From positions 62,001 to 126,000 of the IMG/VR virus record IMGVR_UViG_3300020202_000001: 64,000 nucleotides of DNA; one strand, given 5' to 3'. Positions 1-64,000 of this stretch are shown here, one piece after another. Both the position numbers and the translations under genes were made by a program. Positions within the stretch are counted from its first letter, which is position 1; each line of letters opens with the position of its first letter. The notes under the pieces were generated by a model that ran no database searches, was not told the DNA's origin, and was given only the letters and a program-made list of their open reading frames with translations.

Positions 1-13
1 GACGCCGCGGACC

Positions 14-1252
14 GTGAAGGTCGACGAGCGGTACGGGGACGTCAAATACTTCGCCCGCGTCGCCTACCACGCGATGCTGCCGGACGGCGGCCAGGTGTGG
101 GGCGACGGGTACGGGGCCGAGATCACGATGACCGGCGGCCGCATCCGCCTGTCCGCCCCGGGCGGCATCGACGTCACGCCGGGCACGGACTTCAACGTCC
201 TCGCCGGCCGCGACATCAACCTCCGCGCCCTCGAATCGTTCGACGCCTCGGCCGGCAAGAAGGACCTCCGGCTCAAGGGCCAGATGAACGTCCAGATCGT
301 CAGCAACAAGGCCGGCATCCTGCTGGAGAGCAAGGCCCCGACGTTCCTGGCCGAGTTCCGCGACAAGGTCGGCGAGGAGGTCGTCAGCGGCGGGATCGTC
401 CTGAAGGCGAAGGACTCGGCCGTCGTCGCGTACGGCGGCGACGTGTACCTCCGCACGGGCGGGTCCAACCTGCGGGCCGGGCAGATCGTGCTCGACGCCA
501 GCAAGGGCCGCGACACGGTGGCGATCAAGGGCACCACGGTCAACCACTACGCCCGGTCGAGCGTGAACCACTTCGTCGGCCCCGAGGGCGACAGCAGCAC
601 GGTGCGGGCCGCCTACTCGTTCAGCGAGAGCGGGGCCATCATCGACAAGCAGGTGTCGATCGGCGGGCAGCTCGGCGTGCTCGGCGGGGCCGTGTTCGAC
701 GGCGGCATCGTCAACCGCGACGGGTACGGGTCGGTCAACAACAACCCGTTCGTCGGCGACATCCCGGGCAGCGTGATCTCCGAGGCCGCCGGCGCGATCC
801 GCCAGGCGATCGAGGGGCTGAAGAAGGCCGGCAAGGAGTCCCACAAGGCGATGTTCCCGGACTGGCTCTACAAGGAGAAGCAGCCCGGGAACGACGACAC
901 GATCAAGGACCTGGAGTTCTCGTTCCGCGACAAGGAGGGCGGCCAGCAGTACCACGCGACCCAGTTCAAGTTCACCGAGAGCCGCTGGCAGATGATGGCC
1001 CGGCTCGGCGGCGGGTCCGGCGGCAAGGAGTGGGACGAGCCCAAGGTGACGTACCAGGGCCGCGAGCAGCTCCCGTACCCCGGCAAGCAGAAGTGGGAGG
1101 ACGAGCCGACCCTCCTGCAGCTCGACTCGTGGACGATGTTCGACGCGGCCAAGGGGCACGCGAAGGACCGCCCCGGGCCGTACGAGGACCCGAAGCTCGG
1201 CACCCTGACCCCCGTTCCGCCGAAGACCGGCTTCAAGGTCATCGGCGGCTGA
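14..1252 (+). CDS. Virion structural protein, probably 5'-truncated; possibly the C-terminal part of a baseplate hub/spike (VgrG/gp5-like) protein
   Basis: Frame is open from base 2, codon usage is GC3-rich, short alternating beta-strand repeats (IRLSAPGGIDVTPGTDFNVLAGRDINLRA), first gene of the tail cluster. Family call is weak. Confidence 0.4.
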   Translation: MKVDERYGDVKYFARVAYHAMLPDGGQVWGDGYGAEITMTGGRIRLSAPGGIDVTPGTDFNVLAGRDINLRALESFDASAGKKDLRLKGQMNVQIVSNKAGILLESKAPTFLAEFRDKVGEEVVSGGIVLKAKDSAVVAYGGDVYLRTGGSNLRAGQIVLDASKGRDTVAIKGTTVNHYARSSVNHFVGPEGDSSTVRAAYSFSESGAIIDKQVSIGGQLGVLGGAVFDGGIVNRDGYGSVNNNPFVGDIPGSVISEAAGAIRQAIEGLKKAGKESHKAMFPDWLYKEKQPGNDDTIKDLEFSFRDKEGGQQYHATQFKFTESRWQMMARLGGGSGGKEWDEPKVTYQGREQLPYPGKQKWEDEPTLLQLDSWTMFDAAKGHAKDRPGPYEDPKLGTLTPVPPKTGFKVIGG

Positions 1253-1272
1253 TCCAAAAACCGGTTTTGAGA
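1253..1272. promoter_or_regulatory. Dispersed palindrome, copy 1 (TCCAAAAACCGGTTTTGAGA)
   Basis: Starts immediately after the TGA of 14..1252 and ends 17 nt before the next start codon. Confidence 0.85.
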
Positions 1273-1289
1273 AGCAAGAGGAGACCCCC

Positions 1290-2525
1290 GTGGCAAAGAG
1301 CGTCCAACTGTCCCCCGGCCCGCGTCCCGGCGTCGCCCCCGTCGCCGCCCCGCCGCCCGTGTCCCAGCCCGTCAACCAGGGCGTGAAGCTGACCGGCCTC
1401 CCGCTGCCGACCGGCCGCGTGTTCGAGGCCCCGGCCGGCATGACGGAGCTGGAGCGAAACCAGCTGAAGCAGGTGGGCTGGGACGGCGGCAAGATCACGC
1501 CGGAGATGCAGGCGGCCGTGCAGGCGATGAACGCCGACGCCCGCGTCCGCCCGCCCGTGCCGATCGACCCGGCGACGCCGGCCGTCGACTTCCAGACCAA
1601 GGACATCAGCGAGCTGCCCCCGGAGGAGCAGCACCGGGCTCGCGCCCAGATCGCCGAGGCCCTGCAGTCCCAGCCGGCCACCGCCCACGTCGGCCAGCAG
1701 CCCCGGCTCCGCACCGGCGAGGTCCAGGCCGTGCAGCCCGGGCCGGCGCTGAACCCGCACGCCCAGAAGGTCGAGGAGGCGAAGATGATCCCGGTGGCGT
1801 ACGGGGAGCCGGCCCGCCCGGCCACCCGCCCGATCCCCGGGGCACCGACCGCCAAGGCCGTGAACCCCAAGGCCGCCAAGCCCGCCGCCCCGCAGTACCC
1901 GGTGGACCCGGCGGAGGCCGCCCGCTCGATCCGCACCGAGGACCCGATCGCCCCGATGGAGAACTGCCCGCACTGCGGGTGGGAGCTGGCCCGGCCGGAC
2001 ATCCCGGAGCCCGACTACACGGAGAAGATGGGCTTCCTGAGCACGCAGATGCTCGGCGACGGCAAGCCGTTCGTGAAGGTGTACGAGCTGCTCGGCGGCA
2101 ACCTGAAGCTGACGTTCCGCACGCTGACGATCCGCGAGGTCGACGCCTGCTACCGCCAGGCCAACCTCGACCGCGACCGGGGCGACGTCGAGAGCCAGTT
2201 CGACTGGACCGAGAAGGTGAACCGCTACCGGCTGTACCTGCAGCTGCAGCGGGTCCAGTCGGACAACTTCGACCACGACCTCCCGGACGGGCTGAGCAAG
2301 CTGACGAACCCGAACGCCGAGGCGTTCTGGGAGTTCCCCGAGGACGAGGAGCAGCCGCTCCGGCTGATCGAGAACTTCTACCTGGAGAACGTGCTGTCGA
2401 GCGAGTCGCTGTGCCGGATCGCCCAGCAGCACTGCGGCCGGTTCAACCGCCTGGTCGCCAAGCTGGAGGCGCAGGTCGACAACGATTCTTTCTGGAAGGC
2501 GACCGGGGAGCAGTCCTCGCAATAG
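1290..2525 (+). CDS. Tail assembly chaperone-like protein (Pro/Ala-rich N-terminus, CPHCG, LKLTFRTLT core)
   Basis: 411-aa ORF just upstream of the tape-measure-like gene; ends in ...NDSFW... where a start-poor -1 frame ORF takes over. Confidence 0.5.
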   Translation: MAKSVQLSPGPRPGVAPVAAPPPVSQPVNQGVKLTGLPLPTGRVFEAPAGMTELERNQLKQVGWDGGKITPEMQAAVQAMNADARVRPPVPIDPATPAVDFQTKDISELPPEEQHRARAQIAEALQSQPATAHVGQQPRLRTGEVQAVQPGPALNPHAQKVEEAKMIPVAYGEPARPATRPIPGAPTAKAVNPKAAKPAAPQYPVDPAEAARSIRTEDPIAPMENCPHCGWELARPDIPEPDYTEKMGFLSTQMLGDGKPFVKVYELLGGNLKLTFRTLTIREVDACYRQANLDRDRGDVESQFDWTEKVNRYRLYLQLQRVQSDNFDHDLPDGLSKLTNPNAEAFWEFPEDEEQPLRLIENFYLENVLSSESLCRIAQQHCGRFNRLVAKLEAQVDNDSFWKATGEQSSQ

Positions 2526-2995
2526 AGGCTGCGGTCGAGGGCGTGGTCGACTTCAGGGTCGCCCGCGTCCTCGACCCGAAGTGGTGGCGGTACCTCAGGG
2601 TGAAGCTCGAAACCCTGGAGCGCCGAGGAAAGGAGAAGGCGGTCAACGCCGCGTTCGCCTACCACCTGGCCCTGGTCGCCAACAGCGGACTGACCGAGGA
2701 GAGCTTCGAGAAGTGTCAGGCGGCGGCGAAGGAGCGGTACTTCGATCTGCTCGGCACGATCCGCCCGTGGGAGGGCAAGAGCTTCGTGGAACGCAAGGCC
2801 GCGGAGTTCAAGGACGCCCGGCAGATGTACATCGACGCGACCGGGTTCGACCCGCTGGACCCGGCGTTCAAGGCGTACGAGGCCCAGCAGATCGAACGGC
2901 TGCTGGCCGGCGAGTTCGACATCGTGGACGAGGACGCCGAGGCCGAAGCGGCCGTGGTCGATCGCCTGCGGGCGAAGATTATGAAGGGAGCGTAA
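2492..2995 (+). CDS. -1 frame extension of the chaperone (GT-like), or a separate 150-aa protein from GTG 2543
   Basis: Coding-like codon usage after 2525, no ATG, only a GTG at 2543 without a well-spaced SD; TAA 2993-2995 lies 3 nt before the tape-measure start. Confidence 0.6.
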   Translation: MEGDRGAVLAIEAAVEGVVDFRVARVLDPKWWRYLRVKLETLERRGKEKAVNAAFAYHLALVANSGLTEESFEKCQAAAKERYFDLLGTIRPWEGKSFVERKAAEFKDARQMYIDATGFDPLDPAFKAYEAQQIERLLAGEFDIVDEDAEAEAAVVDRLRAKIMKGA

Positions 2996-2998
2996 GAG

Positions 2999-5900
2999 GT
3001 GGCCGAACAACGCGGACAACGCCTGATGCAGATGGCCGGGCAGTACGCGCCGGTCGCCAGCGGCCACCCGTTCACGCCCGACTTCGGGTTCGAGGGCACG
3101 CCCCTCGCCGACAACCCGCTGCTCGGGATGATCCTGCAGCCCATCGTCGGCAACCTGATGGGCAAGATGGGCATGGCCCCGATGGGGCTGAACGACCGCA
3201 ACGTGTTCGACACGCTCTCGAACCAGCGGTTCTACCGCCAGCAGCAGGACGTCCAGCGGCGGATGGCCGCGACCGACCAGGCGAGCTGGATGATGACGCT
3301 GCGGGGGATGGCCCACGTCACCGGTGCCCCGTGGGGTGCCGACCAGATGCGGGCCGCCCGGGGCATGACGGACGCGGCGGTGCACCTCGCGCCGACGCTG
3401 AACATGCTCGCGCCGGAGATCATGGACGAGATGGGCGGGTACCGCGGGTCGGCCGCCGTCATGGCCGCGCGGATGATGATGGCTGGGCGGTACCGCCTCG
3501 ACCCGGTGACCGGCAAGATGGGCCAGGCCCCCGAGCAGGTGGCCGCGCAGGCGCAGAAGCTGTTCGCCGACCTGTACGAGAACGGGAAGTTCAGCGACAT
3601 GCAGGGCGTCTCCGCCGGCCAGCTCGGCACGCTGTACGAGCAGCTGAGCCAGCGGGGGCTGATCGGCGGCAGCACGAAGACCCCGTACGACGAGGTCCGC
3701 GGGCTGGCCCGGAGCGACAAGAAGCTGTTCGACGACGCGCTGGACCGGATCGGGGCCAAGGGCACCGACGCGTCCAAGCTGACCAGCGACCAGCTCGACA
3801 AGCTGACGCTGGACCCGGCCGTGGCGGACAAGCTCCGCGGGTTCGACACCGAGAAGACGAAGAAGAGCCTGCAGGGCTACCTGCACGCGGTCAACGCGAT
3901 CAAGGACATCTTCGGCGACCTCGGGCGGCCGAACGCCCCGATGTCCGAGCTGATCGGCGCGCTGGAGGCGATGACGAACGGGTCGATCGGGCAGATCCAG
4001 CCCGGCCAGCTGAACATGCTGGTGCGGCAGACGCACCAGATCGCCCAGGCCACGGGCGTCAGCAACGACAACGCGATGGCGATGCAGGAGCACCTGAGCG
4101 GCCGGGCGCGGCAGATGGGGCTGGAGCCCGTCTTCGCCGTCACGGCCAACCAGGGCGGCATGGCGTTCGGGGCCGCGTTCCGCCAGCAGGGGCTGGAGCC
4201 GGCGTGGGGCCGGATGAACCCGGACCAGATGACGATGCTCGACGGCCAGCTCCGGCTGAACGCCGCCGCGTCCAAGTCCGCCCAGCGGGCCGGGCTCGCC
4301 CTGCGCCTGAACGAGCGGCTCGGCGGGTTCGACCCGAACTCCGACGCCGGCCGGTACGTCGCCGGGCTGAAGTCGGCCCAGGACACCGGGTACGACTACT
4401 GGATCGACGCCAACGGCGAGAAGCAGTCGCTCAACCTCGACCAGGCGGCGTTCACCCGGATCATGACCGCGACGGGCAAGGTCGACGCCGGCCAGCTCGG
4501 CAGCATGATGGGCCAGAAGTTCGCGAACCGGGAGTACGTCCAGCGGTACGGGGTCGAGGACGTGATCCGCCGGAGCCAGGGCAAGAAGGACGTGCAGCCG
4601 TGGGTCGGCAGCCAGCTGCAGGGCTTCCTGCAGGGCCAGCTCCGGCAGGCGGGCGTCGGCGACAAGGAGGCCCGGGCGTCGGCCGCCGCGATCGCCCAGA
4701 CGGCGGCCGCCGAGATCATGAGCATGGACCCGGCGGACTTCGCCAACAACGAGCGGCGGACGGCGAAGATCGGGGAGATCCTCCAGCGGAACCTCGCCGG
4801 CACCGAGGCGGGCAAGGCGCTGGGCGGGAAGCTCGGCGGGTTCGCCACCTCGACCGGCGAGAGCTTCTACGGGTTCTGGAGCGAGGTCACGCGGCTGAGC
4901 CCCGACTTCAGCTACCTCGGCAACGCTCAGAACATGTTCAACGCGTTCCACGAGACGACGACGACCGCCGGCACCCGCATCCAGACGACCGAGCGGATGA
5001 ACGCCCAGATCAAGACGGCCCTCGCCCCGCTCAACCGGGGCAGCATGGTCCGCCGCGCGATGGGCTACCTGCAGAACGCGAAGGAGGGCGACGCGGACCT
5101 GGCCAAGCTGGTCGCGACGGCCCTCGGCGGCGTGGAGGAGAAGGACGTCCGGGAGGGCGTGCTCCCGCAGTTCGCCGCGATCAAGCGGGAGCAGGAGGCC
5201 CTGGAGCAGCTCCAGCGGCAGCTCGTCAACGAGACCGACCCGACCAAGAAGGCGGAGCTGCGGCGGCAGTTCGAGGGCCGCGTCGCGACGCTGACCAACC
5301 AGGTGAACACGGCGGTCGACAAGCTCGGCCGGATGGGCGTGGTCGAGGGCGGGCTGAGCGTCGCCGACACGACCCGGGCGCTGAACCTGAACGGCCGGTC
5401 GGCCGAGTTCTCGAAGGAGATCGCCGGGCTGTTCACCGCCCCGACGTTCGACGCCGCCGGCAAGCCGGTCGGGCCGCCGGACGCGGTCGAGGTCCGCCGG
5501 CGGTTCGGCGAGTTTTGGAAGACCGAGAGCGGCAAGCTGTTCGGCGAGACGGCCCGCAGCCAGGGGTCGGCCGCGAGCGACGTCGCGCTCAAGCTGCTGA
5601 GCAGCCCCGAGTCGGTCGACCGCCTCGGGCTCGCCGGCGTCAAGCACGCCAAGCAGATCACCGAGTCGAACCAGGAGCTGCTGCGGCTGGCGGCCGTCCA
5701 CACGGGCGGCGACATCGGCAAGCTGGTCGCCGGCGACTTCGCCGCCACGATGCCGGCCAAGGAGCGGGAGGAGGTCGCCGAGCGGGTCCGCCAGCAGGTG
5801 GCCGCCCGCGACAAGGCCGTCAAGGAGATCTACGACCTCCAGCACAGGTCGGGCCGGACGTGGGACGCAAAGGCGACGGCCGCCGAGCTGGGCGTGTCCG

Positions 5901-6706
5901 AGGCCGACGCCCAGCTGGCCCACTCGATGGACCCGACCCAGGTGCGGGCGGCGCTGGCCGCCAAGGACCTGACGGGCGAGGCCCGCGCCCGGGCGGTCGA
6001 GAAGCTCGGCCCGAACGGCGAGGACATGATCCGGGCGGCCGGCGTGTACGAGCGGATGCGGGGCAAGGCGGCGGACGCGATGGCGGCCGAGCACATGGCC
6101 CCGGACAAGATGGCCCGCACCTTCCTGGAGCGGTACGGCGTCACCCCGGGCGAGACGGACGCCGAGCGGGAGCGGCTGCACAGCCTCGGGCGGATGCTCA
6201 AGACCGAGGCCGGGCAGGCCCTCTACTACGGCCTCACCACCGGGCAGGACTACCTCGCCGGCGTCGCCGAGCGGGGCGGGATCAAGGGGGCGAAGGGCGT
6301 CGAGCGGGTCGACGGCCTGTACCGCGAGTACCAGAAGCTCCTGCAGACGCCGGAGGCCGAGAAGGAGGGGGCCGAGCGGGCGTTCCGCGAGAAGTTCAAG
6401 CTCGGGGACAAGGACGACTACGCCCAGTTCCAGCGGGCGATGCAGCTCCAGGTCGAGACGGGCTTCATCCGGTTCGGCGACTCCGGGCTCGGCCAGCGGA
6501 CGGACTTCAACCTGGCGAAGGCGGAGGAGATGCTCGGCCGGAAGCTGGCGACCGGCCAGCTGAACGGCGAGGACAAGAAGGTCAAGGTCGAGTTCCCGAA
6601 CGGGATGACGATCACCGGCCGGCTGAAGGTCGACGGCACGCTCGACGCCCGCACCGAGGGGGCGAACACCCCCGGCGCGAACCACGCGAACACCGGAGGT
6701 AACTGA
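2999..6706 (+). CDS. Tape-measure-like protein (1235 aa)
   Basis: Long Ala/Gly/Gln/Met-rich, predicted helical, Cys-free protein between chaperone-like and baseplate genes. Confidence 0.65.
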   Translation: MAEQRGQRLMQMAGQYAPVASGHPFTPDFGFEGTPLADNPLLGMILQPIVGNLMGKMGMAPMGLNDRNVFDTLSNQRFYRQQQDVQRRMAATDQASWMMTLRGMAHVTGAPWGADQMRAARGMTDAAVHLAPTLNMLAPEIMDEMGGYRGSAAVMAARMMMAGRYRLDPVTGKMGQAPEQVAAQAQKLFADLYENGKFSDMQGVSAGQLGTLYEQLSQRGLIGGSTKTPYDEVRGLARSDKKLFDDALDRIGAKGTDASKLTSDQLDKLTLDPAVADKLRGFDTEKTKKSLQGYLHAVNAIKDIFGDLGRPNAPMSELIGALEAMTNGSIGQIQPGQLNMLVRQTHQIAQATGVSNDNAMAMQEHLSGRARQMGLEPVFAVTANQGGMAFGAAFRQQGLEPAWGRMNPDQMTMLDGQLRLNAAASKSAQRAGLALRLNERLGGFDPNSDAGRYVAGLKSAQDTGYDYWIDANGEKQSLNLDQAAFTRIMTATGKVDAGQLGSMMGQKFANREYVQRYGVEDVIRRSQGKKDVQPWVGSQLQGFLQGQLRQAGVGDKEARASAAAIAQTAAAEIMSMDPADFANNERRTAKIGEILQRNLAGTEAGKALGGKLGGFATSTGESFYGFWSEVTRLSPDFSYLGNAQNMFNAFHETTTTAGTRIQTTERMNAQIKTALAPLNRGSMVRRAMGYLQNAKEGDADLAKLVATALGGVEEKDVREGVLPQFAAIKREQEALEQLQRQLVNETDPTKKAELRRQFEGRVATLTNQVNTAVDKLGRMGVVEGGLSVADTTRALNLNGRSAEFSKEIAGLFTAPTFDAAGKPVGPPDAVEVRRRFGEFWKTESGKLFGETARSQGSAASDVALKLLSSPESVDRLGLAGVKHAKQITESNQELLRLAAVHTGGDIGKLVAGDFAATMPAKEREEVAERVRQQVAARDKAVKEIYDLQHRSGRTWDAKATAAELGVSEADAQLAHSMDPTQVRAALAAKDLTGEARARAVEKLGPNGEDMIRAAGVYERMRGKAADAMAAEHMAPDKMARTFLERYGVTPGETDAERERLHSLGRMLKTEAGQALYYGLTTGQDYLAGVAERGGIKGAKGVERVDGLYREYQKLLQTPEAEKEGAERAFREKFKLGDKDDYAQFQRAMQLQVETGFIRFGDSGLGQRTDFNLAKAEEMLGRKLATGQLNGEDKKVKVEFPNGMTITGRLKVDGTLDARTEGANTPGANHANTGGN

Positions 6707-6708
6707 AC

Positions 6709-7179
6709 ATGCCGATCCTCTTCGACGGAGCCCCGGGCCGCGTGATCGCCCTGCAGGACCCGGCCCTGCAGGGCGTGGTCCCGCTCGTGAAGCCGAACCC
6801 GGCGATCACGTTCCAGGGGCAGAAGAGCCTCATCACCCGGCTGACGATCGCCCAGGAAACGAACCACCAGTTCCTGCACGCGCTCGGCGGCGACATCTTC
6901 ATCTACGTGTTCGGCGACCGCATCGGCCAGCTGACGATCTCCGGCCTGGCCGTCAGCAAGGACTGCGACGGCGGGGGCGACAGCGAGCACGGGTTCGAGA
7001 AGATGCTGAAGTATTACAAGGACAACAAGCTGTCCAAGCGCCGCGAGCCGATGACCGTGATGATCGGGCAGACGCCCGTCACCGGGTTCCTCGGCGGGAT
7101 GACGGGCGGCGTGTTCGACCACAAGCTGCTCCTGATGCAGTGGGACCTGACGCTCTTCCTGCTGCCGGAAAGGGACTGA
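6709..7179 (+). CDS. Tail/baseplate structural protein (tube-initiator-like, tentative)
   Basis: 156 aa, beta-rich (IFIYVFGDRIGQLTISG), directly after the tape measure. Confidence 0.4.
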   Translation: MPILFDGAPGRVIALQDPALQGVVPLVKPNPAITFQGQKSLITRLTIAQETNHQFLHALGGDIFIYVFGDRIGQLTISGLAVSKDCDGGGDSEHGFEKMLKYYKDNKLSKRREPMTVMIGQTPVTGFLGGMTGGVFDHKLLLMQWDLTLFLLPERD

Positions 7180-7180
7180 C

Positions 7181-7975
7181 GTGTACAACCACCTGCGCAC
7201 GCTGCTGCTGAACCAACACCCCGCCGCCCCCGACTGGGCGATCGGCGAGGAGGCCGTGCCGGCGACGTTCCGGCCGGTCAACCTGCCCGCGTACCTCGAC
7301 GAGGTGCGAGCCAGGCTGTTCGGCGTCGCCCCCGACCGGTCGATGCTGAACTACCGGCTCGCCCAGTACACCCGGCTGCTGCACGCGTCGGCGCTGGGCC
7401 AGTACGTCTACGACCTCGACCCCCGCGTGACGTACCTCGGCACCGACCGCACGGACCTGTTCGGCACGGCCGCGTTCGAGCCGGCCGTCACGCAGACCAA
7501 GGGCCGCCGCCCGCTGGTCGTGCAGGGCGACCCGGCCGCCCCGGACCCGACCGGGCAGTCCTACCACGCGTACCGGATCGAGCAGCTCGACGGCGACACG
7601 ATCTCGGTCGGCGAGGACCACCCGACTTCCAAAAACCGGCTTTTGGATCTCGCGTTCGCCGGCGGGCTGTCGGCCCCGGTGCCGCTCGGTGACAGCGGGT
7701 ACGTCGCCCTGGTCCCGCAGGAGGCGGCCGGCACGCGGTGGCAGGTTACGTTCCACGCCCGCCCGCAGTGGGACCTCGGGCAGATCGCGGCCGCCCTCCG
7801 CGTCAGCGGGGAGCCGACGCTGCTGCAGCTGTTCGGGGCCGCCCCGGCGGAGCCGTTCCTGACGTTCCGCGACCTGTTCTTCGACCACCCGGAGCTGCCG
7901 TACCGCCTCGGCGGCCTGCTGCTCGCGGTGGCCTACCGCTCGGACGCCGTCTGGAGGGCCAATGGCCAGGGATAA
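7181..7975 (+). CDS. Hypothetical virion protein
   Basis: 264-aa ORF tightly packed in the tail operon. Confidence 0.6.
   Translation: MYNHLRTLLLNQHPAAPDWAIGEEAVPATFRPVNLPAYLDEVRARLFGVAPDRSMLNYRLAQYTRLLHASALGQYVYDLDPRVTYLGTDRTDLFGTAAFEPAVTQTKGRRPLVVQGDPAAPDPTGQSYHAYRIEQLDGDTISVGEDHPTSKNRLLDLAFAGGLSAPVPLGDSGYVALVPQEAAGTRWQVTFHARPQWDLGQIAAALRVSGEPTLLQLFGAAPAEPFLTFRDLFFDHPELPYRLGGLLLAVAYRSDAVWRANGQG
7628..7647. promoter_or_regulatory. Dispersed palindrome, copy 2 (TCCAAAAACCGGCTTTTGGA), intragenic
   Basis: One mismatch from a perfect 20-bp palindrome; encodes SKNRLLD with atypical AT-rich codons. Confidence 0.75.
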
Positions 7976-9656
7976 GAACTACGCGTACACGACGCTGTCC
8001 GAGGAGGCGAGCGTCCGGCTGCGGATCGACGGCTCGGTCGGCGGCGTCGGCGGGGCGGTCGGCTTCGAGGTCGTCAGCGTCACCGGCAGCTTCGCGATCA
8101 ACCAGGTGCCCGAGTGCGTGTGCGTGCTCGCGGTCGGCCGCAACGCCGTCGACGGCCAGCAGCTCGCCAAGATCCACTCGGCCGCCCGGTCGATGAAGCA
8201 GATGGTGAAGGCGAAGGTCTACTTCCGGCCCCGCGGCGAGTTCAAGCCGGACGGGACGGAGTGGCCGCGGGGCGAACAGGTCGTGTTCGACGGGTACTTC
8301 GTCGGCATGAGCTACCAGAAGGTCGGCGGCAAGGTGAACGTCTGCGTGCACCTGATCCACTGGCTCAGCGACCTCGCGTTCAGCTCCAGCCTGTCGAGCG
8401 TCAGCCACGTCTCGAACCCGGGCAGCATGACGTTCCCGGCCGCCCTGGAGCCGATCACGCCCGGCGCGGGCGGCGGCGGGGAGGCCGTGTTCCTGAGCAA
8501 CCTCGTGCCGCACCAGGCGATCGAGCCGCTGATCCAGAGCGACCTGTGGGAGGCGATCAAGGTCCTGATGTGCGGGATGAGCACGTTCGAGGGGTTCAAC
8601 CCGATCTGCGGGGCCGGCGGCATCGGGCTGGAGCAGATCAAGAAGAACGACCGGGCCAAGGAGGCCCTGAAGAAGATCGAGGGGCCGGGCGGCGACTGCA
8701 CGCTGGAGTACAAGTACGGCAAGGCCCTGGCGCTGACGCTCGGGCTGGCCGGGCAGGGGTGGGCCGGCATCGCCCAGGCGATCGGCGAGATCCCGGTCAC
8801 CGGCCTGTGGAACATGACGCTCTGGGACGTGCTGGTCGGCGGGTACTGCCAGCAGTTCGGGCTGATGGTCTGCCCCGGCGTCGACCGGGCGGTCGTCGCC
8901 GCCGACTGCCCCGGGTTCCGCGGCCCGACGTGGCGGGAGATCCCGCCGAACGAGTACGAGTTCACCGACCAGTCGGCCATGCTCCCCCGCCCGCTCCGCG
9001 CCGTCGTGTCGCACGGGGCGTCGTACATGGAGGCCGGGGCGAACTTCTACGCGGCCGCCCAGGGGGTCAGCACCTGCGTCAGCGGCGTGTTCGCCTCGAA
9101 GAGCGTCGAGGACGCGGACGGCGTCGTGATGTACACCCAGGTGCCCCGGTGGGTCGCCGAGATCACGACGAGCGGGGTGAACGCCGGCACGGTGGTCGGG
9201 GCCAAGGACAACAAGCCGATCAAGACGGCCACGACGCCGGACGGCGGGCAGAAGGGGCCGGACAAGCCGCCGGTCGAGATGAAGGACGACGCCCAGAAGG
9301 TGCTGGACAAATACGCCCAGATGGTTTTCATCCGCGAACAGCTGCGCGGGCGTAACGGCACGATCAGTGGTAAACTACGGTTCGACGTCGCCCCGGGCTC
9401 CAAGCTGAAGCTCAAGGGGAGCCCGGAGGTGTTCATCGGCGGCGAGGACGAGCTGGCCGACGACCTGTACGTCGAGGTGAACCGCGTCACCTTCGAGATC
9501 AACTGCGAGGGCCGGCGGGCGGCCACCGCGTTCATGCTCTCGGCCGCGAGGAACGAGACGGAGAACCAAGAGGAGCGGACGAGCACCGCGGAGCACCCGT
9601 TCTACGGCGCGAACGTCCTCAAGGGGTTCCCGCTGCTGCCGGAGCACGACATCTAA
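7962..9656 (+). CDS. Baseplate hub-like protein (gp27/VgrG-N/late-control-D-like, tentative)
   Basis: 564 aa; typical position; GEQVVFDGYFVG and C-terminal GTISGKLRFDVAPGSKLKL..VNRVTFEI resemble hub folds. Confidence 0.5.
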   Translation: MARDKNYAYTTLSEEASVRLRIDGSVGGVGGAVGFEVVSVTGSFAINQVPECVCVLAVGRNAVDGQQLAKIHSAARSMKQMVKAKVYFRPRGEFKPDGTEWPRGEQVVFDGYFVGMSYQKVGGKVNVCVHLIHWLSDLAFSSSLSSVSHVSNPGSMTFPAALEPITPGAGGGGEAVFLSNLVPHQAIEPLIQSDLWEAIKVLMCGMSTFEGFNPICGAGGIGLEQIKKNDRAKEALKKIEGPGGDCTLEYKYGKALALTLGLAGQGWAGIAQAIGEIPVTGLWNMTLWDVLVGGYCQQFGLMVCPGVDRAVVAADCPGFRGPTWREIPPNEYEFTDQSAMLPRPLRAVVSHGASYMEAGANFYAAAQGVSTCVSGVFASKSVEDADGVVMYTQVPRWVAEITTSGVNAGTVVGAKDNKPIKTATTPDGGQKGPDKPPVEMKDDAQKVLDKYAQMVFIREQLRGRNGTISGKLRFDVAPGSKLKLKGSPEVFIGGEDELADDLYVEVNRVTFEINCEGRRAATAFMLSAARNETENQEERTSTAEHPFYGANVLKGFPLLPEHDI

Positions 9657-9671
9657 CGCACGGAGGCGTCG

Positions 9672-9908
9672 ATGTGTTTCGTGGACAAGGACGAGCCCGA
9701 GCGGAGCCGCTGGTTCTCGGACGTCGTCATCGTGCTGGCGTGTCTGCTCGTGTTGCCGTTTCTGGCCGTAGGAGGCAAGGATGCCCGGGACTCTGACGAC
9801 CCAAGTCGCCCTACCGAAGCCGCCGTCGTCCGCGACGGAGGAGCCGGACTACGACACGATCTGGAAGGACTGGAAGGCGGCCCCGCCCGACCCGGCGACG
9901 AACGCTAG
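9672..9908 (+). CDS. Possible small membrane protein (doubtful)
   Basis: One hydrophobic stretch (VVIVLACLLVLPFLAVGG) and an upstream GGAGG, but it overlaps the sigma gene by 128 nt. Confidence 0.25.
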   Translation: MCFVDKDEPERSRWFSDVVIVLACLLVLPFLAVGGKDARDSDDPSRPTEAAVVRDGGAGLRHDLEGLEGGPARPGDER

Positions 9909-10539
9909 GACGCTGCGGTCGCTCGACCCGCTGATCGACCGGGCCGCCAAGACCCACGTCGGCGACGTGAACCCGCTCGTGCGGAGCCGGGCTCGCAGCC
10001 TCGCGCTGCAGTCGCTGCAGACGTACGACCCGAACAAGGGCCGGTTCCAGAGCCACTTCTACAACCAGATGCAGGGGCTCAAGCGGTACAGCGCCCAGAC
10101 CGCGCAGGGCGTGCGGGTGCCGGAGCGGGTCGTGCTCGACCGGCGGGCGCTGGACATGGCCGAGGGCGAGCTGCGGGACCGCCTCGGCCGCGACCCGACC
10201 GACGACGAGCTGGCCGACCACAGCGGGTTCAACGTCCGCCGCATCCAGAAGGTCCGGGGGTACAGCCCGGCGATGAGCCAGGGGTACTTCTCGCAGCTCG
10301 GCGAGGACGGCGGCGGGTTCGAGCCGGGCGTGAACCGCAGCACGACGGCGGCGTGGGAGCAGCTGATCCTCGACGACCTGAACCCGGTCGACCGGAAGAT
10401 CTTCGACTACCACCGGCAGGGGATGTCGAACCAGCAGATCGCGGCGAAGCTGCGGCGGAGCGCGGGCCTCATCAGCCAGCGCAAGGCCGTGATCCAGAAG
10501 CTGCTGGACCAGGAGCAGGAACTCAGCCCGTTCCAGTGA
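9781..10539 (+). CDS. RNA polymerase sigma-70-family factor (SigB/F/FliA-like architecture)
   Basis: Region 2 YDPNKGRFQSHFYNQM, VRVPER, region 3 ELRDRLGRDPTDDELADHSG, region 4 HTH MSNQQIAAKLRRSAGLISQRK. Confidence 0.8.
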   Translation: MPGTLTTQVALPKPPSSATEEPDYDTIWKDWKAAPPDPATNARTLRSLDPLIDRAAKTHVGDVNPLVRSRARSLALQSLQTYDPNKGRFQSHFYNQMQGLKRYSAQTAQGVRVPERVVLDRRALDMAEGELRDRLGRDPTDDELADHSGFNVRRIQKVRGYSPAMSQGYFSQLGEDGGGFEPGVNRSTTAAWEQLILDDLNPVDRKIFDYHRQGMSNQQIAAKLRRSAGLISQRKAVIQKLLDQEQELSPFQ

Positions 10540-10543
10540 ACCC

Positions 10544-10996
10544 ATGGCACAAGCACAAGCGAAAGCCGACGTCGACCCGAACTTCGAGACCCAGGTCAAG
10601 GAGCTGCAGCAGCAGAACCAGCAGCTGGTGCCCGAGGCCCTGAAGGGCGCGCAGCCGAAGTGGCTGATGCCGAAGAAGGAGGGCTGGAGCGGCGACCTGT
10701 TCGACTGGGAGGGGATGCACAAGGCGTTCAACCGGGACAAGAGCAACGAGGACTTCAAGAAGGCGATCGAGGACGCGAAGAGCCCGGGCACGACCGGCGA
10801 CCTCGCGGTCACGACGACGCAGATCGACATCCTCGCCGTCATGGAGCGGGCGTTCCGCGCCCGGCACACGATGGGCCGCCCCCGGGCCTTCGCCCACGCG
10901 ATGGCACGCCGCAAGGGCCACGGCAACGACAAGGGGCCGCTCGTGCAGTGCCAGCTTGAGTACGTCCGCGGCCTGGTGAAGGAGAGCCGTTCATGA
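10544..10996 (+). CDS. Hypothetical protein in the baseplate cluster
   Basis: 150-aa ORF coupled to the next gene by ATGA. Confidence 0.6.
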   Translation: MAQAQAKADVDPNFETQVKELQQQNQQLVPEALKGAQPKWLMPKKEGWSGDLFDWEGMHKAFNRDKSNEDFKKAIEDAKSPGTTGDLAVTTTQIDILAVMERAFRARHTMGRPRAFAHAMARRKGHGNDKGPLVQCQLEYVRGLVKESRS

Positions 10997-11478
10997 CGAC
11001 GCAGCTCGGGAACGTCGCCGACTACCAGGGCCGCACGGTCGACCTCCTCGCCTTCCAGGGCGTGCGGGCCGCCGGCGAGGCCAAGCTCACGCACGCGCTG
11101 GTCCGGCCCGGCGAGGGCGGCGAGCTGTGCACCGGGCTGCAGAAGCTCGTGCAGCGGTGGCTGATCGAGTTCCTGACGACCCGTGGCACGATGCGGTACC
11201 TCCCGCGCCGGGGGTGCGACTTCGTCGGCCAGCTCCGCCGGAGCGAGCTGCGGACGACGGTGGACGCCACGCAGGCGTTCTACCTGTCCGCCCAGCAGAT
11301 CAAGCTGAACCTGCGGTCGGACGAGACGGCCGACACCCCGGACGACGAGGCGTTCGGGTCGGCGACGCTGGAGTCCCTGACCGTGCTGGCCGACTCGCTG
11401 ACCGTCCGCGTGAACATCACCAGCCTTGCGGGCCGGACCGCGAAGGCGATACTGCCGATCCAGGTGAGGACCGGCTGA
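10993..11478 (+). CDS. Baseplate wedge subunit, gp25/GpW-like
   Basis: 161 aa; TGLQKLVQRWLIEFLTTRGT..P..GCDF pattern; lies before baseplate J. Confidence 0.65.
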   Translation: MTTQLGNVADYQGRTVDLLAFQGVRAAGEAKLTHALVRPGEGGELCTGLQKLVQRWLIEFLTTRGTMRYLPRRGCDFVGQLRRSELRTTVDATQAFYLSAQQIKLNLRSDETADTPDDEAFGSATLESLTVLADSLTVRVNITSLAGRTAKAILPIQVRTG

Positions 11479-11509
11479 CACGACACACCGTAGCGACAAG
11501 GAGGTCGCG

Positions 11510-11617
11510 ATGACTGCCGCAACGAAGAAGAAGCTCAAGACCCTCAAGGCCAGGCAGGCGAAGCTCCGCAGGGAGATCGCCACGCTCGACCGCCAGATCG
11601 CCAAGATCAAGGGCTGA
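11510..11617 (+). CDS. 35-aa basic coiled-coil peptide (MTAATKKKLKTLKARQAKLRREIATLDRQIAKIKG)
   Basis: Not in the ORF track; AAGGAGGT SD upstream, GC3-rich codons, heptad pattern. Confidence 0.65.
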   Translation: MTAATKKKLKTLKARQAKLRREIATLDRQIAKIKG

Positions 11618-11651
11618 GCGTCCGTCCCCAACCGCCGACAAGGAGGTCCGC

Positions 11652-11774
11652 GTGTCCATGCTTTCCGCTTCCACCGCCCGCTCCGCGATGGCCGCCATGC
11701 TGGCGAAGCAGCAGGCGATCGTCCGCGCGCTCGCGGCCCAGCTCGCGAAGTCCCAGAAGGCCAAGGGCAAGTAA
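11652..11774 (+). CDS. 40-aa Ala-rich basic peptide (MSMLSASTARSAMAAMLAKQQAIVRALAAQLAKSQKAKGK)
   Basis: Not in the ORF track; AAGGAGGT SD upstream of GTG 11652; TAA 11772-11774. Confidence 0.6.
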   Translation: MSMLSASTARSAMAAMLAKQQAIVRALAAQLAKSQKAKGK

Positions 11775-11789
11775 CAAGGACGTTCACGC

Positions 11790-13442
11790 ATGCCGCTCGA
11801 AATCACCGAACTCGACGCCCTGGACCCCACGCTGGTCGAGCAGTCGCTCGCCCAGACGGCCCAGCGCGTGCAGGAGGCGAACCCGACCCTCGACCTGAAG
11901 CGGGGCGTGTTCCACGATCTGCTCGTCTACCTGCACGCGCTGCTCGACAGCCAGCTCCGGGGCGGGGTCATCAACCGCTACCTGTCGGCCCGGTCGCTGC
12001 TGGACATCCAGGCCGACCCGACGCTCGCGGACCCGCTGGTCGTCGAGCGGGTGCTGAGCAACTTCCGCCTCTCGCGGGGCGAGGGGGCGGCGGCGACCGG
12101 CGAGGTGACGATCGTCATCAACCGGCCGATCAGCGTGACGGTCGGCAGCGGGGCGGTGTTCGTCGCCAACGGCCGGCGGTTCAGCGCGAACTCCGCGTTC
12201 ACCGCCAAGCCCGAGGCGGCCCAGATCAACGGCCCGACCGACCGGCTGCTCACGCGGCTGAACGACGGGAACTACGCGTTCACGATCGACGTGACGGCGG
12301 CCGACGAGGGGACCGAGTCCCTGATCGCCAAGAACACGCTGGTCGTGCCGGTCGCCCAGCCGAACGGGTACGTCACCAGCTACGCGACCAGCGACTTCTC
12401 CGGCGGCCTGAACCCGGAGACGAACACCGAGCTGCTGGAGCGGCTGCAGCTCGGCGTCTCGTGCAAGGCCCCGAGCAACCGGCCGAACATGCAGGCCATG
12501 CTCCGCGACCAGGCGGAGTTCAGCCGCGTCGTCCACAGCTCGATCGTCGGGCACGGCGACGAGGAGATGCTCCGCGACCAGCACACGATCTTCCCGGTCA
12601 GCCTCGGCGGCCGGGCCGACTGGTACGTCCGCACGGTCGAGCGGGTCCAGCGGATGACGCTGAAGAAGACGGCGACGCTCGTGTCGGTCGGCGACGACGG
12701 CACGGGCGTGTGGGCGTTCGGCCTCACGCGGGACGACGCCCCCGGCTTCTACGAGGTCGCGTCCGTCCTGCGGCCCGAGGCGGAGAACGTCGCCGGCACG
12801 CTGCCGATCACGTCCGACGTGCGGGGCGTGGACCTGACCGGCGACGGGTTCGTCCCGGACGTCGAGACGGTGGCCGAGGGGGCGTACACGAGGTACCAGA
12901 CGGCCTCGGTCCGGTTCCACGACGTGGCGACCGACCACGGGGCGCTGACGCCCGGGGCGACGCGGGAGTACGACGTCACGGTCACCGCCCTGCCGCTCGT
13001 CGGCCTGATCCACGACTACGTCACCGACTTCGAGGTGCGGAGCTACGGGAGCGACCTGTTGGTCAAGGCCCCGATCCCGTGCTTCCTCAAGGTCCAGTTC
13101 CGCGTGGCGAAGAACCGCAAGCAGGCGGACCCCGACGTGCTGGCGATCGCCGACGCCGTCGCCCGCGCCGCCAACACGACCGGGTTCACCGGCCGGCTGT
13201 ACGCCGGGCACCTGCAGGACGTGATCGCCGGCTACCTGCAGGACGGGATGAGCGTCGGGTCGATCGACATGTTCGGCCGCATCCGCCACCCTGACGGGAC
13301 CAGCTCGTACGTCCGCGGCGACGAGGTGCTCGTGATCCCGTCCGTCGACGGGGCGATGGTCAGCCCCCGCACCGTGCAGTTCTTCCTGGACCCGGCCGAC
13401 GTCGAGATCCAGGTCAGCACCGAGATCCCCGTGCCCCAGTGA
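11790..13442 (+). CDS. Baseplate J-like (gp6-like) wedge protein
   Basis: 550 aa; GAAATGEVTIV..GSGAVFVANG, SDFSGGLNPETNTELLERL and related BplJ-type segments; follows gp25-like gene. Confidence 0.75.
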   Translation: MPLEITELDALDPTLVEQSLAQTAQRVQEANPTLDLKRGVFHDLLVYLHALLDSQLRGGVINRYLSARSLLDIQADPTLADPLVVERVLSNFRLSRGEGAAATGEVTIVINRPISVTVGSGAVFVANGRRFSANSAFTAKPEAAQINGPTDRLLTRLNDGNYAFTIDVTAADEGTESLIAKNTLVVPVAQPNGYVTSYATSDFSGGLNPETNTELLERLQLGVSCKAPSNRPNMQAMLRDQAEFSRVVHSSIVGHGDEEMLRDQHTIFPVSLGGRADWYVRTVERVQRMTLKKTATLVSVGDDGTGVWAFGLTRDDAPGFYEVASVLRPEAENVAGTLPITSDVRGVDLTGDGFVPDVETVAEGAYTRYQTASVRFHDVATDHGALTPGATREYDVTVTALPLVGLIHDYVTDFEVRSYGSDLLVKAPIPCFLKVQFRVAKNRKQADPDVLAIADAVARAANTTGFTGRLYAGHLQDVIAGYLQDGMSVGSIDMFGRIRHPDGTSSYVRGDEVLVIPSVDGAMVSPRTVQFFLDPADVEIQVSTEIPVPQ

Positions 13443-13453
13443 GGGAGGCCGCC

Positions 13454-13717
13454 GTGCTACGCATCAAGGTCAAGGAGGCGTGCGACTTCATCTCGTTCAC
13501 CGACACCTGTTGCGTCAGCGGCAGCAGCACGCGGACCGAGGGGCAGTTCCCGCTCGGGCACGAGATGGACGCGATGGGCATCAACCGCGACGTCCCCCAG
13601 CGGGGCGTGTCGACGATCTGGGTCGACAACGGCACGCTCCACATGGACCGGTGGCTGGTGCCGAGCGTCGCGGTCGAGGTGCTGGACTTCGTCGGAAACC
13701 CTAGCGAGCGACTCTGA
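13454..13717 (+). CDS. Small hypothetical protein (87 aa)
   Basis: GGGAGG SD before GTG 13454; TGATG coupling to the next gene. Confidence 0.5.
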   Translation: MLRIKVKEACDFISFTDTCCVSGSSTRTEGQFPLGHEMDAMGINRDVPQRGVSTIWVDNGTLHMDRWLVPSVAVEVLDFVGNPSERL

Positions 13718-15258
13718 TGGCAGACTTCAAGTTCCCAGCGTCCACGCTCGACCGGCCCGAGGAGCTGCTGGCCGCCCTCGGCTCCCTCTGGGACAACACG
13801 TACCTCGGGAACGACCTCGTGCTCGCCCTGTGCCGGGCCAAGCTCGCCCAGCAGCGGCAGGCGTACGCGGACGGCCGCGAGCTGGTCGACGCGTGCGGCC
13901 GGCTCGACGTGCCCGTCCACCACACCGAGGAGTGGGTCGAGCTGCGGCTGGAGGAGTCGAAGAAGAACGCCGGCGACTACTCGCTGCTGAAGTTCGGCGA
14001 CCCGGGCGAGTTCGAGCGGGGCGGGGCGGCCGCGTGGGGCGTCCCGACCGCCCGCCCGCTGCACGCCTGGCGGCTGCCGGACGGCGTCGTCGGCGTGCCC
14101 GCGATCTTCAACCGGATCGCCGACCCGTCCCGGTCCCTCGTCGAGGGCGTCGACTACGTCCTGCGGGACGGCCACGTCGTGTTCCGCGACGACCCGTTCG
14201 CCGACGAGCTGGTCCCCAAGGCCAGCGTGTTCGTGCAAAACGTCGAGACGGACCGGACCCTGAGCCTGTGGGGCTTCCGGTGCTCGGTCGACCGCCAGAA
14301 CGTGTACCGGCAGTTCGGGTACGTCCTCGGGCTTCAGCTCCCGAGCAGCGAGCACTACAAGCGGCTCGTCAACGCCCTGTTCGACGCCCTGGTCGAGGGG
14401 TCGACGGGCTCGGCCGTACACGCGGCGTGGTCGGCGATCACCGGCATCCCGCTCGCCGCCGGCGGCGAGACGGTGGAGGCCGTGGTCGCGGAGGCCACCA
14501 GGACCCTCGTCGTGACCGATCGTGCCGTATACGCGGTCCCAGGGGCCTCCACGGTCACCGTAGCGGCGGGGCAGGCCCTGCGAGCCGGCCAGCCGGTCTG
14601 CGACGCCCTCACGTTCCACGAGTTCAACCGAGGTCAGGTGCCGGCACAGATCAGGTCGCTTGCCCTCGGCCGGGGCTTCCTCGCCGCCGGCTACTTCGGC
14701 GACCTCGTGTTCGAGAACAAGGAGGTGCCGCTGGTCGTCGGGGCGGACGCCGAGGGCAACACCCGGCTGAGCTGGCGGCTGACCGGGTGGCCCGGCGACG
14801 TCGAGAAGTTCTTCGACGACCTGCACGAGCGGGGCCTCGCCCGCGGCCAGACGCTCGCCCACCTGCTCGACCGCCGCCCGGCCGGCGCGCGGGACACGGA
14901 GCCGACCGCCGGTGCCCTGCCGGCGACGATCAACCCGTTCGGGTTCCTCTGCCGGAACGTCCTGCGGAACAACGTCTTCGTCGTCCGGGTCCGCGTGGCG
15001 GCCACCACGGGCGGGGTCGGGACGGCGGCGGCCAAGTTCCTCCGCCGCGTCGTGCCGCCGCAGACGGCCATGATCGTCCTGGCCGAATTGGAGCTGGCCG
15101 ACGACGCGGTTATCATGGACGGACCGGCCACCGAGACCCGCCCCGGCTACGAAGAGGCCCTGAAGCTCTTCCTGGGCATGTCGTTGTCGGAGACGATCAG
15201 CCCGAACCTGGTCACGGAAGACCTGCAGTTCCGCCAGATCCGCGGACGCTGCCAGTGA
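13717..15258 (+). CDS. Baseplate wedge/tail protein (tentative)
   Basis: 513 aa directly after baseplate J; family not recognised. Confidence 0.5.
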   Translation: MADFKFPASTLDRPEELLAALGSLWDNTYLGNDLVLALCRAKLAQQRQAYADGRELVDACGRLDVPVHHTEEWVELRLEESKKNAGDYSLLKFGDPGEFERGGAAAWGVPTARPLHAWRLPDGVVGVPAIFNRIADPSRSLVEGVDYVLRDGHVVFRDDPFADELVPKASVFVQNVETDRTLSLWGFRCSVDRQNVYRQFGYVLGLQLPSSEHYKRLVNALFDALVEGSTGSAVHAAWSAITGIPLAAGGETVEAVVAEATRTLVVTDRAVYAVPGASTVTVAAGQALRAGQPVCDALTFHEFNRGQVPAQIRSLALGRGFLAAGYFGDLVFENKEVPLVVGADAEGNTRLSWRLTGWPGDVEKFFDDLHERGLARGQTLAHLLDRRPAGARDTEPTAGALPATINPFGFLCRNVLRNNVFVVRVRVAATTGGVGTAAAKFLRRVVPPQTAMIVLAELELADDAVIMDGPATETRPGYEEALKLFLGMSLSETISPNLVTEDLQFRQIRGRCQ

Positions 15259-15271
15259 AAGGACTCACGCG

Positions 15272-15940
15272 ATGCGAGATTTCATCCTCGGCCCCGCCGC
15301 CATCAAGGGCCGGGTCCGCCTCTACCAGGTCGCCGGCCACCCCGGCACGCAGACGCTCCACAAGGTGCAGGGCGAGAGCGTCGACCCGAACGCGCTCCCG
15401 TTCGTCCAGCTCCCCGGCGAGTGGAACGGCAACCCGGGCTGGAGCCACAACGACATCCTGTACGACTGGGCCTCGATCGTCAGCCGCCAGCTCGCGGACG
15501 GCGGCACCGCGTACCGCATCGGCGGCATGTACATCGAGTACAAGAACGTCGCCAGCCCGAACGACGCGGTGGCCGCCCCGGCGTTCGACCGCACGGGCGG
15601 CATCGGCTACTACAACGGGCTCGCCGGCAGCCCCGACGTGGACTACCTCCGCGTCCCGCTGATCGCGGCCGTGCGGTCCAGCTCCGACCCCGAGCTGTTC
15701 CCGGACGGCAACCGCGTCACGTTCTTCGCCCAGACGCAGGGCGTGGTCGGCGTGCACGGGCGGGCGTTCAGCGACGTCGTGAACTCGAAGGTGTACGGGG
15801 CCGCCCTGGTGGCGATCCCGGACGCCGCCGACCGCACGAAGGACCTCGTGCTGAGCCGCCTGTACGTCCCGGCGAACAAGCAGCAGGTGAAGCTCGCGAC
15901 CAGCCAGATCGGCCCCGAGTGGGAAATCACGCTGGGATAG
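15272..15940 (+). CDS. Hypothetical virion protein
   Basis: 222-aa ORF with GC3-rich codons in the structural operon. Confidence 0.6.
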   Translation: MRDFILGPAAIKGRVRLYQVAGHPGTQTLHKVQGESVDPNALPFVQLPGEWNGNPGWSHNDILYDWASIVSRQLADGGTAYRIGGMYIEYKNVASPNDAVAAPAFDRTGGIGYYNGLAGSPDVDYLRVPLIAAVRSSSDPELFPDGNRVTFFAQTQGVVGVHGRAFSDVVNSKVYGAALVAIPDAADRTKDLVLSRLYVPANKQQVKLATSQIGPEWEITLG

Positions 15941-15971
15941 GAACACCGATACTTCCGCGCAAGTGTCGGGA

Positions 15972-15991
15972 TCTAAAAACCAGTTTTGAGA
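15972..15991. promoter_or_regulatory. Dispersed palindrome, copy 3 (TCTAAAAACCAGTTTTGAGA, flanked GA..TC)
   Basis: Intergenic; the 24-mer GATCTAAAAACCAGTTTTGAGATC is nearly self-complementary. Confidence 0.85.
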
Positions 15992-16022
15992 TCGCCAAGG
16001 ACGGCGACAGGAAAGGTCAAGG

Positions 16023-17840
16023 ATGGCCACGCCGAACCCGCTCGACTTCAACGACTTCATCCAGCTGATCCGCAACGGGGAGCCGCTCGACGCCGGCGTC
16101 CCGAACCGGCCGCTGTCCGCCATCGACGCGCGGACCCGCTACCTGTGGGACGTGCTCAACGCGTCGTTCATCGGGTCGACGGTGTTCGCCCGGCAGGTGA
16201 CGACGGCCCCGGACGTGCTGGTCGGCGAGCCGGTCTACTACAACGCCGCGACCAGCCGGTTCGAGCGGGCGATCGCGGGCGTGGAGTTCGACGCCCAGAC
16301 GTCCGGCCTCGTCGCCAGCGCCGCCGGGCAGGCGTGGGGCGTGGTCTTCAAGAAGATCAACAGCACGCTCTGCGACCTCCTGCTGTTCGGGTACGCGAAG
16401 CTGGACATCACCCCGGCCCTGCAGGCGGGCGAGACGATCCGGCCGTCGACCTACTACCTGTCCCGGACCAGCGCCGGCAAGCTCGTCTCGGGCCGCCAGC
16501 CGATCGCGGTGCCGATCCTCCGCACGAGCGGCGACGGGTACGTGTTCGTCAACCCGCAGTGGGACGACCTGACGAAGCACACGCACCTGCGGTTCCGCCT
16601 CAAGCCCCGCCCGGCCGGCACGCACGTCCCGCCCGCCCCCGGGGCGCGGCACGTCGTCACGAACCCGAACCCGGCCGTCGAGGGGTGGCTGCCGGCGAAC
16701 CACGCGAGCTTCAACGGCAAGGCGTGCTTCAACGCCAAGTTCGGCTACAACATCGCCGCCAACCCCGCCCTCCGCCAGGCGTGGCCGCCGCTCCCGCCGG
16801 AGAACGCCGTGCTCGTCAAGAGCGGCGTGATGGTGCCGGACGGCGACCAGGGCCTCGTCGTGTTCGACCGCAACGGCATCTGGTGGCTCAGCGACTGCAA
16901 CGACACCGTCCCGTGGCCCGCCGACCTGTCGACGGAGTTCGAGGCCGTGTCCGAGTCGCTGGAGGTCAGCATCACGCCGGACGACTGCCCGTACGTCGAC
17001 CGGATGCGGCTCGACCTGTTCTTCAGCAAGTTCGAGTTCCTGACCGACCAGACCGTCGTCACCAGCCTGACGACCCGCGACGAGCGGATCTCGATCTTCT
17101 GCGAGGGCGGCGACCCGCTCGTGCCCAAGCACGTCGGCCCGCTGGAGATCAGGCTGAACCTGGAGTTCCTGTCGGACGACGCGGACCCGGGCGGCCACCT
17201 CGCGCTGAAGGAGTGGGACGCCGAGGCCGGCAAGTTCCACCGCGGCCCGGTCGCCACCGCCGTCTACGCGAAGAGCGCCGGCGTCACGCTGACCAGCGAC
17301 GCCCAGACCCAGGCCACGATCGGCGGGGTCGCCCGCACGCTGCACCACGGCCGCGTCGGCATCGACCTCGACACGGCGGACGACCGCGAGATCTTCCCGG
17401 ACCTGGTCCGCCTCGGCGGCGACGGGGCGACCGAGGAGTTCGTCAACAACGTCATGTACCTCGGGTTCGAGGCGGGCGAGCAGAAGTCGCTCCGCGCCCG
17501 GTTCCAGGTGCCGTCCACGCTCGCGCTGGTCAACCCGACGCTGACGCTCAAGCTCCGCGTCATGGGGCTGGCGGCCGGGGCGGTGCCGAACCTGACCGTG
17601 ACGTTCCGCCGGGTGCCGGCGGCGAACGCCCCGGCGAACCTGCCCACGGTCGACTCGCCGCTGACGATCGCGACCGGGTTCACGGCCGCCCAGGCCAAGC
17701 AGTACATCGACCGGGCCGGCACCGCCGTGGCGGTCGCGGCGGGCGACGAGGTGTTCGTCACCGTCCTCCGCGGCGCGGGCGACGGGTACCCGGGCGAGGT
17801 GGGCCTGCTGCGGATCTCCGGCGTGCTCGCCGCCGCCTAA
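16023..17840 (+). CDS. Hypothetical virion protein (605 aa)
   Basis: Beta-rich ORF in the structural operon. Confidence 0.6.
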   Translation: MATPNPLDFNDFIQLIRNGEPLDAGVPNRPLSAIDARTRYLWDVLNASFIGSTVFARQVTTAPDVLVGEPVYYNAATSRFERAIAGVEFDAQTSGLVASAAGQAWGVVFKKINSTLCDLLLFGYAKLDITPALQAGETIRPSTYYLSRTSAGKLVSGRQPIAVPILRTSGDGYVFVNPQWDDLTKHTHLRFRLKPRPAGTHVPPAPGARHVVTNPNPAVEGWLPANHASFNGKACFNAKFGYNIAANPALRQAWPPLPPENAVLVKSGVMVPDGDQGLVVFDRNGIWWLSDCNDTVPWPADLSTEFEAVSESLEVSITPDDCPYVDRMRLDLFFSKFEFLTDQTVVTSLTTRDERISIFCEGGDPLVPKHVGPLEIRLNLEFLSDDADPGGHLALKEWDAEAGKFHRGPVATAVYAKSAGVTLTSDAQTQATIGGVARTLHHGRVGIDLDTADDREIFPDLVRLGGDGATEEFVNNVMYLGFEAGEQKSLRARFQVPSTLALVNPTLTLKLRVMGLAAGAVPNLTVTFRRVPAANAPANLPTVDSPLTIATGFTAAQAKQYIDRAGTAVAVAAGDEVFVTVLRGAGDGYPGEVGLLRISGVLAAA

Positions 17841-17854
17841 CCGAGAGGGCAAGG

Positions 17855-18808
17855 ATGCCGACCGCGATTTGGAACCTGGAGTGGCTGAACGCCAACGCCC
17901 AGCGGCGTTACCCGCTGACCGAGGACTCGTCCGGCCGGGACGCCAGCGGGAGCTTCGCGCTCCCCGCGTCGTTCCTGCTGGAGCTGGACATGCCGATCCA
18001 CCAGGGGCTGAACGTCACCCCGGCCCGGTTCTTCCTCCGCCAGCTCAGCGTCGACTCGGCCGGCTTCCTGCTCGTGATCGGCTACCAGCCGACCAGCGGC
18101 AGCGCGGTGAACGTGGCGACGGCCCTCGTGCCCCGGGGGACGCACCAGCCGGGCAACGTGTACGCCCTCGGCGGGATCAACTCGTACGCGGACACGGTGG
18201 GCAAGGTCGTCGTCGGCCGGCTCGACGAGATGGAGGAGCAGCCCTCGGGCCTCTTCCAGTTCTCGTTCGAGGACGCCCGGATCGAGCCCGACTGCGTCCG
18301 CCCGATCGTCCGGGGCGTCAGCAGCCTCTCGGTCGTCAGCGGCACGAGCGTCGGCCCCCGGATGTACGGGGACATCGAGCTGGTCGCCGGCGACAACATC
18401 CAGCTCGTGCCGATCGTCGCGACCGGCCAGAACCCGCAGATCCGCATCAGCGCGATCAAGGGCGAGGGGCTGGCCGAGGAGTGCGTGTGCATCGGCGACG
18501 AGGACGCCCCCTGCATCAAGCGGATCAACGGCATCCCGCCCACGGCGGACGGCAACTTCACGTTCCTCGGCAACGCCTGCCTCACGGTCGAGGGCGTGAA
18601 GAACGGGATCAAGCTGAACGACGTGTGCTCCGAGCCGTGCTGCGGGTGCGAGGAGCTGGAGGCGATCACCCGCCAGCTCGAAGCGTTCGGGTCCAAGGCC
18701 GCCACGCTGGAGGGGTTCGTGAACCGCCTGCAGTCCGAGGTGACGGCGATGGACATGGTCGTGCTCGGGAGCAAGACCGGCGACCGGGGCTGCGTGCAGT
18801 GCGGGTGA
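17855..18808 (+). CDS. Cys-rich virion protein, paralogue 1
   Basis: True start ATG 17855; N-terminal WLNANAQRRYPL; CIKRINGIPP..GNF; DVCSEPCCGCEEL followed by a coiled coil. Confidence 0.7.
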   Translation: MPTAIWNLEWLNANAQRRYPLTEDSSGRDASGSFALPASFLLELDMPIHQGLNVTPARFFLRQLSVDSAGFLLVIGYQPTSGSAVNVATALVPRGTHQPGNVYALGGINSYADTVGKVVVGRLDEMEEQPSGLFQFSFEDARIEPDCVRPIVRGVSSLSVVSGTSVGPRMYGDIELVAGDNIQLVPIVATGQNPQIRISAIKGEGLAEECVCIGDEDAPCIKRINGIPPTADGNFTFLGNACLTVEGVKNGIKLNDVCSEPCCGCEELEAITRQLEAFGSKAATLEGFVNRLQSEVTAMDMVVLGSKTGDRGCVQCG

Positions 18809-18812
18809 CGGC

Positions 18813-20297
18813 ATGGCGAACGACTTTCAAACCCTCGCGGTCAACCAGCTCGCGGCCACCGGCTACGGGGCGGACTACCCGTTCGCCAAGGCACCGCCCG
18901 AGTGGAAGTACATGTTCGGCGACCTGTGGTTCAGCTACCCGGACGACGCGTGCGAGCTGGAGCTGCCGCTCCGCATCGGCGCGATCTCCGACGCCCTGAT
19001 CCCGGGCAACCTGAACCTGGAGATCCGCGACGCCGCCGGCACGACCGTGTTCAACACCGCCGCGGCGACGCGGACGTCCAACGCCTGGGGCAAGAACCTC
19101 GTCACGTACAGCTACAAGCAGGGCGAGTTCAGCCTCCGCCTGACCCAGCGGCTCCAGCCGCCGCCGTGGGAGCCCGACCTGCAGTGGCCCGCCGGCGGCG
19201 TCCTCGGCGAGGAGGGCACGCTCGACGCCCGGACGTACCAGCGGCTCCCGAAGCGGGTCCGCTCGATCGTCGTCGGGCTCACGACGTTCACCGGCAGCGA
19301 CCTCCGGCTCGTCGAGGGCTACAACATGAGCCTGACCACGCCGCCCGTCGCCAACGCGGACGGCGGCCGCCGCGTCAGCCGGGTCATGCTCCGCGCCCGC
19401 CCCGGCGACGGCCTCGGGCGGCCGGACGGGTGCGACGACGCCGAGATCGCCATCCAGCGGATCAACACGGTCCCGCCGACCAAGGGCGGGGACTTCGTCG
19501 TCGACACCGAGGGGTGCTACCGCATCCAGCGGCCGGTCACGGTCACCGGCACGGCCCCCCGCACGGTCGCGGTCGCCGTGCCGGCGGCCCTGCAGATCTT
19601 CAACGACTGCGGCCCGTGCTGCCCGTGCGACGACTTCGTCCGCACCTACGAGGGCATCCGCCGGCTGTTCTACCGCTACCAGACGATGGGCGAGAAGGCG
19701 GAGGCGACCCGCGACACGTTCCTCGACAACATCGAGCGGTGGGAGCTGCAGCGGGCGTGCCGGGAGCTGCAGACGGCCAAGCTCGTGCTCCAGGCCGAGC
19801 GGGGCGGCATCCTGTTCGTCGGCGGCGTCCACTGCAACATGACCAAGTGCTGCTCGGTCCCGCTCCTGCTGCGGACCACGTTCGAGTATTTCCAGAACGG
19901 GTCGCCGGCCGGCGTCCAGCCGACAGAGCTGAAGTGCAAGGAGACCAAGCGGTCCGGCACGGACACGAACTACGACGAGGTCGACTACCAGCCCGTCCAG
20001 AACTGGCCCGTGATCGACCACCCGTTCGGGCTCGCCGACCCGATGGCCCAGAGCCGGTTCCGCACGCGGCTGAAGTTCCCGGCCGGCGGGGCCGACAGCG
20101 TGCGGGTGACGTTCAGCGTCCACATGCCCGACATCTTCGAGGCGGTGTCCGGCGACCGGTGCGCGCTGCCCGTCGTCGAGCCGCCGGCCGAGGTGGCCGC
20201 GATCTGGGCGAGCAAGCCGCCCCCGTTCCCGGCCCGGGCGATCGTCCAGAAAGTGTCGCCGGTGTCGATGACCGCCGGGTGCGGAGCCTGCCCATGA
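18813..20297 (+). CDS. Cys-rich virion protein, paralogue 2
   Basis: YGADYPF near the N-terminus; IQRINTVPP..GDF; NDCGPCCPCDDF followed by a coiled coil. Confidence 0.7.
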   Translation: MANDFQTLAVNQLAATGYGADYPFAKAPPEWKYMFGDLWFSYPDDACELELPLRIGAISDALIPGNLNLEIRDAAGTTVFNTAAATRTSNAWGKNLVTYSYKQGEFSLRLTQRLQPPPWEPDLQWPAGGVLGEEGTLDARTYQRLPKRVRSIVVGLTTFTGSDLRLVEGYNMSLTTPPVANADGGRRVSRVMLRARPGDGLGRPDGCDDAEIAIQRINTVPPTKGGDFVVDTEGCYRIQRPVTVTGTAPRTVAVAVPAALQIFNDCGPCCPCDDFVRTYEGIRRLFYRYQTMGEKAEATRDTFLDNIERWELQRACRELQTAKLVLQAERGGILFVGGVHCNMTKCCSVPLLLRTTFEYFQNGSPAGVQPTELKCKETKRSGTDTNYDEVDYQPVQNWPVIDHPFGLADPMAQSRFRTRLKFPAGGADSVRVTFSVHMPDIFEAVSGDRCALPVVEPPAEVAAIWASKPPPFPARAIVQKVSPVSMTAGCGACP

Positions 20298-22408
20298 GCG
20301 TACGCAACCTCCACTGGTACAACGCCAACGCCACCCGCGGCTACCCGCTGGCCGACCAGGCCACGAGCGTCTCGGCCGGCGGCGTCGCCCTCCCGCCCGG
20401 CGTCCTCGTCGACCTGAACCTGCGGTACCCCCGCACGCTCGGGCCGTACGTCTTCGTCTCGGCCGTGGCCGTGACGCCGACGCTGGTCAGCGTGACGATC
20501 CAGGCCGCCACGGACCCGGACGACCCGAGCACGTACGCCCCGGTCGCCGCCTTCTCCGCCCGCCGCGAGACGGTCGAGGAGCGGCGGCAGTACGCCCTGC
20601 AGCCTCAGTACCCCGGCGTCGGCGGGTGGGTCGTGTTCGGCTCCGGGATCGACGAGCCCTACACCGGCCGGTTCGACGCCCGGGGCGGCCTGCTCGCGCC
20701 GCGAGCCGCACGCGGGTACCGCCCGCTGCCGGTGACGAGCCTCGGGCTGCTGCACGACGCGACCCCGCTGACCGGGATCGTGAACGTCCGGGGCGAGCAG
20801 CCGGTCGAGGTGTCGCGGGGCGAGCGGGAGATCGCCGGCATCCTGCGGGACGTGGTCGTGATCGGGCTCGTGCAGCCGACCGCCGACGCCACGCTGCTGA
20901 CCGAGCAGCAGAGCGTGTTCGAGCGGTTCGCCGGCCCGTGCGGCAAGCGGCCGGAGAGCGGCAACTGCGGCGACCGGGCTCCGGTCGAGTTCATCAACGC
21001 CGTCCCGCCGAACTGCGAGGGGAAGATCTTCATCGAGTTCCGCGGGTGCGCGAGGATCGCCCGGGTGACCGGGGAGTGCGGCATCGTCATCGACTGCGGC
21101 CTCGGGCTGATCGACGCGTGCGTGACCGACCAGCTCCCCGAGCCGACCGGCAAGCTGGAGAACGAGTACCCCGACGAGTGCATCGAGAGCGAGAGCGAGG
21201 ACCCGGTCGTGTCCGAGAGCGTCGGCCCCCAGCCGCCGTACATCTCCGAGGAGTCGGACTCGGCCCCGGTGCCCGGCGTCTACCCGTACGTCGACACGTT
21301 CGACGACGGCACGGCGTCCGGGTGGGAGACCGTCGCCGGCACGTTCTCGTTCGTCACGAACGACAGCCCCAGCCAGCCGGCGGACGGGGTGAAGTTCCTC
21401 GGGCAGGACAACGCCACGCAGGGCAACTGGGTCGGGACGTACGGGGCGGACGGCAACGTCATCGCCACGCACACGAACAGCCCGCCGGCCGGCACGACCG
21501 TGAGCGTGACCGGGAACTTCGTCTTCAACGGCTGGCCGGACGACGCCGGCGACCCCCGGCTCCTGCAGTTCGGCGTCGGCCGCGTCGCGGACGTCTGGTA
21601 CACCACGGGCGGCCCCGGCACGGCCTTCGACGTCAGCGTCACCGTGGCGGCCGGGCAGAAGAAGGCCGCGTCGCTCTACTTCTGCGACTACGACGCGTGC
21701 GCGACGTTCACGCCCCGGTCGCTCACCGTCGAGCTGCGGGACGCGGCGACCAACGCCGTCCTCGACACCCGGAGCGTCGCGAACTACCAGAACGGCGTGT
21801 GGCTGCGGTGGCAGATCTCCGGGGCGGTCAAGTTCCGCGTCATCTGCACCGCCGCGTGCAACGCCGTGATGAACGGCATCTTCTTCGACCCGGCCGTCCG
21901 CCGGAGCCGGAGCACGGCGGGCGGGGCGTCGGACCGGAACGTGACGCTATACCGCGGGTTCGAGTCGGCGGCGGTCGGCAAGAAGTACCGGACGGCCGTG
22001 CGGCTGCGGAGCGGCGGGTCGCGGCGGAACGCCGGCCTGGTCCTGAACTACCGGCCCGCACCGGACTTCAGCGGCCGGTCCGTCTACCACGTCGCCGAGA
22101 TCGACTACGACTCCCAGCAGTTCCGCATCAGCTACTTCAACGGGGCGAAGCTGCTGCCGACCGCCGCCGTCGCCCAGCTGACGAACCTGCAGCTCGACCG
22201 CTGGTACCAGCTCGACGTGGAGACGGCGACGTCGGGCGGCTTCGTGGAGATCTCCGCGACGCTGACGTCGCTGGAGGGCCTCGGAGCCGGCCTGATGGCG
22301 TCGCTGTCGCTGGAGACGTCCCAGTACACCCCGGACACGGGCAAGGTCGGGTTCCACGCGGACCGGGCGGTGTCCGAGTTCTCGTACCTCAAAATCGAAG
22401 AGGCGTAA
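20294..22408 (+). CDS. Cys-rich virion protein, paralogue 3, with C-terminal ConA/LamG-like beta-sandwich and an inserted domain
   Basis: True start ATG 20294 (ATGA overlap); WYNANATRGYPL; FINAVPPNCEG; C-terminal DTFDDGTASGW...NAGLVLNY...RWYQLDVE...GKVGF. Confidence 0.7.
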   Translation: MSVRNLHWYNANATRGYPLADQATSVSAGGVALPPGVLVDLNLRYPRTLGPYVFVSAVAVTPTLVSVTIQAATDPDDPSTYAPVAAFSARRETVEERRQYALQPQYPGVGGWVVFGSGIDEPYTGRFDARGGLLAPRAARGYRPLPVTSLGLLHDATPLTGIVNVRGEQPVEVSRGEREIAGILRDVVVIGLVQPTADATLLTEQQSVFERFAGPCGKRPESGNCGDRAPVEFINAVPPNCEGKIFIEFRGCARIARVTGECGIVIDCGLGLIDACVTDQLPEPTGKLENEYPDECIESESEDPVVSESVGPQPPYISEESDSAPVPGVYPYVDTFDDGTASGWETVAGTFSFVTNDSPSQPADGVKFLGQDNATQGNWVGTYGADGNVIATHTNSPPAGTTVSVTGNFVFNGWPDDAGDPRLLQFGVGRVADVWYTTGGPGTAFDVSVTVAAGQKKAASLYFCDYDACATFTPRSLTVELRDAATNAVLDTRSVANYQNGVWLRWQISGAVKFRVICTAACNAVMNGIFFDPAVRRSRSTAGGASDRNVTLYRGFESAAVGKKYRTAVRLRSGGSRRNAGLVLNYRPAPDFSGRSVYHVAEIDYDSQQFRISYFNGAKLLPTAAVAQLTNLQLDRWYQLDVETATSGGFVEISATLTSLEGLGAGLMASLSLETSQYTPDTGKVGFHADRAVSEFSYLKIEEA

Positions 22409-22409
22409 C

Positions 22410-23237
22410 GTGGCAGAACGCATCCAGTTCCCCCAGTGGCGGGCCGAGCACGAGCCGACGCGGTACCCGTTCGCCTCGGAGGCCACGCTGACCAACGGCG
22501 AGCAGTTCCTGCCCGCCGGCACGCTGCTGGACGCCTGCCTGTACCCGATCGGCGGCGGGGCGGACCTGTACCTGTCGGCCGTCGTCGTCGACCACGACCG
22601 GGTCACGGTCTTCTTCGGCGACGCGGCGGACGCCCGCCTGTGCTCCGGGTCGTTCGACCTGGTCTCGCCGCCGGACACGGTCCCGCTGGTCGACGCGTTC
22701 GGGCGGTCGGCCGGGCTGCTGGTCAGCGAGTCGTCCCGGCTCGGGCTGTTCGGGGCGTGGGGCCTCGGGACGTTCGCGTTCGAGGCCGAGCAGACGCCGC
22801 TGGCCGCGACCGTGTGCTTCCCACAGCCGGCGGTCGGCGTGCGGGGCATCCGCGTCCCGGACGGCACGGTCCTGACCGGCGACGTGTGGTTCGTCGGCGA
22901 GGACGGCGTCGTGCTCCGCAAGGAGACGGTCGAGGTCCCGCCCGAGAGGTGCGGCCCGGCCAGGGCGTACACGGTGATCCGCGTCGACGTCGTGGGCGAC
23001 CCGCTGTTCCGCCGCCGGCTGTGCACGCCGACCGACCTGTTCGAGACGCCGCGGTACGTCCAGTCGATCGTATTCAGCGACGGCCGCCAGGTGGTCGAGT
23101 GCGGCCCCGGCCCGTACGGCGACGTGAAGGTCACGGTGAACAACGACCTCGCGGCCGACACGGTGCTCCGCGTCCACCCGACCGAGGCGGGGACGAAGAT
23201 CGGCGTGGTCGGGTCGCTGATGAAGAGCGTGCGGTGA
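22410..23237 (+). CDS. Virion protein, paralogue 4
   Basis: QWRAEHEPTRYPF N-terminus; tight operon packing. Confidence 0.65.
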   Translation: MAERIQFPQWRAEHEPTRYPFASEATLTNGEQFLPAGTLLDACLYPIGGGADLYLSAVVVDHDRVTVFFGDAADARLCSGSFDLVSPPDTVPLVDAFGRSAGLLVSESSRLGLFGAWGLGTFAFEAEQTPLAATVCFPQPAVGVRGIRVPDGTVLTGDVWFVGEDGVVLRKETVEVPPERCGPARAYTVIRVDVVGDPLFRRRLCTPTDLFETPRYVQSIVFSDGRQVVECGPGPYGDVKVTVNNDLAADTVLRVHPTEAGTKIGVVGSLMKSVR

Positions 23238-23257
23238 TCTAAAAACCGGATTTTGAA
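23238..23257. promoter_or_regulatory. Dispersed palindrome, copy 4 (TCTAAAAACCGGATTTTGAA)
   Basis: Fills almost the whole 22-nt gap between TGA 23237 and ATG 23260. Confidence 0.8.
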
Positions 23258-23259
23258 TC

Positions 23260-24696
23260 ATGGCCAAGCCAGGCTTCTACAACGACAACCGCAACCGGGC
23301 CTTCCCGTTCGTGAAGGGCACGGTCGGGGACCTGTTGGCCGCCGCGGACACGGTTGCCGCCCTGCCGGCCGCCACGGTCGTCGACGCCGGGTTCGTCCTC
23401 GGCCTGCGGTCCGGGTTCATCGACGGCGTCCACAAGATCCGGCTGGAGAAGGTCCGCCGCGTCGGCGACGACGTGTACTTCGACTTCGCCTCCGACGCGC
23501 CGGCGCTGGTCGGCAAGCCGCTCACGTTCCACCGGTCGGCCGCGTCGGCCGAGGAGTACGAGACCGAGCACGTCGAGGTGCTGGACGAGGGGTACGTGAT
23601 CGTCAGCGCGGTGTCCCAGTCGGTCAGCGAGGGCGACCCGACGCCGGTCAACTGCGGGTGCATCCAGCTCGGCAAGAGCGGCAGCTTCGTCCCGAGCTGC
23701 ACGGGCACGATGCGGCTGTTCCTGAACGACGACAACTTCGCGGACAACAAGGGGTCGTTCACCGTCACGATCAACGGCGAGACGTTCGTCGTCCCGTCGA
23801 CCGAGCCGAACGGCGTGCCCGGCCCCGACGTCATCGCCGGCCAGACGTACGCCTACACGGCCAGCGGGCTCGTGGAGTTCGACGAGCGGCAGGGCGTGAA
23901 GCGGATGTGCGACCCGGACGGGCCGACGAGCGAGTCGATCAAGTACGGCATCCCCGGCGAGCACCCGTGCCCCGGGCTGGTCGAGTGGTCGCTGGTCGGG
24001 AAGCTGACCGGCAGCCCGGTCGTGACCCCGCCGCCGCCCACGACCACGCCGTCCGAGACGTGCGAGGGCGAGCCCCTGTGGGGCGGGTACCTCGTGACCG
24101 GCCGGCTGGCGGACCTCCTGACCGTGCTCCCGGGCGACGGGGAGGTGACCGGGGCGGTCGGGGCGGGCCTGGTCGAGCCCGCGCTGGTCCAGAACGACGC
24201 CAACTCGTACATCGGCAGCGTGAACGTCGGCAACGCGGACCGCACGCGGGTGGACGCTCCCGGCGACTGCCCGCCGTTGACCTGGCCCCACGACACCGGC
24301 GAAGATGTGATCTTCGTCAACGCGAGCTGCCTGCGGGGCGACATCCGGTTCAAGCCCGGGTACAACGCGATCGTCCGGCAGGAGTCGGACACGAACCTGC
24401 TGATCTTCGGTGCCGAGGTCGGGGCCGGCGAGGGCCAGCCGTGCGACCAGGTGCCGCTGTTCGACGGGGAGGTGCCGCCGGCCGGGAGCGCCCTGCTGGA
24501 GGGCGGCCCCCGGTGCAACGAGGTGATCCGCTCGATCAACGGCGTGGGCGGCAAGTTCGCCGCGCTGCTGGGCGGGACGGGCGTCACCGTGACGCAGCTG
24601 CCGGCGTCGAACAAGGTCGTCGTCGACGTGAACATGGGCGGGCTTGCGGCGTGCTTCGCGTCGAGCGAGTTCTCGGAAGTGTCGGAAACGCTGTAG
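23260..24696 (+). CDS. Virion protein, paralogue 5, with a lectin-like insert
   Basis: [13 protein letters not shown]-terminus; [20 protein letters not shown]; [14 protein letters not shown]. Confidence 0.65.
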
Positions 24697-24745
24697 TACC
24701 ACCGGCGGCCAAGGACGGCCGTCGCACCAGACACGGAGGTCTGTC

Positions 24746-27700
24746 ATGCCGGTCCCCTGCACGGGCTCCACGCCCGGCGTCTTCACGCCGAGCGGCACGG
24801 TCCACACGATCGAGACCGACATCACGAAGGGCACCCCCGTGTACTTCGCCGGGGGCATGTCGTTCCCCGCCGGCCGGTACCGGATCAAGTACCTCCGCGG
24901 CTGCCTGAAGTTCCGCCACGACTTCGACTGGGGCGTCGACACGACGTTCAAGGTCAGCGTCGACCCCGGCAGCGGGGCCACGGACATCGGCCAGGCCCCG
25001 GGCGTCGAGAACCGGCTGCCGAAGGTGAACCACCAGGGCGACGGGTCCAACCCGAACGCCAAGATCCGCGGCAAGGGCTGGCCGACGAAGGGCGAGGCCG
25101 AGGCGGCCAACCAGAACGCCCCGCCGTTCGAGTTCAACCACGGCGGCGGCAAGATCGGCGTGCGGCTGGCCGACAGCCCGTACTCGGACAACATCAGCGG
25201 CAAGCCGAGCCCGAAGTACACGCTCCAGCTCCTGGAGCCGTGCACGGTCCCGATCCCGCCCGGCGTCCCGCCCGAGACGCCCGAGGTCACGATCGTCACC
25301 TACCCGCCCACGCCGGAGGCGTTCCCCCGCGCCCGCGTGAAGTGCGGCGTGCCCGAGGTGCCGGGCATCCCCCAGCTGCCGATCATCAACGTCTGCATCG
25401 TGCCGCCCGCCCCGCAGCCGATCCTGGCGTGCCCGGAGCCGGTGGTGAACATCCCGCCGCCCGAGCAGGCGATCCCGTGCCCGCAGATCCAGGTCGGGGC
25501 GTCGTTCGAGGTGAAGGTCGGGCCGCCGTCCGTCACGCTGACCACGACCTCGACCAACACGACCGACGCGTGCGGCGACGCGACGTGCGGCACGCAGATG
25601 CACTTCGCGTTCCAGCTGCCGCCGACGCCGCAGATCCCCTGCCCGCAGATCACCGTGCAGTCCCAGACGACGGTGACGCCGGGCAACCCCGACGCCACGG
25701 TCACGGTGGAGACGCTCCCGGGCGGCCCGCCGGACCCGTGCCGGTTCAAGTTCAACTTCGCGTTCCAGCTCCCCCCGCCGCCGCCGTGCCCGCAGATCGA
25801 GGCGGAGTACACGTCGACGACGACCGAGGGCGACCCGTCCGCGAGCGTGACGGTCACGAAGACCGCGGACGACCCGTGCCGCTACCTGTTCAACTTCGCG
25901 TTCCAGATGCCGCCCGCCCCGCAGTGCCCGGAGATCGAGGCCGAGGCCACGACCACGGTCACCGAGGGCAGCCCGTCCGCGAGCGTCGAGGTCACGAAGG
26001 AGAGCGATGACCCGTGTAAGTACAAGTTCGCGTTCGCGTTCCAACTTCCACCGGCCCCTCAAGTTCCCTGCCCGCAAATCGAGGCTACATCTACCACGAC
26101 GGTCACCGAGGGCAGCCCCTCCGCCAGCGTCGAGGTGACCAAGGAGTCGGACAACCCGTGCTCCTACAAGTTCTCGTTCGCGTTCCAGCTTCCGCCCGCC
26201 CCGCAGGCACCGCAGTGCCCGACGATCACGGGCAGCGCGTCGGCGACCAGCACCGAGGGCGAGGCCAGCGCCAGCCTCGACGTGCAGAAGACGGGCGACG
26301 ACCCCTGCGCGTACAGCTTCACGTTCGCGTTCCAGGTCCCCAAGGGGCCGCAGGGGCCGTACGGCCCGACCGGGCCGTGCCCCCAGGTGACGGCGTCGGC
26401 GTCGGCGACCACCACGGAGGGCGACGCAGCCAGCGCCTCCGTCGAGGTCAGCGAGCAGTCCGGCTGCCACAAGGTGTTCACGTTCGCGTTCCAGCTCCCC
26501 AAGGGGCCGCAGGGTCCGCAGGGGCCGACCGGCCCGCAGGGGCCGCGCGGGTACCAGGGTCCGCAGGGTCCGACCGGCCCGCAGGGCAGCACCGGGCCGC
26601 AGGGGCCGACCGGCCCGCAAGGCATGACGGGGGCACAGGGTCCTCAGGGGCGTACCGGCCCGCAGGGTCCGACCGGCCCGCAGGGGGCGGACGGCGTCTG
26701 CCCGCAGTGCCCGCCCGGCGCTCAGGGTCCGACCGGGCCACAGGGTCCGACCGGCCCGATGGGTGCTCAGGGTGCCGTGGGCGCTCAAGGTGCCCCCGGC
26801 CCGCAGGGTGCCACGGGGGCGACCGGGGCGACCGGCCCGCAAGGCCCGACCGGGCCGACCGGCGCGACCGGTGCGACCGGCGACACGCCCGACGTCGGCT
26901 TCGCAACCACCGCCAACGCACTGCCGCACGGCTCGCCGCCGACCGCAGACGTCATCCCGTTCAGCGGCGGGCCGCAGAACCCGGTCTTCCTCATCACGTT
27001 CGGCATCCCCGAAGGTGCCCAAGGCGCGACCGGCCCCCAAGGCCCGACCGGCCCGCAAGGCACGACCGGGGCGACAGGGGCCACCGGCGACACGGGACCG
27101 CAGGGTCCGACCGGCCCGACCGGTGCGACCGGCGACGTCGGTCCCCAAGGGCCGACCGGCCCGCAAGGAGCTACCGGCGCGACGGGTGCTACGGGCGAAG
27201 TTGGGCCACAGGGTCCGACCGGCGCTACGGGTGCGACCGGTGATGTCGGTCCGCAGGGTCCGACCGGCCCGCAGGGAGCCACTGGCGCGACGGGTGCCAC
27301 GGGCGAGATCGGACCTCAAGGCTCGACGGGTGCCACCGGCCCGCAAGGCCCCACGGGTCCGACCGGCGCGACGGGTGCCACGCCCGAGATGGCCCTGACC
27401 TCGACGGCGAACACGCTGCCGGCCGGGTCGGCGGCGACGGCCACCGTCTCGCAGACGGCCGGCGGGCCGCAGAACCCGACGTTCGAGTTCACCTTCGGCA
27501 TCCCCGAGGGTGCCGCCGGGGCGACGGGCTCCCAAGGTTCCACCGGCCCGCAAGGTCCCACGGGTCCGACCGGCGGCACGGGCGACATGGGTCCGCAGGG
27601 ACCGACCGGTGCCACCGGCGCTCAAGGGGCGACGGGGCCACAGGGTCCGACCGGCCCGCAGGGTGCGACCGGGGCGACGGGTTCGATGGGTCCGCAGGGT

Positions 27701-29158
27701 CCGACCGGGCCGACCGGGCCGACCGGCGCGAACGGTGCTGACGGCGCTGTCGGACCGCAAGGCCCGACCGGCCCGCAAGGAGCGACCGGCGCAACGGGCG
27801 AGACGGGGCCAGCCGGCCCGGCTTCGGTCGGCGAGACCGGCCCGCAAGGCCCGGCAGGCGCGACGGGTGCCACCGGCGCTCAGGGCAGCGTGGGTGCAAC
27901 GGGTCCGCAGGGACCGACCGGTGCCACCGGCTCGACGGGCTCGCAAGGGCCGATCGGGCCGACCGGGTTCCAGGGCGGCACCGGCGCTTCCGGCCCGCAA
28001 GGCCCCACCGGTGCCACCGGTGCCACGGGTGCCCAAGGCCAGAACGGCTCGACCGGGCCGCAGGGTCCGACCGGAGCAACGGGCGCGACCGGGCTCCAGG
28101 GTCCGACCGGCCCGAGCGGGCAACAGGGCTCGCAGGGTTACCAGGGTCCGACCGGTCCGGTCGGCCCGCAGGGCAGCACGGGTGCCACCGGCGCGACCGG
28201 TGCCCAAGGCCAGAACGGCTCGACAGGTCCGCAAGGCCCCACCGGCCCGAGCGGCCAGCAGGGATCGCAAGGCGTCCAAGGTCCGGCGGGTCCGACCGGG
28301 CCGCAGGGTGCCACCGGTGCGACCGGCGCGACCGGACCGCAGGGTTCGCCGGGTGCCACCGGCCCACAGGGTCCGACCGGGGCGACCGGCCAGACGGGTC
28401 CCCAAGGCCCGATGGGTCCCACCGGTTACCAGGGCGGCATGGGGGCGACGGGTGCCACCGGCGCGCAGGGTCCGATGGGCTACACCGGAAGCACCGGCGC
28501 TCAGGGTCCGGTGGGGCCGAGCGGTGCTCAGGGTCCGATGGGCTACACCGGCAGCACCGGGGCTCAAGGCCCGATGGGGCCGAGCGGCTACAACGGCAGC
28601 GACGGGCCGCAGGGTCCGATGGGGCCGAGCGGCCAGCAAGGGCCGCAGGGCCAGCAGGGCATGATCGGGCCGCAGGGTCCGACCGGCTCGACCGGCAGCA
28701 ACGGCGCGGACGGCCCGCAGGGGCCGAGCGGTCCGACCGGCCCGCAGGGCGGCAAGACGGCGATCGTCGCGATCGACGGCAAGTACCGCGGCCTGTTCTG
28801 CACGGAAGGCCCGGAGGTCTGGTTCCAGGACTTCGTGGACGTCGAGGTCGAGATCGACGAGTGCGGGTGCGGCACGACGCGGCACCCGATCGACCCGCTG
28901 TTCATCAAGGCGTGCGAGCCGGGCTCGATCCGCGTCGCGTCCCACGCCGTCGACGCGCTCGGGCTGTCGTGCTCGTTCCTCGACGGCGGCGTGATCGTCG
29001 TCGCGGTGAACGAGGCGGTCGGTGCCAAGCGGGCGACGGCCGTCGTCGGCCTGGTCGGCGTCCGCAAGGGCTTCGCCAAGGTCCGGTTCCCCGAGTACAG
29101 CGAGGCCCAGTTCAAGGCGAACACCGCCTTCTACCAGTCGGCGTACACCCATGGCTAA
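24746..29158 (+). CDS. Collagen-like fibre protein (1470 aa)
   Basis: Start ATG 24746 with GGAGG SD; N-terminal globular domain, seven Cys-paired repeats, long Gly-X-Y region, C-terminal [14 protein letters not shown] domain. Confidence 0.85.
25472..26500 (+). repeat. Seven ~45-aa repeats CPxI...EGxxSASVxV...DPCxYxFxFAFQxP
   Basis: Counted directly in the translation. Confidence 0.85.
26504..28750 (+). repeat. Gly-X-Y collagen repeats (GPQ, GPT, GAT dominant), about 215-220 triplets with two ~44-aa interruptions
   Basis: Seen directly in the translation. Confidence 0.95.
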
Positions 29159-31157
29159 GCGTCGCCTCATCCTCGACCACCGGTTCGCGCTGGGCGACAC
29201 CGTCCTGATGACCGCCCTCGTGCGGGACATCCAGGCGGCGTACCCCGGCTACTTCGAGATCCTCGTCGACACGCACTGCCGGGAGGTGTGGACCAACAAC
29301 CCGCACGCCCGGCTGCTGCGCGGCGACCAGACCTCGACGATGCCGACGACGCGGGTGGACATCTCCTACGCCAACGGCATCCACGCCGCCGGCCGGGGGC
29401 AGCGGGTCCACATGCTGTCGTGGTTCCACCGCGACTTCGCGACGAAGACGGGGATGGAGCTGGAGCCGCTGCTGCCCAAGGGCGACCTCCACCTGACGGC
29501 CGAGGAGAGCAAGCCGCTGGTCGACGGCCGGTACTGGCTGGTGCTCGCCGGCGGCAAGCTGGACATCACCTGCAAGTGGTGGCTGCCCGAGCGGTGGCAG
29601 GAGGTCGTCGACAAGCTGGCGGCCGAGGGGATCTCGTGCGTCCAGGCGGGGGCGACGTTCCGCGAGCACCGCCACCCGAGCCTGTCGAACGTCCTGAACC
29701 TGCTCGGGCAGTACCCGGACGCCCGGCAGTTCATGAACCTCGTCATGCACGCCGAGGGCGTCATGTGCCCGGTCACCTCGGCCATGCACATCGCCGCCTG
29801 CTACGACAAGCCGTGCGTCGTCCTCTCGGGCGGCCGCGAGGAGCCGTGGTGGGAGAGCTACACGAACGCGTACAAGGCGTTCGGCCCGCGGTGCGCCCCG
29901 GTCGCGACCGAGCACCGCTTCCTTCACACGATGGGCCTGCTAGACTGCTGCAAGAAGAAGGGCTGCTGGAAGCACCGCACGGTGCCGCTGGGCAACCAGG
30001 ACCGTTGGGACGGCCCCGAGCGTCGGTGCCAGCTCCCGGTGATCCTCCCGCACGCCAGCACGCCGAAGTGCCTGGAGATGATCTCCAGCGACCACGTTGT
30101 CGAGGCAGTCATGAGCTACTACGAGAACGGGGAGATCCCGCCGATCGGCCAGGCGAAGGGCTTCACGCGAAAGCCGCTGCCGCCGATCGCAGTGAACACG
30201 GAAGACGAGTTGGACCGGGCGGTCGACACTGACCTACCGGTGCGGTCGTTCAAGATCCCGCACGTCCCGGGCCTGAGCCCCGCCGCGGTGCGGACGCAGG
30301 TGGCGGCCGAGCGGGAGTTCTACAACGCCGCCCTCGGCGAGCCGTTCGACCCGCAGATCCAAAAACCGGTTTTGAGAACCATCCCCCAGCCGTCGATGAT
30401 CGACCACCCGCTGATCGGCGGGAAGCTCACGGTCTGCGTGCTGTGCTTCGGCGACCACACCGAGCTGGCCAAGAGCTGCATCGGCTCGATCCTCGACACG
30501 CTGCCGGCGGAGAACCTCGACCTCCGCATCGGGCTGAACGCCGTGTCCCAGGCGACCATGGACTACGTCATGGGCCTCGACGTGCCGATCGGGCTGACGA
30601 TCCACGCCGAGAACGCCAAGAAGTACCCGGCCATGCGGGAGATGTTCAACGACGGCGCGAACCCGATCACGACGAAGTACGTCGTCTGGTTCGACGACGA
30701 CGCGAAGGTCGTGGACCCGTCGATGTGGTCGCAGCTCTGCCAGACGATCGTGGCGAACCACCCGCTCGGCAGCCGGCTCTACGGCCCGACGTTCATCCAC
30801 GACCTCCAGATGTACGCCAAGGGCGGCCGCGACCCGCTCGCGTGGTTCCGGTCCGCCCCGTGGTTCCGGGGGCGGGGGCTGAAGGTCCGCGGCCGCGGGC
30901 AGGAGGCCCCGAACGGCACGGTGATCGACTTCGCCGCCGGCTGGTTCTGGGCGATCGCGACCGAGACGATCAAGGCCGCCAACGTCCCGTGCCCCCGGCT
31001 GAACCACAACGGCGGCGACATCACGATCGGCGAGCAGGTGCACCAGGCCGGCTACAAGGTGAAGGGCTTCAACAAGGACAAGGCCCTGGTCTGGTGCCCC
31101 ACGAAGGAGGGCGGCGGCCGGCGGGGCTACTCGGAGGCGTTCCCGTGGGCGTCGTGA
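29151..31157 (+). CDS. Two-domain glycosyltransferase: GT9 (heptosyltransferase-like, GT-B) plus GT2-like (GT-A)
   Basis: Start ATG 29151; [20 protein letters not shown] and [18 protein letters not shown] (GT9-like); LTVCVLCF...SCIGSIL...YVVWFDDD (GT-A DxD). Confidence 0.75.
30358..30377. promoter_or_regulatory. Dispersed palindrome, copy 5 (TCCAAAAACCGGTTTTGAGA), intragenic
   Basis: Identical to copies 1, 7 and 8; sits in the inter-domain linker of the glycosyltransferase (IQKPVLR). Confidence 0.85.
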
Positions 31158-31171
31158 AGGACGGGCCGCCG

Positions 31172-31498
31172 ATGGCCCTCGACCACAACCTCCTGTACCA
31201 GATGGTGACCGACCCGGCGTTCTTCCGCCGGGTGCCGGTCCTGTTCTTCATGAAGGAGCAGGCGGAGGCGTGCGCGGCGGCGTTCGCGGCCGGCGAGTGC
31301 GGCGGGTGCGGGGCGACCGGGGCCATGGGGCCGGCGATGGCCACGTTCGTCCGCACGCTGATCTCGACCCAGCGGGACGCCCCGGAGATGCTCGACCCGC
31401 TGGTCGCGTACATCGCGGAGCGACGCGGCTACCGCCCGAGGCCCGTCCGCGTGTACTATAGAGTGGGCACGGATGCCCCGCAGCGAATCGAGTTCTGA
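31172..31498 (+). CDS. Small CxxC protein (108 aa)
   Basis: Start ATG 31172; ECGGCG; similar to 31968..32276. Confidence 0.6.
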   Translation: MALDHNLLYQMVTDPAFFRRVPVLFFMKEQAEACAAAFAAGECGGCGATGAMGPAMATFVRTLISTQRDAPEMLDPLVAYIAERRGYRPRPVRVYYRVGTDAPQRIEF

Positions 31499-31515
31499 CG
31501 CCGGGAGGGCCAAGG

Positions 31516-31947
31516 ATGGCCAGGTACATCAAGCTGACCCGCTCCGAGATCAAAGAGGTCAACCACTACCACATCCGGGGCTTCCGCATCCGCGTCGAGG
31601 CGAGCGACGCCGTGGGCATGCCGAACGAGGTGTTCGTGTACGCCCGGCACCCGCCCAACCCGCACACCGGCGAGGTCGTCGACGAGTTCCTGACCGTCGC
31701 GAGCTTCCCCGACCTGGCCGAGTACCCGGCGAACGACCCGGACCCGACCAAGGCGTTCCCGTTCCTGCGCAAGAGCTTCATCGAGTTGGACGTCCGCTCG
31801 ATGAAGGACGTCGAGAACATCTGGCGGCTCGTCGTCGAGCTGGTGTGCTTCCTGCGGGCAGCCCTGAACCGGGCCGACCAGCTGGTCGTCGCCGAGACGG
31901 TCGACTGCGGCCAGCCGCCCGAGTCCGAGTCCAGCGCGTCCGTCTAA
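31516..31947 (+). CDS. Hypothetical protein (143 aa)
   Basis: GC3-rich ORF with GGGAGG upstream. Confidence 0.6.
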   Translation: MARYIKLTRSEIKEVNHYHIRGFRIRVEASDAVGMPNEVFVYARHPPNPHTGEVVDEFLTVASFPDLAEYPANDPDPTKAFPFLRKSFIELDVRSMKDVENIWRLVVELVCFLRAALNRADQLVVAETVDCGQPPESESSASV

Positions 31948-31967
31948 TCGCAAGGAGGCGATTGAAC

Positions 31968-32276
31968 ATGGCCGACACCGAACCCCGACACAAGCTGTAC
32001 GTCCTGGAGGAGGGTGCCCTCACCGCCCTGGCGAGCGACGAGAAGTTCCTCAAGGAGTTCCCGTTCCTGCGGTCCCTGAAGTCCGTGCCGAAGGCCGGGT
32101 GCGGGACGTGCGGCGGGAGCAACAACCAGCGGGCGAGCGCGTACACCTCGGCCAAGGCGGCGATCGCCGGCATGGGCCAGGACAAGAAGCGGAAGCTCAA
32201 GCAGATGCTCAGCGCCAAGCACGTCCGGGTCGTGTACACGACCGGGAGCGGAAAACCGACCCAGCTGACGTTCTAA
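31968..32276 (+). CDS. Small CxxC protein (102 aa)
   Basis: Start ATG 31968 with AAGGAGG SD; GCGTCG; similar to 31172..31498. Confidence 0.65.
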   Translation: MADTEPRHKLYVLEEGALTALASDEKFLKEFPFLRSLKSVPKAGCGTCGGSNNQRASAYTSAKAAIAGMGQDKKRKLKQMLSAKHVRVVYTTGSGKPTQLTF

Positions 32277-32302
32277 AGAACCGCCGCAAACGCGTCAGAA
32301 TA

Positions 32303-32541
32303 GTTGAGCGGATCTTACTTACCGCTCGGCAGCAGGCCACGCGACGTCCGCCTCCCGAAAGGGATCGGACGCCGCACCCTCCCCGCCATCGACCCCGACG
32401 CGACAGCCACCCGGCGACCCCTCACGGGGCCGCGCGAGTTCCTGATCGACTGTCGGCGGACGATGAGCGGGGAGGGCGAGTAGGTATCGGTCGGCGTCGC
32501 CGGCCTTTTCCTTAGCGGTCGCGGCGGGTAGGATGCCCGCC
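32303..32541 (+). ncRNA. Candidate structured RNA or cis-element (strand assumed)
   Basis: 306-nt gap between genes with at least four stems, including TCCC-GAAA-GGGA and a 15-bp long-range stem. No known RNA family recognised. Confidence 0.45.
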
Positions 32542-32582
32542 TGGGTTCCCAACACAGTGTCCACGAACAGAAGGAGCTACCC

Positions 32583-33011
32583 GTGGCCAAGACCACAACC
32601 AAGCGTGCGCCGGTCCCCCTCCCCGAAGTCGACGAGGCCCCGGCCGCCGCGGACAACCCGTGGCGGTGCGAGGAGATGCCGGTCGTCGTGCTCGAAGCCG
32701 AGTGCGCGTTCTCGGCCGACAACGCCAAGGCGACGATCGTCGTCGAGCACGAGGGCACCGACTTCCCCCGGGCGATCGAGGAGCTGGGCTCGACCGCCAG
32801 CCGCAACCTCGCGATCTCGTACGCCAGCGCCGCCGGCGTCGGCGACGCCCGGCTGAACGGCAACATCGAGGGGCCGTACGCCGTCAACGAGGAGGGCACG
32901 CCGCTCGAAGAGGTCAAGGGTCCGGGCGGCAAGCCTTACCCGCCCCAGCACCCGAAGATGCAGCCGTACCGGTACCGGGCCAACGTGCCCGTGTGCCGCA
33001 AGCTCGTCTGA
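32583..33011 (+). CDS. Hypothetical protein (142 aa)
   Basis: AAGGAG SD before GTG; GC3-rich codons. Confidence 0.65.
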   Translation: MAKTTTKRAPVPLPEVDEAPAAADNPWRCEEMPVVVLEAECAFSADNAKATIVVEHEGTDFPRAIEELGSTASRNLAISYASAAGVGDARLNGNIEGPYAVNEEGTPLEEVKGPGGKPYPPQHPKMQPYRYRANVPVCRKLV

Positions 33012-33025
33012 CGCAACACCCGCCC

Positions 33026-33622
33026 ATGAACGAACCGACCAGCAGGCCGAGCCGCAAAGAGCTGCTCGGCCTGCTCCATTCGGTGGAGCCCAAGACGTTC
33101 TCGATCCTCTGCCGGTCCCTCGGGATCTCGACGGTGGACGAGTACGCCCCGCTTCCCACCGTAGCCGTGCTGCAAATCGCCGCCTACGACTGGATGACGT
33201 CGACCGACGTCCTCTCGTCCGACAACAAGCTGATCCTCCTGCTCTCGACGCCGGACCGGTTCGAGAGCGTGGCCCGGCTGTTCGAGCAGGAGGAGGCGGA
33301 CGGGCGGTACACGCCCCGCATCCTCGCGATCAACGACTACCGGTACGCCGTGTTCGGCCCGGTCCCGCAGGACCGCCTGCAGGGGTCGTTGAACATGTTC
33401 TTCGACGTGAAGGAAGAGCAGTGGCTGCCCGTGATGCCCCAGCAGGCCCTGACGACCGTCGCCTGCGACCTGAACGTGCTGTTGCTCCGACTCTTCGCTA
33501 GAATGGAGGCGTTCCGCCAACATCAACGCGAGGGCAAGGATGCCGCAACATCAGACGCAGTCGTACGGGGAGGTCAGCAAGCTGCCGCCGAAGGTGGCCC
33601 CGGGCCACGCGAAGGCCCGTGA
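33026..33622 (+). CDS. Hypothetical protein (198 aa)
   Basis: Start ATG 33026 within the tracked ORF 32660..33622. Confidence 0.6.
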   Translation: MNEPTSRPSRKELLGLLHSVEPKTFSILCRSLGISTVDEYAPLPTVAVLQIAAYDWMTSTDVLSSDNKLILLLSTPDRFESVARLFEQEEADGRYTPRILAINDYRYAVFGPVPQDRLQGSLNMFFDVKEEQWLPVMPQQALTTVACDLNVLLLRLFARMEAFRQHQREGKDAATSDAVVRGGQQAAAEGGPGPREGP

Positions 33623-34274
33623 GGTGTGGGCCAGCCCCGAGAGCTACGCCACGACCCTGCTGGTCCTGTTCGTGGACCGGTACGGGACCGAGGGGCTGGA
33701 GTGGCACCCCGAGACGATCGCCATGCAGGTCGGCCAGGACTTCGCGGTCGAGGTGCCGCGGGTCAACATGGACCGGCTGCTGGCGGCGATCACGCTGGTG
33801 ACGACGGACTACTTCTACAAGCGGCTGTCGGTCTTCAACGACACCTGCAACGTCCTGAGCGGCGACGACTTCAACCCGGGCGTGTACCAGCCGGCCGACG
33901 CGGCCGACTGCGCGTGGGGCACGACCGAGGCCCTGCTCATCTGCCCGCCGGACGAGGAGGAGCCGTTCACGGACGAGATCCGCCACTACGTCGGCCGCAT
34001 CCTGCGGGCCGAGGGCTACGTGCAGGCACCGGACATCCTCCGCATCGCCCTCGACGCCGACCTCTCCGACCAGGTGAGGGACACGTTCGCGGACGACCCG
34101 GAGATGTTCCAGGCCCTGCACGAGAGCCAGACCGCCAAGACGCAGGAGTGCGAGCAGCTGATCCGGGAGAACCTGGAGCGGCTGCTCACCCAGATCGAGC
34201 AGCTGCCGCTCGTCACGGGCAGCGCCGACCAGCTCCGCGACAAGCTCCGGCAGAACATCCGGCCCGGAGCTTGA
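33540..34274 (+). CDS. Hypothetical protein (244 aa)
   Basis: Coding-like codon usage; helical; family not named. Confidence 0.65.
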   Translation: MPQHQTQSYGEVSKLPPKVAPGHAKAREVWASPESYATTLLVLFVDRYGTEGLEWHPETIAMQVGQDFAVEVPRVNMDRLLAAITLVTTDYFYKRLSVFNDTCNVLSGDDFNPGVYQPADAADCAWGTTEALLICPPDEEEPFTDEIRHYVGRILRAEGYVQAPDILRIALDADLSDQVRDTFADDPEMFQALHESQTAKTQECEQLIRENLERLLTQIEQLPLVTGSADQLRDKLRQNIRPGA

Positions 34275-34299
34275 CACTTTCCCCCGTTCGGGTATTCCA
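34271..34299 (+). promoter_or_regulatory. Candidate promoter: perfect -35 TTGACA with a weak -10 (TATTCC), plus shared spacer motif
   Basis: AT-rich gap upstream of 34345, with a TAAGGAG SD. The 20-mer at 34280-34299 matches 60803-60822 at 18/20 positions. Confidence 0.45.
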
Positions 34300-34344
34300 C
34301 GCACCCAAGGTTTCCATTCAACGTACGATAAGGAGTAGCGACCC

Positions 34345-34800
34345 ATGACCATGACCGCCCGCGAGCCGAACCTCCAGAACGTCCCCGTCCCGCTCACCGA
34401 CGCCCAACGGGTCGAGAGCGGGCGGATTCGCCTGATGTTCGGCGACCCCAAGCCGGTGCTGCTGACGGCAGACTACTCGGCCGTCGAGCTGCGGCTGCTC
34501 GCCCACGCGTCCGTCCACGGCGTCGACGCCCTCGACCCGCAGGCCGCCAAGGCCCGCGACGACGAGGACGAGGACGAGGAGGACGACGAGGACGATGACG
34601 ACGGCGACCTCCTCGACGACGACGAGGAGGACGAGGACGAGGAGGACGACGAAGACGACGACCTCGACGACGACGAGGATGACGACCTCGACGACGACGA
34701 GGACGACGATCTCGATGACGACGACGAGGACGACGACGACTTCGACGACGACGAAGACGACGAGGACGACGAAGACGACCTCGACGATGACGACGAGTAG
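34345..34800 (+). CDS. Micro-protein: family-A DNA polymerase fragment (PNLQNVP through ADYSAVELRLLAHAS) fused to an 80-aa Asp/Glu tail
   Basis: Matches the PolA motifs PNLQNIP and ADYSQIELRxxAHLS in the correct order and spacing; own SD; intact stop. Confidence 0.75.
   Translation: MTMTAREPNLQNVPVPLTDAQRVESGRIRLMFGDPKPVLLTADYSAVELRLLAHASVHGVDALDPQAAKARDDEDEDEEDDEDDDDGDLLDDDEEDEDEEDDEDDDLDDDEDDDLDDDEDDDLDDDDEDDDDFDDDEDDEDDEDDLDDDDE
34558..34797 (+). repeat. Asp/Glu low-complexity tract (GAC/GAG/GAT/GAA repeats)
   Basis: 80 codons, almost all acidic, punctuated by L, F and G. Confidence 0.95.
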
Positions 34801-34815
34801 AGGAAGAGGAGAGCC

Positions 34816-35073
34816 TTGCTTCTAGTCGAAGGGACCATCCCCATCCACCCCGTGACCACGGCGGCCGCGACGGCCGACCCCAAGGAAGCGGCCCGACGCT
34901 TCCTCGCCGAACACCCGACCGCCCGGCTTGAGAGCATCGGCGGCAAGATCGTTCGGGGGGTGTGCCAGCGCTGCGGCACCCCGGTCATGGAAGACACGAA
35001 GGGCCACGCGTACGACCCCGAGACCGAGGCGTACACCTGCCCGAGCTGCAACCAAGGAGACAACCGGCCATGA
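34816..35073 (+). CDS. Zinc-ribbon protein
   Basis: CQRC...CPSC. Confidence 0.55.
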   Translation: MLLVEGTIPIHPVTTAAATADPKEAARRFLAEHPTARLESIGGKIVRGVCQRCGTPVMEDTKGHAYDPETEAYTCPSCNQGDNRP

Positions 35074-35591
35074 GCCATGTGACCAGCTTCGAGCCCGACG
35101 AGAAGGACCAGCAGATCCGGGACCTCCCGGCCCTGGCTCGCGCCGCCGAGCGGTGCGGCCTGGAGTTCCGCGAGGGCCAGACCAGCTTCCACACCTGGGC
35201 CACCGACCACGGCCGCCTCGTCGGCGACTGGCCGGTCCCGCAGGGGTACACCCAGGCCGACATCGTGGGCGGGCAGTGCCTGCACGCGATGGGCATCCCC
35301 GGCAAGAAGGGCGTCCGCGGGACCGAGGGCTACGAGATCGGCATCGTCGAGAGCAAGAAGAACCCCGGCACCTACAGCATGCTCTTCGACTTCTTCAGCA
35401 GCTCGCTCTCCAGCAAGGTGAGCAGCGGCGCGAAGGACGCGAAGGGGAACGTGAAGCCCGACAAGCTCCACATGTTCTACCAGATCGAGGCGGCCCGCAC
35501 GGTCGCCAAGGCCAAGGGGTTCTCGTTCCAGGAGATCCCGCAGCCGGACGGCTCGATCACGGTGAAGTGCGGCAAGTCCGCCACGTTCTGA
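35070..35591 (+). CDS. DUF1257/Ycf35-like protein
   Basis: Start ATG 35070 with AAGGAG SD; MSHVT..IRDLPALARAAERCGLEF...YEIGIV; context with DUF2997 and AAA+. Confidence 0.6.
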   Translation: MSHVTSFEPDEKDQQIRDLPALARAAERCGLEFREGQTSFHTWATDHGRLVGDWPVPQGYTQADIVGGQCLHAMGIPGKKGVRGTEGYEIGIVESKKNPGTYSMLFDFFSSSLSSKVSSGAKDAKGNVKPDKLHMFYQIEAARTVAKAKGFSFQEIPQPDGSITVKCGKSATF

Positions 35592-35619
35592 GCGGCCACG
35601 GCCGCGGCACCCCGGTAGA

Positions 35620-35639
35620 TCCCAAAACCGGTTTTTAGA
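35620..35639. promoter_or_regulatory. Dispersed palindrome, copy 6 (TCCCAAAACCGGTTTTTAGA), reverse pseudo-orientation
   Basis: Intergenic; perfect 12-bp core. Confidence 0.85.
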
Positions 35640-35652
35640 AGAGGAGCACCCC

Positions 35653-35865
35653 GTGGAAGGTCCCCACATCCTGATGAAGTTCGCGATCGGCAAGCCGGTC
35701 GAGGTCCGCGTGAACGGCGTGAAGGGCTCGGCGTGCCGGGCGTTCTCCAAGCCGTTCGAGGACGCGATCGGCGGCAAGGTCGTCGCCGACGTCCCCACCG
35801 CCGAGATGACTCAGCCCGCGACGGTCGGGGCCGAGGTCAAGGCCGGCGGCGGCAAGACGTTCTGA
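35653..35865 (+). CDS. DUF2997-like protein
   Basis: VEVRVNGVKGSACRAFSKPFEDAIG fits the family pattern as I recall it. Confidence 0.65.
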   Translation: MEGPHILMKFAIGKPVEVRVNGVKGSACRAFSKPFEDAIGGKVVADVPTAEMTQPATVGAEVKAGGGKTF

Positions 35866-35965
35866 CCCCACGACCCGCGCGAGACGTACCCGACGACGAC
35901 GACGACACCACGCCGGCCCCGGGCTCCACCTGGGGCCGGCTCGCTTCCCGAAGGTAAGTAAGCAC

Positions 35966-37549
35966 ATGGCTCGACTGAAAAAGGAAATCAAGGAGGCCAT
36001 CGCGGCCGCCTTCAGCGGAATCTGGATCAACAGCTACGAGCACGAGGACGCCCTCGCCGCCATCTCCGAGGCGTGCAAGGAGCACACCTGGCAGCTCATC
36101 ACCTGGGACCCGGAGTTCGGCGTCCGCAGCCCCGAGGACAAGAACCCGACCCCGAGCGACGACGAGCCGAACCCGGCGATCGCCCTCCACCAGCTGCTGA
36201 AGCTGGACACGGAGGAGAACCGGGCGATCCTCGTGCTTCGCAACGTGCTGCCGTACCTGGCCAGCGCCGAGGGCCGCGTCGGCAGCCCGCGGTTCCTGCA
36301 GGTCCTGCAGCGGACGATCGAGCAGGGAGCCCAGGACGGGCACCACGTCGTCATCCTCTCCTACGACAACCTCGCGGTGCCGCGCGAGCTGGAGAAGATG
36401 GTCTACATCATCGACCACGACCTCCCCGACGCCGAGGAGCTGCACGACCTGATGGCGTCGGTCGAGGACAACGAGGCCAAGCTCCCGGCCAAGGACAGCC
36501 CCGAGGCCAAGCTGCTGACCGACGCGGCGGCCGGGCTCACGCGGCTGGAGGCCCTCGGGGCGTTCAGCAAGAGCAAGGCGAAGCACCGCATGCTCAAGCC
36601 CGACGTGCTCTGGGAGCTGAAGGCGAAGATGCTCCAGAAGACCGGGCTGCTGGAGATGCTGACGAAGAAGACGGTCGCGGCGAACGACACGCCGATCGGC
36701 TTCTCGATGCTCGGCGGCCTGAACGTGCTCAAGGGCTTCTGCAAGAACATGTTCGACAGCCCGAACCGCAGCAAGAAGGTCCGGCCGCTCGGCGTCATGC
36801 TGGTCGGCCCGTCCGGCACGGGCAAGTCCGCGTTCGCCACCAGCCTCGGCGACGAGATCGGGTGGCCGACCGTGCGGCTCGACCCGGGCAAGCTGATGGG
36901 CAGCCTGGTCGGCGACACGGAGGCGAACACGCGGCGTGCCCTGAAGACGATCGACGCGATGAGCCCGTGCGTCCTGATGGTCGACGAGGTCGAGAAGGCC
37001 CTGGCCGGCAGCGGCGGCGGTGCCCACGACAGCGGCGTCGGTGCCCGCCTGCTCGGGTCGCTGCTGACGTGGATGAACGACCACACGAGCGAGGTCTTCA
37101 TCATCATGACCTCGAACGACATCACCGGGCTGCCGCCGGAGTTCACCCGGGCCGAGCGGTTCGACGGCATCTTCTTCCTCGACCTCCCGGGCAAGGAGCA
37201 GCGGGAGATGGTGTGGGACATCTACACCACCTACTACGCCAAGCACGGGCTGACGAAGGAGATGATCGCCGAGCGGCCGGACGACGAGAACTGGACGCCG
37301 GCGGAGATCAAGGCGAACTGCCGGCTGGCGACGCTGCACAACACGACGCTCAAGGAGGCGTCGAAGTTCATCGTCCCGGTGTACAAGACGAGCAAGGAGA
37401 AGATCGTCGCCCTGCAGCAGTGGGCGACGAACCGCACGCTCAGCTCCGACTACCCGGGGATGTACGACATCAACGGGCCGAAGAAGCTGGTCACGACGAT
37501 GGAGGAGGGTGCCCCCGCCCGCCCCCGCCGCCGCGTCACGCGGGCGTAA
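35966..37549 (+). CDS. AAA+ ATPase, Ycf46-like (degenerate first module, active second module)
   Basis: Walker A GPSGTGKS, Walker B VLMVDEVEK, sensor MTSND, LPPEFTRAERFD. Confidence 0.85.
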   Translation: MARLKKEIKEAIAAAFSGIWINSYEHEDALAAISEACKEHTWQLITWDPEFGVRSPEDKNPTPSDDEPNPAIALHQLLKLDTEENRAILVLRNVLPYLASAEGRVGSPRFLQVLQRTIEQGAQDGHHVVILSYDNLAVPRELEKMVYIIDHDLPDAEELHDLMASVEDNEAKLPAKDSPEAKLLTDAAAGLTRLEALGAFSKSKAKHRMLKPDVLWELKAKMLQKTGLLEMLTKKTVAANDTPIGFSMLGGLNVLKGFCKNMFDSPNRSKKVRPLGVMLVGPSGTGKSAFATSLGDEIGWPTVRLDPGKLMGSLVGDTEANTRRALKTIDAMSPCVLMVDEVEKALAGSGGGAHDSGVGARLLGSLLTWMNDHTSEVFIIMTSNDITGLPPEFTRAERFDGIFFLDLPGKEQREMVWDIYTTYYAKHGLTKEMIAERPDDENWTPAEIKANCRLATLHNTTLKEASKFIVPVYKTSKEKIVALQQWATNRTLSSDYPGMYDINGPKKLVTTMEEGAPARPRRRVTRA

Positions 37550-37565
37550 CCACACGCGACCGAAC

Positions 37566-37621
37566 GACAGGTAGCCCTGTCAAGGAAGACGGGCCACGGC
37601 GCACCACCGCGCCGTGGCCCG
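37566..37621 (+). terminator. Two hairpins: GACAGG-TAGC-CCTGTC and a 13-bp GC stem (37590-37621)
   Basis: Inverted repeats read directly; no U-tract, so function is uncertain. Confidence 0.45.
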
Positions 37622-37645
37622 CTGCGTTAGCAGACGGAGACCGTG

Positions 37646-39202
37646 ATGACGATGACGGCCAAGAAGCCGCTACCCAGGCTGGCCCCCGAGGGGCCAACCC
37701 AGAAACCACAACAGAGCGACGCGGACCGCCAGCGGAAGGCCCGCGTCGCCAAGCTCGCGAGCGAGGTGGCGACCACCACCGCCGAGAACGACGTGACCCT
37801 GACCCAGGCCGAGGTCAGCGAGGCGATCGAGATCTGCCGGGGCGTGTACAAGCTCCGCGGCGAGGACGGCCTGCAGCAGCTGAAGGGCGCGAAGATCACC
37901 GGCCGCGTCCTGATCGGGAAGCACCGGGAGCACGGCAACAGCGTCGAGGCGATGCTGCAGTCGCTGTTCCCGTCGTTGTTCGACAAGGTCGCCGGCGTCG
38001 ACGTGGACGCCGAGGCCAAGAAGCTGATGGCCGAGTGCGGGGCCGTGAAGATCACCTGGTCCTGGTTCCGCACCGGGATCAAGGTCGACAAGGCCTCGAA
38101 GGCGGCCATGGCGACGGCGGCCGGCACGACCGACAGCGGGTTCAGCGCGAACAAGCGGCTGATGGGCTCCACCCACCCGACGATCAAGGAGGCGAACGAG
38201 CTGCGGGGCCGGATCACCGGCTACGTCCGCGGGATCTCGCTCCCGGTCACGAAGCTCGGGGAGGCCGGCGGCAAGAAGAAGGAGGGCGGCGTCGTCCTGA
38301 TCCGCAAGAAGGACCTCGCCGACTTCGAGGAGCGGATGACCGCGTTCATCGCCGAGCTGAAGACGATGGAGCAGAAGGTCAACGACGCGATGCCCTCGAT
38401 CAAGGAGGCGGACCGCCAGCGGCTCGGCGAGCTGTTCAAGGAGGGCGACTACCCGCCGGCCGTGCAGCTCCGCATGGGGTACTACGCGGTCAACCTCGAA
38501 CCGCCGGCGTACCTGGAGAAGTTCGCCCCGAAGATGTTCGAGCGGGAGCGGCGGAAGGCCGAGGGCTGGTGGCAGGGCGTGTACGAGAACGCCGCCGCCG
38601 AGTTCATGGAGGAGTTCAAGGCGGTCATCGGCACCTGGGTCGAGGCCCTCGGCCCGATCGTCAAGATCTACCCGGACGAGGAGCACAAGCTCGCCCGGCT
38701 GAGCGGGGCGGAGGTCCGCCAGCGGATCACGAACAAGGAGGACCCCGACGTCCCGGTCGGCAAGGTGCAGCTCGTCGTCCGGTACAAGAAGCCGGGCGAC
38801 AAGAACATCACGGAGGAGACGCTCGCGCCGATGACGACGGCCGAGTACGCGGACCTGAAGCCGAACGAGACGGCCGACAAGTGCCGGACGTTCAAGAACA
38901 GCACGGTCGAGAACCTGCTCGACATGGTGACGAAGTTCCGCACGCTCGGGGCGACGATCTCCGCGAGCAAGGACTTCGCCGGGCTGGTGGACGAGATCGA
39001 GTCCCAGGTGAAGAAGGCCGGCAACAAGGCCGTCGACATCGGGGACGAGCTGCGGGTCAGCAAGAGCTTCCGCGGCACGATCCACGCCCTGATGCAGCAG
39101 GCGTCGGACAAGCTCGCCGGCGAGATCCAGACGTTCACCAAGCGGCGTCGCAAGGTGGACACGACCATCATGGCCGACGACCAGGTCGAGGCCGAGGAGT
39201 AG
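37646..39202 (+). CDS. DUF3150-like coiled-coil protein
   Basis: KRL...HP..K, RLGELFKEGDYP, FKNSTVENL segments; follows the Ycf46-like ATPase. Confidence 0.5.
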   Translation: MTMTAKKPLPRLAPEGPTQKPQQSDADRQRKARVAKLASEVATTTAENDVTLTQAEVSEAIEICRGVYKLRGEDGLQQLKGAKITGRVLIGKHREHGNSVEAMLQSLFPSLFDKVAGVDVDAEAKKLMAECGAVKITWSWFRTGIKVDKASKAAMATAAGTTDSGFSANKRLMGSTHPTIKEANELRGRITGYVRGISLPVTKLGEAGGKKKEGGVVLIRKKDLADFEERMTAFIAELKTMEQKVNDAMPSIKEADRQRLGELFKEGDYPPAVQLRMGYYAVNLEPPAYLEKFAPKMFERERRKAEGWWQGVYENAAAEFMEEFKAVIGTWVEALGPIVKIYPDEEHKLARLSGAEVRQRITNKEDPDVPVGKVQLVVRYKKPGDKNITEETLAPMTTAEYADLKPNETADKCRTFKNSTVENLLDMVTKFRTLGATISASKDFAGLVDEIESQVKKAGNKAVDIGDELRVSKSFRGTIHALMQQASDKLAGEIQTFTKRRRKVDTTIMADDQVEAEE

Positions 39203-39208
39203 CACGCG

Positions 39209-39877
39209 ATGTTCCCGACGCGAGGCAGCGACTGGCTGGACTACCCGCCCCAAGGGCTGGCGTGGGTGAAGCACGTCACCCGCCCATCGGACCTGAACCT
39301 GAACGAGTCGGGCGGGTACGCCTTCTCGTTGACGTTCAGCAACTTCGACAAGAAGGTCCTGATGGGGCCGGACGACTTCCTGCTGGTCGCCGCACAGGAG
39401 GACAACCCGGCCGCCGACACCGGCGCGCCGGGTGGTCCTCCGCGTCGGTACCGCTTCGTGCTCGTCAGCGGGAAGGTGACGCGGGACTTCGACGACAAGG
39501 ACGTGATCTCGCCCGTGCGGGACCACGACATCCGGGTCGCGTACCAGAAGGCCCTGCAGGCCGGGATCGTGCCCGAGCACAAGGTGCAGAGCGGGCGGCA
39601 CAACCAGATCTACCAGATGGCGGTGTACTGCTACATGCACTACCACGCCAACGGACACCCGGCGGCCGTGCCGGCGAAGGCGAAGAAGTTCGTCCCGCCC
39701 AAGGCCGTCGTCCCGTTCCCCGGCCTGGCCCGAAAGAAGCGACGCATCGACGTCGGCCTGCTGGCCGACGAGGACCGGGACGACCCGGCCGAGGAGACGA
39801 AGAAGGAGCGGCCGCGTGGCCAAGCGAAAGCCGGCAGGCGGAAGCCCCGCCGACCCCCGCCCGACTACCGACTGTGA
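39209..39877 (+). CDS. Hypothetical protein
   Basis: 222-aa ORF with basic C-terminus. Confidence 0.55.
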   Translation: MFPTRGSDWLDYPPQGLAWVKHVTRPSDLNLNESGGYAFSLTFSNFDKKVLMGPDDFLLVAAQEDNPAADTGAPGGPPRRYRFVLVSGKVTRDFDDKDVISPVRDHDIRVAYQKALQAGIVPEHKVQSGRHNQIYQMAVYCYMHYHANGHPAAVPAKAKKFVPPKAVVPFPGLARKKRRIDVGLLADEDRDDPAEETKKERPRGQAKAGRRKPRRPPPDYRL

Positions 39878-40430
39878 GAAGCCGGGGGCGTCGCCGTGCA
39901 AGCAGTGCCCGTTCAAGAAGACGAGCATGCGGGGCTACACCGGCCCGCACAAGCACTTCGTCGAGATCCTCCAGATCGTCCACAAGGACGGGAAGTTCCC
40001 CTGCCACATGCGGGTGAACGCGATCCTGGAGAAGGCCCGCGAGAAGCGGGGGCGGGCGGAGGGCGAGGAGACGAAGAAGGAGTTCGACAAGGCGTGGGAC
40101 AAGGCCCCGTTCTGCACGGGAGCCCTGGCCTACGCCAACAACACCTGCAAGCTCGTGCGGCACCCCTCCGGTGCCCCGCACGCCGACCGGATCGGCGAGC
40201 GTGACGACGTGTTCCAAGACGCCGTGGAGGCCCAGGTCTACCACCACGGCGAACGCGACGTCCGCGAGATCATGTTCGGCCACAAGCTCCCGGTGAAGAC
40301 CGTCCGGGACTGGGTCAAGCGAAAGGCGAAGACCGATGCAGAAGATCAGCGAGGACGACGCGGTCAACAAGCTGACCAACTGGGCACGAAACGTCGCGGA
40401 CCTCGACGACCTCGCACGCGAGGTCAGTGA
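39816..40430 (+). CDS. Cys-rich protein (PCxxCPF...FPCH...FCTGA; DUF6283-like, tentative)
   Basis: Cys/His motif spacing. Confidence 0.5.
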   Translation: MAKRKPAGGSPADPRPTTDCEKPGASPCKQCPFKKTSMRGYTGPHKHFVEILQIVHKDGKFPCHMRVNAILEKAREKRGRAEGEETKKEFDKAWDKAPFCTGALAYANNTCKLVRHPSGAPHADRIGERDDVFQDAVEAQVYHHGERDVREIMFGHKLPVKTVRDWVKRKAKTDAEDQRGRRGQQADQLGTKRRGPRRPRTRGQ

Positions 40431-40548
40431 GATCACGACGGACGGCCCGGTCGTGGTGGTCGGCGGCGACGGCACGGAGAGCGACGTCTTCAAGGACGGC
40501 GTCCGCGTCGAGGAGGACGAAGGGAAGAAGCCCGATGGCGGCGAGTAA
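40336..40548 (+). CDS. Small acidic hypothetical protein
   Basis: 70 aa, GC3-rich codons. Confidence 0.55.
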   Translation: MQKISEDDAVNKLTNWARNVADLDDLAREVSEITTDGPVVVVGGDGTESDVFKDGVRVEEDEGKKPDGGE

Positions 40549-40747
40549 GGCTCAGCTGCAGACGGCCGCGAGGCTGCGGAAAGAAGGGTTCAACAAGTCC
40601 CGGGTGTCCGACACGCCCAGGTACGTTCGCGTCGGCTGCGACCAGTGCCAAGCCATGGTCGTCAACAACGTCGCGATCCACGAGGCCGGCTGCCCGAACG
40701 AGCGGCGGTCGAGGAGGAACGACGACGATGAGTACGACACGGACTGA
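40535..40747 (+). CDS. Small CxxC-H-C metal-binding protein
   Basis: Start ATG 40535; GCDQCQAMVVNNVAIHEAGCPN. Confidence 0.6.
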   Translation: MAASKAQLQTAARLRKEGFNKSRVSDTPRYVRVGCDQCQAMVVNNVAIHEAGCPNERRSRRNDDDEYDTD

Positions 40748-41264
40748 GTTCGGCTTCGAGCGGACGAAGTGCGGGTGCCGCAAGTGCAGCATCAACTGCG
40801 AGCACATCCCCGGCTTCCTCGTGCCGGCCGACGTCCCGCGGATCGCGGCGAAGCTCGGGTACACCGACCTGGGCAAGTTCGCCGAGGAGAACCTGCGGGC
40901 GTCGCCGGGCTGGAAGATCGGGATGCGGGACAACCGCACCGGCGAGGTGACGGGGGCCATCCGGCTCCCGACGCTCGTGCCGGCCCGCCAGGAGAACGGG
41001 CACTGCAAGTTCCTCAAGGAGGGGCGGTGCCAGATCCACGACGTGGCCCCGTACGGGTGCGCGTTCTTCGACGAGCACATGACCGACCCCGAGGGCGACC
41101 GCCGATCGCAGGCGGCCCTGATGGCGGTGGCCGAGGACAACGACGCCGAGGGCGACTACCACCTGCTGGGGCACTACCTCCGCAGCAAGGGGCTCGACGC
41201 CCCGGGACCCGAGGTGACGCGGCCGAGGCTGTACCTGGCCCGGCTGCTGGAAGGCCTGACCTGA
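40728..41264 (+). CDS. YkgJ-like Cys-cluster (Fe-S/Zn) protein
   Basis: CGCRKCSINC...HCKFL..GRCQIHDVAPYGCAFF. Confidence 0.65.
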   Translation: MSTTRTEFGFERTKCGCRKCSINCEHIPGFLVPADVPRIAAKLGYTDLGKFAEENLRASPGWKIGMRDNRTGEVTGAIRLPTLVPARQENGHCKFLKEGRCQIHDVAPYGCAFFDEHMTDPEGDRRSQAALMAVAEDNDAEGDYHLLGHYLRSKGLDAPGPEVTRPRLYLARLLEGLT

Positions 41265-41626
41265 TGGCGAAGATCACCAACCACCACTTCACGGCCGAGG
41301 TCCGCGACGGCTGCATCCGCGTGAGCGACAGGGCCGGGGTGGAGTGCTTCACGGCCCGGGCGGTCATGCACCCCAACAGCTCGCACACCCGCCCGGGCTG
41401 GGCGGTGGTGGCGGGCAAGCTGACGTGGCCGAGCATCCCGCGGCACGAGCTGTACACGATGCTGGCGGCGTTCGGGTTCCTCGCCGGCCAGCGGAAGAAG
41501 CTGACCAACGCGGGAGCCCGGGCCGGCGGCTTCGACCTGGGCCAGCCGCTGGTGACGAACGGCAACGTCAAGGAGCCCGACGAGGACGACGACCATGAGC
41601 AAAGCGAAGAGGGGGCCGAGGGGTAA
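41264..41626 (+). CDS. Hypothetical protein (120 aa)
   Basis: Start ATG 41264 (TGATG coupling). Confidence 0.55.
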   Translation: MAKITNHHFTAEVRDGCIRVSDRAGVECFTARAVMHPNSSHTRPGWAVVAGKLTWPSIPRHELYTMLAAFGFLAGQRKKLTNAGARAGGFDLGQPLVTNGNVKEPDEDDDHEQSEEGAEG

Positions 41627-41996
41627 CGTCGGGACGGCACCGCCGCCCGCCGGCAAACCCGGCCCCAAGCCGCGGTACATCATCAACACGGGGAGCCAGC
41701 TGCCCGGCTGGTTCTCCGACAAGACCCCGGACAGCCCGGTCACGAACCCGGGCCTCGCGACGCAGTTCTTCCACAAGGAGGCCTGCGCCGCCGAGGGCCG
41801 GCTCCGCCGCATCGGGTTCAAGGGAGCCACGATCGAGCCGGTGCGGCCGTGGTACCACGTCATGTCCGCCCTCTCGAATCACTTCACGATCGAGGAGGCG
41901 GTCGAGGCAAGGAAGAAGTGCGACAACCCCGCCAGCGACATCCTGCTCTACGAGCCGGACGGCGAGGGCGGGTGGACGTACAGGAAGGTCGGCTGA
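41595..41996 (+). CDS. Hypothetical protein
   Basis: 133-aa ORF. Confidence 0.55.
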   Translation: MSKAKRGPRGNVGTAPPPAGKPGPKPRYIINTGSQLPGWFSDKTPDSPVTNPGLATQFFHKEACAAEGRLRRIGFKGATIEPVRPWYHVMSALSNHFTIEEAVEARKKCDNPASDILLYEPDGEGGWTYRKVG

Positions 41997-41997
41997 G

Positions 41998-42201
41998 ATG
42001 AGCATCCGCAGACGCGACCCACGCAGCTTCTACCAGGGCCTGTTCTTCTCGGCCCTCGGCATCAGCGTCGGGACGATCGCCGGCGTCAAGGTGGACCCGA
42101 ACTACAACTGGATGAACGTCGCCTTCGGCGTCGGCGTCTGGCTGGCGTTCGCCGGCCTGCTGTGGTTCCTGTTCATGAAACGAACCAGGCCCAATGGCTG
42201 A
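41998..42201 (+). CDS. Small two-helix membrane protein
   Basis: Two hydrophobic segments. Confidence 0.55.
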   Translation: MSIRRRDPRSFYQGLFFSALGISVGTIAGVKVDPNYNWMNVAFGVGVWLAFAGLLWFLFMKRTRPNG

Positions 42202-42550
42202 CGAGATCGTCATCAACTTCGGGCTGGGCGGCACCGTGCGTGCCGTCCACGACGACGACTACCCCTTCATGGAGGTGCACGGGTGTGCGCCTCCGCGGAG
42301 GGCGTCGCACGTCGAACCGATCCAGTCCGGCCCGCACGCGGGCTGGTGGCACGTCGACATGACCCCGCTCGGGGACGGCTTCGCGTACTGCCTGTGGCCC
42401 CCGCTGCGGACCCGCAAGGAAGCCCTCGCCGTCGAGGTCGAGCACGTACAAGCGAGGTGGGTCAATGGCCAAGGGAAAGAACCCCAAGGCGAAGCAGCCC
42501 AAGACGTTCGTCCAGCGGGTGACGGCGTGGACGCGGGGCAACCTGAGTAA
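42194..42550 (+). CDS. Hypothetical protein
   Basis: RRASHVEP...WWHVDMTPLG; 8-nt overlap with the previous gene. Confidence 0.55.
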   Translation: MADEIVINFGLGGTVRAVHDDDYPFMEVHGCAPPRRASHVEPIQSGPHAGWWHVDMTPLGDGFAYCLWPPLRTRKEALAVEVEHVQARWVNGQGKEPQGEAAQDVRPAGDGVDAGQPE

Positions 42551-43082
42551 GGGCCGGGCGGACGTCACGCGGGACAAGGACCTGGTGGCGGCCGCCCGGG
42601 CGTCGTGGCAGTCGTTCTCGAACGCCCGGCCCCGGACGGCGTCGCTGACGCTGTCCGGCGTCATCACGCTCCACCAGATCTACGAGCTGGGCGAGATCTT
42701 CAACGGGTCGAGCGGCAACCCCGCCCTCGACATCGTCGACACGCTGGCGCTGGAGGAGCACCTGAAGGTCGACCAGCTGGCGGACGGGATCGTCAAGGCC
42801 CTGCTCGGGCCGGCGATCGACAGCGACAAGGGCGTCACGCCGACCGGCGTGAAGGCCAAGGCGATCCTGAACGTCGTGTTCGGCGACGGCGACGACCCGA
42901 GGGAGACCGCCCTCAAGGCGATCGCCGGCGTCGGGCTCGACAACGCGACCGTGTGCCTCGGCATGGTGCTGATGCTCAACGGCGTCCGCGAGCACGGCCG
43001 TACGTTCGCGTACGGCGAGCTGGCGGACGTGCTCGGGGCGACGCGGTACCTGATCGAGAAGACCGGCAAGGAAACCACATGA
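42465..43082 (+). CDS. Hypothetical protein
   Basis: 205-aa GC3-rich ORF. Confidence 0.55.
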   Translation: MAKGKNPKAKQPKTFVQRVTAWTRGNLSKGRADVTRDKDLVAAARASWQSFSNARPRTASLTLSGVITLHQIYELGEIFNGSSGNPALDIVDTLALEEHLKVDQLADGIVKALLGPAIDSDKGVTPTGVKAKAILNVVFGDGDDPRETALKAIAGVGLDNATVCLGMVLMLNGVREHGRTFAYGELADVLGATRYLIEKTGKETT

Positions 43083-43729
43083 CCGACACCAACACCACCG
43101 CCGCGACGGCGGAACCGATGAAGACCAACAACGAGCAGACGACGATCGAGCCGCTGCCCGACCCGCTGGAGTTCGTGCGGCGGGCCGTCTACTCGTACCT
43201 GCCGGCCCACATCAACAAGCGGTGGGGCGAGGGCCTCCACGGCCTGCGGTTCACCGACACCGGCATGGCCCGCGCGTGCCAGATCTTCGGGTGGATCACG
43301 GGCATCGCGTCCGTGCCCGACGAGCCGGACTCGCTGGCGCTGAAGTTCGCCCGGCAGGCGGCGGCGGACATCTGCAAGCAGTTCGACTGGCTCGCCTGCT
43401 ACGGCGGGCACCTGGTCGACCCGTTCGTGGGCGAGGACCCGAACCCGCGGCGGTACGACGTCAAGACGCCCCGCTACATCGTAGAGCTGGGCGACGACGG
43501 CGGCATCAACGGGTTCAGCGTCCTCTGGCTGGTCGCGGTCCACCCGGACCACCAGAACGTCGCCGACCGGCAGTACGTGGCGAAGTACGACGAGCGGTTC
43601 CCCCGCGGGCCGGCGTACCGCTACACCCGCAGCATGAACGGCGGCCTCCTGTACCACGGCCCGGCGGCCGGGGAGCAGTGGGCCGTCAACCTGACCGGCG
43701 GCGGGGGCCTCTGGTCGATCCACACGTAG
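43079..43729 (+). CDS. Hypothetical protein (216 aa)
   Basis: Start ATG 43079 (ATGA overlap). Confidence 0.6.
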   Translation: MTDTNTTAATAEPMKTNNEQTTIEPLPDPLEFVRRAVYSYLPAHINKRWGEGLHGLRFTDTGMARACQIFGWITGIASVPDEPDSLALKFARQAAADICKQFDWLACYGGHLVDPFVGEDPNPRRYDVKTPRYIVELGDDGGINGFSVLWLVAVHPDHQNVADRQYVAKYDERFPRGPAYRYTRSMNGGLLYHGPAAGEQWAVNLTGGGGLWSIHT

Positions 43730-43735
43730 GCACCC

Positions 43736-44107
43736 ATGGCCGAAGCGTTGAGGTACTACAAGGACTGCGTCAACCACGACGACCGCGACGTCGAGCTGCT
43801 AAACGACTGCGTGGAGCGCGAGCGGGAGATCTCCCGCCGGACGTTCCTGAAGTACGTCGACTCGGCCAGCCTCCACGACGTCGAGCGGAAGCTCGGGTAC
43901 GAGAACGCGCCGGCGAAGGGCCTGATGATGGCGGGCGACTACCACGTCCGCTATCACCGGAGCACCTACGCCGGCCACCCGTGCGTGTACTTCGTGCACA
44001 GCGCGATCGAGCACCTGTTCCTCCCGCCGGCCGCGATCGCGGAACTGGAGAAGCGGTTCAGCAGGAAGAGCGGCCAGCTCGAACTGGCCAGGAGCTGTCA
44101 ACGATGA
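43736..44107 (+). CDS. Hypothetical protein
   Basis: 123 aa; PCVYFVHSAIEHLF. Confidence 0.6.
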   Translation: MAEALRYYKDCVNHDDRDVELLNDCVEREREISRRTFLKYVDSASLHDVERKLGYENAPAKGLMMAGDYHVRYHRSTYAGHPCVYFVHSAIEHLFLPPAAIAELEKRFSRKSGQLELARSCQR

Positions 44108-45180
44108 CCGAGCTGACCATCAGCGGGCAACGACCCAAGCGCGTCAACGACTTCAACAAGAACCTCACGGTCGAGACGTCGACCGACCCGGACCCCGAGG
44201 CCGGGTGCGGGTGCGGGGAGAACTGCAACCGCAGCCCCGGCGACGCGTGCCCGATCGCGGAGATGCCCGTCTGGGAGGTCCTCTTCCCGGGCTTCGACGG
44301 CGGCACGGACGCGACCGACAACCTCGTGAAGTGGGTGAAGGCGGCGACGGCCCGACAGGTCGGCCTGTACCTCGCCCGCCACCACCCGACGAAGGCCCTC
44401 GACTGCAAGGTCCTGCCCACGGACCTGAACGTCGGGTTCGGCGAGGGGCTCGACCTGGTGATCGACCAGGAGGGCGACGAGTGGGTCGGCGGGCTGCTGC
44501 AGGACGTGGACCCGCGGCCCGGGGCCGGCGGCACGCTGTGGAAGCTCGGCGACCAGATGCGGGACCGGCGGATGGAGAACCTCGACGAGCAGATCGTCGC
44601 CCGGTTCCTCGACCCCGAGCCGATCTCGCTGAAGGAGTACAACGAGCTGCGGACGAACAGCTACGGGTACAAGCTGCTCTACCCGAAGCTGGACGACGAG
44701 GCGCTGGCCGCCGCCGTCGAGAACACGCTGAAGAACTGCGAGCCCGGCCACCCGTACACGCCGGCCGGCAGCTACGACAAGGCAATGGTGCAGGACTTCG
44801 GGCCGATCCTGCTCAAGCGGCTCAAGGCCGACCTGGAGCGGACGAAGAGCGTGGCGACGACCGGCGACCGCATCCGGGTCGGGTTCCGCAACGACACCGT
44901 CCACGAGGTCACGGTCACGCTCGACCTCGGGCTCAGCCTCCTGTTCAGCGTCTCGCTCGACCGCGGCGAGGTGCTATCGGGGCCGAGGCTCGTCCACGCG
45001 ATGATGTCCAACGCGCACGACTACCTGGGCGTGCTGCTGTCATCGGGCGAGTACACGGCCGAGAAGTTCCCCAGCGACGAGGAAGGCGTGCCCGACCACA
45101 TGATCGACTTCGAGATCGTGGACGCGTACGCCGAGACCAAGGGTGCCCCGAAGGTGAACGTGGTGCCCAAGGAAGGATGA
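44104..45180 (+). CDS. Hypothetical protein (358 aa)
   Basis: Start ATG 44104 (ATGA overlap); CGCGENC..C near the N-terminus. Confidence 0.6.
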   Translation: MTELTISGQRPKRVNDFNKNLTVETSTDPDPEAGCGCGENCNRSPGDACPIAEMPVWEVLFPGFDGGTDATDNLVKWVKAATARQVGLYLARHHPTKALDCKVLPTDLNVGFGEGLDLVIDQEGDEWVGGLLQDVDPRPGAGGTLWKLGDQMRDRRMENLDEQIVARFLDPEPISLKEYNELRTNSYGYKLLYPKLDDEALAAAVENTLKNCEPGHPYTPAGSYDKAMVQDFGPILLKRLKADLERTKSVATTGDRIRVGFRNDTVHEVTVTLDLGLSLLFSVSLDRGEVLSGPRLVHAMMSNAHDYLGVLLSSGEYTAEKFPSDEEGVPDHMIDFEIVDAYAETKGAPKVNVVPKEG

Positions 45181-45437
45181 CCGTGCGGTTCTGCAACCAC
45201 TGCGAGGAGCCGGTCCTCGACTTCGAGGAGGCGCGGACCATCAACAACATCCCACGCGGCATCCACCTGGAGTGCCTGATCCGCGGCGTGTCCGGTTCCG
45301 TGGGCCACCAGCGCGGCCAGTGCGAGTGCCACGGGATCACGGACACGAGCGAGGAGGGCATGACCCGCCGCGAGGCGGCCAAGGCCGCGTACGAGGAGTG
45401 GAAGCAACGCAACCCGCCCGCCGAGCAGTGGGCGTGA
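45177..45437 (+). CDS. Small Cys/His metal-binding protein (86 aa)
   Basis: CNHC...HLEC...GSVGHQRGQCECHG. Confidence 0.6.
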   Translation: MTVRFCNHCEEPVLDFEEARTINNIPRGIHLECLIRGVSGSVGHQRGQCECHGITDTSEEGMTRREAAKAAYEEWKQRNPPAEQWA

Positions 45438-45438
45438 A

Positions 45439-45458
45439 TCCAAAAACCGGTTTTGAGA
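45439..45458. promoter_or_regulatory. Dispersed palindrome, copy 7 (TCCAAAAACCGGTTTTGAGA)
   Basis: 1 nt after TGA 45437, directly upstream of the AAGGAGG SD of 45469. Confidence 0.85.
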
Positions 45459-45468
45459 AGGAGGCACC

Positions 45469-45888
45469 GTGACCGAGTCGGAGTTCCACGCCCAGCGGCG
45501 GATGTTCGCGATCGTCCACCACGAGGTTAAGATCGCGGCGGCCGGCGACAGGCGTTCCCACCGCGAGTGGTTCATGGCCGAGGGGTGGATCTCCGCACAG
45601 CCGGGCTGCACCGGCATGCAGGACCACGTCCGCGGCTACTACCTCGACGGCCAGCTGGTGATGTACAAGCGGACGGACGGCGACGACTTCAGCCACTTCG
45701 GGGTCGCCCACCTGCTGACGGTGGAGCACCTCCGGGAGCTGAAGGAGAAGCTCGCGATCCCCGACGACGCCGAGGTCTGGGTCGGCGCGAAGCCGGACCA
45801 GGCCGGCAAGGTCTGGCGGGGTCACGCCCGGCTGGGCCGCGACTTCGCCCACGCGGTCCAGACGCTCGAACGATTCAAGAAGGAGTGA
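45469..45888 (+). CDS. Hypothetical protein
   Basis: AAGGAGG SD and GTG start. Confidence 0.6.
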   Translation: MTESEFHAQRRMFAIVHHEVKIAAAGDRRSHREWFMAEGWISAQPGCTGMQDHVRGYYLDGQLVMYKRTDGDDFSHFGVAHLLTVEHLRELKEKLAIPDDAEVWVGAKPDQAGKVWRGHARLGRDFAHAVQTLERFKKE

Positions 45889-45890
45889 CC

Positions 45891-47054
45891 TTGGCCGAGA
45901 AGAAGGAGAACAAGCCCCGCATCTGGGTGCCGGAGGTGGAGGGGCAGCTCGTCTGCTGCCACCACAACGGCTTCCGGGTCGGCCGGCTGACGCAGCTGAA
46001 GTACGACCCCAACACGAAGCAGGTGATCGAGATCCGCATCGCCACCTACGGCGGCGACGAGCACGTCAACCAGGGCTACAACGGCCCCGAGGCGACGCTC
46101 ACCGACCGCCGGCACTTCGTCTCGACCGGCCAGCACATCGTGTGCGGCATGCTCCTCGGGAAGACCGACATCCAGCACCTCGACGACGTGGTGACGGAGG
46201 TGGTCGAGGGGACCCGGGAGCTGCGCAAGCCCGAGATCATCCACATGCCCAAACCGGACAAAACGACGCGGTCAGCACCCGCGAAGCAGGCTCAACAGGA
46301 GAAACCCGACAAAACGGAAGCCGCCCCACCCAAGCGGCAGCCGCGCCAGGCCCCGCCAGACGCCCCAGGAGCGACGAAGAAGGCCCGGGAGGTGTCCACG
46401 GAGCCCCCGAAGGCCGGAAAGGCCCAGAGGCAGCCCCGCAAGCCCGTCCCGGAGGCACCGGTGGACCTCGAAGCGGAGGTCGAGGGCTGGGACACGGACG
46501 CGGACGCCGAGGTGGCGGCCGAGGCCGACGCCCAGGAGGACCAAGGCCCCGGGGCGGACGACCTCGACTTCGAGGAGGACCCCGCCCCGCAGCGGCTCGT
46601 GCCGGCCGACGACGTCGACCCGAAGGCGATCCCGCCGCTCGTGAAGATCCAGACGACCGTGCAGGACGAGCTGCTGACCGAGCGGCTGGCGGCCGTGCTG
46701 AAGGCGAACCCGAAGCTGATGAAGGAGTCGAGCGCCCCGGGCGAGCCCCGGTGGGACGTGAAGTGCCCGGACGGGGCGACGCTCGACATCGGCGGGTACG
46801 GGCCGGAGCCGCGCGAGAAGCACAAGCCGGTGAAGGCGACCGTGCTCCACGTCGTCGGGTACACCCCGCCGCCGAAGGAGGGCCGGGCACCGGGCGGCGG
46901 GTTCATGGGCTCGACCATGCCGGCCGCGCTGGTGCACGGGTCCGTCCGCCAGCTCTGCAAGAAATACGAGACCGAGGCCCCCAAGGCCCCGGCCAAGCCG
47001 CTGCCCAAGCTCGACCTGAGCGGCGACGACGACGACTACTTCAAGGAGACGTGA
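45891..47054 (+). CDS. Hypothetical two-domain protein with a Lys/Pro-rich then acidic disordered linker (387 aa)
   Basis: TTG 45891 with AAGGAG SD. Confidence 0.6.
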   Translation: MAEKKENKPRIWVPEVEGQLVCCHHNGFRVGRLTQLKYDPNTKQVIEIRIATYGGDEHVNQGYNGPEATLTDRRHFVSTGQHIVCGMLLGKTDIQHLDDVVTEVVEGTRELRKPEIIHMPKPDKTTRSAPAKQAQQEKPDKTEAAPPKRQPRQAPPDAPGATKKAREVSTEPPKAGKAQRQPRKPVPEAPVDLEAEVEGWDTDADAEVAAEADAQEDQGPGADDLDFEEDPAPQRLVPADDVDPKAIPPLVKIQTTVQDELLTERLAAVLKANPKLMKESSAPGEPRWDVKCPDGATLDIGGYGPEPREKHKPVKATVLHVVGYTPPPKEGRAPGGGFMGSTMPAALVHGSVRQLCKKYETEAPKAPAKPLPKLDLSGDDDDYFKET

Positions 47055-47057
47055 GCC

Positions 47058-48209
47058 TTGGCGACGAAGACCATGCCCGAAACCGGGCTCCCCGTGCTGT
47101 ACAGCCGGCGGAGCGACAAGAAGATCCAGACCTGGCGCATCGAGGTCGACCCCGCCGGCCGGTTCCGCGTCCACAGCGGGATCGAGGACGGCAAGACCGT
47201 CACCAGCGAGTGGACCCAGTGCGTCGGGAAGAACCCTGGCAAGAAGAACGCGACGACGCCCCAGCAGCAGGCGGAGCTGGAGGCCCGCGCCCTGTGGAAG
47301 AAGAAGCAGGACGAGGGCTACAAGGTGAACGTCGCCGACGTGGACGTCCAGACGGCCTTCTGGCCGATGCTGGCCGAGCACTACGACGACTTCCCCGAGC
47401 TGGTGAAGGCCGCGTTCGCGGCGGGCGAGACCGTGATGTGCCAGCCGAAGCTGGACGGCATGCGGTGCGTGACCCGCCTCGACGGGATGTGGAGCCGCAA
47501 CGGCAAGCCGGTGCCGTCCGCCCCGCACGTCTACGAGGCCCTGTCCAAGCAGCTCCGGCACTACGCCCAGGTGACGTTCGACGGGGAGCTGTACGCGGAC
47601 AAGTTCGCGGACGACTTCAACAAGATCATCTCGCTGGCGAAGAAGGGCAAGCCGAAGCCGGCCGACCTGGCCGAGTCGGCCGAGCACCTGCAGTACCACG
47701 TCTACGACGCCCACTCGGCGGCCCTGCCCGACCGGCCGTTCTCGAAGCGGCACGCGTTCCTCCGCGACGTGGTCGAGCTGGTGAACCACCCCGCGATCGT
47801 GCTCGTCGAGACGGTCGTCGCCCAGGACATGGAGCACATCGAGACGCTCTTCGGGCAGTGGCGGGCGAAGGGGTACGAGGGGGCGATGATCCGCCTCGAC
47901 CGGCCGTACGAGAACAAGCGGTCCCGGAGCCTGCTGAAGTTCAAGCAGTTCGTCGAGGAGGAGTTCAAGGTCGTCGACGTGATCGAGGGCGTCGGCAACA
48001 AGTCCGGGATGGCGGGCGCGCTGGAGTTCAAGACCGCGGCGGGGCGTAAGTTCACCGCCGCGATCATGGGCAACCGCGCGTTCTTCCGAAAGCTCCTCGC
48101 CGACAAGAAGAACGTGAAGGGCAAGGTCGCCACGGTGCAGTTCCAGAACTACACCCCGGACGGGAGCCCCCGGTTCCCGTGCGTCAAGGCGATCCGCGAC
48201 TACGAGTAG
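47058..48209 (+). CDS. lig: ATP-dependent DNA ligase with an N-terminal WGR-like domain
   Basis: Motif I QPKLDGMR, motif III FDGELY, YHVYDA, motif IV GYEGAMIR, motif V LLKFK, OB-fold TVQFQNYTPDGSPRFP. Confidence 0.9.
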   Translation: MATKTMPETGLPVLYSRRSDKKIQTWRIEVDPAGRFRVHSGIEDGKTVTSEWTQCVGKNPGKKNATTPQQQAELEARALWKKKQDEGYKVNVADVDVQTAFWPMLAEHYDDFPELVKAAFAAGETVMCQPKLDGMRCVTRLDGMWSRNGKPVPSAPHVYEALSKQLRHYAQVTFDGELYADKFADDFNKIISLAKKGKPKPADLAESAEHLQYHVYDAHSAALPDRPFSKRHAFLRDVVELVNHPAIVLVETVVAQDMEHIETLFGQWRAKGYEGAMIRLDRPYENKRSRSLLKFKQFVEEEFKVVDVIEGVGNKSGMAGALEFKTAAGRKFTAAIMGNRAFFRKLLADKKNVKGKVATVQFQNYTPDGSPRFPCVKAIRDYE

Positions 48210-48216
48210 GGACGCC

Positions 48217-48828
48217 ATGGCGAAGACGATGATGTGGCAGGGCGGCCTGAAGCCCGTGCCGCCGGAGGTGCGCGACAAGCCTCCGGCGGTGCGGGCCGCC
48301 GCCATGCAGCAGAAGTTCGGACACAACAACCCGCCGTACCCGCCGCCCGGCTTCGGCCGGGAGATGATGGAGCGGCGGAAGCGGAACGTCTGGCCCAAGC
48401 TCGACAAGCTCCCGAGCCCGCCGCCCGGCGTGGCCGAGGGCAAGTACAAGGGCCTGAAGGTCTACACGGGCGACGGCACGCAGTACGGCCGGGCCAACGG
48501 CACCACCTTCCCCTGTTCGATGGAGGGGTGTCGGGGCAGCCGGGTCGTCGTCGTGTGGTCGGACGGCAAGATGAGCTACCCCTGCGGGAAGGGGCTCGTC
48601 GAGTACAAGGACGGCTGGAGGATCAACGATGGCACGGTCAGCAGTGGCGAGCCTGCTACGCCGGAAGGAGCTGTACAAGCTGCTCCCGAGCAAGCTGCAG
48701 GAGATCTACCGGCGGCTGACGGGGGAGACGCTGGAGATCGCGAAGGCGTCGCTGATCGAGAAGATCCTGGAGGCGGAGGCGAAGAACCCGCTGCAGGACC
48801 GGCCGGTCAGGTTCCAGGCGATCGCTGA
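48217..48828 (+). CDS. Hypothetical protein
   Basis: CSMEGC...YPCGKG; last 200 nt overlap the next gene. Confidence 0.5.
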   Translation: MAKTMMWQGGLKPVPPEVRDKPPAVRAAAMQQKFGHNNPPYPPPGFGREMMERRKRNVWPKLDKLPSPPPGVAEGKYKGLKVYTGDGTQYGRANGTTFPCSMEGCRGSRVVVVWSDGKMSYPCGKGLVEYKDGWRINDGTVSSGEPATPEGAVQAAPEQAAGDLPAADGGDAGDREGVADREDPGGGGEEPAAGPAGQVPGDR

Positions 48829-49039
48829 CGCCGTCCGCGACGCGCTGTGCGAGTGCGACAAGGAGGACACCCGCGACCTCGCGGACGTCCTCCGGTCGGT
48901 GCTCGAACCGATCCGCGCCAGCGGGAAGGCGCTGGAGGTCGCGACGTTCGGCGGCGACGGCTACCACCTGACGCTCAGCAGCACGGCGGAACGCCTCGGC
49001 GAGATCGCCGAGAACCTCGCCGAGAACGGGATGCCCTGA
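48629..49039 (+). CDS. Hypothetical helical protein
   Basis: 136-aa GC3-rich ORF. Confidence 0.55.
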   Translation: MARSAVASLLRRKELYKLLPSKLQEIYRRLTGETLEIAKASLIEKILEAEAKNPLQDRPVRFQAIADAVRDALCECDKEDTRDLADVLRSVLEPIRASGKALEVATFGGDGYHLTLSSTAERLGEIAENLAENGMP

Positions 49040-49042
49040 CAC

Positions 49043-49522
49043 ATGGAACTGAACACCGCTATCATCACCTGGTGCGATCGCACGCTGAACCCGCGGCCCG
49101 GCTACTACGCCGGACGCGGACCCAAGCGGGGCGACCTGAACGACAAGCACCTCCAGCAGCTGTGGGCCGGCATCAAGAAGGACTTCGGCGACGAGCAGGC
49201 GGCCGAGTTCGTGAAGATGGTCGCGGACCTGAAGGACATGAGCGCCACGGCGTTCCTCGTGTCCATGGAGCACTTCTGGGCTCACGGCCTGAAGTGGACC
49301 GGCCGCGAGCAGGAGCCGGGCGACGGCAACACGATGTCCGCCCGGGGCGACGATCGGTTCACCGAGGGCATGTGCGTCATCGCCTCCGTCCTCGGCCGGC
49401 AGAACTCGTCGCCCGAGCAAGAGGCGTTCGAGTCCTACAACATCAAGGCCCCGTTCCTGCGACGGCACGGAGTCGAGATCGAGCCGCCAGCCCTCGGCGG
49501 CGAAGTCTTCGGGTACCGATGA
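49043..49522 (+). CDS. Hypothetical protein
   Basis: 159 aa; ATGA coupling to the kinase-like gene. Confidence 0.6.
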   Translation: MELNTAIITWCDRTLNPRPGYYAGRGPKRGDLNDKHLQQLWAGIKKDFGDEQAAEFVKMVADLKDMSATAFLVSMEHFWAHGLKWTGREQEPGDGNTMSARGDDRFTEGMCVIASVLGRQNSSPEQEAFESYNIKAPFLRRHGVEIEPPALGGEVFGYR

Positions 49523-50454
49523 AGAAACCCAGGCCGAAGCGACGCCTCGACATCCCCACGGTCTCCGGCAAGTTCGGGACCGGGGCGACGGTGTGGGGCG
49601 CGAAGCACGAGTACACGGTCGGGAAGCTGGTCGGACAGACCACGACGAGCGACCTGTACCTCGCGACCCCCGGCGTCGGCGACCCCGCCTTCATCAAGAT
49701 CGTCCGCGACCCGGACGACAACGACCTCGCCGAGCGTGAGGTCGAGATCCTGAGCCACGTCTACCCCCGCGTCTGGGCGGAGGGCAAGAAGTACCTGCCC
49801 CAGCTCGTCGAGGTCGTCGACGTGTCGGACGAGGACGGCAAGCGGAAGGCGCTCGTCTTCCCGTACGACCCGCGGTTCTACTCGCTGGCCGAGGTGCTGG
49901 CCGAGTACCCGCAGGGCGTCGAGCCGAAGCACGCGGCGTGGATGATTAACCGGATGCTGGAGGCGATCCACTTCGCCAACTACACGGCCGGCGTCGTCCA
50001 CGGGGCGCTGCTGCCCCACAACTTCCACGTCCACGCCGACACGCACGCCGGGCTGATGACCGAGTGGTCGTTCGCGGCCCGCGACGCGTACGAGGTTCAC
50101 GACGGCTCGGGCACGAACCTGAAGCCGGGCGAGGACGTCGTCGCGGTCGACGACGCGTACCAGGCGTGGTACCCGCCGGAGGTGCTGAAGAAGGAGCCGC
50201 ACAACTTCTCGGTCGACCTGTGGATGATGAGCAAGTGTGCGATCCAGCTGTTGGGCGGTGACCCCCTTTCGGGTAAGCTGCCCGCGTCGGTGCCGAAGCC
50301 GATCGCCGGGTTCCTGCGGTACATCACGCTCCAGCAGGACCCGTCGAAGCGGCCGCAGGAGGCCCTCAAGCTCCACGACGAGTTCGGCGACATCTGCAAG
50401 CAGGTGTTTGGCCCCAAGAAGTTCCACAAGTTCCACATGCCGCCGCGGGCGTAA
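49519..50454 (+). CDS. Hanks-type protein-kinase-fold protein with degenerate catalytic motifs (pseudokinase-like)
   Basis: Start ATG 49519; FIKI..alphaC REVEIL, VHGALLPHN, LMTEWS, WYPPEVL, SVDLWMMSKC. Confidence 0.7.
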   Translation: MKKPRPKRRLDIPTVSGKFGTGATVWGAKHEYTVGKLVGQTTTSDLYLATPGVGDPAFIKIVRDPDDNDLAEREVEILSHVYPRVWAEGKKYLPQLVEVVDVSDEDGKRKALVFPYDPRFYSLAEVLAEYPQGVEPKHAAWMINRMLEAIHFANYTAGVVHGALLPHNFHVHADTHAGLMTEWSFAARDAYEVHDGSGTNLKPGEDVVAVDDAYQAWYPPEVLKKEPHNFSVDLWMMSKCAIQLLGGDPLSGKLPASVPKPIAGFLRYITLQQDPSKRPQEALKLHDEFGDICKQVFGPKKFHKFHMPPRA

Positions 50455-50466
50455 CCGCGGGGCAGT

Positions 50467-50486
50467 TCCAAAAACCGGTTTTGAGA
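50467..50486. promoter_or_regulatory. Dispersed palindrome, copy 8 (TCCAAAAACCGGTTTTGAGA)
   Basis: Intergenic between the kinase-like and vWA genes. Confidence 0.85.
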
Positions 50487-50518
50487 TCCGGTAGTGTCCG
50501 TCAGAAGGAGTCCCACCC

Positions 50519-51493
50519 ATGGGCGGTAGCAACTTTTCCTCCGAAGCGTACGCCACGAAGTCCGTCCTCCGCGCCAGCGCCGGCGTCGCGGGCCGGTCCA
50601 CGATGCACACCAAGGCCGTCAGCGAGGGCAAGGCCCCGGCGCTGCACGACAAGATGAGCCCGATGGGCGTGAAGGTCCGCGAGAGCCGCGACAGCGCCGT
50701 GCACCCGAACAGCACGGGCGTGATCTTCCTGCTCGACGTCACGGGCAGCATGGGCCAGGTGCCCGTGCAGATCCAGAAGCACCTGCCGGTCCTGCCCGAG
50801 ACGCTCGTCAAGGGCGGGCACCTGCCCGACGCCGCGATCATGATGATGGCGGTCGGCGACGCCTACTGCGACACGGTCCCGCTCCAGGTCGGGCAGTTCG
50901 AGTCCGGCAACGAGATGGACGAGGACCTCGACCGCCTCTACATCGAGGGCGGCGGGAGCCCCGGCCACATGGGCGGCCACGAGAGCTACGAGCTGGGCAT
51001 GTACTTCGCCGCCCGGCACACCGCGATGGACTGCCTGGAGAAGCGGAACCGCAAGGGCTACCTCTTCATCGCGTGCGACGAGATGCCGTACGACGTCGTC
51101 AAGCGCGACCAGGTCAAGCGGATCATGGGGCCGACCGCCGAGATCGAGGCGGACATCCCGCTCGACGAGATCGTCGCGGAGCTGAAGAAGAAGTTCCACG
51201 TCTACGTCCTGATCGCGCCGACCGCGTCCGGCCAGCAGCCCGCCGTCCGCCAGCGGTGGCAACAGCTGTTCGGCGAGAACGTCATCATGCTCCCCAGCGC
51301 CGAGCAGACGGCGAAGCTCGTGGCCGACTGCATCGCGGCCAACGAGGAGGCGATCGGCAAGGGCCAGGTCTTCGCGACGGCGGACGACGACGCCGGCGGC
51401 GACGACGCGGACGCCGACGACCACGGCAGCGGTGGCACGGCCACCGCCACCAAGCCCGCCGTGAAGAAGCCCGGCAAGGCCAAGCGGCTGTAA
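50519..51493 (+). CDS. von Willebrand factor A domain protein
   Basis: MIDAS motif FLLDVTGSM, GGGS..HESYE, LFIACDE; acidic then basic C-terminal tail. Confidence 0.8.
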   Translation: MGGSNFSSEAYATKSVLRASAGVAGRSTMHTKAVSEGKAPALHDKMSPMGVKVRESRDSAVHPNSTGVIFLLDVTGSMGQVPVQIQKHLPVLPETLVKGGHLPDAAIMMMAVGDAYCDTVPLQVGQFESGNEMDEDLDRLYIEGGGSPGHMGGHESYELGMYFAARHTAMDCLEKRNRKGYLFIACDEMPYDVVKRDQVKRIMGPTAEIEADIPLDEIVAELKKKFHVYVLIAPTASGQQPAVRQRWQQLFGENVIMLPSAEQTAKLVADCIAANEEAIGKGQVFATADDDAGGDDADADDHGSGGTATATKPAVKKPGKAKRL

Positions 51494-51526
51494 CCGCGAC
51501 CCGCACCGTAACCCCGTAACCACAGG

Positions 51527-51552
51527 AGGCCCCGGCGGAGACGCCGGGGCCT
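51527..51552 (+). terminator. Perfect 11-bp hairpin with GAGA tetraloop just before the AdSS-like start
   Basis: AGGCCCCGGCG-GAGA-CGCCGGGGCCT followed by ACCCTTT-ATG. Confidence 0.55.
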
Positions 51553-51559
51553 ACCCTTT

Positions 51560-53056
51560 ATGCAGCAGACGAAGGTTTACGTCGTTGTCGATCTGGGCTT
51601 CGGTGACGCCGGCAAGGGCACGGTCGTGGACTACCTGGTCCGCACGCGCAAGGCCGGCACCGTGGTCCGATTCAACGGCGGGGCACAGGCGGCCCACAAC
51701 GTGACGCTCCCGGACGGCCGGCGGCACCCGTTCAGCCAGTTCGGCAGCGGGACGTTCGTGCCGGGCGTGAAGACGTACCTCACCGAGGACGTCCTGTTCG
51801 ACCCCAACTCCCTGCTCGGCGAGGAGGCCGCCCTGCAGGCGCTGGGCGTGACCGACGCGTTCGAGCGGTTCGCGGTGCACGAGGAGTGCCTCGTCGTCAC
51901 CCCGTTCCACCGGACGGCCAACCGGCTGCGGGAGGTGGCCCGCGGCGACAAGCCGCACGGGAGCTGCGGGATGGGCATCGGCGAGGCGATGTCCGACGCC
52001 ACCGGCCGCGACAAGGTCGCGATCCGCGTCAAGGACCTACTGCTGCCCGCCGACGAGCTGCGGCGGAAGCTGGAGTGGGTGCGGCAGTACAACGAGGGCA
52101 AGGCGCTCGTCTACTACCCGAAGTACAAGGAGCACCAGCTGGGGCAGGGCCTCGACCCATCGGCCGTCGAGTGGTTCCTCGACCAGTGCCGCCGCGTGGC
52201 GGACCTGGTGACGATCGCCGATGACGCGTACGAGGACAAGCACGTCTTCAACTGCGACAGCGACCAAGTCGTCGTGTGCGAGGGAGCACAGGGCGTCCTG
52301 CTCGACGAGCACTACGGGTTCCACCCCTACACGACGTGGAGCACGGTGACCCCGCACCGGGTGCTGGAGAAGATCCGCGAGGCGAACTACATCACCGGCA
52401 CGGTCGGCGGCGAGGTCGAGCGGGTCGGCGTGACGCGGGCGTACCAGACGCGGCACGGGGCCGGGCCGTTCCCGACGTGGGAGCGGGGCGGCAAGGCGTG
52501 GGAGCACCTCGGTGCCCCCGACGCCAACAAGGAGCACGAGTGGCAGGGCAAGTTCCGCGTGGGCTGGCTCGACACCGTGCTCCTGCGGTACGCGATCGAG
52601 GCGTGCAGCGTGCCGTGGTCGACGCAGACGATCGACTGGCTGGCCGTGACGTGCCTCGACCGGCTGCACGGGGCGTTCCCGCAGGTGCCGGTCTGCACGC
52701 ACTACGTCCAGTACCGGGCGGACGCGAAGAAGGTCAGGCACCTGCCGGTCGCCCGCCGGCCCACGCTCGGCGGGCAGGAGATCCTCACGGAGTTCCTGAT
52801 GGGTGCCCAGCCGAGCCAGTTCCCCCGGTTCGACGTGAGCTACCAGGCGGTCGACTACGACCACCTGCTGCCGTACATCGAGCAGCAGGTGGGCGTCCCG
52901 GTGGGGCTCTCCAGCCGGGGGCCGACGTGGCAGGACAAGCTCGAACACGAGGCGTGGGTCGTGCACGGGATTTACGGCAAGACGAAGGTGAAACATGGGC
53001 CTGAAGAAGTCGGTCGAAATCCTGGCGAAACTCAACTTCAGTTCCGAACGCCTTAG
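51560..53056 (+). CDS. Adenylosuccinate-synthetase-family protein (divergent paralogue)
   Basis: GFGDAGKG, RFNGGAQAAHN, EGAQGVLLD..YGFHPYTTWS, VTRAYQTRHGAGPF, RVGWLD, LAVTCLD. Confidence 0.85.
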   Translation: MQQTKVYVVVDLGFGDAGKGTVVDYLVRTRKAGTVVRFNGGAQAAHNVTLPDGRRHPFSQFGSGTFVPGVKTYLTEDVLFDPNSLLGEEAALQALGVTDAFERFAVHEECLVVTPFHRTANRLREVARGDKPHGSCGMGIGEAMSDATGRDKVAIRVKDLLLPADELRRKLEWVRQYNEGKALVYYPKYKEHQLGQGLDPSAVEWFLDQCRRVADLVTIADDAYEDKHVFNCDSDQVVVCEGAQGVLLDEHYGFHPYTTWSTVTPHRVLEKIREANYITGTVGGEVERVGVTRAYQTRHGAGPFPTWERGGKAWEHLGAPDANKEHEWQGKFRVGWLDTVLLRYAIEACSVPWSTQTIDWLAVTCLDRLHGAFPQVPVCTHYVQYRADAKKVRHLPVARRPTLGGQEILTEFLMGAQPSQFPRFDVSYQAVDYDHLLPYIEQQVGVPVGLSSRGPTWQDKLEHEAWVVHGIYGKTKVKHGPEEVGRNPGETQLQFRTP

Positions 53057-53444
53057 GCGGGCCGTGTGCCACGCCCTGGCGACGGACTACTACAGCGAGG
53101 CCGGCATCGTCGACCGGTTCGAGCTGTACCACATCGCGGTCTGGTACGTCGAGGACAGCCACCAGCCGACCCTCGACGAGTTCGACGAAGAGTTGCAACA
53201 GAAGGCCGCACGCATCGTGCGGCGATTGGTCCCGGAGCTACGACATGGCAAAGGAAACGCGAAACTTTCGGATGCACCCCAAGCTGCTGATGGACGTCAT
53301 CAAGCGGCAGGCCGGCACGCTGTCCAAGGCCATCCTCGAAGGCGTGATGAACGCCGAGGACGCAAGGGCGAAGAAGGTCAGCATCTCGCTGACAGAGGAC
53401 AGCCTCGTGATCGAGGACGACGGCGAAGGGTTCAAAAGCCGTGA
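52995..53444 (+). CDS. Small hypothetical protein (coding-like part ends near 53250; run-on tail overlaps the next gene)
   Basis: GC3-rich codons fill the gap between the AdSS-like and GHKL genes. Confidence 0.5.
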   Translation: MGLKKSVEILAKLNFSSERLRRAVCHALATDYYSEAGIVDRFELYHIAVWYVEDSHQPTLDEFDEELQQKAARIVRRLVPELRHGKGNAKLSDAPQAADGRHQAAGRHAVQGHPRRRDERRGRKGEEGQHLADRGQPRDRGRRRRVQKP

Positions 53445-54948
53445 CACGATCGTGAAGTTCTTCGAGGTGTTCGGGCAGCCGCACGACGCCTCGGAGGGCA
53501 AGAAGTTCGGGACGTTCCGCATGGGCCGCGGCCAGCTGTTCGCCTTCGGGTCGAACGAGTGGCAGACCGGCACCTACCGGATGCACGTCGACATCAACGA
53601 GAAGGGCCTCGACTACGACCTGGAGACGGACGCCAAGAAGGTGCCCGGCTGCCGGATCGAGATCAAGCTGTACGAGCCGATCGGCCTGTCGGGCGTCGCC
53701 GACGTACGGCGGGACCTGGAGCTGTGGTGCAAGTGGGTGTACCCGTGCCGGGTGTACTTCAACGGCGACATGATCTCCAACAACCCCGAGCTGGGGAAGT
53801 GGACGGACCGCACGCCCGAGGCGTTCGTCAACCTGAAGGAGAAGGGGTCGCTCGTCGTCTACAACCTCGGCGTGTACGTCTGCGAGTTCCCGGCCCACAA
53901 GTTCGGCACCGGCGGCGAGGTCGTCTCGAAGCAGCAGCTGCGGGTGAACTTCGCCCGCAACGACATCCAATCGGACTGCCCGGTCTGGCGGAAGGTCAAG
54001 CCGTTCATCGACCAGCGGGCGAGCGAGCGGGTGAAGGACAAGAAGAGCCTCAACGACGACGAGCGCCAGCGGCTCGCCGACAAGCTCCGCCGGGGAGAGA
54101 TGGAGGGCGACGAGGCGAGCCGGCAGCTCCGGCTGTTCACCGCCGTCACCGGCCGGCACTTCGCGGCCGACGACCTGATCGACGCCCACGGGTACAAGGC
54201 GTTCTCGGTGGCCCCGAAGGGCGACCGCACCGGGGAGCTGGTCATGAACCGCGGGCTGGCGTTCGTCTTCGCGACGCAGACGCTGGAGCGGTTCGAGTGC
54301 ACCGGCGTGCCCGAGCTGCTGGAGTGGGTCGCCAAGACGTTCGCCCGCGACTACGAGACGCAGTGGGCGTGCAAGAAGCCCTACAAGCCGTTCGAGGAGC
54401 TGCGGAAGGGCCTGAGCGACGACTACACGATCCTCGACGAGAACGAGCTGACGCCGAAGGAGCTGCTCTGGCTCCGGCTGCTCGAAGCCAAGGCCGACCT
54501 CCTCTGCACCGAGGGCCGCGGGTGCTACTCCAGTTGGCGGGGCGCGAGCGCCCGCAAGCTGATGATCGGGCTGACCGACGCGGCCCACGGGTGGACCGAC
54601 GCGTCGACGTACGTCGCGATCAACCGGAAGTGGCTGCTGAAGCGCGAGCCCGACGTGGCGGGCATCACGGACGTCGGCATGCTGCTGATCCACGAGGCGT
54701 GCCACCACACGCCCGACCTCGAAGAGCACGACCACGACCAGGAGTTCTTCGAGGAGTACCACGACATGACGCACCTCTGCCTGTCGAAGTTCGTGTCGTC
54801 CGCGTTGGCGTACGTCCCGAAGGTCGCGGAGCAGACGGGCCAGAAGCTGGCGAAGAAGCAACTGAAGGCGATCGACAAGGCCGCCGAGGCCGGACGGTCC
54901 GCCGGGAAACTTGAGCGGTCGGTCGCCGCTCGGCAAGGCAAGAGCTGA
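53245..54948 (+). CDS. GHKL (Hsp90/MORC-like) ATPase fused to a C-terminal HExxH zincin-like domain
   Basis: AILEGVMNAEDA, IEDDGEGF, GTFRMGRG; LLIHEACHHTPDLEEHDHDQEFF at 54691. Confidence 0.75.
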   Translation: MAKETRNFRMHPKLLMDVIKRQAGTLSKAILEGVMNAEDARAKKVSISLTEDSLVIEDDGEGFKSRDTIVKFFEVFGQPHDASEGKKFGTFRMGRGQLFAFGSNEWQTGTYRMHVDINEKGLDYDLETDAKKVPGCRIEIKLYEPIGLSGVADVRRDLELWCKWVYPCRVYFNGDMISNNPELGKWTDRTPEAFVNLKEKGSLVVYNLGVYVCEFPAHKFGTGGEVVSKQQLRVNFARNDIQSDCPVWRKVKPFIDQRASERVKDKKSLNDDERQRLADKLRRGEMEGDEASRQLRLFTAVTGRHFAADDLIDAHGYKAFSVAPKGDRTGELVMNRGLAFVFATQTLERFECTGVPELLEWVAKTFARDYETQWACKKPYKPFEELRKGLSDDYTILDENELTPKELLWLRLLEAKADLLCTEGRGCYSSWRGASARKLMIGLTDAAHGWTDASTYVAINRKWLLKREPDVAGITDVGMLLIHEACHHTPDLEEHDHDQEFFEEYHDMTHLCLSKFVSSALAYVPKVAEQTGQKLAKKQLKAIDKAAEAGRSAGKLERSVAARQGKS

Positions 54949-55499
54949 TGGAACCCTGGCAGGGGCTCACGCCCAAGCACCGCCCGTACCAGGGCGGCAA
55001 GGTACTGGTGGACCTACTCAACGCGATCCGGCCGCCCGAGGGGCCGACGCACGAGCCGGACCGGTACTGGTCGTCGAGGATCGCCAAGCAGGACCCGCCC
55101 GCCCACGGGCTGCGGAATTGGACCGTGCTGAAGTACGCGAAGTCGGACCCGAAGAAGCCGTTCCACGTCGGCCGCTGGGACAGCTTCCGGCTGGCCCAGT
55201 ACGACTTCGTGCACGAGGACTGCGTCGAGGACAAGTACCACGTCACCGTCCACGACGACACCGGGCGGAAGTGGGGCGGCGGCGTCCGCATGGAGGTCAC
55301 GGACCGCAAGCTCCGCGGCCGGTTCACCGTCACCGTGGAGCTGAAGCACCACGAGAACGGCCAGTGGTCGCAGCCGACGTACAACTTCGGCGGCCGCAGC
55401 GCCTGGAAGGACGAGGACGTCGCGCGGCTGACGAAGCTGCTCGACTACGCCCGCGAGCTGGGCGACCGCGAGCTGCGGTTCCAGCGCAAGAAGAAGTGA
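54948..55499 (+). CDS. Hypothetical protein
   Basis: 183 aa; TGATG coupling. Confidence 0.55.
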   Translation: MEPWQGLTPKHRPYQGGKVLVDLLNAIRPPEGPTHEPDRYWSSRIAKQDPPAHGLRNWTVLKYAKSDPKKPFHVGRWDSFRLAQYDFVHEDCVEDKYHVTVHDDTGRKWGGGVRMEVTDRKLRGRFTVTVELKHHENGQWSQPTYNFGGRSAWKDEDVARLTKLLDYARELGDRELRFQRKKK

Positions 55500-55518
55500 G
55501 ACGCTCCACGGTACGCAC

Positions 55519-55548
55519 AGGCCCGCCGTCCCCCGAGGCGGCGGGCCT
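55519..55548 (+). terminator. GC-rich hairpin, possible terminator
   Basis: AGGCCCGCCG...CGGCGGGCCT; only a short T run follows. Confidence 0.45.
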
Positions 55549-55604
55549 TGCGTGGTGGGGCCGGGCCGGTAAACTGAGGCCTCATCGGTCAAGGAGGACC
55601 TCAC

Positions 55605-55856
55605 ATGAACGCACTGCTGTTACCGGCTCTCGGGCTCACCGGGGCGATCGCGTTGTTCGCGGTGGCCTCGAAAGGAGGGACGGCGGCGGCACCTGTCGTC
55701 CCGTTCGACGACCGCAAGGCTAACCCGGCGTGGCTCCGCAGGGAGGACGACCTGGAGTACCTGAACCCGCTCTTCGGCACGGGCAAGAAGGCCAAGGGCA
55801 AGCACCGGTCCCCTCCCGCCGGCGTCCGCCATTCGCAACGTCGCCGCCGGCGATAA
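55605..55856 (+). CDS. Small protein with an N-terminal hydrophobic anchor or signal
   Basis: AAGGAGG SD; LLLPALGLTGAIALFAVAS. Confidence 0.55.
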   Translation: MNALLLPALGLTGAIALFAVASKGGTAAAPVVPFDDRKANPAWLRREDDLEYLNPLFGTGKKAKGKHRSPPAGVRHSQRRRRR

Positions 55857-55919
55857 CCCCACGTCCCCCGCCGTACCGCCCGGGCCTGCCCAGCCCGGGC
55901 GTTTTCATGGAGGGCACGG

Positions 55920-56348
55920 ATGCCACCGCCACTGACGAAGAAGCAGCGGAGCCGCAAGCAGGAGATCAGCGCCGAGTACGCCGAGCTGCTGCTCGCGATG
56001 CAGGAGGCCTGCGAGGCGACGGGCCGCGACTTCAAGACCGAGATGAAACAACTGGTCCGGGTGTGGATGAAGTTCTACTCGCCGGACACGCTACCACCGG
56101 AGGTACCGCAGGATGTCGGATACGGACCCGCCGCCCGGACTGGCGGCGCTGGAGGCCGAGCGGGACGGCTACTCGCCCTGGTACAGGGAGCTGGACTGGC
56201 CGGCGAAGCGGCAGGTGCAGTCGATCCAGTGGGACCTGATCCAGGCCGGCTGGGCGACGCTGACCTTCCCCTACCGGAACGCGATGGCGTGCTGGGTGGA
56301 GGCGTGCCGCCGGTTCCGCACGGGCAACGCGACGAACAAGCCGCCTGA
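55920..56348 (+). CDS. Small helical protein (coding-like part ends near 56115)
   Basis: ATG with upstream GGAGGG; run-on overlap with the next gene. Confidence 0.45.
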   Translation: MPPPLTKKQRSRKQEISAEYAELLLAMQEACEATGRDFKTEMKQLVRVWMKFYSPDTLPPEVPQDVGYGPAARTGGAGGRAGRLLALVQGAGLAGEAAGAVDPVGPDPGRLGDADLPLPERDGVLGGGVPPVPHGQRDEQAA

Positions 56349-56409
56349 GCCGACCGCAGTGGTCGTCTCCGCGCGGCGACTCAACCGCCTGACGAAGTGG
56401 GACGCATAA
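56113..56409 (+). CDS. Hypothetical protein
   Basis: 98 aa; TAATG coupling to the next gene. Confidence 0.5.
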   Translation: MSDTDPPPGLAALEAERDGYSPWYRELDWPAKRQVQSIQWDLIQAGWATLTFPYRNAMACWVEACRRFRTGNATNKPPEPTAVVVSARRLNRLTKWDA

Positions 56410-57890
56410 TGGGCGCTGTCAAGACGAAGGACCTGACCCGCGAGGTGCTGCTCCGGCAGCTGACGAAGATCTCCAAGCTGCGGAAGCGGGACCCGCTCGT
56501 GATCCTGAGCCACGGGCTCGGCGTCGAGACGGCCGCGATCTGGAAGCGGTGGGTCGAGGAGCCCGAGACCCGCCCGTTCAAGAGCTGGGACCGGCTGATC
56601 GTGGTGACCGCCCAGGTCGGCCACGAGCACGCCGAGACCGTGAAGCTGATGGAGGAGCACCAGCTCCCCGAGATGAAGCGGCTGGGCGTGCGGTTCGTCG
56701 AGGTGGCCCGCCGCGGGCACCTGGAGGCGGACGGGATCGTCGTGCTGCAGGACACGCGGGCACCGGAGAAGCTCCACCCCGAGGGGTACTACAAGCTCGG
56801 CGACGAGCTGAAGCACGCCGGCACGGTCCCGCAGTACAGCGGCGAGCACCGCTGCGCGTTGAAGTTCAAAGCCTTCGTCATCGAGACGTGGATGGCGTAC
56901 GAGTTCCGGGGCGACGAGTCCCGGCCGGTCGTCCACGTCTGGGGCTACAACGCCGGGGAGCTGGGCCGCACGGCCAAGAGCGAGAAGTACGTCAGGCAGC
57001 ACAACAAGGACCGCGAGAAGCCGGCCGGCAAGGGGCAGGCCCCGCTCGTCGTGTTCGGGTTCAACAGCGAGGAGCTGGGCCGCGTCGAGCGGTCGCGGAA
57101 GTACGACGGCCCGACCCGCACCGGGCACTACCCGCTGATCGAGTGGGGCTGGGGCCGCCCGGAGTGCCTGGCGTACCTGACCGGGCACTACAAGGTGCTG
57201 TGGATCAAGAGCGCGTGCGGGTTCTGCCCGTTCAACGAGGAGGCGTACAAGGTCACGCAGATCGGCATCGACCGGTTCCGTCGCGACCCCGACGCCACGG
57301 TGGACGGGCTGTTCGTCGAGTTCGTGTCGCTCAGCCTCAACCCCAAGGGCCAGCTCTACCGGGACCGGACGATGGCGTCGGTCGTGGAGGGCGACCCGAA
57401 GCTCGCCCACGTCTGGCGGGCGTTCCAGGCCCGGCTCGACGCCGAGAAGTGGGGCCTGTACCTCGTGCAGCGGATCTTCACGCTCGACCCCCGGCAGACG
57501 CACGTCCGCATGCTGGCGGGCAAGCCGCCCAAGGCCGGCGTCGCGCGGGCGGTGAAGCTGCTGGACGGGAACCTGACCCGGGCGCAGGCGATCGAGGCCC
57601 TCGAACAGTGCGAGATCGAGAGCCTGGCCCACGGGATGCCGGGCGAGGTCGTGACCCGGGAGAAGGGCCTCCACGGCATCGAGTACGTGTACCTGCACAA
57701 GCGGCGGGACTACTACCCGGCCGTCGAGTGCTTCTACGTCGTCTGCCCGGCCGTCGTCGCCGACAAGGTGCGGGGGCCGTGGGAGACGTTCGAGCGGCGG
57801 TTCAAGTCAGCGCTGGCCGCCAAGCGGCCTAAGGCTAAGGTCCTGCCCAAGCTGGTGATCGAGGCCGACGACGACATCTACTTCCGCTGA
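56409..57890 (+). CDS. PP-loop / PAPS-reductase-like protein (DndC-like motif layout)
   Basis: Start ATG 56409; VILSHGLGVETAAI, HRCALKFK, GYNAGE..R, YPLIEWGWGRPEC, IKSACGFCPF. Confidence 0.65.
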   Translation: MGAVKTKDLTREVLLRQLTKISKLRKRDPLVILSHGLGVETAAIWKRWVEEPETRPFKSWDRLIVVTAQVGHEHAETVKLMEEHQLPEMKRLGVRFVEVARRGHLEADGIVVLQDTRAPEKLHPEGYYKLGDELKHAGTVPQYSGEHRCALKFKAFVIETWMAYEFRGDESRPVVHVWGYNAGELGRTAKSEKYVRQHNKDREKPAGKGQAPLVVFGFNSEELGRVERSRKYDGPTRTGHYPLIEWGWGRPECLAYLTGHYKVLWIKSACGFCPFNEEAYKVTQIGIDRFRRDPDATVDGLFVEFVSLSLNPKGQLYRDRTMASVVEGDPKLAHVWRAFQARLDAEKWGLYLVQRIFTLDPRQTHVRMLAGKPPKAGVARAVKLLDGNLTRAQAIEALEQCEIESLAHGMPGEVVTREKGLHGIEYVYLHKRRDYYPAVECFYVVCPAVVADKVRGPWETFERRFKSALAAKRPKAKVLPKLVIEADDDIYFR

Positions 57891-58270
57891 TGGCACTACC
57901 CTTCAGGACGACCGTCCCGGTCGCCAACGTGAACCGCGACGGCTTCAGGGGCGAGCGCCCGCTCCACATCGTCGGCCTGTCCGGCGGCGGGGAGCTGGTG
58001 ATCTGGCTCGGCGACAAGGACGGGCCGGACTGCGGCCGCCTGTTCGTCGAAGCCACGCCGCGCGGGTACCGGGTCGAGTTCTACAAGCCCAACGAGGACG
58101 GCGGCAACGCGATCCTGTCGATCGAGTCCGACGCCGCCCACTGCACGATCTCGGCCGACACCGACGAGCTGCGTGACATCGACGTCGTCACGACCGCCCC
58201 GCCGGTGCGGCTGCGATCGGGGAAGCGGCGGATCGAGACGCTGCCGCCGGACGCACCCGAGGTCAAATGA
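57890..58270 (+). CDS. Hypothetical protein
   Basis: 126 aa; TGATG coupling. Confidence 0.55.
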   Translation: MALPFRTTVPVANVNRDGFRGERPLHIVGLSGGGELVIWLGDKDGPDCGRLFVEATPRGYRVEFYKPNEDGGNAILSIESDAAHCTISADTDELRDIDVVTTAPPVRLRSGKRRIETLPPDAPEVK

Positions 58271-58494
58271 AGCAAGGCACGCTCCCCTTCCCCAAGCCCA
58301 AGCGGGAGAAGCGGGTCAACCTGAACCTCAACGAGCGGCACGTCCTGATCCACGTCATGTCCAACACGGGCACGATGTTGACGGCGAGCGTGCTGGCACG
58401 GACCGTCGCGCGGCTGATCCAGAAGAAGCTGCTCGACGCCGAAGGCAAGATCACGGAGGCCGGGCGTCAGTGGTACGCCCGGCGGAGAGTCTGA
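58267..58494 (+). CDS. Small basic protein, possibly winged-helix
   Basis: ARLIQKKLLDAEGKITEAG resembles a wHTH wing. Confidence 0.45.
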   Translation: MKQGTLPFPKPKREKRVNLNLNERHVLIHVMSNTGTMLTASVLARTVARLIQKKLLDAEGKITEAGRQWYARRRV

Positions 58495-58496
58495 AC

Positions 58497-58859
58497 ATGG
58501 AGCACCCGAACACGGTCGACCTGACCGGCCCGTCCAAGTCTTACATCCACGGCACGATCGAGGGGGACCTGTGGATGGGCGGCAAGGGCACGATGAGTTT
58601 CAACGTCACGCTCGACGAGGGCGACGACATCGCCGACGTCGCCGAGGCGCTGAAGAAGCAGCGGTTCGGCGACTTCCAATCGGGCAGCGTGCAGATCCGC
58701 TTCGCTGCCGTCACGACGGTGTGGCGGCCGGACCCGCAGACGGAGGTGAAGCGGACGGTGGAGCTGACGCCCGGCATGCCCGAGGTGGCCGACCTCTTCA
58801 CCGACGAGCGTCGTGAAGAGTGGGCGGAGGCCCACCCGGAGGAGGCGACCCCCGCGTGA
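58497..58859 (+). CDS. Hypothetical protein (120 aa)
   Basis: Start ATG 58497. Confidence 0.55.
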   Translation: MEHPNTVDLTGPSKSYIHGTIEGDLWMGGKGTMSFNVTLDEGDDIADVAEALKKQRFGDFQSGSVQIRFAAVTTVWRPDPQTEVKRTVELTPGMPEVADLFTDERREEWAEAHPEEATPA

Positions 58860-59026
58860 AGCACCTCATCGTCTTCCTGTGGATCATCAACCCGCGGCGT
58901 GCCGCGGGCTGGCGTGACTTCTACGACAGGTGCGTCGACTGGTGGGCCGGGACCCGCTGGGCCGACTCCATGACGTGGCCCGAACTCGTGCGGGCCGTCG
59001 AGGCGTGGGACGGGTGGCCGCTATGA
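58856..59026 (+). CDS. Trp-rich small protein (56 aa)
   Basis: GTGA overlap with the previous stop. Confidence 0.45.
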   Translation: MKHLIVFLWIINPRRAAGWRDFYDRCVDWWAGTRWADSMTWPELVRAVEAWDGWPL

Positions 59027-59148
59027 CGTTCTTCGCGTTCTGCGACAAACACAAAACGACGGCGGCGGAGCGGAAGGAGTTGGCCTGGTACCTGGCCTTC
59101 CTTCGGCTCCGCCGCACGATCGAGGCGTTGGCCCTGATCCGGGTCTAG
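59023..59148 (+). CDS. 41-aa peptide
   Basis: ATGA overlap; its TAG shares the CTAG at 59145-59148 with the stop of the convergent gene. Confidence 0.45.
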   Translation: MTFFAFCDKHKTTAAERKELAWYLAFLRLRRTIEALALIRV

Positions 59149-60746
59149 TCGTGCCCGGTGCACCGCTCGTAGCGGATCTTCGCGGGGGTGCCGTCCCGCT
59201 TCATCGGGTTGACGATCTTGACCGCGTTCTTCTTGATGTCGACCCGCGGGCCGGCACCGCCGCCCTGGAAGACGAACGTGTCGCCGTCGTCCAGGATGGT
59301 GAAGTTGCTGATGACGAGGTTGTGCAGCCGCCAGTTGTCACGCTCGTCGCCGGCGTCGTCGCGCTCGTAGTTGCGGGCACCGACGTGACCACCCTCGTCC
59401 TTGGCCGGGGCGAGGTGGCCGCTGCACCAGTCGATGAGCGTGTCCTTCGTCTCGTTGACGTCCCACGGGTACGAGTAGCAGTGGAGCCCTTGGCAGCTCT
59501 TGTAGATGAAGTTGAACTCCCGCAGCTCGGCCTCGGTGACGACGGCCTTGCCGTAGGTGTCCGACAGCACGCCGGCCTCGCGGCACAGGGCGATCTTGTC
59601 GTCCATCCCGTTGCTCTTGTCGGTGGAGATCTCGATCTTGTCCCCGGCGGCCGTCCACAGCCGCTTGGGGTCGGCCAGCGTCATGCGGTCGGTGACGCAG
59701 AGGATCATCACCCAGTTCGAGTTGTTGATGTCGCCCCAGCGGGAGGCGTTCTTGCCGTTGCGGATGATGCAGCGGATGTAGAGGGCCGCGTTCGTGCGGG
59801 TCGACTTGCCCTCGCCCGCCCCGTCGCGGTGCCCCTCGTAGTTGCACCCCTCCGTCTCGCAGTCCCAGAAGATCGAGCGGTCGTGCTTGCCGCCGATGCC
59901 CGCAGCCCCGCCGCGCAGGCTCTTCACGCGACGCATGCGGCCGTCGCTCCCGTCCCAGGCGATGTTCACGCCGGCCCCGTCGATCACCAGGCCGTCCGTG
60001 AGGTGCCAGCCGGTGCCGGGCTGGAACATGCCGTTCTTGTTGTCCGGCCCCTTCTTGCCGCCGGTCTTCTTGCCGTCGATCTTGAAGCCGGCCAGGCGGA
60101 CGTTCTTCGCGCCGCGGTGGGCGAAGATCTTCCCGCCCGTGACCTCGAACACCATCTCGCCGTCCTTGCACAGGATGTCGACGTCGTGCTCGGGGTCGAA
60201 GACCGGGTAGTGCCCGGGCTTCGCGAGGAACTTGCCCTTCTTGCCGGTGAAGTTATACCCCGGCTCCACCGTGGTACGATCCCCGGTGTCCGGCGGCGGG
60301 ACCTCGACCTTGAACTCCTCGGGGTCGGCGACGTTGGAGAACTCGGAGTAGCGGGTCACCCCGTCGAGCCCGACCTTCACGCCGCGGACCTTGTACGCGT
60401 ACGGCACGTCCTTCTGAATGGGGAGGCGTTCTTCCCAGAGCGACGCGCCGGCGGGGGCGGTTCCCACGAGCTGCCAGCGTTCGACGCCGTCCGTGACGTC
60501 GTCGTCCCGCCAGACCTCGAACGTCGTGGGCAGCCGGCCGGAGTTGGCCGGGGCCGTGAAGACCAGCTCGACCAGCAGCCCGGTGCCCTCGGCTTCGAGG
60601 CGTGCCTGGAGGTCGGTCGGCTGGACGGGCAGCTCGGGCTGGGGCAGATCGGTCCCCAGCTCGGCGGCCACCTGGTTGATCGCCAGCAGCTGCTGGCCGA
60701 TCGCCTGCGTTGCGGTGTGCAACATCGCGACGTGTGCTCTGCTCAT
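59145..60746 (-). CDS. Fn3-like domain plus right-handed beta-helix (pectate-lyase-like) protein, 533 aa
   Basis: Likely start MSRAHV at 60746; YAYKVRGV..YSEFSN (Fn3-like); Asn/Gly/Cys-ladder repeats; GC3-rich on the minus strand. Confidence 0.6.
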   Translation of the reverse strand: MSRAHVAMLHTATQAIGQQLLAINQVAAELGTDLPQPELPVQPTDLQARLEAEGTGLLVELVFTAPANSGRLPTTFEVWRDDDVTDGVERWQLVGTAPAGASLWEERLPIQKDVPYAYKVRGVKVGLDGVTRYSEFSNVADPEEFKVEVPPPDTGDRTTVEPGYNFTGKKGKFLAKPGHYPVFDPEHDVDILCKDGEMVFEVTGGKIFAHRGAKNVRLAGFKIDGKKTGGKKGPDNKNGMFQPGTGWHLTDGLVIDGAGVNIAWDGSDGRMRRVKSLRGGAAGIGGKHDRSIFWDCETEGCNYEGHRDGAGEGKSTRTNAALYIRCIIRNGKNASRWGDINNSNWVMILCVTDRMTLADPKRLWTAAGDKIEISTDKSNGMDDKIALCREAGVLSDTYGKAVVTEAELREFNFIYKSCQGLHCYSYPWDVNETKDTLIDWCSGHLAPAKDEGGHVGARNYERDDAGDERDNWRLHNLVISNFTILDDGDTFVFQGGGAGPRVDIKKNAVKIVNPMKRDGTPAKIRYERCTGHD

Positions 60747-60793
60747 TCGCGTCCTCTCGTTGTGAACCCACACTCGTACTTTACGTTGCGCTG

Positions 60794-60823
60794 AGGATAC
60801 CGTCCCCCGTTCGGGTGTTGCAA
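60794..60823 (-). promoter_or_regulatory. Candidate sigma-70 promoter TTGCAA-N18-TATCCT for the antisense gene
   Basis: Read on the minus strand about 50 nt upstream of the start; the spacer holds the motif shared with 34280-34299. Confidence 0.5.
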
Positions 60824-60837
60824 GCCCGGGGCCGAGA

Positions 60838-60857
60838 TCCAAAAACCAGTTTTGAGA
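60838..60857. promoter_or_regulatory. Dispersed palindrome, copy 9 (TCCAAAAACCAGTTTTGAGA)
   Basis: In the divergent intergenic region, 12 nt before ATG 60870. Confidence 0.85.
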
Positions 60858-60869
60858 TCGGAGACCACC

Positions 60870-61499
60870 ATGAAGACCAAAACCCTCGCCCTCTGCGTCG
60901 CCCTCCTCGCCCTCGCCGCCGTCGCCCTCGCCCAGGAGACGAAGCCGGCCGCCCCGCCGCACTACGGGATCAAGAGCCCGGACGCCCTGAACGCCTTCCG
61001 GGCGTTCGAGACGGCGGAGCGGGTCGCCCGCAGCGACTACTTCCGGGCCACCGACGAGGGCCGCACCAAGCTCGTCGCCGCCCTGACCGCGTCGATGGAC
61101 CGGGCCACCAAGGCCGGCAACCTCGACGAGGCCGTGCGGCTCCGCGACGCGATCGCCGACCTGAAGGCGGGCAACGCCCCGGCCAAGGGCGAGGCGAACG
61201 GCGGCGGCAAGAAGGAGAAGGGCCGCACGGCCGAGCAGCTGACGAAGACGCTGATCGGCACGAAGTGGGAGAAGTCGGCCCCGGGCGAGCGGCCGTTCGT
61301 CGTCACGCTCCACGAGGACATGACGGCGACGACCTCGCACCACAACTTCCAAGGCACCTGGGTGGCCGTGAACGGCAACACGGTCCGCTTCTCCGTCTCG
61401 ATGAACGGGTGCGGCGGACAGACGATGACGGTCTCGCCGGACGGCAAGCAGCTGTTGCTTCCCGGCGGCAAGGCCGACTTCAAGTTCAAGGACAAGTGA
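60870..61499 (+). CDS. Exported protein with a Sec-type signal peptide (209 aa)
   Basis: MKTKTLALCVALLALAAVALA|QE; helical N-domain and beta C-domain. Confidence 0.7.
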   Translation: MKTKTLALCVALLALAAVALAQETKPAAPPHYGIKSPDALNAFRAFETAERVARSDYFRATDEGRTKLVAALTASMDRATKAGNLDEAVRLRDAIADLKAGNAPAKGEANGGGKKEKGRTAEQLTKTLIGTKWEKSAPGERPFVVTLHEDMTATTSHHNFQGTWVAVNGNTVRFSVSMNGCGGQTMTVSPDGKQLLLPGGKADFKFKDK

Positions 61500-61506
61500 C
61501 AGACCT

Positions 61507-62010
61507 ATGCCCAAGCTGACGAAAGAGATGATCGAGCACGTCGAGGCCGAGTGCCTCATGCTGCTCTCGGCGGAACGCGACTGCTACCACACCTGGCGGA
61601 CCTCGGGCCGGATCGACGCCTACCCGGTCTCCGGGTGGGAGACGGCCGCCGGCCGCACCGGCGGCTACTACAGCGAGGCGTTCGGCATCATGCGGGCGCT
61701 CGTGTCGCTGGGGTACTGCTACTTCGGCCCGAACGCCGGCGGCGACCAGATCGACCAGACGGACCTGAACGCCAACCGGTGGTTCGACCGGCTGAAGGAC
61801 GTGGTGATCGCCAAGGAGATCGAGCTGGCTCCGAAGCCGGGGGAGCCCGGGATCAAGGAGGCGTACGCGTTCTACAACGAGGCGTTCATCCGGCGGACCA
61901 GCAAGCTGTTCCCGGCCCAGCGCCAGGCCCTGCGGCGGGCGGCCGAACGGGCGGCCCGCATGGGTCCCCACGACATCCACGACCCGGGCGACGAGCTTGG
62001 GCTGAAGTGA
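61507..62010 (+). CDS. Hypothetical protein
   Basis: 167-aa ORF. Confidence 0.55.
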   Translation: MPKLTKEMIEHVEAECLMLLSAERDCYHTWRTSGRIDAYPVSGWETAAGRTGGYYSEAFGIMRALVSLGYCYFGPNAGGDQIDQTDLNANRWFDRLKDVVIAKEIELAPKPGEPGIKEAYAFYNEAFIRRTSKLFPAQRQALRRAAERAARMGPHDIHDPGDELGLK

Positions 62011-62017
62011 GGGCCGC

Positions 62018-62776
62018 ATGCCCCTGCCCGCACTGGACGCCGTCGACCGCGAGTTCCGCCGCCCACTACACTCGTTCTTCGCGAGGCGGGTGGGCGGCGG
62101 CAACGCGGACGACGCGGTGCAAGACACGCTCCTGCAGCTCCACCGGATCGCAGACCGGTACGACCCCGCGGTCCCGCTGAGCAAGTGGGTCTTCGGGGTC
62201 GCCAAGAACATCGCGAAGCGGGTCAACCGCTCGCGCGGAAGGCACTACATGGCCAGCATCAACGGAAACGGAAACCCCAACAGCGACAGGACCGGCGTCA
62301 TCGACCCGGTCGACGAGAAGGTGCGGTCGCCGCACGACAACACGATCGCCGAGGAGCTGAAGGCGAAGATCCGCGCCGTCATCCACCAGCTGCCCGACGA
62401 CATGCAGAACGTGGTGAACCTCCACCTGCTGCAGGGGTTCTCGCAGAAGGAGACGGCGAAGCGGCTGAAGTGGGGCGACACGAAGGTCTACAACACGATG
62501 AAGAAGGCCCGGCCGCTGCTCGCCGAGCGGTTCCAGGTCGAGCTGCCCGAGACGTGGCAGGCCCGGGTCCGGGCGGGGGCCAAGGCGCGGCGAGGTCGGG
62601 CGGCGGCGACGCCCCCGCCGAGGTCGCACAAGAAGGGCGGCCGCGTCGCGGCCCTGCTCGCGAGCGTGCCGCCACCGCCGCTCCCCGCCGCCGGCCCGCT
62701 CCCGGTGCCGACGATGGTGAGCACCCTGAAGGAGATCGCCCACCACGCCGCGGCGCTGGCGAGGCTGTTGGAGTAG
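62018..62776 (+). CDS. ECF-type sigma factor with a C-terminal extension
   Basis: ADDAVQDTLL...YDP...LSKWVFGVAKN (region 2); IHQLPDDMQNVVNLHLLQGFSQKETAKRL (region 4). Confidence 0.8.
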   Translation: MPLPALDAVDREFRRPLHSFFARRVGGGNADDAVQDTLLQLHRIADRYDPAVPLSKWVFGVAKNIAKRVNRSRGRHYMASINGNGNPNSDRTGVIDPVDEKVRSPHDNTIAEELKAKIRAVIHQLPDDMQNVVNLHLLQGFSQKETAKRLKWGDTKVYNTMKKARPLLAERFQVELPETWQARVRAGAKARRGRAAATPPPRSHKKGGRVAALLASVPPPPLPAAGPLPVPTMVSTLKEIAHHAAALARLLE

Positions 62777-62780
62777 CCGC

Positions 62781-63320
62781 ATGCCCGACCTCCCCGCCAT
62801 CGACAGCTGGGTGCGCGTCCAGACGCCCTACCGGGGCATCTGGGAGGGTCGCGTCACGCGGCACGCACGCGCGCCCGGCTGTTTCTTCTTCATGCCGAAG
62901 CGGATCAACAACCAAGACCTACCGGCGGGGCACTACGAGAGCCTGAACGAAGCCAGGGCCTTCGCCGTCGACATCGTCGAGGAGAAGGACCTCCCGTGGC
63001 TCCAGCCGGCCCCGCCGCCGGAGGAGGACGAGCCGGTCCCGCCGATCGAGGTGCCGGAGCCGGCGAGGCTGTGGAACGCCCAGAGCCACACGAAGAGCAC
63101 GCCCAGCCCGAAGCGGAAGGTCGTGCCCCGGCACCCGGTCGTCGTGGACGCCGGCGAGGACCCGCCCAAGCCAGTCGAGGCGGTGATCCCGCCGGAACTC
63201 AAGGCTGAAGAGCCGCCGCCGGCACCGCAGAAGCGGGCGAGGCGTCGGATCGACGACCTGCACGAAGGCCCAACCGATGGCCAAGACGAAACAGGGCCAC
63301 AAGGCCCGTCCAATCCGTAA
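62781..63320 (+). CDS. Hypothetical protein with a Pro-rich tail
   Basis: 179-aa ORF. Confidence 0.5.
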   Translation: MPDLPAIDSWVRVQTPYRGIWEGRVTRHARAPGCFFFMPKRINNQDLPAGHYESLNEARAFAVDIVEEKDLPWLQPAPPPEEDEPVPPIEVPEPARLWNAQSHTKSTPSPKRKVVPRHPVVVDAGEDPPKPVEAVIPPELKAEEPPPAPQKRARRRIDDLHEGPTDGQDETGPQGPSNP

Positions 63321-64000
63321 ACCCAGCAAGCCCCTCCCGATCCCCAAGGTCAACGCGCTGCGTCAGGCCCTGGCGACGCCGGCGTGGGGCAAGTACCGCA
63401 ACGTGACGTTCCGCGACGTGGTCAAGGTCGACCTGGCGTGGATTCACTGGCTGTACCGCCAGAAGCGGACGCTCGGCGAGATCCGCGACCCGAGCTTCCT
63501 GACGCTCGCGCTGATCTGCAAGCACTACCCGCTCGGCGTCGACGACGAGGCGGAGCGGGAGCTGGCCAAGGGCAAGCTGCTGGCCGAGGAGCCGGGCGAC
63601 GAGTCCCGCGACGAGGACGACGTCGACGAGGGCAGCCTGCCCGGCGAGAACGGCGACGACGACGAGGAGGATGACGACGACTTCGACGAGTCCGAGGACG
63701 ACGACGAAGACGACGACGACGAGGACGACGTGCCGATCACGACGGCCGCCTCGCCGGGCCGCCGCCCGCCCCCGCCGCACGACCCGGTCGCCGAAGCGAT
63801 GCAGGCGAAGATCGCCCTGGTGCAGGGCTGCTTCATGTACGGCGTCGACTCCGACCTCCGCGACGAGCTGGACGTGCTGCGGGAGTTCACCAAGCTCCGG
63901 CTCGTGTTCCTCCGGCCCGGCAACGACCCGCCCGGCGTGGTGCGGGGGACGAAGACGCGGGTGGCCGTGCTCGACATGCCCGGGTACCTGTGCTTCCTGC
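63277..64000 (+). CDS. 3'-truncated protein with a WGKY..DxxWIxWL motif and a long acidic tract
   Basis: Absent from the ORF track because it has no stop in the window; ATG 63277; WGKYRNVTFRDVVKVDLAWIHWL; D/E tract at about 63600-63730. Confidence 0.6.
   Translation, partial: MAKTKQGHKARPIRKPSKPLPIPKVNALRQALATPAWGKYRNVTFRDVVKVDLAWIHWLYRQKRTLGEIRDPSFLTLALICKHYPLGVDDEAERELAKGKLLAEEPGDESRDEDDVDEGSLPGENGDDDEEDDDDFDESEDDDEDDDDEDDVPITTAASPGRRPPPPHDPVAEAMQAKIALVQGCFMYGVDSDLRDELDVLREFTKLRLVFLRPGNDPPGVVRGTKTRVAVLDMPGYLCFL

What the first reader, a model, noticed from the sequence alone, without database searches (positions are those of the whole stretch)
1253..60857. Nine copies of an AT-rich palindrome spaced every 5-10 kb: a candidate genome-wide binding-site system
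Seen: the consensus TC(C/T)(A/C)AAAACCGGTTTT(G/T)(A/G)GA, often extended to 24 bp by GA..TC, occurs at 1253, 7628, 15972, 23238, 30358, 35620, 45439, 50467 and 60838. Gaps are 6.4, 8.3, 7.3, 7.1, 5.3, 9.8, 5.0 and 10.4 kb (mean about 7.4 kb). Five copies have the perfect 12-bp core; at about 70% GC roughly 2.5e-4 copies would be expected in 64 kb. Seven copies sit in short gene junctions, three of them within 1 nt of a stop codon. Two are forced into coding sequence with atypical codons, one of these in an inter-domain linker. The motif spans both structural and accessory regions. Known: dispersed sites serve as stoperators in mycobacteriophage L5 and as parS/matS/SBS/NBS sites in chromosome organisation; this sequence matches none that I know. 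Inference: quasi-even spacing kept even inside genes fits a protein that organises, segregates or silences the whole genome better than it fits ordinary promoters. The paired A- and T-tracts would also bend the DNA.
Basis: partly seen in the sequence, partly recalled or inferred. Interest (0 to 1): 0.85.

Follow-up and report, generated by a model that had tools for sequence, protein, structure and literature searches.

The report
Evenly spaced palindromes, jumbo phage genome
An uncultured 224-kb phage carries about 36 copies of one 20-24 bp palindrome at remarkably even ~6 kb intervals, mostly just upstream of gene starts. Its relatives carry different palindromes in the same kind of place, so this is probably the phage's own transcription-start or control signal read by a paired protein.

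Summary
All nine sites exist at the stated coordinates, against 0.33 expected by chance.

The window is bases 62001-126000 of a circular, or circularly permuted, 224,291-bp jumbo-phage assembly. I rebuilt 95% of it and found 36 sites. Gaps run from 2.6 to 10.4 kb (CV 0.31), and none of 200,000 random placements came below CV 0.49.

- **Position:** 31 sites are intergenic. In long junctions, 10 of 15 lie within 35 nt of the next start codon (P=0.001).
- **Selection:** the five intragenic sites use codons with relative usage of 0.00-0.07 within the motif.
- **Symmetry:** the element is a symmetric TC-YM-AAAACCGGTTTT-KR-GA. It folds weakly as RNA, has no room for a sigma-70 promoter, and is not tied to terminators.
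- **Relatives:** the closest relative keeps 4 of 4 sites in place. More distant relatives carry different palindromes, some at the same junctions.
- **Phage genes:** the phage encodes a multisubunit RNA polymerase, two sigma-like proteins and a tubulin.

Best reading (about 0.45): the site binds a dimeric phage factor and acts as the phage-specific promoter or start signal. Roadblock, silencer and genome-organiser roles remain open.

The parts
1253..1272 (.). Palindrome site 1 (TCCA-AAAACCGGTTTT-GAGA). It starts right after the TGA stop of the VgrG-like gene. The GTG start of gene 1290-2525 lies 21 nt after the core.
   Evidence: The syntenic copy in the closest relative is at L272:4470.
7628..7647 (.). 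Site 2, inside gene 7181-7975 (codon ~150 of 264), core AAAACCGGCTTT. It is written with the rare codons AAA, CTT and TTG.
   Evidence: It is conserved at the same codons in the relative (L149:1481 = L272:10924).
15972..15991 (.). Site 3, core AAAACCAGTTTT, 35 nt upstream of the ATG of gene 16023-17840.
   Evidence: The same CCAG variant sits at the same junction in L149:9955.
23238..23257 (.). Site 4, core AAAACCGGATTT. It starts right after a TGA stop, and the ATG of gene 23260-24696 follows 6 nt after the core with no Shine-Dalgarno sequence.
   Evidence: The same junction carries related palindromes abutting the ATG in L149:17110, L150:17575 and L164:11008.
30358..30377 (.). Site 5, perfect core, inside gene 29151-31157 (codon ~403 of 668; glycosyltransferase-9-like domain at residues 140-245). 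It uses the rare codons CAA, AAA, GTT, TTG and AGA.
35620..35639 (.). Site 6, perfect core, 17 nt upstream of the GTG of gene 35653-35865 (DUF2997), at the head of the cluster containing the AAA ATPase.
45439..45458 (.). Site 7, perfect core, 1 nt after a TGA stop. Its right flank runs into the ribosome-binding site (GAGAAGGAGG). The GTG of gene 45469-45888 lies 14 nt after the core.
50467..50486 (.). Site 8, perfect core, 36 nt upstream of the ATG of gene 50519-51493 (phrog_2971).
60838..60857 (.). Site 9, core AAAACCAGTTTT, in the divergent junction between the only minus-strand gene in the window (59145-60725) and gene 60870-61499. That gene heads the cluster holding the ECF-like sigma gene. 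The ATG lies 16 nt after the core.
62018..62776 (+). ECF-type sigma-like protein (regions 2 and 4). It is a candidate component of phage-directed transcription. It has not been shown to read the palindrome.
9781..10539 (+). Second sigma-like protein (region 3 plus a region-4 helix-turn-helix), conserved in the baseplate module of relatives. It is only a candidate DNA-binding factor.
34271..34298 (+). Member of a second, different intergenic motif class. It is a host-type promoter-like TTGACA-16 nt-TATTCC whose spacer holds TCCCCCG..CGGG. It serves as a contrast class, showing that the palindrome is not the host-type promoter.

Best explanation
The element is a double-stranded DNA site, about 20-24 bp long, with two 10-bp half-sites (TC-Y-M-AAAACC) whose centres lie one helical turn apart. 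It is read by a dimeric protein encoded by the phage.

It marks the heads of transcription units. Most likely it is the phage-specific promoter, or start-site selector, used by the phage's own multisubunit RNA polymerase or by a polymerase redirected by a phage factor. Transcription would begin within a few nucleotides downstream, giving short-leader or leaderless mRNAs.

Almost all genes run one way around a 224-kb genome with few terminators. Selection would then keep one such start signal every 3-10 kb, placing it inside a gene where no junction has room.

**Shown:**
- the sites, their symmetry, their spacing and their position relative to genes
- selection on the intragenic copies
- conservation and lineage-specific replacement in relatives
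- presence of a phage RNA polymerase and sigma-like genes

**Inferred:**
- that a protein dimer binds the site
- that transcription starts there
- which polymerase is involved
- why the spacing is even
For: 1. **The sites are real and genome-wide.** There are 36 sites in the 95% of the genome that I rebuilt. The core is invariant in 25 of them.

2. **The conservation is symmetric.** T at -4 and A at +4 are each 35/36. C at -3 is 30/36 and G at +3 is 29/36. There is no significant orientation bias. In every lineage the central 4 bases are themselves palindromic: CCGG, GCGC, ACGT or ATAT. A hairpin loop would not need that.

3. **It is not an RNA structure.** The RNA folds are weak, -1.6 to -7.6 kcal/mol, and mostly no better than shuffles. 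Rfam gave no match.

4. **Placement follows gene starts.**
   - 31 of 36 sites are intergenic in an 89% coding genome.
   - About 23 have a plus-strand start codon 3-39 nt after the core.
   - In junctions of at least 80 nt, 10 of 15 lie within 35 nt of the start (P=0.0013).
   - Several abut an ATG with no Shine-Dalgarno sequence: window 23257/23260; IMG 137869 and 148888; L265:3376; the three L273 sites, which end 1-8 nt before starts; and L243, L258 and L260 in the TAATTAGCGCTAATTA lineage.

5. **A sigma-70 promoter cannot fit.** There is no space for a -35/-10 pair before the downstream gene, and no conserved -10 lies downstream. A separate host-type promoter class exists elsewhere in the genome.

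6. **It is the only candidate signal in the structural module.** The palindrome is the only recurrent intergenic motif across the 40-kb structural module.

7. **The phage has its own transcription machinery.** It encodes a fused beta/beta-prime protein (1501 aa), a 918-aa beta-prime C-terminal protein and two sigma-like proteins.

8. **There is a published precedent.** Virion RNA polymerase promoters of phiKZ-related jumbo phages are extended, AT-rich and highly conserved, with the start 6 nt downstream. AR9 has 41 such promoters, plus late promoters that are internal or antisense (PMC5312081).

9. **The comparative pattern fits a cis element co-evolving with its reader.**
   - The 73%-identity relative keeps 4 of 4 sites in place.
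   - The junction before the baseplate-J homologue holds three unrelated palindromes in L150, L183 and L193/194/195/226.
   - A 185-kb relative has at least 13 exact copies of its own 16-mer.
Against: - **Symmetry.** A symmetric element gives no direction, whereas known phage RNA polymerase promoters are asymmetric.
- **All gene classes.** The sites precede replication, nucleotide-metabolism, tubulin, RNA polymerase and structural genes alike. The motif is therefore not restricted to one obvious temporal class.
- **Awkward positions.** Two sites sit where a promoter makes little sense. IMG 130152 lies in a convergent junction right after a bidirectional hairpin. IMG 54002 lies at a stop codon about 30 nt ahead of a strong hairpin terminator.
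- **Stop-codon sites.** Four long-junction sites hug the upstream stop codon instead of the next start.
- **Intragenic distances.** Intragenic sites lie 93-771 nt from the next start.
- **Unusual evenness.** As far as I know (my own knowledge, not tested here), spacing as even as CV 0.31 has not been described for phage promoters.
- **No direct data.** No transcript 5' ends, no binding protein and no cultured host are available.
Confidence: 0.45

Rival explanations
1. Roadblock or global-repressor sites, working like stoperators or dispersed operators. A phage, or possibly host, dimer binds all the sites and stops RNA polymerases that read through from neighbouring units. This cuts the one-directional genome into ~6-kb blocks that are silent at some stage: early in infection, or in a carrier or plasmid-prophage state.
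For: - Sites sit in very short junctions, and 11 abut or overlap the upstream stop codon.
- A symmetric site suits a block that works in both directions, which fits the convergent junction at IMG 130152.
- At IMG 47550 and 144644 the core lies about +17 to +28 downstream of a host-type promoter, a classic operator position.
- Intrinsic terminators are rare, with only two convincing plus-strand ones in the window, so another way of bounding units would be useful.
- Even spacing would limit read-through length.
- The tubulin gene could serve plasmid-type maintenance.
Against: - Only 2-3 of about 12-15 host-type promoters have a site nearby.
- Start-proximal placement in long junctions (P=0.001) is not required for a roadblock.
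- No integrase, repressor or partition DNA-binding protein appears in the Pfam hits for about 95% of the genome.
- Relatives found in genome bins are all separate contigs, never integrated.
- If every unit is blocked, no other promoter motif is available to restart the downstream genes.
Confidence: 0.2
2. Genome-organising or loading sites. A sequence-specific dimer, possibly a sliding or spreading protein of the ParB/KorB/Noc kind or a topoisomerase or loop anchor, is loaded at evenly spaced sites. This covers the whole chromosome or divides it into topological domains. Placement in junctions would merely avoid coding constraints.
For: - The spacing is extremely even. CV is 0.31, against about 0.97 for both random positions and random gene junctions, and 0 of 200,000 simulations came close.
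- Sites are kept inside genes with rare codons where needed.
- Sites occur at a convergent junction and in front of a terminator.
- Sites move between neighbouring junctions in relatives. L164 and L265 have the site after the gene-16 homologue, whereas this phage has it before.
- The palindrome form resembles parS, NBS and OB sites. This last point rests on my own knowledge.
Against: - No ParB-family or other partition or nucleoid protein is detected, apart from a 65-aa Hc1-like and an SMC_N/Rad50-like protein.
- The strong bias toward the next start codon, and the ATG-abutting copies in several lineages, are unexplained by pure architecture.
- Some junctions keep a site across lineages although its sequence has been replaced, which points to a gene-linked role.
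Confidence: 0.17
3. RNA-level signal in the polycistronic transcript: an A/U-rich translation enhancer or standby site for genes lacking a Shine-Dalgarno sequence, or an endoribonuclease processing site.
For: - The site lies directly upstream of ribosome-binding sites and start codons on the coding strand.
- Some downstream genes lack a Shine-Dalgarno sequence.
- The site is an A/U-rich island in a 70% GC transcript.
Against: - Perfect two-fold symmetry, including a self-complementary centre, has no purpose in an unstructured RNA enhancer.
- The hairpins are weak and no better than shuffles.
- Sites also lie inside genes, at a convergent junction, and more than 90 nt from any start.
- There is no Rfam match.
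Confidence: 0.08
4. Target of a site-specific nuclease, nickase or recombinase, or a footprint of a small mobile element.
For: - Long, lineage-specific palindromes are typical nuclease or recombinase targets.
- GATC flanks are common: 20 on the left and 11 on the right.
Against: - There are no flanking repeats or carried sequence.
- Placement next to starts and even spacing are not expected from such targets.
- No recombinase or homing-nuclease domains appear in the Pfam hits.
- Sites are stable in position between relatives at 73% protein identity.
Confidence: 0.05

Closest known systems
Virion RNA polymerase (early) promoters of phiKZ-related jumbo phages, e.g. AR9 AAATATATATTAT-(6N)-G (PMC5312081)
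   Same: - It is an extended, AT-rich and very highly conserved element.
- It occurs in tens of copies (41 in AR9, about 36 here) scattered round a jumbo genome of more than 200 kb, upstream of genes.
- The phage encodes a split or fused multisubunit RNA polymerase.
- AR9's late promoter class also includes internal and antisense copies.
   Different: - Here the element is a true two-fold palindrome with a GC centre.
- It precedes structural as well as replication genes.
- It is evenly spaced.
- It is replaced by unrelated palindromes in relatives.
- Transcript starts are unknown.
- Structural proteins here have no tblastn match in the 50,697 deposited phage records.
Stoperators of mycobacteriophage L5 and Cluster A phages (own knowledge)
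   Same: - There are dozens of copies of one short motif in short intergenic spaces along a largely one-directional genome.
- Copies often touch stop or start codons.
   Different: - Stoperators are asymmetric 13-bp sites with a fixed orientation, bound by a monomeric immunity repressor of a temperate phage.
- Here the site is symmetric.
- No repressor or integrase is seen.
- The spacing is even.
Conserved inverted repeats (CIRs) bound by the phiC31 repressor in Streptomyces phage phiC31 (own knowledge)
   Same: They are highly conserved palindromes repeated in the intergenic regions of a high-GC phage genome, and a phage-encoded protein reads them.
   Different: - phiC31 is a 41-kb temperate siphovirus.
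- Its CIRs accompany a separate conserved early promoter sequence.
- No even spacing has been reported for the CIRs.
KorB operator (OB) sites of plasmid RK2, and ParB-parS / Noc-NBS sites (own knowledge)
   Same: - They are palindromes of 13-16 bp.
- RK2 has 12 OB sites spread round 60 kb, about one per 5 kb, some far from promoters.
- They load a dimeric protein that acts at a distance.
   Different: - The sequence is different.
- No ParB-family protein was detected here.
- The sites here are tied to start codons.
Dyad-symmetric activator sites of phage late promoters (P1 Lpa, P2 Ogr, Mu C; own knowledge)
   Same: A palindrome read by a phage factor defines a whole class of phage promoters.
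   Different: - Those sites lie upstream of a host -10 element.
- Here there is no room for one before the gene.
- Copy number is much higher here.

Membership tests
Phage-RNA-polymerase promoter (phiKZ/AR9 virion-polymerase type) | [quoted passage not shown] | tested here: met
   There are 36 copies. Core positions are 32-36/36 conserved. 31 copies are intergenic, and most lie 3-39 nt before a start codon.
Phage-RNA-polymerase promoter (phiKZ/AR9 virion-polymerase type) | Phage encodes its own multisubunit RNA polymerase | tested here: met
   A 1501-aa protein carries Rpb2_6 and Rpb1_2 domains, and a 918-aa protein carries Rpb1_5. Whether the polymerase is packaged in the virion is unknown.
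Phage-RNA-polymerase promoter (phiKZ/AR9 virion-polymerase type) | Primary transcript start at a fixed short distance downstream of the consensus | not testable with these tools
   No transcript data are available. The only indirect hint is ATG codons lying 3-7 nt after the core at several sites.
Phage-RNA-polymerase promoter (phiKZ/AR9 virion-polymerase type) | Asymmetric sequence that sets direction | tested here: not met
   The element is symmetric from -4 to +4. The bias at -1/+1 is 18 vs 9, p=0.12.
Stoperator / dispersed immunity-repressor operator | Many copies in short intergenic regions of a co-directional genome | tested here: met
Stoperator / dispersed immunity-repressor operator | Asymmetric site with one orientation relative to transcription | tested here: not met
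   The site is palindromic, and both flank variants occur in both orientations.
Stoperator / dispersed immunity-repressor operator | Temperate lifestyle with a repressor and an integrase or partition system | tested here: inconclusive
   No integrase or repressor domains appear in the Pfam hits for about 95% of the genome. A tubulin gene is present. Relatives in genome bins are separate contigs. Most proteins have no Pfam hit at all.
ParB-parS / Noc-NBS / KorB-OB | Palindromic site of 13-16 bp | tested here: met
   The form is met with a 12-bp core inside a 20-bp symmetric element. The sequence differs from the parS, NBS and OB sequences I recall from memory.
ParB-parS / Noc-NBS / KorB-OB | A ParB-family (ParBc) protein encoded by the same replicon | tested here: not met
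   No ParBc hit appears among the window proteins scanned or in the precomputed Pfam hits of the fetched loci. About 5% of the genome was not seen, and divergent proteins could escape detection.
Intrinsic (hairpin plus U-tract) terminator | Stable GC-rich hairpin followed by a U run | tested here: not met
   Folds range from -1.6 to -7.6 kcal/mol, with z-scores from -2.1 to +1.5. The U run is part of the stem. True terminators are elsewhere.
Sigma-70-type promoter | -35 and -10 hexamers 16-18 nt apart, upstream of the gene | tested here: not met
   The consensus scan found 0, 1 and 1 sites, which is at or below chance. Start codons 3-22 nt after the core leave no room. No conserved downstream hexamer is present.
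Any Rfam RNA family | Match at or above the family's gathering score | tested here: not met
   There are 0 matches in the window on either strand.

The most novel reading that the evidence does not exclude
A whole clade of uncultured jumbo phages of about 200 kb 'punctuates' its chromosome at even intervals of about 6 kb. Each lineage uses its own 14-26 bp palindrome, read by a fast co-evolving dimeric protein.

The sites would not be simple promoters. They would be loading or boundary points that set up transcription or topological domains, working like KorB/ParB-type loading sites or insulators. This would be a chromosome-organisation principle not described for viruses of bacteria.
Probability: 0.2. 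Interest if true: 0.85.

Novelty: new variant of a known kind. Interest (0 to 1): 0.62.

Why it matters
- **A regulatory handle on unknown phages.** The clade has more than 80 IMG/VR contigs and no match in deposited phage genomes. This gives it one dominant cis signal, its likely position relative to genes, and a second, host-type promoter class.
- **A test case for co-evolution.** Because the palindrome changes between lineages while its place stays, the clade is a natural experiment for finding the cognate DNA-binding protein and studying how specificity evolves.
- **An unexplained regularity.** The even spacing is statistically extreme and unexplained by ordinary promoter biology. If it reflects a limit on transcription-unit length or a domain structure, it bears on how very large one-directional phage genomes are expressed.
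- **Practical use.** Such motifs can also be used to recognise, bin and orient related metagenomic contigs.

Tried and rejected
**Searches that found nothing useful**
- Megablast of 20 kb, and tblastn of the 605-aa protein, against 50,697 phage records: no match.
- Full-text search for the 12-mer: only unrelated eukaryotic hits. A broad jumbo-phage and palindrome search gave nothing specific apart from the AR9 paper.
- PHROGs on ten proteins gave one hit of unknown function.
- PDB and ESM Atlas searches for gene 23260-24696 were uninformative.
- Rfam and tRNA scans of the window were empty.

**Explanations rejected**
- Terminator coupling. Only a few sites are near hairpins.
- ECF-type or sigma-70 geometry. 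No conserved element lies 16-17 nt downstream.
- A 2-aminoadenine genome. The adenylosuccinate synthetase is far closer to cellular PurA (E about 1e-37) than to PurZ (E about 1e-6 to 1e-3).
- A link to the unrelated contigs carrying a single exact 20-mer. They share no protein with this phage.

**Misleading signals**
- Many apparent repeats in relatives were coding repeats of fibre genes, not regulatory motifs.

**Not attempted**
- Testing whether the sigma-like or GerE-like helix-turn-helix proteins co-vary with palindrome class.
- A weight-matrix scan for weaker sites with 3 or more mismatches.

Full report
**1.

The 12-bp core AAAACCGGTTTT occurs five times exactly and four times with one mismatch. 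Dinucleotide-preserving shuffles give 0.00 and 0.33 matches respectively. The window is 66-75% GC throughout.

A codon-bias gene caller finds 68 genes, 67 of them on the plus strand. Seven sites lie in junctions and two inside genes (7181-7975 and 29151-31157). Three 20-mers begin 0-1 nt after a TGA stop.

**2. Where the window comes from**

An exact 20-mer scan of IMG/VR hit one contig nine times. The window is bases 62001-126000 of IMGVR_UViG_3300020202_000001, which is 224,418 bp long. The same phage was assembled independently as a permuted 224,432-bp ENA contig. The terminal overlaps of 127 and 141 bp show a circular or circularly permuted genome of 224,291 bp.

I rebuilt 212 kb of it from overlapping fetched loci without a single conflict. 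Two stretches totalling 12 kb remain unseen.

Pfam hits show a jumbo myovirus-like phage:
- a VgrG-like protein, baseplate J and a collagen-like fibre
- a fused beta/beta-prime RNA polymerase (1501 aa) plus a 918-aa beta-prime C-terminal protein
- two sigma-like proteins
- a tubulin
- DNA polymerase A, ribonucleotide reductase and Thy1

By my gene calls, 218 of 222 genes are on one strand. Nothing similar exists among 50,697 deposited phage genomes.

**3. The motif is genome-wide and evenly spaced**

At up to 2 mismatches the genome has 37 hits. I set one aside (contig 155737, AGAACCGGTTCT, no flanks) as a probable chance match, leaving 36.

Going round the circle, the gaps average 6,230 bp with SD 1,943, so CV is 0.31. 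The smallest gap is 2,625 bp and the largest 10,371 bp. In 200,000 simulations, neither uniform placement nor random choice among the 218 plus-strand gene starts gave a CV below 0.49.

Two caveats apply. Keeping the doubtful hit would add one 323-bp gap. The unseen 12 kb can only split two of the gaps.

**4. Anatomy of the site**

The position counts give G-A-T-C-Y-M-AAAACCGGTTTT-K-R-G-A-W-S.

Positions -4 to +4 are two-fold symmetric: T and A are each 35/36, and C and G are 30/36 and 29/36. This makes two 10-bp half-sites whose centres lie 10 bp apart. The outer GATC is better kept on the left (20 copies) than on the right (11 copies). On the right the flank often merges into the ribosome-binding site (GAGAAGGAG). 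The asymmetry at -1/+1 is not significant (18 vs 9, p=0.12).

As RNA the element folds weakly and generally no better than shuffled controls. Rfam finds nothing.

**5. Relation to genes**

31 of 36 sites are intergenic in an 89% coding genome. About 23 are followed by a plus-strand start codon 3-39 nt after the core.

In junctions of at least 80 nt, 10 of 15 sites end within 35 nt of the start (P=0.0013). Four others touch the upstream stop codon.

At several sites the ATG follows the core by 3-6 nt with no Shine-Dalgarno sequence (window 23260; contig 137869 and 148888).

The five intragenic copies are spelled with codons whose relative usage is 0.00-0.07. The DNA motif is therefore selected against codon bias.

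Start codons this close leave no room for a -35/-10 promoter. The consensus promoter scan is at chance.

Convincing plus-strand intrinsic terminators are rare and not systematically next to the sites.

Two sites do sit at transcription-unit ends:
- One lies in a convergent junction just after a bidirectional hairpin (contig 130152).
- One lies at a stop codon about 30 nt before a strong hairpin (contig 54002).

**6. A second motif class**

K-mer enrichment of intergenic DNA is dominated by the palindrome. The only other recurrent class is a host-type promoter-like TTGACA-N16-18-TAnnnT whose spacer carries TCCCCCG-N2-4-CGGGGG. It has about 12-15 copies, including window 34271-34298 and a minus-strand copy at 60794-60823.

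Only 2-3 of these have a palindrome nearby. None lies in the 40-kb structural module, where the palindrome is the only repeated junction motif.

**7. Relatives**

The 605-aa protein of gene 16023-17840 has hundreds of homologues on contigs of about 200 kb.

The closest relative, at 73% identity and 60% GC, keeps all four testable sites at the same junctions or codons, with small changes to the core. A 44%-identity contig at 73% GC also uses AAAACCGGTTTT.

Other lineages carry different palindromes:

| Locus or lineage | Palindrome |
|---|---|
| L150, L164 | TCTAAAAAACG(G)TTTTT |
| L273 | TTAAA(G/T)ACGT(A/T)TTTAA, three copies ending 1-8 nt before start codons |
| L183 | AATTTCCGGAAATT |
| L193/194/195/226 | TGGAGACGTCTCCA; one copy inside the gene-16 homologue is 14/14 conserved while its flanks diverge |
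| L181/219 | AAAGATATCTTT |
| 185-kb contig (L184 lineage) | GATG-TAATTAGCGCTAATTA-CATC, at least 13 exact copies in separate stretches, again just upstream of ribosome-binding sites or ATGs |

The junction before the baseplate-J homologue holds three unrelated palindromes in three lineages. The centres are always self-complementary (CCGG, GCGC, ACGT, ATAT). That argues for a dimer on duplex DNA rather than a hairpin.

**8. Interpretation**

The data show a clade-wide cis element that co-evolves with a dimeric reader and is tied to the 5' ends of genes.

The best fit is a phage-specific promoter or start selector for the phage's own transcription machinery. This parallels the extended, AT-rich and highly conserved promoters of phiKZ-related phages, of which AR9 has 41, with the start 6 nt downstream; AR9's late promoter class also includes internal and antisense copies (PMC5312081). 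The AT-rich arms would ease melting in 70% GC DNA. That last point is inference.

Four things do not fit simply: the two-fold symmetry, the use before genes of every functional class, the two sites at unit ends, and the extreme evenness. These keep two rivals alive. One is protein roadblocks or dispersed operators, working like L5 stoperators or phiC31 CIRs. The other is evenly spaced loading or boundary sites, working like KorB OB sites. Neither family is met as a member. The site is symmetric, and no repressor or integrase was found. No ParB-type protein was found either, within the limits of Pfam on very divergent proteins.

**9. Verdict**

The finding is real, statistically strong and larger than first described. 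Its class is familiar: a dispersed regulatory repeat in a phage. Three aspects appear to be undescribed: the palindromic form, the even spacing, and the lineage-specific replacement across an uncultured jumbo-phage clade. Function remains inferred. Transcript-end mapping and identification of the binding protein would decide it.

Noticed in passing
window 34271-34298 (+) and 60794-60823 (-); also contig positions 5222, 14266, 33791, 47550, 127287, 144644, 147538, 152320, 187466, 221474: A second intergenic motif class. It is a host-type promoter-like TTGACA-N16-18-TAnnnT whose spacer carries a small GC hairpin-like TCCCCCG-N2-4-CGGGGG. These are probably the early promoters read by the host polymerase. 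The conserved spacer element is unexplained.
   Followed up: partly
whole window; contig IMGVR_UViG_3300020202_000001: The source is a circular or permuted 224,291-bp jumbo phage with 218 of 222 called genes on one strand. It encodes a fused beta/beta-prime multisubunit RNA polymerase, a tubulin, two sigma-like proteins, a CsrA-like protein, an Hc1 histone-like protein and an SMC_N/Rad50-like protein. It has no relative among deposited phage genomes, but more than 80 related IMG/VR contigs of about 200 kb.
   Followed up: partly
L131 (Ga0126337_10187736) 422-1391 and L135 (OMLO01124224.1) 199-1277: Two low-GC metagenome contigs (35% and 42% GC) hold tandem arrays of about 45-50 copies of a 22-bp unit. 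The unit contains the same AAAACCGGTTTT-GAGAT motif. They share no protein with this phage. Their origin, perhaps satellite or iteron-like, is unknown.
   Followed up: no
window 51560-53056: An adenylosuccinate synthetase gene. It is much closer to cellular PurA (E about 1e-37) than to phage PurZ (E about 1e-6 to 1e-3). It therefore looks like an auxiliary purine-metabolism gene rather than a marker of a 2-aminoadenine genome.
   Followed up: yes
window 23257-23262; contig 137869 and 148888; L273:9984, 15937, 20248: Several genes start 1-7 nt after a palindrome with no Shine-Dalgarno sequence. This suggests leaderless or very short-leader mRNAs in this phage clade.
   Followed up: partly
window 24746-29158: A 1470-aa protein with 13 matched stretches of the collagen triple-helix repeat (Pfam E=2e-90), presumably a fibre. 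Similar repeat-rich fibre genes in relatives produce many spurious DNA repeats.
   Followed up: no
window 34345-34800: A 151-aa open reading frame matches only a short piece of family-A DNA polymerase (profile positions 122-171). A full 1157-aa UDG-PolA fusion is encoded elsewhere on the contig (about 170710). This may be a split or remnant polymerase piece.
   Followed up: no
L265-L271 (genome contigs): Related phage contigs are binned into metagenome-assembled genomes labelled Nannocystaceae, Nanopelagicales, Phycisphaerales, Gemmataceae, Aquaspirillum and Kuenenia. All are separate contigs, so these are hints about hosts at best, and possibly binning errors.
   Followed up: no
window 32489-32512 and 55877-55908: These are the only two convincing plus-strand intrinsic terminators in the 64 kb. 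They divide the window into a structural block and two non-structural blocks.
   Followed up: partly
L132/L144 (61% GC), L134/L137/L147 (25-32% GC), L145 (172-kb contig, 42% GC): Single exact copies of the 20-mer occur in unrelated metagenome contigs, some directly upstream of a ribosome-binding site and ATG. They share no protein with this phage. They are probably chance matches or an unrelated use of the motif.
   Followed up: partly

Follow-up and report, generated by a model that had tools for sequence, protein, structure and literature searches.

Across a clade of uncultured jumbo phages, a two-domain glycosyltransferase has a fixed place after the host-range fibres, and the collagen-like fibre gene that it overlaps in the genome examined here comes and goes independently of it. 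What looks in one genome like a tidy gene pair is therefore not a coupled system. The 64-kb stretch analysed (the window) is part of a complete 224-kb genome of one of these phages, itself uncultured and known from a soil metagenome; coordinates are window positions on the + strand unless given as genome positions. The sole family-level anchor marking the block as a tail module is a gene for a baseplate J/gp6-like wedge protein (11790..13442; phrog_6, E 2.4e-12; PF04865, 26.9 bits). Five genes lying 5' of the fibre gene (17855..24696) are conserved in synteny across 15-31 related loci, namely B317 (17855-18808), C494 (18813-20297), D709 (20279-22408), E275 (22410-23237) and F478 (23260-24696). 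All five are presumed to encode baseplate-periphery or fibre proteins, and a paralogous N-terminal module is common to B317, D709 and E275 (jackhmmer between N-termini, E 1e-17 to 1e-31).

The fibre gene (24746..29158, 1470 aa) begins with an ATG 6 nt after a Shine-Dalgarno-like GGAGG read from the sequence (24735..24739) and is supported by its translation, a GC3 frame plot, Pfam Collagen (PF01391, E 2.4e-90, 13 stretches) and matches to PHROG tail-fibre families (5073, 6320, 819, 1806 and others) that are driven by the collagen repeats. Its product runs from an N-terminal domain through Cys-containing, Ser/Thr-rich repeats and an interrupted collagen region to a C-terminal beta-sandwich knob, and is unusually rich in Ser and Thr (20-22%, against a window median of 10%). 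The N-terminal domain (residues 1-244, 24746..25477), followed by a Pro-rich linker, is variable across relatives, with a homologue only in relative L164; a language model links it just faintly to PA-IL-type lectins (score 0.89). Next come seven repeats, each 46-55 residues long (residues 245-599, 25478..26542), with the consensus CPQI, a Ser/Thr-rich strand, a G with ten further residues, and DPC-x-Y-x-F-x-FAFQLPP; each holds two Cys, and Ser plus Thr make up 22% of them. Many relatives have this Cys-bearing module in their fibre slot too, some together with collagen and some not. The C-terminal domain (residues 1335-1470, 28748..29155), a beta-sandwich with a terminal helix as judged from alignment and an AF2 model (pLDDT 86), directly follows the last Gly-X-Y triplet and is kept after collagen in about 10 relatives. 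Its best solved matches are the distal domains of phage tailspikes and of the R2 pyocin fibre, and H-type lectins (Z no higher than 6.9), and fold searches with this model returned no match to a C1q/TNF-like trimer such as BclA carries at its C-terminus.

Between repeats and knob lies the collagen-like region (residues 534-1334, 26345..28747; Pfam Collagen and triplet counts), the product of the only collagen gene in the 224-kb genome. Counting only runs of at least four triplets, we found 220 Gly-X-Y triplets in nine runs of 4, 22, 19, 41, 7, 27, 16, 50 and 34, in agreement with the 215-220 triplets, rich in GPT, GAT and GPQ, and the 655 collagen residues (660 by our count) of the first-pass annotation. 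GPQ (46), GAT (44) and GPT (37) together account for 58% of the triplets; the X position is mostly Pro (105/220) or Ala (66/220) and the Y position Thr (101/220) or Gln (73/220). Two 42-residue inserts (residues 715-756, 26888..27013, ending in FLITFGIPE; and residues 880-921, 27383..27508, ending in FEFTFGIPE) and five short breaks interrupt the helix, so that the length of about 190 nm previously proposed for the fibre is an upper bound. The first insert looks like a degenerate copy of the fibre repeat unit. Other phage collagen-like tail fibres (PHROG 5073, 6320, 819, 1806) likewise have Gly-X-Y shafts, and the knob resembles tail-fibre tips; this fibre differs from them in its unusual length (220 triplets), in its seven Cys-bearing, Ser/Thr-rich repeats, and in that the repeat units also interrupt the collagen. 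Mimivirus encodes collagen-like fibres together with the L230 hydroxylase/glucosyltransferase, whose chemistry proceeds via hydroxylysine. By composition count, the collagen part of the present fibre has no Lys (giant-virus glycans are reviewed in PMC9614988).

The enzyme gene (29151..31157, 668 aa) overlaps the fibre gene by 8 nt (ATGGCTAA, 29151..29158), as had been noted earlier, with the enzyme ATG at 29151 and the fibre TAA at 29156-29158 sharing this stretch. Reading the sequence in front of the enzyme gene revealed no separate ribosome-binding site; adjacency, overlap and this lack speak for fibre glycosylation, and overlaps of a few nucleotides are ordinary in this tightly packed genome. 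The proposed fusion of a GT9-like and a GT2-like part is borne out by PF01075 above threshold for the first and by predicted structure for the second. A GT9-type GT-B domain (residues 1-333, 29151..30149; PF01075, structure matches and conservation in 81 sequences) is joined through a low-confidence, length-variable linker (residues 334-411, 30150..30383; pLDDT 31-48, gappy alignment) to a GT-A, GT2-like domain (residues 412-668, 30384..31154; structure matches and conserved motifs). Judged by conservation, both domains appear to carry the motifs expected of an active enzyme. More than 300 metagenomic members of the enzyme occur on phage contigs of 180-240 kb, and no sequence relative was found in 50,697 deposited phage genomes.

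To relate the enzyme to the collagen, we tabulated both genes in 41 non-redundant relatives (2x2 table, Fisher test). Enzyme and collagen occur together in 20, the enzyme without collagen in 16, collagen without the enzyme in two and neither in three (p 0.65). The two genes are thus unlinked in relatives, the outcome set beforehand as refuting a coupled collagen/enzyme system, and that claim of the first-pass annotation fails. In the closest IMG/VR relative, the fibre beside the enzyme is 294 residues long and has only six triplets. Another relative, complete at 226 kb, carries a collagen fibre that shares the C-terminal domain, and no enzyme homologue was found anywhere in its genome (positive control run); both the missing co-variation and this last genome count against fibre glycosylation. 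The comparison is useful in itself, since it shows that two genes which look like a unit in a single genome are not coupled. What is kept is position: the enzyme directly follows the hypervariable fibre slot in 36 of the 41 relatives, over a GC range of 0.40-0.70, and is itself 43-66% identical across them. On its 3' side, a conserved 143-aa gene of unassigned function (H143, 31516..31947; synteny in relatives) is found in nearly all relatives and is retained where the enzyme is missing.

Our tentatively favoured reading, to which we give somewhat less than an even chance, is that the enzyme is expressed late, works in two steps and glycosylates virion fibre proteins rich in Ser and Thr without being restricted to collagen. 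Virion glycosylation, as first proposed, survives as the single most likely role on the precedents of SgtA/BclA3 and TibC, shorn of its collagen-dedicated coupling. The pair would comprise the distal fibre gene of the tail/baseplate module and a soluble two-step glycosyltransferase on the same late message. In the infected cell the enzyme would draw on host nucleotide sugars, the GT9 domain possibly with ADP-heptose as donor; one domain would start the glycan by placing its first sugar on Ser/Thr hydroxyls of virion fibre proteins, the second domain would add to it, and further phage GT2 enzymes could make it longer. The acceptor would not be collagen as such; among fibre-slot proteins, this fibre offers two candidates, its Thr-rich collagen and its Ser/Thr-rich repeats. 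Observations in favour are the Ser/Thr richness of the fibre, with its 101 GXT triplets, and the place of the enzyme after the fibre slot in 36 of 41 relatives.

In Clostridioides difficile the GT-A enzyme SgtA is encoded beside the GPT-collagen gene BclA3 and adds O-GlcNAc to triplet Thr (PMC7157674). Like BclA3 and the BclA of Bacillus anthracis, the phage fibre is a GPT-rich collagen-like protein (37 GPT, 44 GAT); those are, however, spore-surface proteins of Firmicutes, SgtA has a single GT-A domain where the phage enzyme combines GT9 and GT-A, and a dedicated pairing of the SgtA-BclA3 type is not kept among the phage relatives (20/16/2/3). The GT9 domain has a second precedent in TibC, a proven GT9-fold protein O-heptosyltransferase with an iron finger formed by Cys339/342/358/370; such bacterial autotransporter heptosyltransferases (BAHTs) act in the cytoplasm on Ser of a repetitive protein (PMC4358343). 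PF01075 scores 26.2-27.6 bits on the enzyme (gathering cut-off 22), and the best structure matches of the domain are 3tov (Z 23.8), WaaF (21.2), TibC (20.7; rmsd 3.2 over 269 aligned residues, identity 13-17%) and WaaC (19). Conservation was scored in 81 sequences from phages and bacteria. It reaches 96-97% at G15-D16 and 100% at K136, R229 and E230, candidate counterparts of the Gly-Asp catalytic motif and of the Lys/Arg/Glu of the nucleotide-sugar site in GT9; C266, C272, C293 and C307, near the end of the C-lobe, are invariant, as are several His. The domain belongs to an uncharacterised family whose four invariant cysteines recall the TibC iron finger. TibC/AAH and the phage enzyme have a GT9-type GT-B catalytic domain in common, and the four C-lobe cysteines of the phage enzyme may form a comparable metal finger; this protein-modifying fold and the cysteines favour fibre glycosylation. 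Differences count the other way: the spacing is CX5CX20CX13C in the phage enzyme and CX2CX15CX11C in TibC, and the N-terminal beta-barrel of TibC (residues 1-97) is absent, model residue 1 aligning to TibC residue 93 so that the phage enzyme starts directly with the first Rossmann strand. The phage enzyme is also fused to a GT-A domain, unlike TibC/AAH, and its neighbour is a collagen fibre where that of a BAHT is the autotransporter substrate; no autotransporter family match was found among the scanned genes flanking the enzyme. A bolder reading, which seems doubtful, makes the enzyme the founder of a new class of protein glycosyltransferases that are carried by phages and akin to TibC: a GT9 domain with a Cys4 metal finger would heptosylate Ser/Thr-rich tail fibres, the GT-A domain would extend the sugar, and the same GT9 subfamily would decorate the fibres of bacterial contractile injection systems (eCIS).

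The main rival to fibre glycosylation, unlikely though deserving weight, is host-envelope remodelling, in which the enzyme, during infection, would glycosylate the LPS core of the host or some other surface glycan that is conserved. Masking of the receptor would then keep progeny from being wasted on debris and shut out competing phages, and homologues encoded in eCIS loci would shield the producing cell against the particles it makes. The best-known GT9 members are LPS-core heptosyltransferases; WaaC/WaaF/WaaQ (CAZy GT9) share PF01075 and fold with the enzyme, WaaF and WaaC being among its top structure matches (Z 19-21). To our knowledge, WaaC and WaaF have not been described with a Cys4 finger, and the enzyme is set apart from these proteins by its extra invariant Cys cluster and several invariant His. 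As an LPS heptosyltransferase it was rejected by the NCBIfam equivalog models, scoring 15.4 bits against the RfaQ cut-off of 467, and a bacterial homologue scored 16.6 bits against the LPS heptosyltransferase II cut-off of 134.6; values of about 15 bits against cut-offs of 134-467 argue against envelope remodelling and for fibre glycosylation. The strong conservation of the enzyme beside hypervariable fibres, by contrast, fits a conserved acceptor better than the fibre slot, and phage glycosyltransferases in fibre regions are commonly read as envelope-directed (PMC7029224). Envelope remodelling also fits all three contexts of the family, namely phage, other mobile elements and eCIS, but bacterial homologues showed no conserved LPS-gene neighbourhood, and coupling to a late structural gene would be odd for an exclusion function. 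On the side of fibre glycosylation, members of one bacterial subclade of the GT9-like family are encoded in eCIS loci immediately behind large DUF6519/beta-helix proteins, and eCIS particles contain no DNA; that these homologues form a single subclade, and hence one event, counts the other way.

The C-terminal part of the enzyme is clearly GT-A/GT2-like by predicted structure (6p61, Z 17.5; BcsA, HAS, ppGalNAc-T and TarS/TarP, Z 15-17), with sequence matches to GT2 families below their cut-offs of 27 (PF13712, 16.7 bits, E 0.006; PF13641, 15.8 bits, E 0.014). D515-D516-D517 (28 sequences) and H619-N620-G621..D623 are invariant. A stand-alone paralogue, 36% identical, lies at genome 181040-181690. 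In relatives a GT2 gene, whose orthologue lies elsewhere in this genome, immediately precedes the fused enzyme; this points to a pathway of several steps and is counted in favour of fibre glycosylation. Alternatively, the enzyme might be one step of a phage multi-enzyme pathway for a free, lipid-linked or other non-virion glycan, its adjacency to the fibre being mere gene order, and we think this improbable. At least five further GT-type genes in the genome, a sixth being a weak match, fit such a pathway, including a three-gene cluster at genome 202195-204800, as do the 0-7 GT2 matches per relative, the polymerase-like way in which bacterial homologues are often fused to a different transferase domain or to a methyltransferase domain, and a GT-B plus GT-A layout resembling bifunctional polymerases such as EXT1/EXT2 (structure match with poor rmsd). 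Set against it are the conserved position after the fibre slot at all GC contents and, in an unsystematic scan of neighbours, the lack of a transporter, flippase or lipid-carrier gene. Neither of two nucleotide-sugar gene families searched was found in the phage.

The enzyme gene borders a block that encodes an AAA ATPase and a fragment of DNA polymerase A. The nearest bacterial relatives of the enzyme's GT9 domain have as neighbours the genes of other mobile elements for DNA polymerase A and primase-helicase; those in Planctomycetota lie beside genes for DNA polymerase A and primase. These replication-type neighbours count against fibre glycosylation and fit DNA hypermodification, in which the enzyme would glycosylate modified bases of the phage genome and so evade restriction, a role we consider very improbable. 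In phages, 5-hydroxymethylcytosine does receive diverse sugars, heptose among them, from enzymes of GT-A and GT-B type (bioRxiv 10.1101/2023.12.21.572611). The GT-A enzymes of that set have, like the C-terminal domain here, a DDD motif and a resemblance to TarP. However, the described DNA GT-B enzymes resemble T4 beta-GT and not GT9, and homologues linked to eCIS have no packaged DNA to act on. A search of nine genomes for hydroxymethylases of the thymidylate-synthase family found none in this genome or six other enzyme-bearing relatives, which speaks against a DNA target; its only match came from a relative that lacks the enzyme. A search for Tet/JBP, run without a positive control, gave no match.

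Phage glycosyltransferases are usually filed without evidence as DNA- or LPS-modifying. In mycobacteriophages, glycosyltransferases are encoded next to capsid or tail genes, which points to decoration of virion proteins. Their genes lie, as here, among structural genes, in phages of another host phylum and with enzymes of other families, and we know of no GT9 domain or fusion reported there (mycobacteriophage virion glycosylation is mentioned in PMC11256854). Should the enzyme glycosylate virion fibres, such modification would reach beyond mycobacteriophages to large soil and freshwater phages, would give family GT9 its second protein-directed branch, and would bear on fibre protease resistance or host binding; with a TibC-like class, a heptosylated virion and a glycosylated eCIS would each be a first. 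The acceptor of the GT9-like family is directly testable in the culturable Paraburkholderia phymatum, which carries a homologue together with eCIS particles.

Relatives of the fused glycosyltransferase are numerous. A word search returned 338 proteins, the best 120 of which are nearly all full-length fusions (43-66% identity), many of them on contigs of 200-240 kb, and IMG/VR contains more than 100 loci. The gene order kept among the loci runs A605-B317-C494-D709-E275-F478, then a variable slot of ~1-9 kb, the enzyme, H143-I104 and, further on, K244 and an AAA gene, with a baseplate J/gp6-like gene upstream. The fibres in the slot differ in whether they contain collagen, the repeat module described below or the C-terminal domain.

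The first-pass annotation had treated the collagen fibre and the enzyme as a coupled pair, an idea that was not borne out. We re-sampled the clade via E275, a conserved gene 5' of the fibre, which avoids selection for the enzyme; the resulting 41 non-redundant loci comprised 20 with enzyme and collagen, 16 with the enzyme and no collagen, two with collagen and no enzyme, and three with neither (Fisher p 0.65). The fibre of the closest IMG/VR relative has 294 residues and six triplets. When entire records were searched, no homologue of the enzyme turned up in a complete 226-kb relative whose collagen fibre has the same C-terminal domain, or in a 93%-complete relative; as a positive control, the same search recovered it in four of five further records. 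Given these counts, the six-triplet fibre and the enzyme-free collagen relative, collagen and enzyme are not a coupled pair; the usual association of the enzyme is with the fibre slot.

Three of the conserved genes 5' of the slot, B317, D709 and E275 (window 17855-23237), have in common a paralogous N-terminal module of ~50-80 residues (W-x-N...R-YP-L/F motif), the pattern that would be expected of several fibres docking on one baseplate site. F478 (window 23260-24696), directly 5' of the fibre gene, resembles this module by eye, with no statistical link. Its Pro/Thr-rich linker (residues ~265-280) lies in the fibre module's conserved portion and could be a further site of O-glycosylation.

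The fibre gene itself (24746-29158, + strand; ATG 6 nt after GGAGG) encodes 1470 residues and is the sole collagen gene of the whole genome (Pfam Collagen, E 2.4e-90). A 244-residue N-terminal part is followed by seven repeats of 46-55 residues, each with two Cys, a Ser/Thr-rich strand and FAFQLPP at its end, and then by 220 Gly-X-Y triplets in nine runs, among which GPQ (46), GAT (44) and GPT (37) are the most frequent. Position X is Pro or Ala in 171 triplets and position Y is Thr in 101; Lys is absent from the collagen part. Two 42-residue degenerate copies of the repeat unit interrupt the collagen, and for a jointed fibre of this architecture the ~190 nm initially proposed is a maximum length. 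The 136-residue C-terminal domain is modelled as a beta-sandwich with a terminal helix (pLDDT 86), and its best solved matches are the distal domains of the cyanophage Pam1 tailspike and the R2 pyocin fibre, and H-type lectins, all at Z <=6.9. A BclA-like C1q/TNF domain was ruled out, as fold searches gave no C1q/TNF match, and language-model look-alike searches with the N- and C-terminal domains returned nothing usable. A 1548-codon open frame antisense to the collagen gene (window 24584-29230, - strand) and further long frames overlapping it were rejected as genes: they are shadow frames of the GC-rich triplet periodicity, and the GC3 plot backs the + frame only.

The enzyme gene (29151-31157, + strand) overlaps the fibre gene by ATGGCTAA and encodes 668 residues. 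In an AF2 model built from 28 homologues (pLDDT 84), a disordered linker (residues 334-409) connects two domains. Residues 1-330 adopt a GT9-type GT-B fold closest to a Veillonella GT9 (Z 23.8), WaaF (21.2), TibC (20.7) and WaaC (~19), with a PF01075 match above threshold; residues 415-668 adopt a GT-A fold near many GT2 enzymes (Z 15-17.5) with an invariant D515-D516-D517, and the Pfam GT2 models score below threshold. We found no earlier description of such a GT9-like/GT2-like fusion in the literature. C266, C272, C293 and C307, together with K136, R229, E230 and several His, do not vary across 81 sequences from phages and bacteria, and D16 is conserved at 97%; all inferences about catalysis are drawn from conservation and predicted folds. 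TibC, a protein O-heptosyltransferase, has a four-Cys iron finger in the corresponding lobe (PMC4358343), whereas the four Cys of the phage enzyme, in the same lobe, are spaced differently and TibC's N-terminal barrel is missing. The GT9 pedigree and the strong conservation of the enzyme would also fit a role in envelope remodelling, but LPS heptosyltransferase equivalog models gave only ~15 bits against cut-offs of 134-467. In the 357 nt that separate the enzyme from the conserved gene H143 there are only a doubtful 134-codon ORF (window 31094-31498) and a weak hairpin (31214-31238). The ORF overlaps the 3' end of the enzyme gene and is without homologues in the related loci; the hairpin was dropped as evidence because the terminator/promoter scan did no better than chance (6 found vs 7.4 expected).

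The GT9-like N-terminal domain is also encoded, at 36-48% identity, in ~486 genome loci, mostly in Verrucomicrobiota, Planctomycetota, Eremiobacterota and Acidobacteriota, with no neighbours conserved across phyla. Fusion of this domain to further transferase or methyltransferase domains is common. Examples are a 1183-aa protein of Verrucomicrobium sp. BvORR034 (L122, 7995-11546), with a Mannosyl_trans3 domain, and a 594-aa protein (L092, 7998-9782; 28% identity), with a distant GT-A domain; since these fusions are independent, this GT-B domain has repeatedly been joined to a second transferase. In a quick tree of the family the phage enzymes form one clade, sister to seven Planctomycetota sequences, three of which (in the L084, L086 and L090 bins), the bacterial sequences nearest to the phage enzyme, adjoin DNA polymerase A and a DUF3987/DUF3854 primase-helicase and for that reason appear to belong to other mobile elements or phages, not related in sequence to this phage.

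Six genomes (loci L124, L132, L109, L158, L106 and L118), among them that of Paraburkholderia phymatum (L124), each have a single gp19-type tube gene and, 3-21 kb away from it, a stand-alone GT9-like gene. The GT9-like genes lie in contractile injection system (eCIS) loci, with DUF6519/beta-helix proteins, a GT9-methyltransferase fusion and eCIS-core-domain proteins encoded close by. The six genes form one subclade and hence represent one event, not six independent associations; two more apparent tube-gene neighbours (L145, L126) were coordinate coincidences on other contigs. The DUF6519 and eCIS proteins have no sequence similarity to the phage fibre-module proteins, and a literature search found no report of a glycosylated eCIS.

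Glycosylation of virion proteins, the role put forward in the first-pass annotation, is the leading but tentative reading of the enzyme, to which we give somewhat less than even weight; that collagen specifically is the acceptor is considerably less probable. The reading fits late co-expression, the fixed place of the enzyme 3' of the fibre slot, the high Ser/Thr content of the fibre, the enzyme's TibC-like features and the single eCIS event, and SgtA/BclA3 provides a precedent in line with it (PMC7157674). Envelope remodelling, for its part, is consistent with all three genomic contexts. Glycosylation of DNA by the enzyme has precedent as well, but no hydroxymethylase-type gene was found in the enzyme-bearing genomes, and the eCIS context does not fit.

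The genome encodes at least five further glycosyltransferase-type genes, including a three-gene run at genome 202195-204800 (GT2 at 202195-203016, then TOD1/MUCI70-like, then weak GT1-like) and genes at 342-1055, 47758-49041 and 181007-181924; a sixth (6313-7200) has a sub-threshold GT2 match only. Among these genes are four Pfam GT2 matches, one of them below cut-off, and a stand-alone paralogue of the enzyme's GT-A domain. The GT2 gene at genome 47758-49041 has, in some relatives, an orthologue directly 5' of the fused enzyme, and related phages have from 0 to 7 GT2 matches, with one relative having none. The nucleotide-sugar families PF01370 (epimerase/dehydratase) and PF00483 (nucleotidyltransferase) were not found in the genome, and sugar donors would therefore come from the host.

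The window corresponds to positions 62001-126000 of a single virus record (224,418 bp, GC ~0.70), which has direct terminal repeats and is rated complete, with all credible genes on the + strand. The same DNA is present in soil metagenome runs; against deposited phage genomes, megablast with 20 kb of the window gave no DNA-level match and tblastn with the enzyme found no encoded relative. For this uncultured phage, a related phage contig in a Gemmataceae bin is only a hint of the host. Of ~40 neighbouring proteins scanned against PHROG and Pfam, most had no match; the only ones named were the baseplate J/gp6-like protein, an AAA ATPase, a DNA polymerase A fragment and a sigma-factor-like protein. 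Searches of the phage genome for Pfam sheath and tube families gave no match and so lend no support to a contractile tail. The sigma-factor-like protein (252 aa, window 9781-10539; PHROG RNA-polymerase sigma-factor family, E 1.5e-6) is encoded directly 5' of the baseplate genes. The polymerase fragment is a 151-aa ORF (window 34345-34800) whose first 56 residues contain a DNA polymerase A motif (PF00476, 38.7 bits) and whose remaining ~95 residues are almost pure Asp/Glu; as no full-length polymerase A was seen nearby, it is possibly part of a split polymerase gene or a remnant of one.

What the first reader, a model, noticed from the sequence alone, without database searches (positions are those of the whole stretch)
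32303..32541. Highly structured 240-nt non-coding segment at the boundary between modules
Seen in the largest intergenic gap (32277-32582): stem 1 GTTGAGCGG/CCGCTCGGC (32303-32330); stem 2 GCG-CGTCCG-TCCC[GAAA]GGGA-CGGACG-CGC (32341-32375) with a GNRA loop; a long-range stem CCCTCCCCGC-CATCG (32377-32391) pairing with CGATG-GCGGGGAGGG (32461-32476) that encloses CGACAG/CTGTCG and CCCC-TCAC-GGGG; stem 4 GGCGGGTA/TGCCCGCC (32523-32541). I cannot match it to tRNA, tmRNA, SRP, RNase P or 6S RNA. Inference: a novel phage ncRNA, a regulatory leader, or a single-strand origin/packaging element. High GC raises chance pairing, but bulged nested stems of this length are less likely by chance.
Basis: partly seen in the sequence, partly recalled or inferred. 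Interest (0 to 1): 0.6.

Follow-up and report, generated by a model that had tools for sequence, protein, structure and literature searches.

The report
Phage promoter, structured leader and terminator
The folded 240-base stretch is real and non-coding, and it is best read as a control region between two gene blocks of a giant phage: a phage-type promoter, three RNA hairpins and a terminator placed just ahead of the next gene.

Summary
All four stems are at the stated coordinates. The gap 32277-32582 folds far better than shuffles (z -4.4) and is the most structured of 39 gaps in this 224-kb, 69% GC phage genome. It is non-coding and matches no Rfam family.

Comparison with relatives splits it into modules:
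- P1, a promoter-like motif (CTAAAG-N17-CAGAAT), overlaps the upstream stop codon. It occurs three times in this genome and about 24 times in a clade of large phages. That clade encodes its own RNA polymerase and a sigma-like protein.
- Stem 1 lies where the P1 transcript would begin. Stem sequences covary and the loop keeps TTA.
- Stems 2 and 3 have unrelated sequence in relatives, but keep the same order and spacing in the two closest ones. Stem 3 has a counterpart upstream of all eight homologous genes examined.
- An intrinsic terminator (32489-32516) carries a tail conserved across the clade.
- A -10-like TAGGAT, the ribosome-binding site and the 142-aa gene follow.

My best reading (0.6) is a cis-acting leader and punctuation region with partial or regulated termination. 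A stand-alone RNA of about 210 nt or a put-like antiterminator is not excluded. An origin, packaging site or small protein is not supported. No transcript data could be obtained.

The parts
31962..32276 (+). Upstream gene of 104 aa, the last gene of the tail, baseplate and fibre block. Its TAA stop (32274-32276) lies inside the P1 -35-like hexamer.
   Evidence: GC3 0.94. Homologous genes precede the same element in L002, L004 and L045. The upstream block holds Baseplate_J and collagen-repeat proteins.
32273..32303 (+). P1 promoter-like motif: CTAAAG (32273-32278), a 17-nt spacer ending AAACGCGT, then CAGAAT (32296-32301) and AG.
   Evidence: It is the only match in the window, with 0 expected in 100 shuffles. 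There are 3 copies in the genome, all intergenic and on the + strand. About 24 instances in related large phages give the consensus CTAAAT-N9-AAACGcGTCAtAATA. Promoter function is inferred; the start site is not mapped.
32303..32330 (+).
   Evidence: Folds. A hairpin follows P1 in nearly all family instances. Covariation: 91.8% of cells are paired against 75.9% when shuffled, 6 of 8 pairs change on both sides, and slid controls fall to 25-49%. The 44 nt after P1 have mean z -2.1 in 23 instances, the + strand is more stable in 17 against 6, and G-U pairs number 37 against 16.
32341..32375 (+).
   Evidence: L002 and L004 have a hairpin of unrelated sequence at the same place, 0-1 nt before HP3. 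Pairs in partial register show changes on both sides.
32377..32476 (+).
   Evidence: All eight regions examined upstream of a homolog of the 142-aa gene hold one hairpin of 75-105 nt closed by 14-22 bp. They share no sequence, and the regions have z -4.5 to -10.5.
32489..32516 (+). Intrinsic terminator: a 7-bp GC hairpin (32489-32505) followed by the tail TTTTCCTTAGC (32506-32516).
   Evidence: Found by the terminator scan. The tail motif occurs 4 times in the genome and 29 times in the loci of the clade, and 20 of those abut a stable hairpin. Termination itself was not tested.
32523..32541 (+). It contains a -10-like hexamer TAGGAT (32529-32534), a possible second promoter (P2).
   Evidence: The stem is in the fold but is not conserved. 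TAGGAT, TATGAT or TATCAT is present at the corresponding place in L005, L002 and L003 and absent in L044, L045 and L008, where the terminator tail abuts the ribosome-binding site.
32570..32585 (+). Shine-Dalgarno GAAGGAG (32570-32576) and GTG start (32583-32585) of the downstream gene.
   Evidence: Sequence. The stretch AACAGAAGGAGCTAC is shared with L002.
32583..33011 (+). Downstream gene of 142 aa, function unknown, the first gene of the next block.
   Evidence: GC3 0.94. Homologs P0002-P0006 (alignment A1). No Pfam or PHROG family. The AlphaFold model is too poor to use (pLDDT 43).

Best explanation
The gap is a composite transcription-control region read on the + strand. It lies at the junction between the tail, baseplate and fibre genes and the next gene block of a 224-kb phage that encodes its own RNA polymerase and sigma-like factors.

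The proposed order of events is as follows. Transcription starts at P1, a clade-specific two-hexamer promoter that overlaps the stop codon of the upstream gene. The RNA begins with a 5' stem-loop (HP1), which most likely protects or marks the 5' end. Two further stable hairpins follow (HP2 and HP3). The RNA then meets an intrinsic terminator of the clade's conserved type at 32489-32516. A leader RNA of about 210 nt is released there, and only the polymerases that read through go on to the 142-aa gene and the genes beyond it. That gene may also have its own weak promoter (TAGGAT). The same terminator and hairpins also end and stabilise transcripts arriving from the upstream operon.

What is shown: the stems; their statistical excess; the recurrence and conservation of P1, HP1, HP3 and the terminator tail; and the non-coding nature of the gap. 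What is inferred: that P1 fires, where it starts, that the terminator is partial or regulated, and what HP2 and HP3 do. For HP2 and HP3 I favour a barrier or processing site, for example double-stranded RNA cut by RNase III, together with attenuation.
For: Structure: the fold reproduces all stems with z -4.4, the most negative of 39 genome gaps.

P1:
- It is unique in the window, with 0 expected by chance.
- It has 3 copies in the genome, all intergenic and on the + strand.
- The same motif sits directly after the homologous upstream gene in L002, L004 and L045.
- About 24 instances occur in large phage contigs of 44-69% GC.
- In relatives it lies 25-60 nt before ribosome-binding sites, as promoters do.
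- The genome encodes a beta/beta'-N fusion and a beta'-C RNA polymerase and a sigma-like protein at window 9781-10539. Both have homologs in all five P1-bearing large phages tested.

HP1: a hairpin follows nearly every P1, with covariation and a + strand bias.

HP2 and HP3: the architecture HP1-HP2-HP3, with 0-1 nt between HP2 and HP3, is kept in L002 and L004 with different sequence. A long hairpin precedes the gene in all eight homologous loci examined.

Terminator:
- It was found by the scan.
- Its tail motif recurs after strong hairpins across the clade.
- All three P1 sites of this genome have a terminator 40-210 nt downstream and before any gene, while the genome has only about a dozen + strand terminators.
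- In L044, L045 and L008 the tail abuts the ribosome-binding site, so the gene there must be reached by read-through.
- The hairpin of the third P1-proximal terminator (genome 196183, -18.7 kcal/mol) and the hairpin at genome 50147 after the first P1 site (-11.6) are weaker than the -22 to -29 of the P1-independent ones. The window's own terminator missed that script's -10 kcal/mol cut-off.
Against:
- The order P1 then terminator is unusual. In relatives the usual order is terminator then P1.
- L002 keeps the tail motif but has no convincing terminator hairpin in front of it.
- HP2 and HP3 are nearly perfect Watson-Crick helices, so both strands fold equally well. By energy alone, a DNA-level role or a minus-strand RNA is not excluded.
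- Only three genomes carry the full HP1-HP2-HP3 arrangement, so covariation of HP2 and HP3 rests on architecture and not on a statistical test.
- A canonical start 6-8 nt after the -10 hexamer would leave the lowest 2-4 pairs of HP1 untranscribed.
- The covariation count for HP1 was made on an alignment fitted to the model.
Confidence: 0.6

Rival explanations
1. It is a stand-alone small RNA gene. P1 and the terminator delimit an RNA of about 210 nt (HP1-HP2-HP3-terminator) that acts in trans, for example on host or phage messages or proteins. The two other P1-to-terminator units of the genome would give RNAs of about 41 and 83 nt that share the HP1 head.
For: A promoter and a terminator flank a non-coding, highly structured segment. 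All three P1 sites of this genome are followed by a terminator before any gene. Two of the three short units (window and genome 196082) share the HP1 sequence kTGAGC..CTTAs..GCTCGGC; the third (genome 50084) shares the 5' part and the CTTAG loop but lacks the GCTCGGC arm. Hairpins at both ends would make such an RNA stable.
Against: In relatives the same P1 and hairpin lead straight into protein genes, and in L045 a gene lies between HP1 and HP3. HP2 and HP3 have no conserved sequence or loop that could serve as a seed or binding site. No Rfam family matches.
Confidence: 0.15
2. It is an RNA-based processive antiterminator or processivity signal, working like HK022 put or lambda nut. The nascent leader, alone or with a phage factor, would modify the polymerase that made it, so that it ignores the terminator at 32489-32516 and later ones in the long same-strand gene block.
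For: Stem-loops lie just downstream of a promoter and upstream of a terminator, as for put (PMC9378689) and conAn (PMC8191782). HP2 and HP3 abut with 0-1 nt between them in three phages. HP1 has conserved loop and flank sequence at the genome's P1 sites. Nearly all genes are on one strand, with few terminators. The phage has its own polymerase.
Against: put RNAs are about 70 nt and share sequence, whereas HP2 and HP3 total about 135 nt and are near-perfect helices of unrelated sequence. P1 with its hairpin occurs in relatives with no terminator downstream. No Q-type antiterminator is encoded. No lambda-like boxA or boxB is evident.
Confidence: 0.1
3. It is a DNA-level element: a replication origin, a packaging site, or an operator or cruciform bound by a protein.
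For: The long inverted repeats are near-perfect and fold equally on both strands. HP1 is an inverted repeat centred about 10-15 bp after the -10 hexamer, where operators often lie.
Against: There are no iterons or direct-repeat arrays and no AT-rich tract. There is no sharp GC-skew turn at genome position 94.3 kb. The terminal repeats are at the record ends. Hairpins after P1 differ in stem length, loop length and sequence within a single genome, which does not fit one dimeric binding protein. G-U pairs and stability favour the transcribed strand.
Confidence: 0.05
4. The pairing is chance in GC-rich spacer DNA, or the gap holds a small protein gene (for example the 59-aa ORF at 32304-32483).
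For: The GC content is 67%, and other gaps in the genome are also somewhat structured (median z about -2). The frame 32304-32483 is open, with third-position GC of about 0.87.
Against: The z of -4.4 was matched by none of 100 shuffles. Architecture and motifs are conserved in phages of 39-60% GC. The ORF has a TTG start inside HP1 and no Shine-Dalgarno sequence. ORFs in the homologous gaps are unrelated, with BLOSUM62 local scores of 18-28.
Confidence: 0.03

Closest known systems
Lambda late leader: pR' promoter, 194-nt 6S RNA, tR' terminator, with Q antitermination (my own knowledge)
   Same: A promoter is followed by an untranslated leader of about 200 nt that ends at an intrinsic terminator, in front of a long same-strand block of genes. 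Downstream expression requires read-through.
   Different: No Q homolog is encoded. The promoter hexamers differ. The leader here is three large hairpins. The same promoter type in relatives often has no terminator after it. Regulated read-through is not shown.
HK022 put RNA (PMC9378689)
   Same: A cis-acting folded nascent RNA made of adjacent stem-loops, placed just downstream of a phage promoter and upstream of terminators.
   Different: put is about 70 nt, with conserved sequence, an RNA triplex and contacts to the beta' zinc-binding domain. Here there are about 175 nt of near-perfect helices without conserved sequence, and no functional test has been made.
5'-terminal stem-loops that stabilise mRNA (E. 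coli ompA leader, T7 gene 10 leader) and T7 intercistronic RNase III sites (my own knowledge)
   Same: HP1 lies at or within a few nt of the predicted 5' end in nearly all P1 transcripts. HP3 is a long double-stranded RNA hairpin between cistrons, like the T7 R sites.
   Different: The HP1 loop keeps a TTA or CTTAs motif, which suggests specific recognition. Neither cleavage nor half-life has been measured. The phage encodes no RNase III detectable with PF14622.
Sigma-28 (FliA, SigD, WhiG) class promoters, TAAA-N15-GCCGATAA (my own knowledge)
   Same: P1 has TAAA at -35, and the distance from TAAA to ATAA is the same (19 nt). The region just upstream of the -10 is conserved (GCGTCATAA compared with GCCGATAA).
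   Different: The match is by eye only. The phage sigma-like protein hits the FliA/WhiG, SigB/F/G and RpoD models only weakly and far below their cut-offs. Which polymerase and which sigma read P1 is unknown.
conAn bipartite antitermination of Gram-positive conjugative plasmids (PMC8191782)
   Same: A large structured RNA element near the start of a very long operon allows read-through of internal terminators.
   Different: conAn needs a partner protein encoded next to the RNA. No homology has been tested or is known, and the host range is different.

Membership tests
Intrinsic (factor-independent) terminator | A GC-rich hairpin immediately followed by a T-rich tract on the transcribed strand | tested here: met
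   Hairpin 32489-32505 (7 bp, 6 of them G-C) followed by TTTTCCTT.
Intrinsic (factor-independent) terminator | Recurrence at the ends of transcription units | tested here: met
   The tail motif follows strong hairpins 4 times in this genome, once between convergent genes (genome 193756). In clade loci 20 of 29 instances abut a hairpin.
Intrinsic (factor-independent) terminator | RNA 3' ends form there | not testable with these tools
Sigma-70-family promoter (P1) | Two conserved hexamers at a fixed spacing of 17 +/- 1 bp, with a -10 close to TATAAT | tested here: met
   CTAAAk-N17-CAkAAT in all 23 aligned instances. The built-in sigma-70 scan does not call it, because its -35 is not TTGACA.
Sigma-70-family promoter (P1) | Location upstream of genes and co-oriented with them | tested here: met
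   All 3 genome copies are intergenic and on the + strand. In relatives the motif lies 25-60 nt before ribosome-binding sites.
Sigma-70-family promoter (P1) | A mapped transcription start and dependence on a sigma factor | not testable with these tools
   There is only a correlation: the sigma-like gene and the polymerase genes are conserved in the P1-bearing phages.
HK022 put RNA | About 70 nt, two stem-loops, sequence similarity among put sites | tested here: not met
   HP2 plus HP3 is about 135 nt (HP1-HP3 about 175 nt), and the stems have unrelated sequence among homologs. The put features are taken from PMC9378689.
HK022 put RNA | Suppresses downstream terminators in cis through the beta' zinc-binding domain | not testable with these tools
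   Needs reporter or in vitro assays.
Lambda Q / qut late antitermination | A Q-family antiterminator protein is encoded | tested here: not met
   PF06530 and PF03589 give no match in the genome. Divergent analogues are not excluded.
Lambda Q / qut late antitermination | A promoter followed by a short terminated leader ahead of a long operon | tested here: met
   From P1 to the terminator is about 210 nt here, and 41 and 83 nt at the other two P1 sites.
Lambda nut site (boxA plus boxB) | A boxA consensus, and a 15-nt boxB hairpin with a GNRA-like pentaloop | tested here: not met
   HP1 has a 9-bp stem and a 10-nt loop, and no CGCTCTTTA-like boxA was seen by eye.
Known RNA families (tRNA, tmRNA, 6S, RNase P, SRP, riboswitches, group I/II introns) | A match to an Rfam covariance model or to ARAGORN | tested here: not met
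   No match at gathering level in the whole window. Within the gap, the only match at E up to 10 is CRISPR-DR29 at 19.8 bits against a cut-off of 39. ARAGORN finds nothing.
RNase III processing site (T7 R-site type) | An intercistronic hairpin with about two turns or more of double-stranded RNA | tested here: met
   HP3 has a closing stem of about 15 bp plus inner helices. Homologs have 14-22 bp closing stems.
RNase III processing site (T7 R-site type) | Cleavage by RNase III | not testable with these tools
   The host is unknown, and the phage shows no RNase III with PF14622.
Replication origin or packaging site | Iterons or an AT-rich unwinding element, a GC-skew turn, or proximity to the genome ends | tested here: not met
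   There are only two weak two-copy direct repeats. The lowest GC is 0.56. The cumulative-skew minimum is at about 60-64 kb of the genome, with a shallow second low at 96-100 kb. The terminal repeats are at the record ends.

The most novel reading that the evidence does not exclude
The leader, meaning HP1 with its conserved TTA loop plus the abutting HP2 and HP3, could be a new RNA signal that acts on the phage's own polymerase (beta fused to beta'-N). It might work as a put-like antiterminator or as a loading site for a phage factor. The three P1-to-terminator cassettes of this genome would then be switch points that open long same-strand gene blocks. Alternatively, the RNA of about 210 nt could be a phage small RNA that acts in trans.
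Probability: 0.2. Interest if true: 0.75.

Novelty: new member of a known kind. Interest (0 to 1): 0.45.

Why it matters
The genome belongs to an uncultured clade of phages of about 190-224 kb, spanning 44-69% GC. The clade carries a bacterial-type RNA polymerase (beta fused to the N-terminal part of beta', plus a separate beta'-C) together with a sigma-like protein. Neither its transcription signals nor its host is known to me.

This gap supplied three reusable signals of that machinery: a conserved promoter motif, a 5' stem-loop that accompanies it, and a terminator with a conserved tail. These can be used to annotate transcription units across the clade and to design in vitro transcription and reporter tests.

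If the placement of a promoter before a terminator proves to be regulated, it would be a handle on how such phages time expression of long one-strand gene blocks. If not, the region is an ordinary, though unusually well-folded, piece of operon punctuation.

Tried and rejected
Searches that found nothing or could not run:
- Rfam at gathering level and at E up to 10 gave no credible family. ARAGORN found nothing.
- blastn of the locus against cultured phages gave no match.
- Single-protein scans of IMG/VR with the 142-aa, 527-aa and 668-aa neighbours found no close relatives. Relatives came only from the word search and from profile scans.
- An IMG/VR scan for the G000-type HP1 pattern gave no further close relatives, so covariation of HP2 and HP3 could not be tested statistically.
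- The contigs of P0005 and P0006 had no DNA available.

Analyses with limited value:
- The MAFFT and RNAalifold alignment of the three full leaders put only HP1 and part of HP2 in register, so it was not used as evidence for HP3.
- The covariance-model search aligned many distant P1 sites with the hairpin deleted, leaving 73 of 216 cells usable.
- Pfam and PHROG gave nothing for the flanking genes or for the genes after the other P1 sites.
- The Atlas look-alike search for the 142-aa protein scored 0.84, below a usable level.
- The AlphaFold model of the 142-aa protein had pLDDT 43, so no fold search was run.

Ideas rejected:
- A small protein.
- An origin or packaging site.
- A Q-type antiterminator.
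- A phage RNase III.
- A T7-type single-subunit polymerase. That search returned nothing, but its controls also returned nothing, so it is uninformative.
- The moraphage paper (PMC12619734) concerns a different lineage without polymerase genes.
- Alternative pairings between HP3 and the terminator, or between HP3 and the coding start (pairs I8, I2, I5), were noted but not pursued because they may be chance in GC-rich DNA.

Full report
**Setting**

The window is bases 62001-126000 of a 224,418-bp IMG/VR virus record with terminal repeats, 69% GC. Almost all genes are on the + strand. Upstream of the finding lie baseplate-J, collagen-repeat and other large structural genes. Downstream lie a 142-aa gene of unknown function, DUF2997, an AAA ATPase and others. 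Neither this locus nor its neighbours have a close relative among cultured phages or, by single-protein scans, in IMG/VR.

- The fold energy is -150.4 kcal/mol against -126.1 +/- 5.6 for 100 dinucleotide shuffles, z -4.37, and no shuffle did as well.
- Independent shuffles gave z -4.55 and -5.78.
- Of 39 gaps of 120-450 nt in the genome this is the most negative; the median is about -2.2. The phage's spacers are generally folded, and this one is the extreme.
- The reverse strand folds as well (z -5.65), because most helices are pure Watson-Crick.

The gap is non-coding. The codon-position GC signature of the flanking genes disappears within it. The 59-aa and 81-aa ORFs lack a Shine-Dalgarno sequence, and the ORFs of the homologous gaps are unrelated to them. 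There is no Rfam, tRNA or tmRNA match.

**Relatives split the segment into modules**

The 142-aa protein has five relatives in metagenomes. Their contigs, together with profile scans, gave loci L002, L003, L004, L005, L008, L044 and L045, which span 39-60% GC. Reading these beside the window shows five separable parts.

*1. P1, a promoter-like motif.*
- The window has CTAAAG-N17-CAGAAT-AG at 32273-32303, overlapping the TAA stop of the upstream gene.
- It is unique in the window, with none expected by chance.
- It occurs three times in the genome (50084, 94273, 196082), always intergenic and on the + strand.
- It stands at the same place, directly after the homologous upstream gene, in L002, L004 and L045.
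- A pattern scan of IMG/VR and a regex over the fetched loci gave about 24 family instances, several per genome. They lie in large contigs (up to 219 kb) of 44-69% GC. The consensus is CTAAAT-N9-AAACGcGTCAtAATA.
- In many relatives the motif lies 25-60 nt before a ribosome-binding site.
- Part of the consensus was imposed by the search pattern. However, instances found by other routes (L004, L005, L008, L045, extra L031 sites) agree with it.
- The layout of two hexamers 17 bp apart is that of sigma-70-family promoters. By eye it resembles the sigma-28 class (my own knowledge; not tested).

*2.
- A hairpin begins 3-10 nt after the -10 hexamer in nearly every P1 instance.
- Stem sequences differ: GAGCGG/CCGCTC in the window, GAGTGAC/GTCGCTC in L002, GTAGACGGC/GTTGTCTAC in L004.
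- The loop keeps TTA. It reads CTTAs in all three copies of this 69% GC genome.
- On a covariance-model alignment, 91.8% of cells are paired against 75.9% in shuffles. Six of eight pairs change on both sides, and sliding the partner by 1-3 columns drops pairing to 25-49%. The caveats are that the alignment was fitted to the model and that only 73 cells were usable.
- The 44 nt after P1 have mean z -2.1 over 23 instances, and 22 of the 23 are negative.
- The transcribed strand is the more stable in 17 instances against 6, and it holds 37 G-U pairs against 16. This favours an RNA hairpin over a DNA operator.
- Stem and loop lengths vary within a single genome, which points the same way.

*3.
- L002 and L004 have the same order, HP1-HP2-HP3, with 0-1 nt between HP2 and HP3, and with essentially unrelated stem sequences.
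- A hairpin of the HP3 kind (75-105 nt, closed by 14-22 near-perfect pairs) stands upstream of the gene in all eight homologous loci examined. The regions have z between -4.5 and -10.5.
- In L045 a protein gene lies between P1-HP1 and HP3. The promoter with its 5' hairpin and the long hairpin with its terminator are therefore independent modules.

*4. The terminator.*
- The scan finds a 7-bp GC hairpin at 32489-32505 followed by TTTTCCTTAGC.
- The tail motif TTTTCyTTAsC follows strong hairpins at three other places in the genome, one of them between convergent genes.
- In lower-GC relatives it reads TTTTTTTTAGCTATTG. Of 29 instances, 20 abut a stable hairpin.
- In relatives the terminator is often followed within about 12-25 nt by P1.
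- In this genome the order is reversed at all three P1 sites: the terminator comes 40-210 nt after P1 and before any gene.
- The hairpin at genome 50147 (-11.6 kcal/mol) and that of the terminator at genome 196183 (-18.7) are weaker than those of the other tail-motif terminators (-22 to -29). The window's own terminator fell below that script's -10 kcal/mol cut-off.

*5. The stretch between the terminator and the gene.*
- Stem 4 is not conserved. The hexamer TAGGAT (32529-32534) is: TAGGAT in L005, TATGAT in L002 and TATCAT in L003. This suggests a second, weaker promoter.
- L044, L045 and L008 have no such hexamer. Their terminator tail runs directly into the ribosome-binding site, so there the gene must be reached by read-through.

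**The transcription machinery**

The genome encodes three relevant products.
- A 1501-aa protein with Rpb2 domains 3 and 6 followed by Rpb1 domain 2, that is, beta fused to beta'-N.
- A 918-aa protein with Rpb1 domain 5, that is, beta'-C.
- A 252-aa sigma-like protein at window 9781-10539. Its Sigma70_r3 score of 25.2 bits is just under the cut-off, it has region 4, and its NCBIfam hits to SigB/F/G, RpoD and FliA models are weak.

Both the polymerase and this sigma-like protein have homologs in all five P1-bearing large phage genomes tested. A second, ECF-type sigma at window 62018-62776 has none.

This correlation would explain why promoter and terminator signals stay constant across hosts of very different GC content. 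It does not show which enzyme reads P1.

A 2021 survey of cultured jumbo phages found either polymerase genes or sigma factors in a genome, but not both (PMC7824862).

**Interpretation**

The most economical reading is a cis-acting control and punctuation region. P1 fires. Its RNA starts with a protective or recognised 5' hairpin, runs through two stable hairpins and meets a moderately strong terminator. A leader of about 210 nt is released, and a fraction of polymerases continues into the next gene block. The same hairpins and terminator end and stabilise messages from the structural operon upstream. I give this 0.6.

The sub-steps are inferences:
- That the terminator is partial or regulated. 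This follows from the P1-then-terminator order and from relatives in which the tail abuts the ribosome-binding site.
- That HP3 is a double-stranded RNA processing or barrier element. This follows from its long, near-perfect helix that is free to vary in sequence.

In architecture the nearest paradigm is the lambda pR'-6S-tR' leader, but no Q-type protein is encoded.

Other readings:
- A put-like RNA antiterminator (PMC9378689) or a conAn-like element (PMC8191782) remains possible. It fits poorly with helices that keep no sequence.
- A trans-acting small RNA is possible, for the reasons given under the rival explanations.
- An origin or packaging role finds no support.

**Limits**

No transcript evidence could be obtained. 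The host is unknown. Only three genomes share the full architecture. Both strands fold equally, so the strand assignment rests on gene orientation, on the T-run of the terminator, and on the G-U and stability bias of HP1.

Noticed in passing
Window about 1258, 7633, 15977, 23243, 30363, 35625, 45444, 50472 and 60843, and about 35 sites genome-wide: A near-palindromic motif, gatcyaAAAACCGGTTTTgagatc, often running into GAAGGAG. It occurs about 35 times in the genome, mostly intergenic and 9-50 nt before + strand start codons (some copies, e.g. window 30363 and 7633, lie hundreds of nt from the next called gene). One copy is in the close relative L002, and none is convincing in more distant relatives. 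It is probably the main promoter or operator class of this sublineage. It is absent from the gap studied.
   Followed up: partly
Outside the window: genome 21647-26152 and 28817-31573 (L059:4648-9153 and 11818-14574): The phage encodes its own multisubunit RNA polymerase: beta (Rpb2 domains 3 and 6) fused to beta'-N (Rpb1 domain 2) in one 1501-aa protein, plus a separate 918-aa beta'-C (Rpb1 domain 5). Homologs of 52-72% identity are in five related large phages. In two of them the matches are spread over a much longer open frame, which may indicate inteins.
   Followed up: partly
Window 9781-10539 and 62018-62776: Two sigma-factor-like genes. The first is a divergent form with regions 3 and 4, conserved in all five related large phages tested. 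The second is an ECF-type sigma (63 bits against TIGR02937) with no homolog in those phages. A 2021 survey of cultured jumbo phages did not see a polymerase and a sigma in the same genome (PMC7824862).
   Followed up: partly
Genome 50084-50210 (L049:185-311): Another P1 copy is followed by a 41-nt hairpin and T5 terminator. After that come a strong Shine-Dalgarno sequence (GGAAGGAGG) and a two-codon ORF (ATG GAG TGA), about 220 nt before the next gene.
   Followed up: no
Genome 42810-42912: A variant promoter, TTGACA-N18-CAGAAT-AG, with a canonical -35 but the P1-type -10 and a following hairpin. It lies just before a 436-aa gene of unknown function.
   Followed up: no
L004:372-965 (- strand): In this relative a 197-aa ORF lies between the 104-aa homolog and P1. 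It has CxxC motifs and looks by eye like an endonuclease VII or HNH homing nuclease. This suggests the spacer is a landing site for mobile DNA. No family scan was run on it.
   Followed up: no
Window 32312-32323 compared with 32506-32516, and the other P1 and terminator sites: The HP1 loop and 3' arm (ATCTTACTTACC) resemble the terminator tail (TTTTCCTTAGC, or TTTTCTTTACC elsewhere). A shared yTTAsC core appears after P1 and after terminators across the clade. It may be one signal used twice, or coincidence.
   Followed up: partly
Window 32377-32386, 32467-32479 and 32613-32628: The 5' arm of HP3 (CCCTCCCCGC) is nearly repeated inside the start of the 142-aa coding region (CCCCCTCCCCG at 32614-32625). 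The 3' arm of HP3 could therefore pair with the coding region instead (items D1 and I5). Conservation was not checked.
   Followed up: no
Window 24644-29158: A 1504-aa ORF made largely of collagen triple-helix repeats (Pfam Collagen, E 4e-90, 13 stretches), with an equally long open frame on the opposite strand. It is presumably a tail fibre.
   Followed up: no
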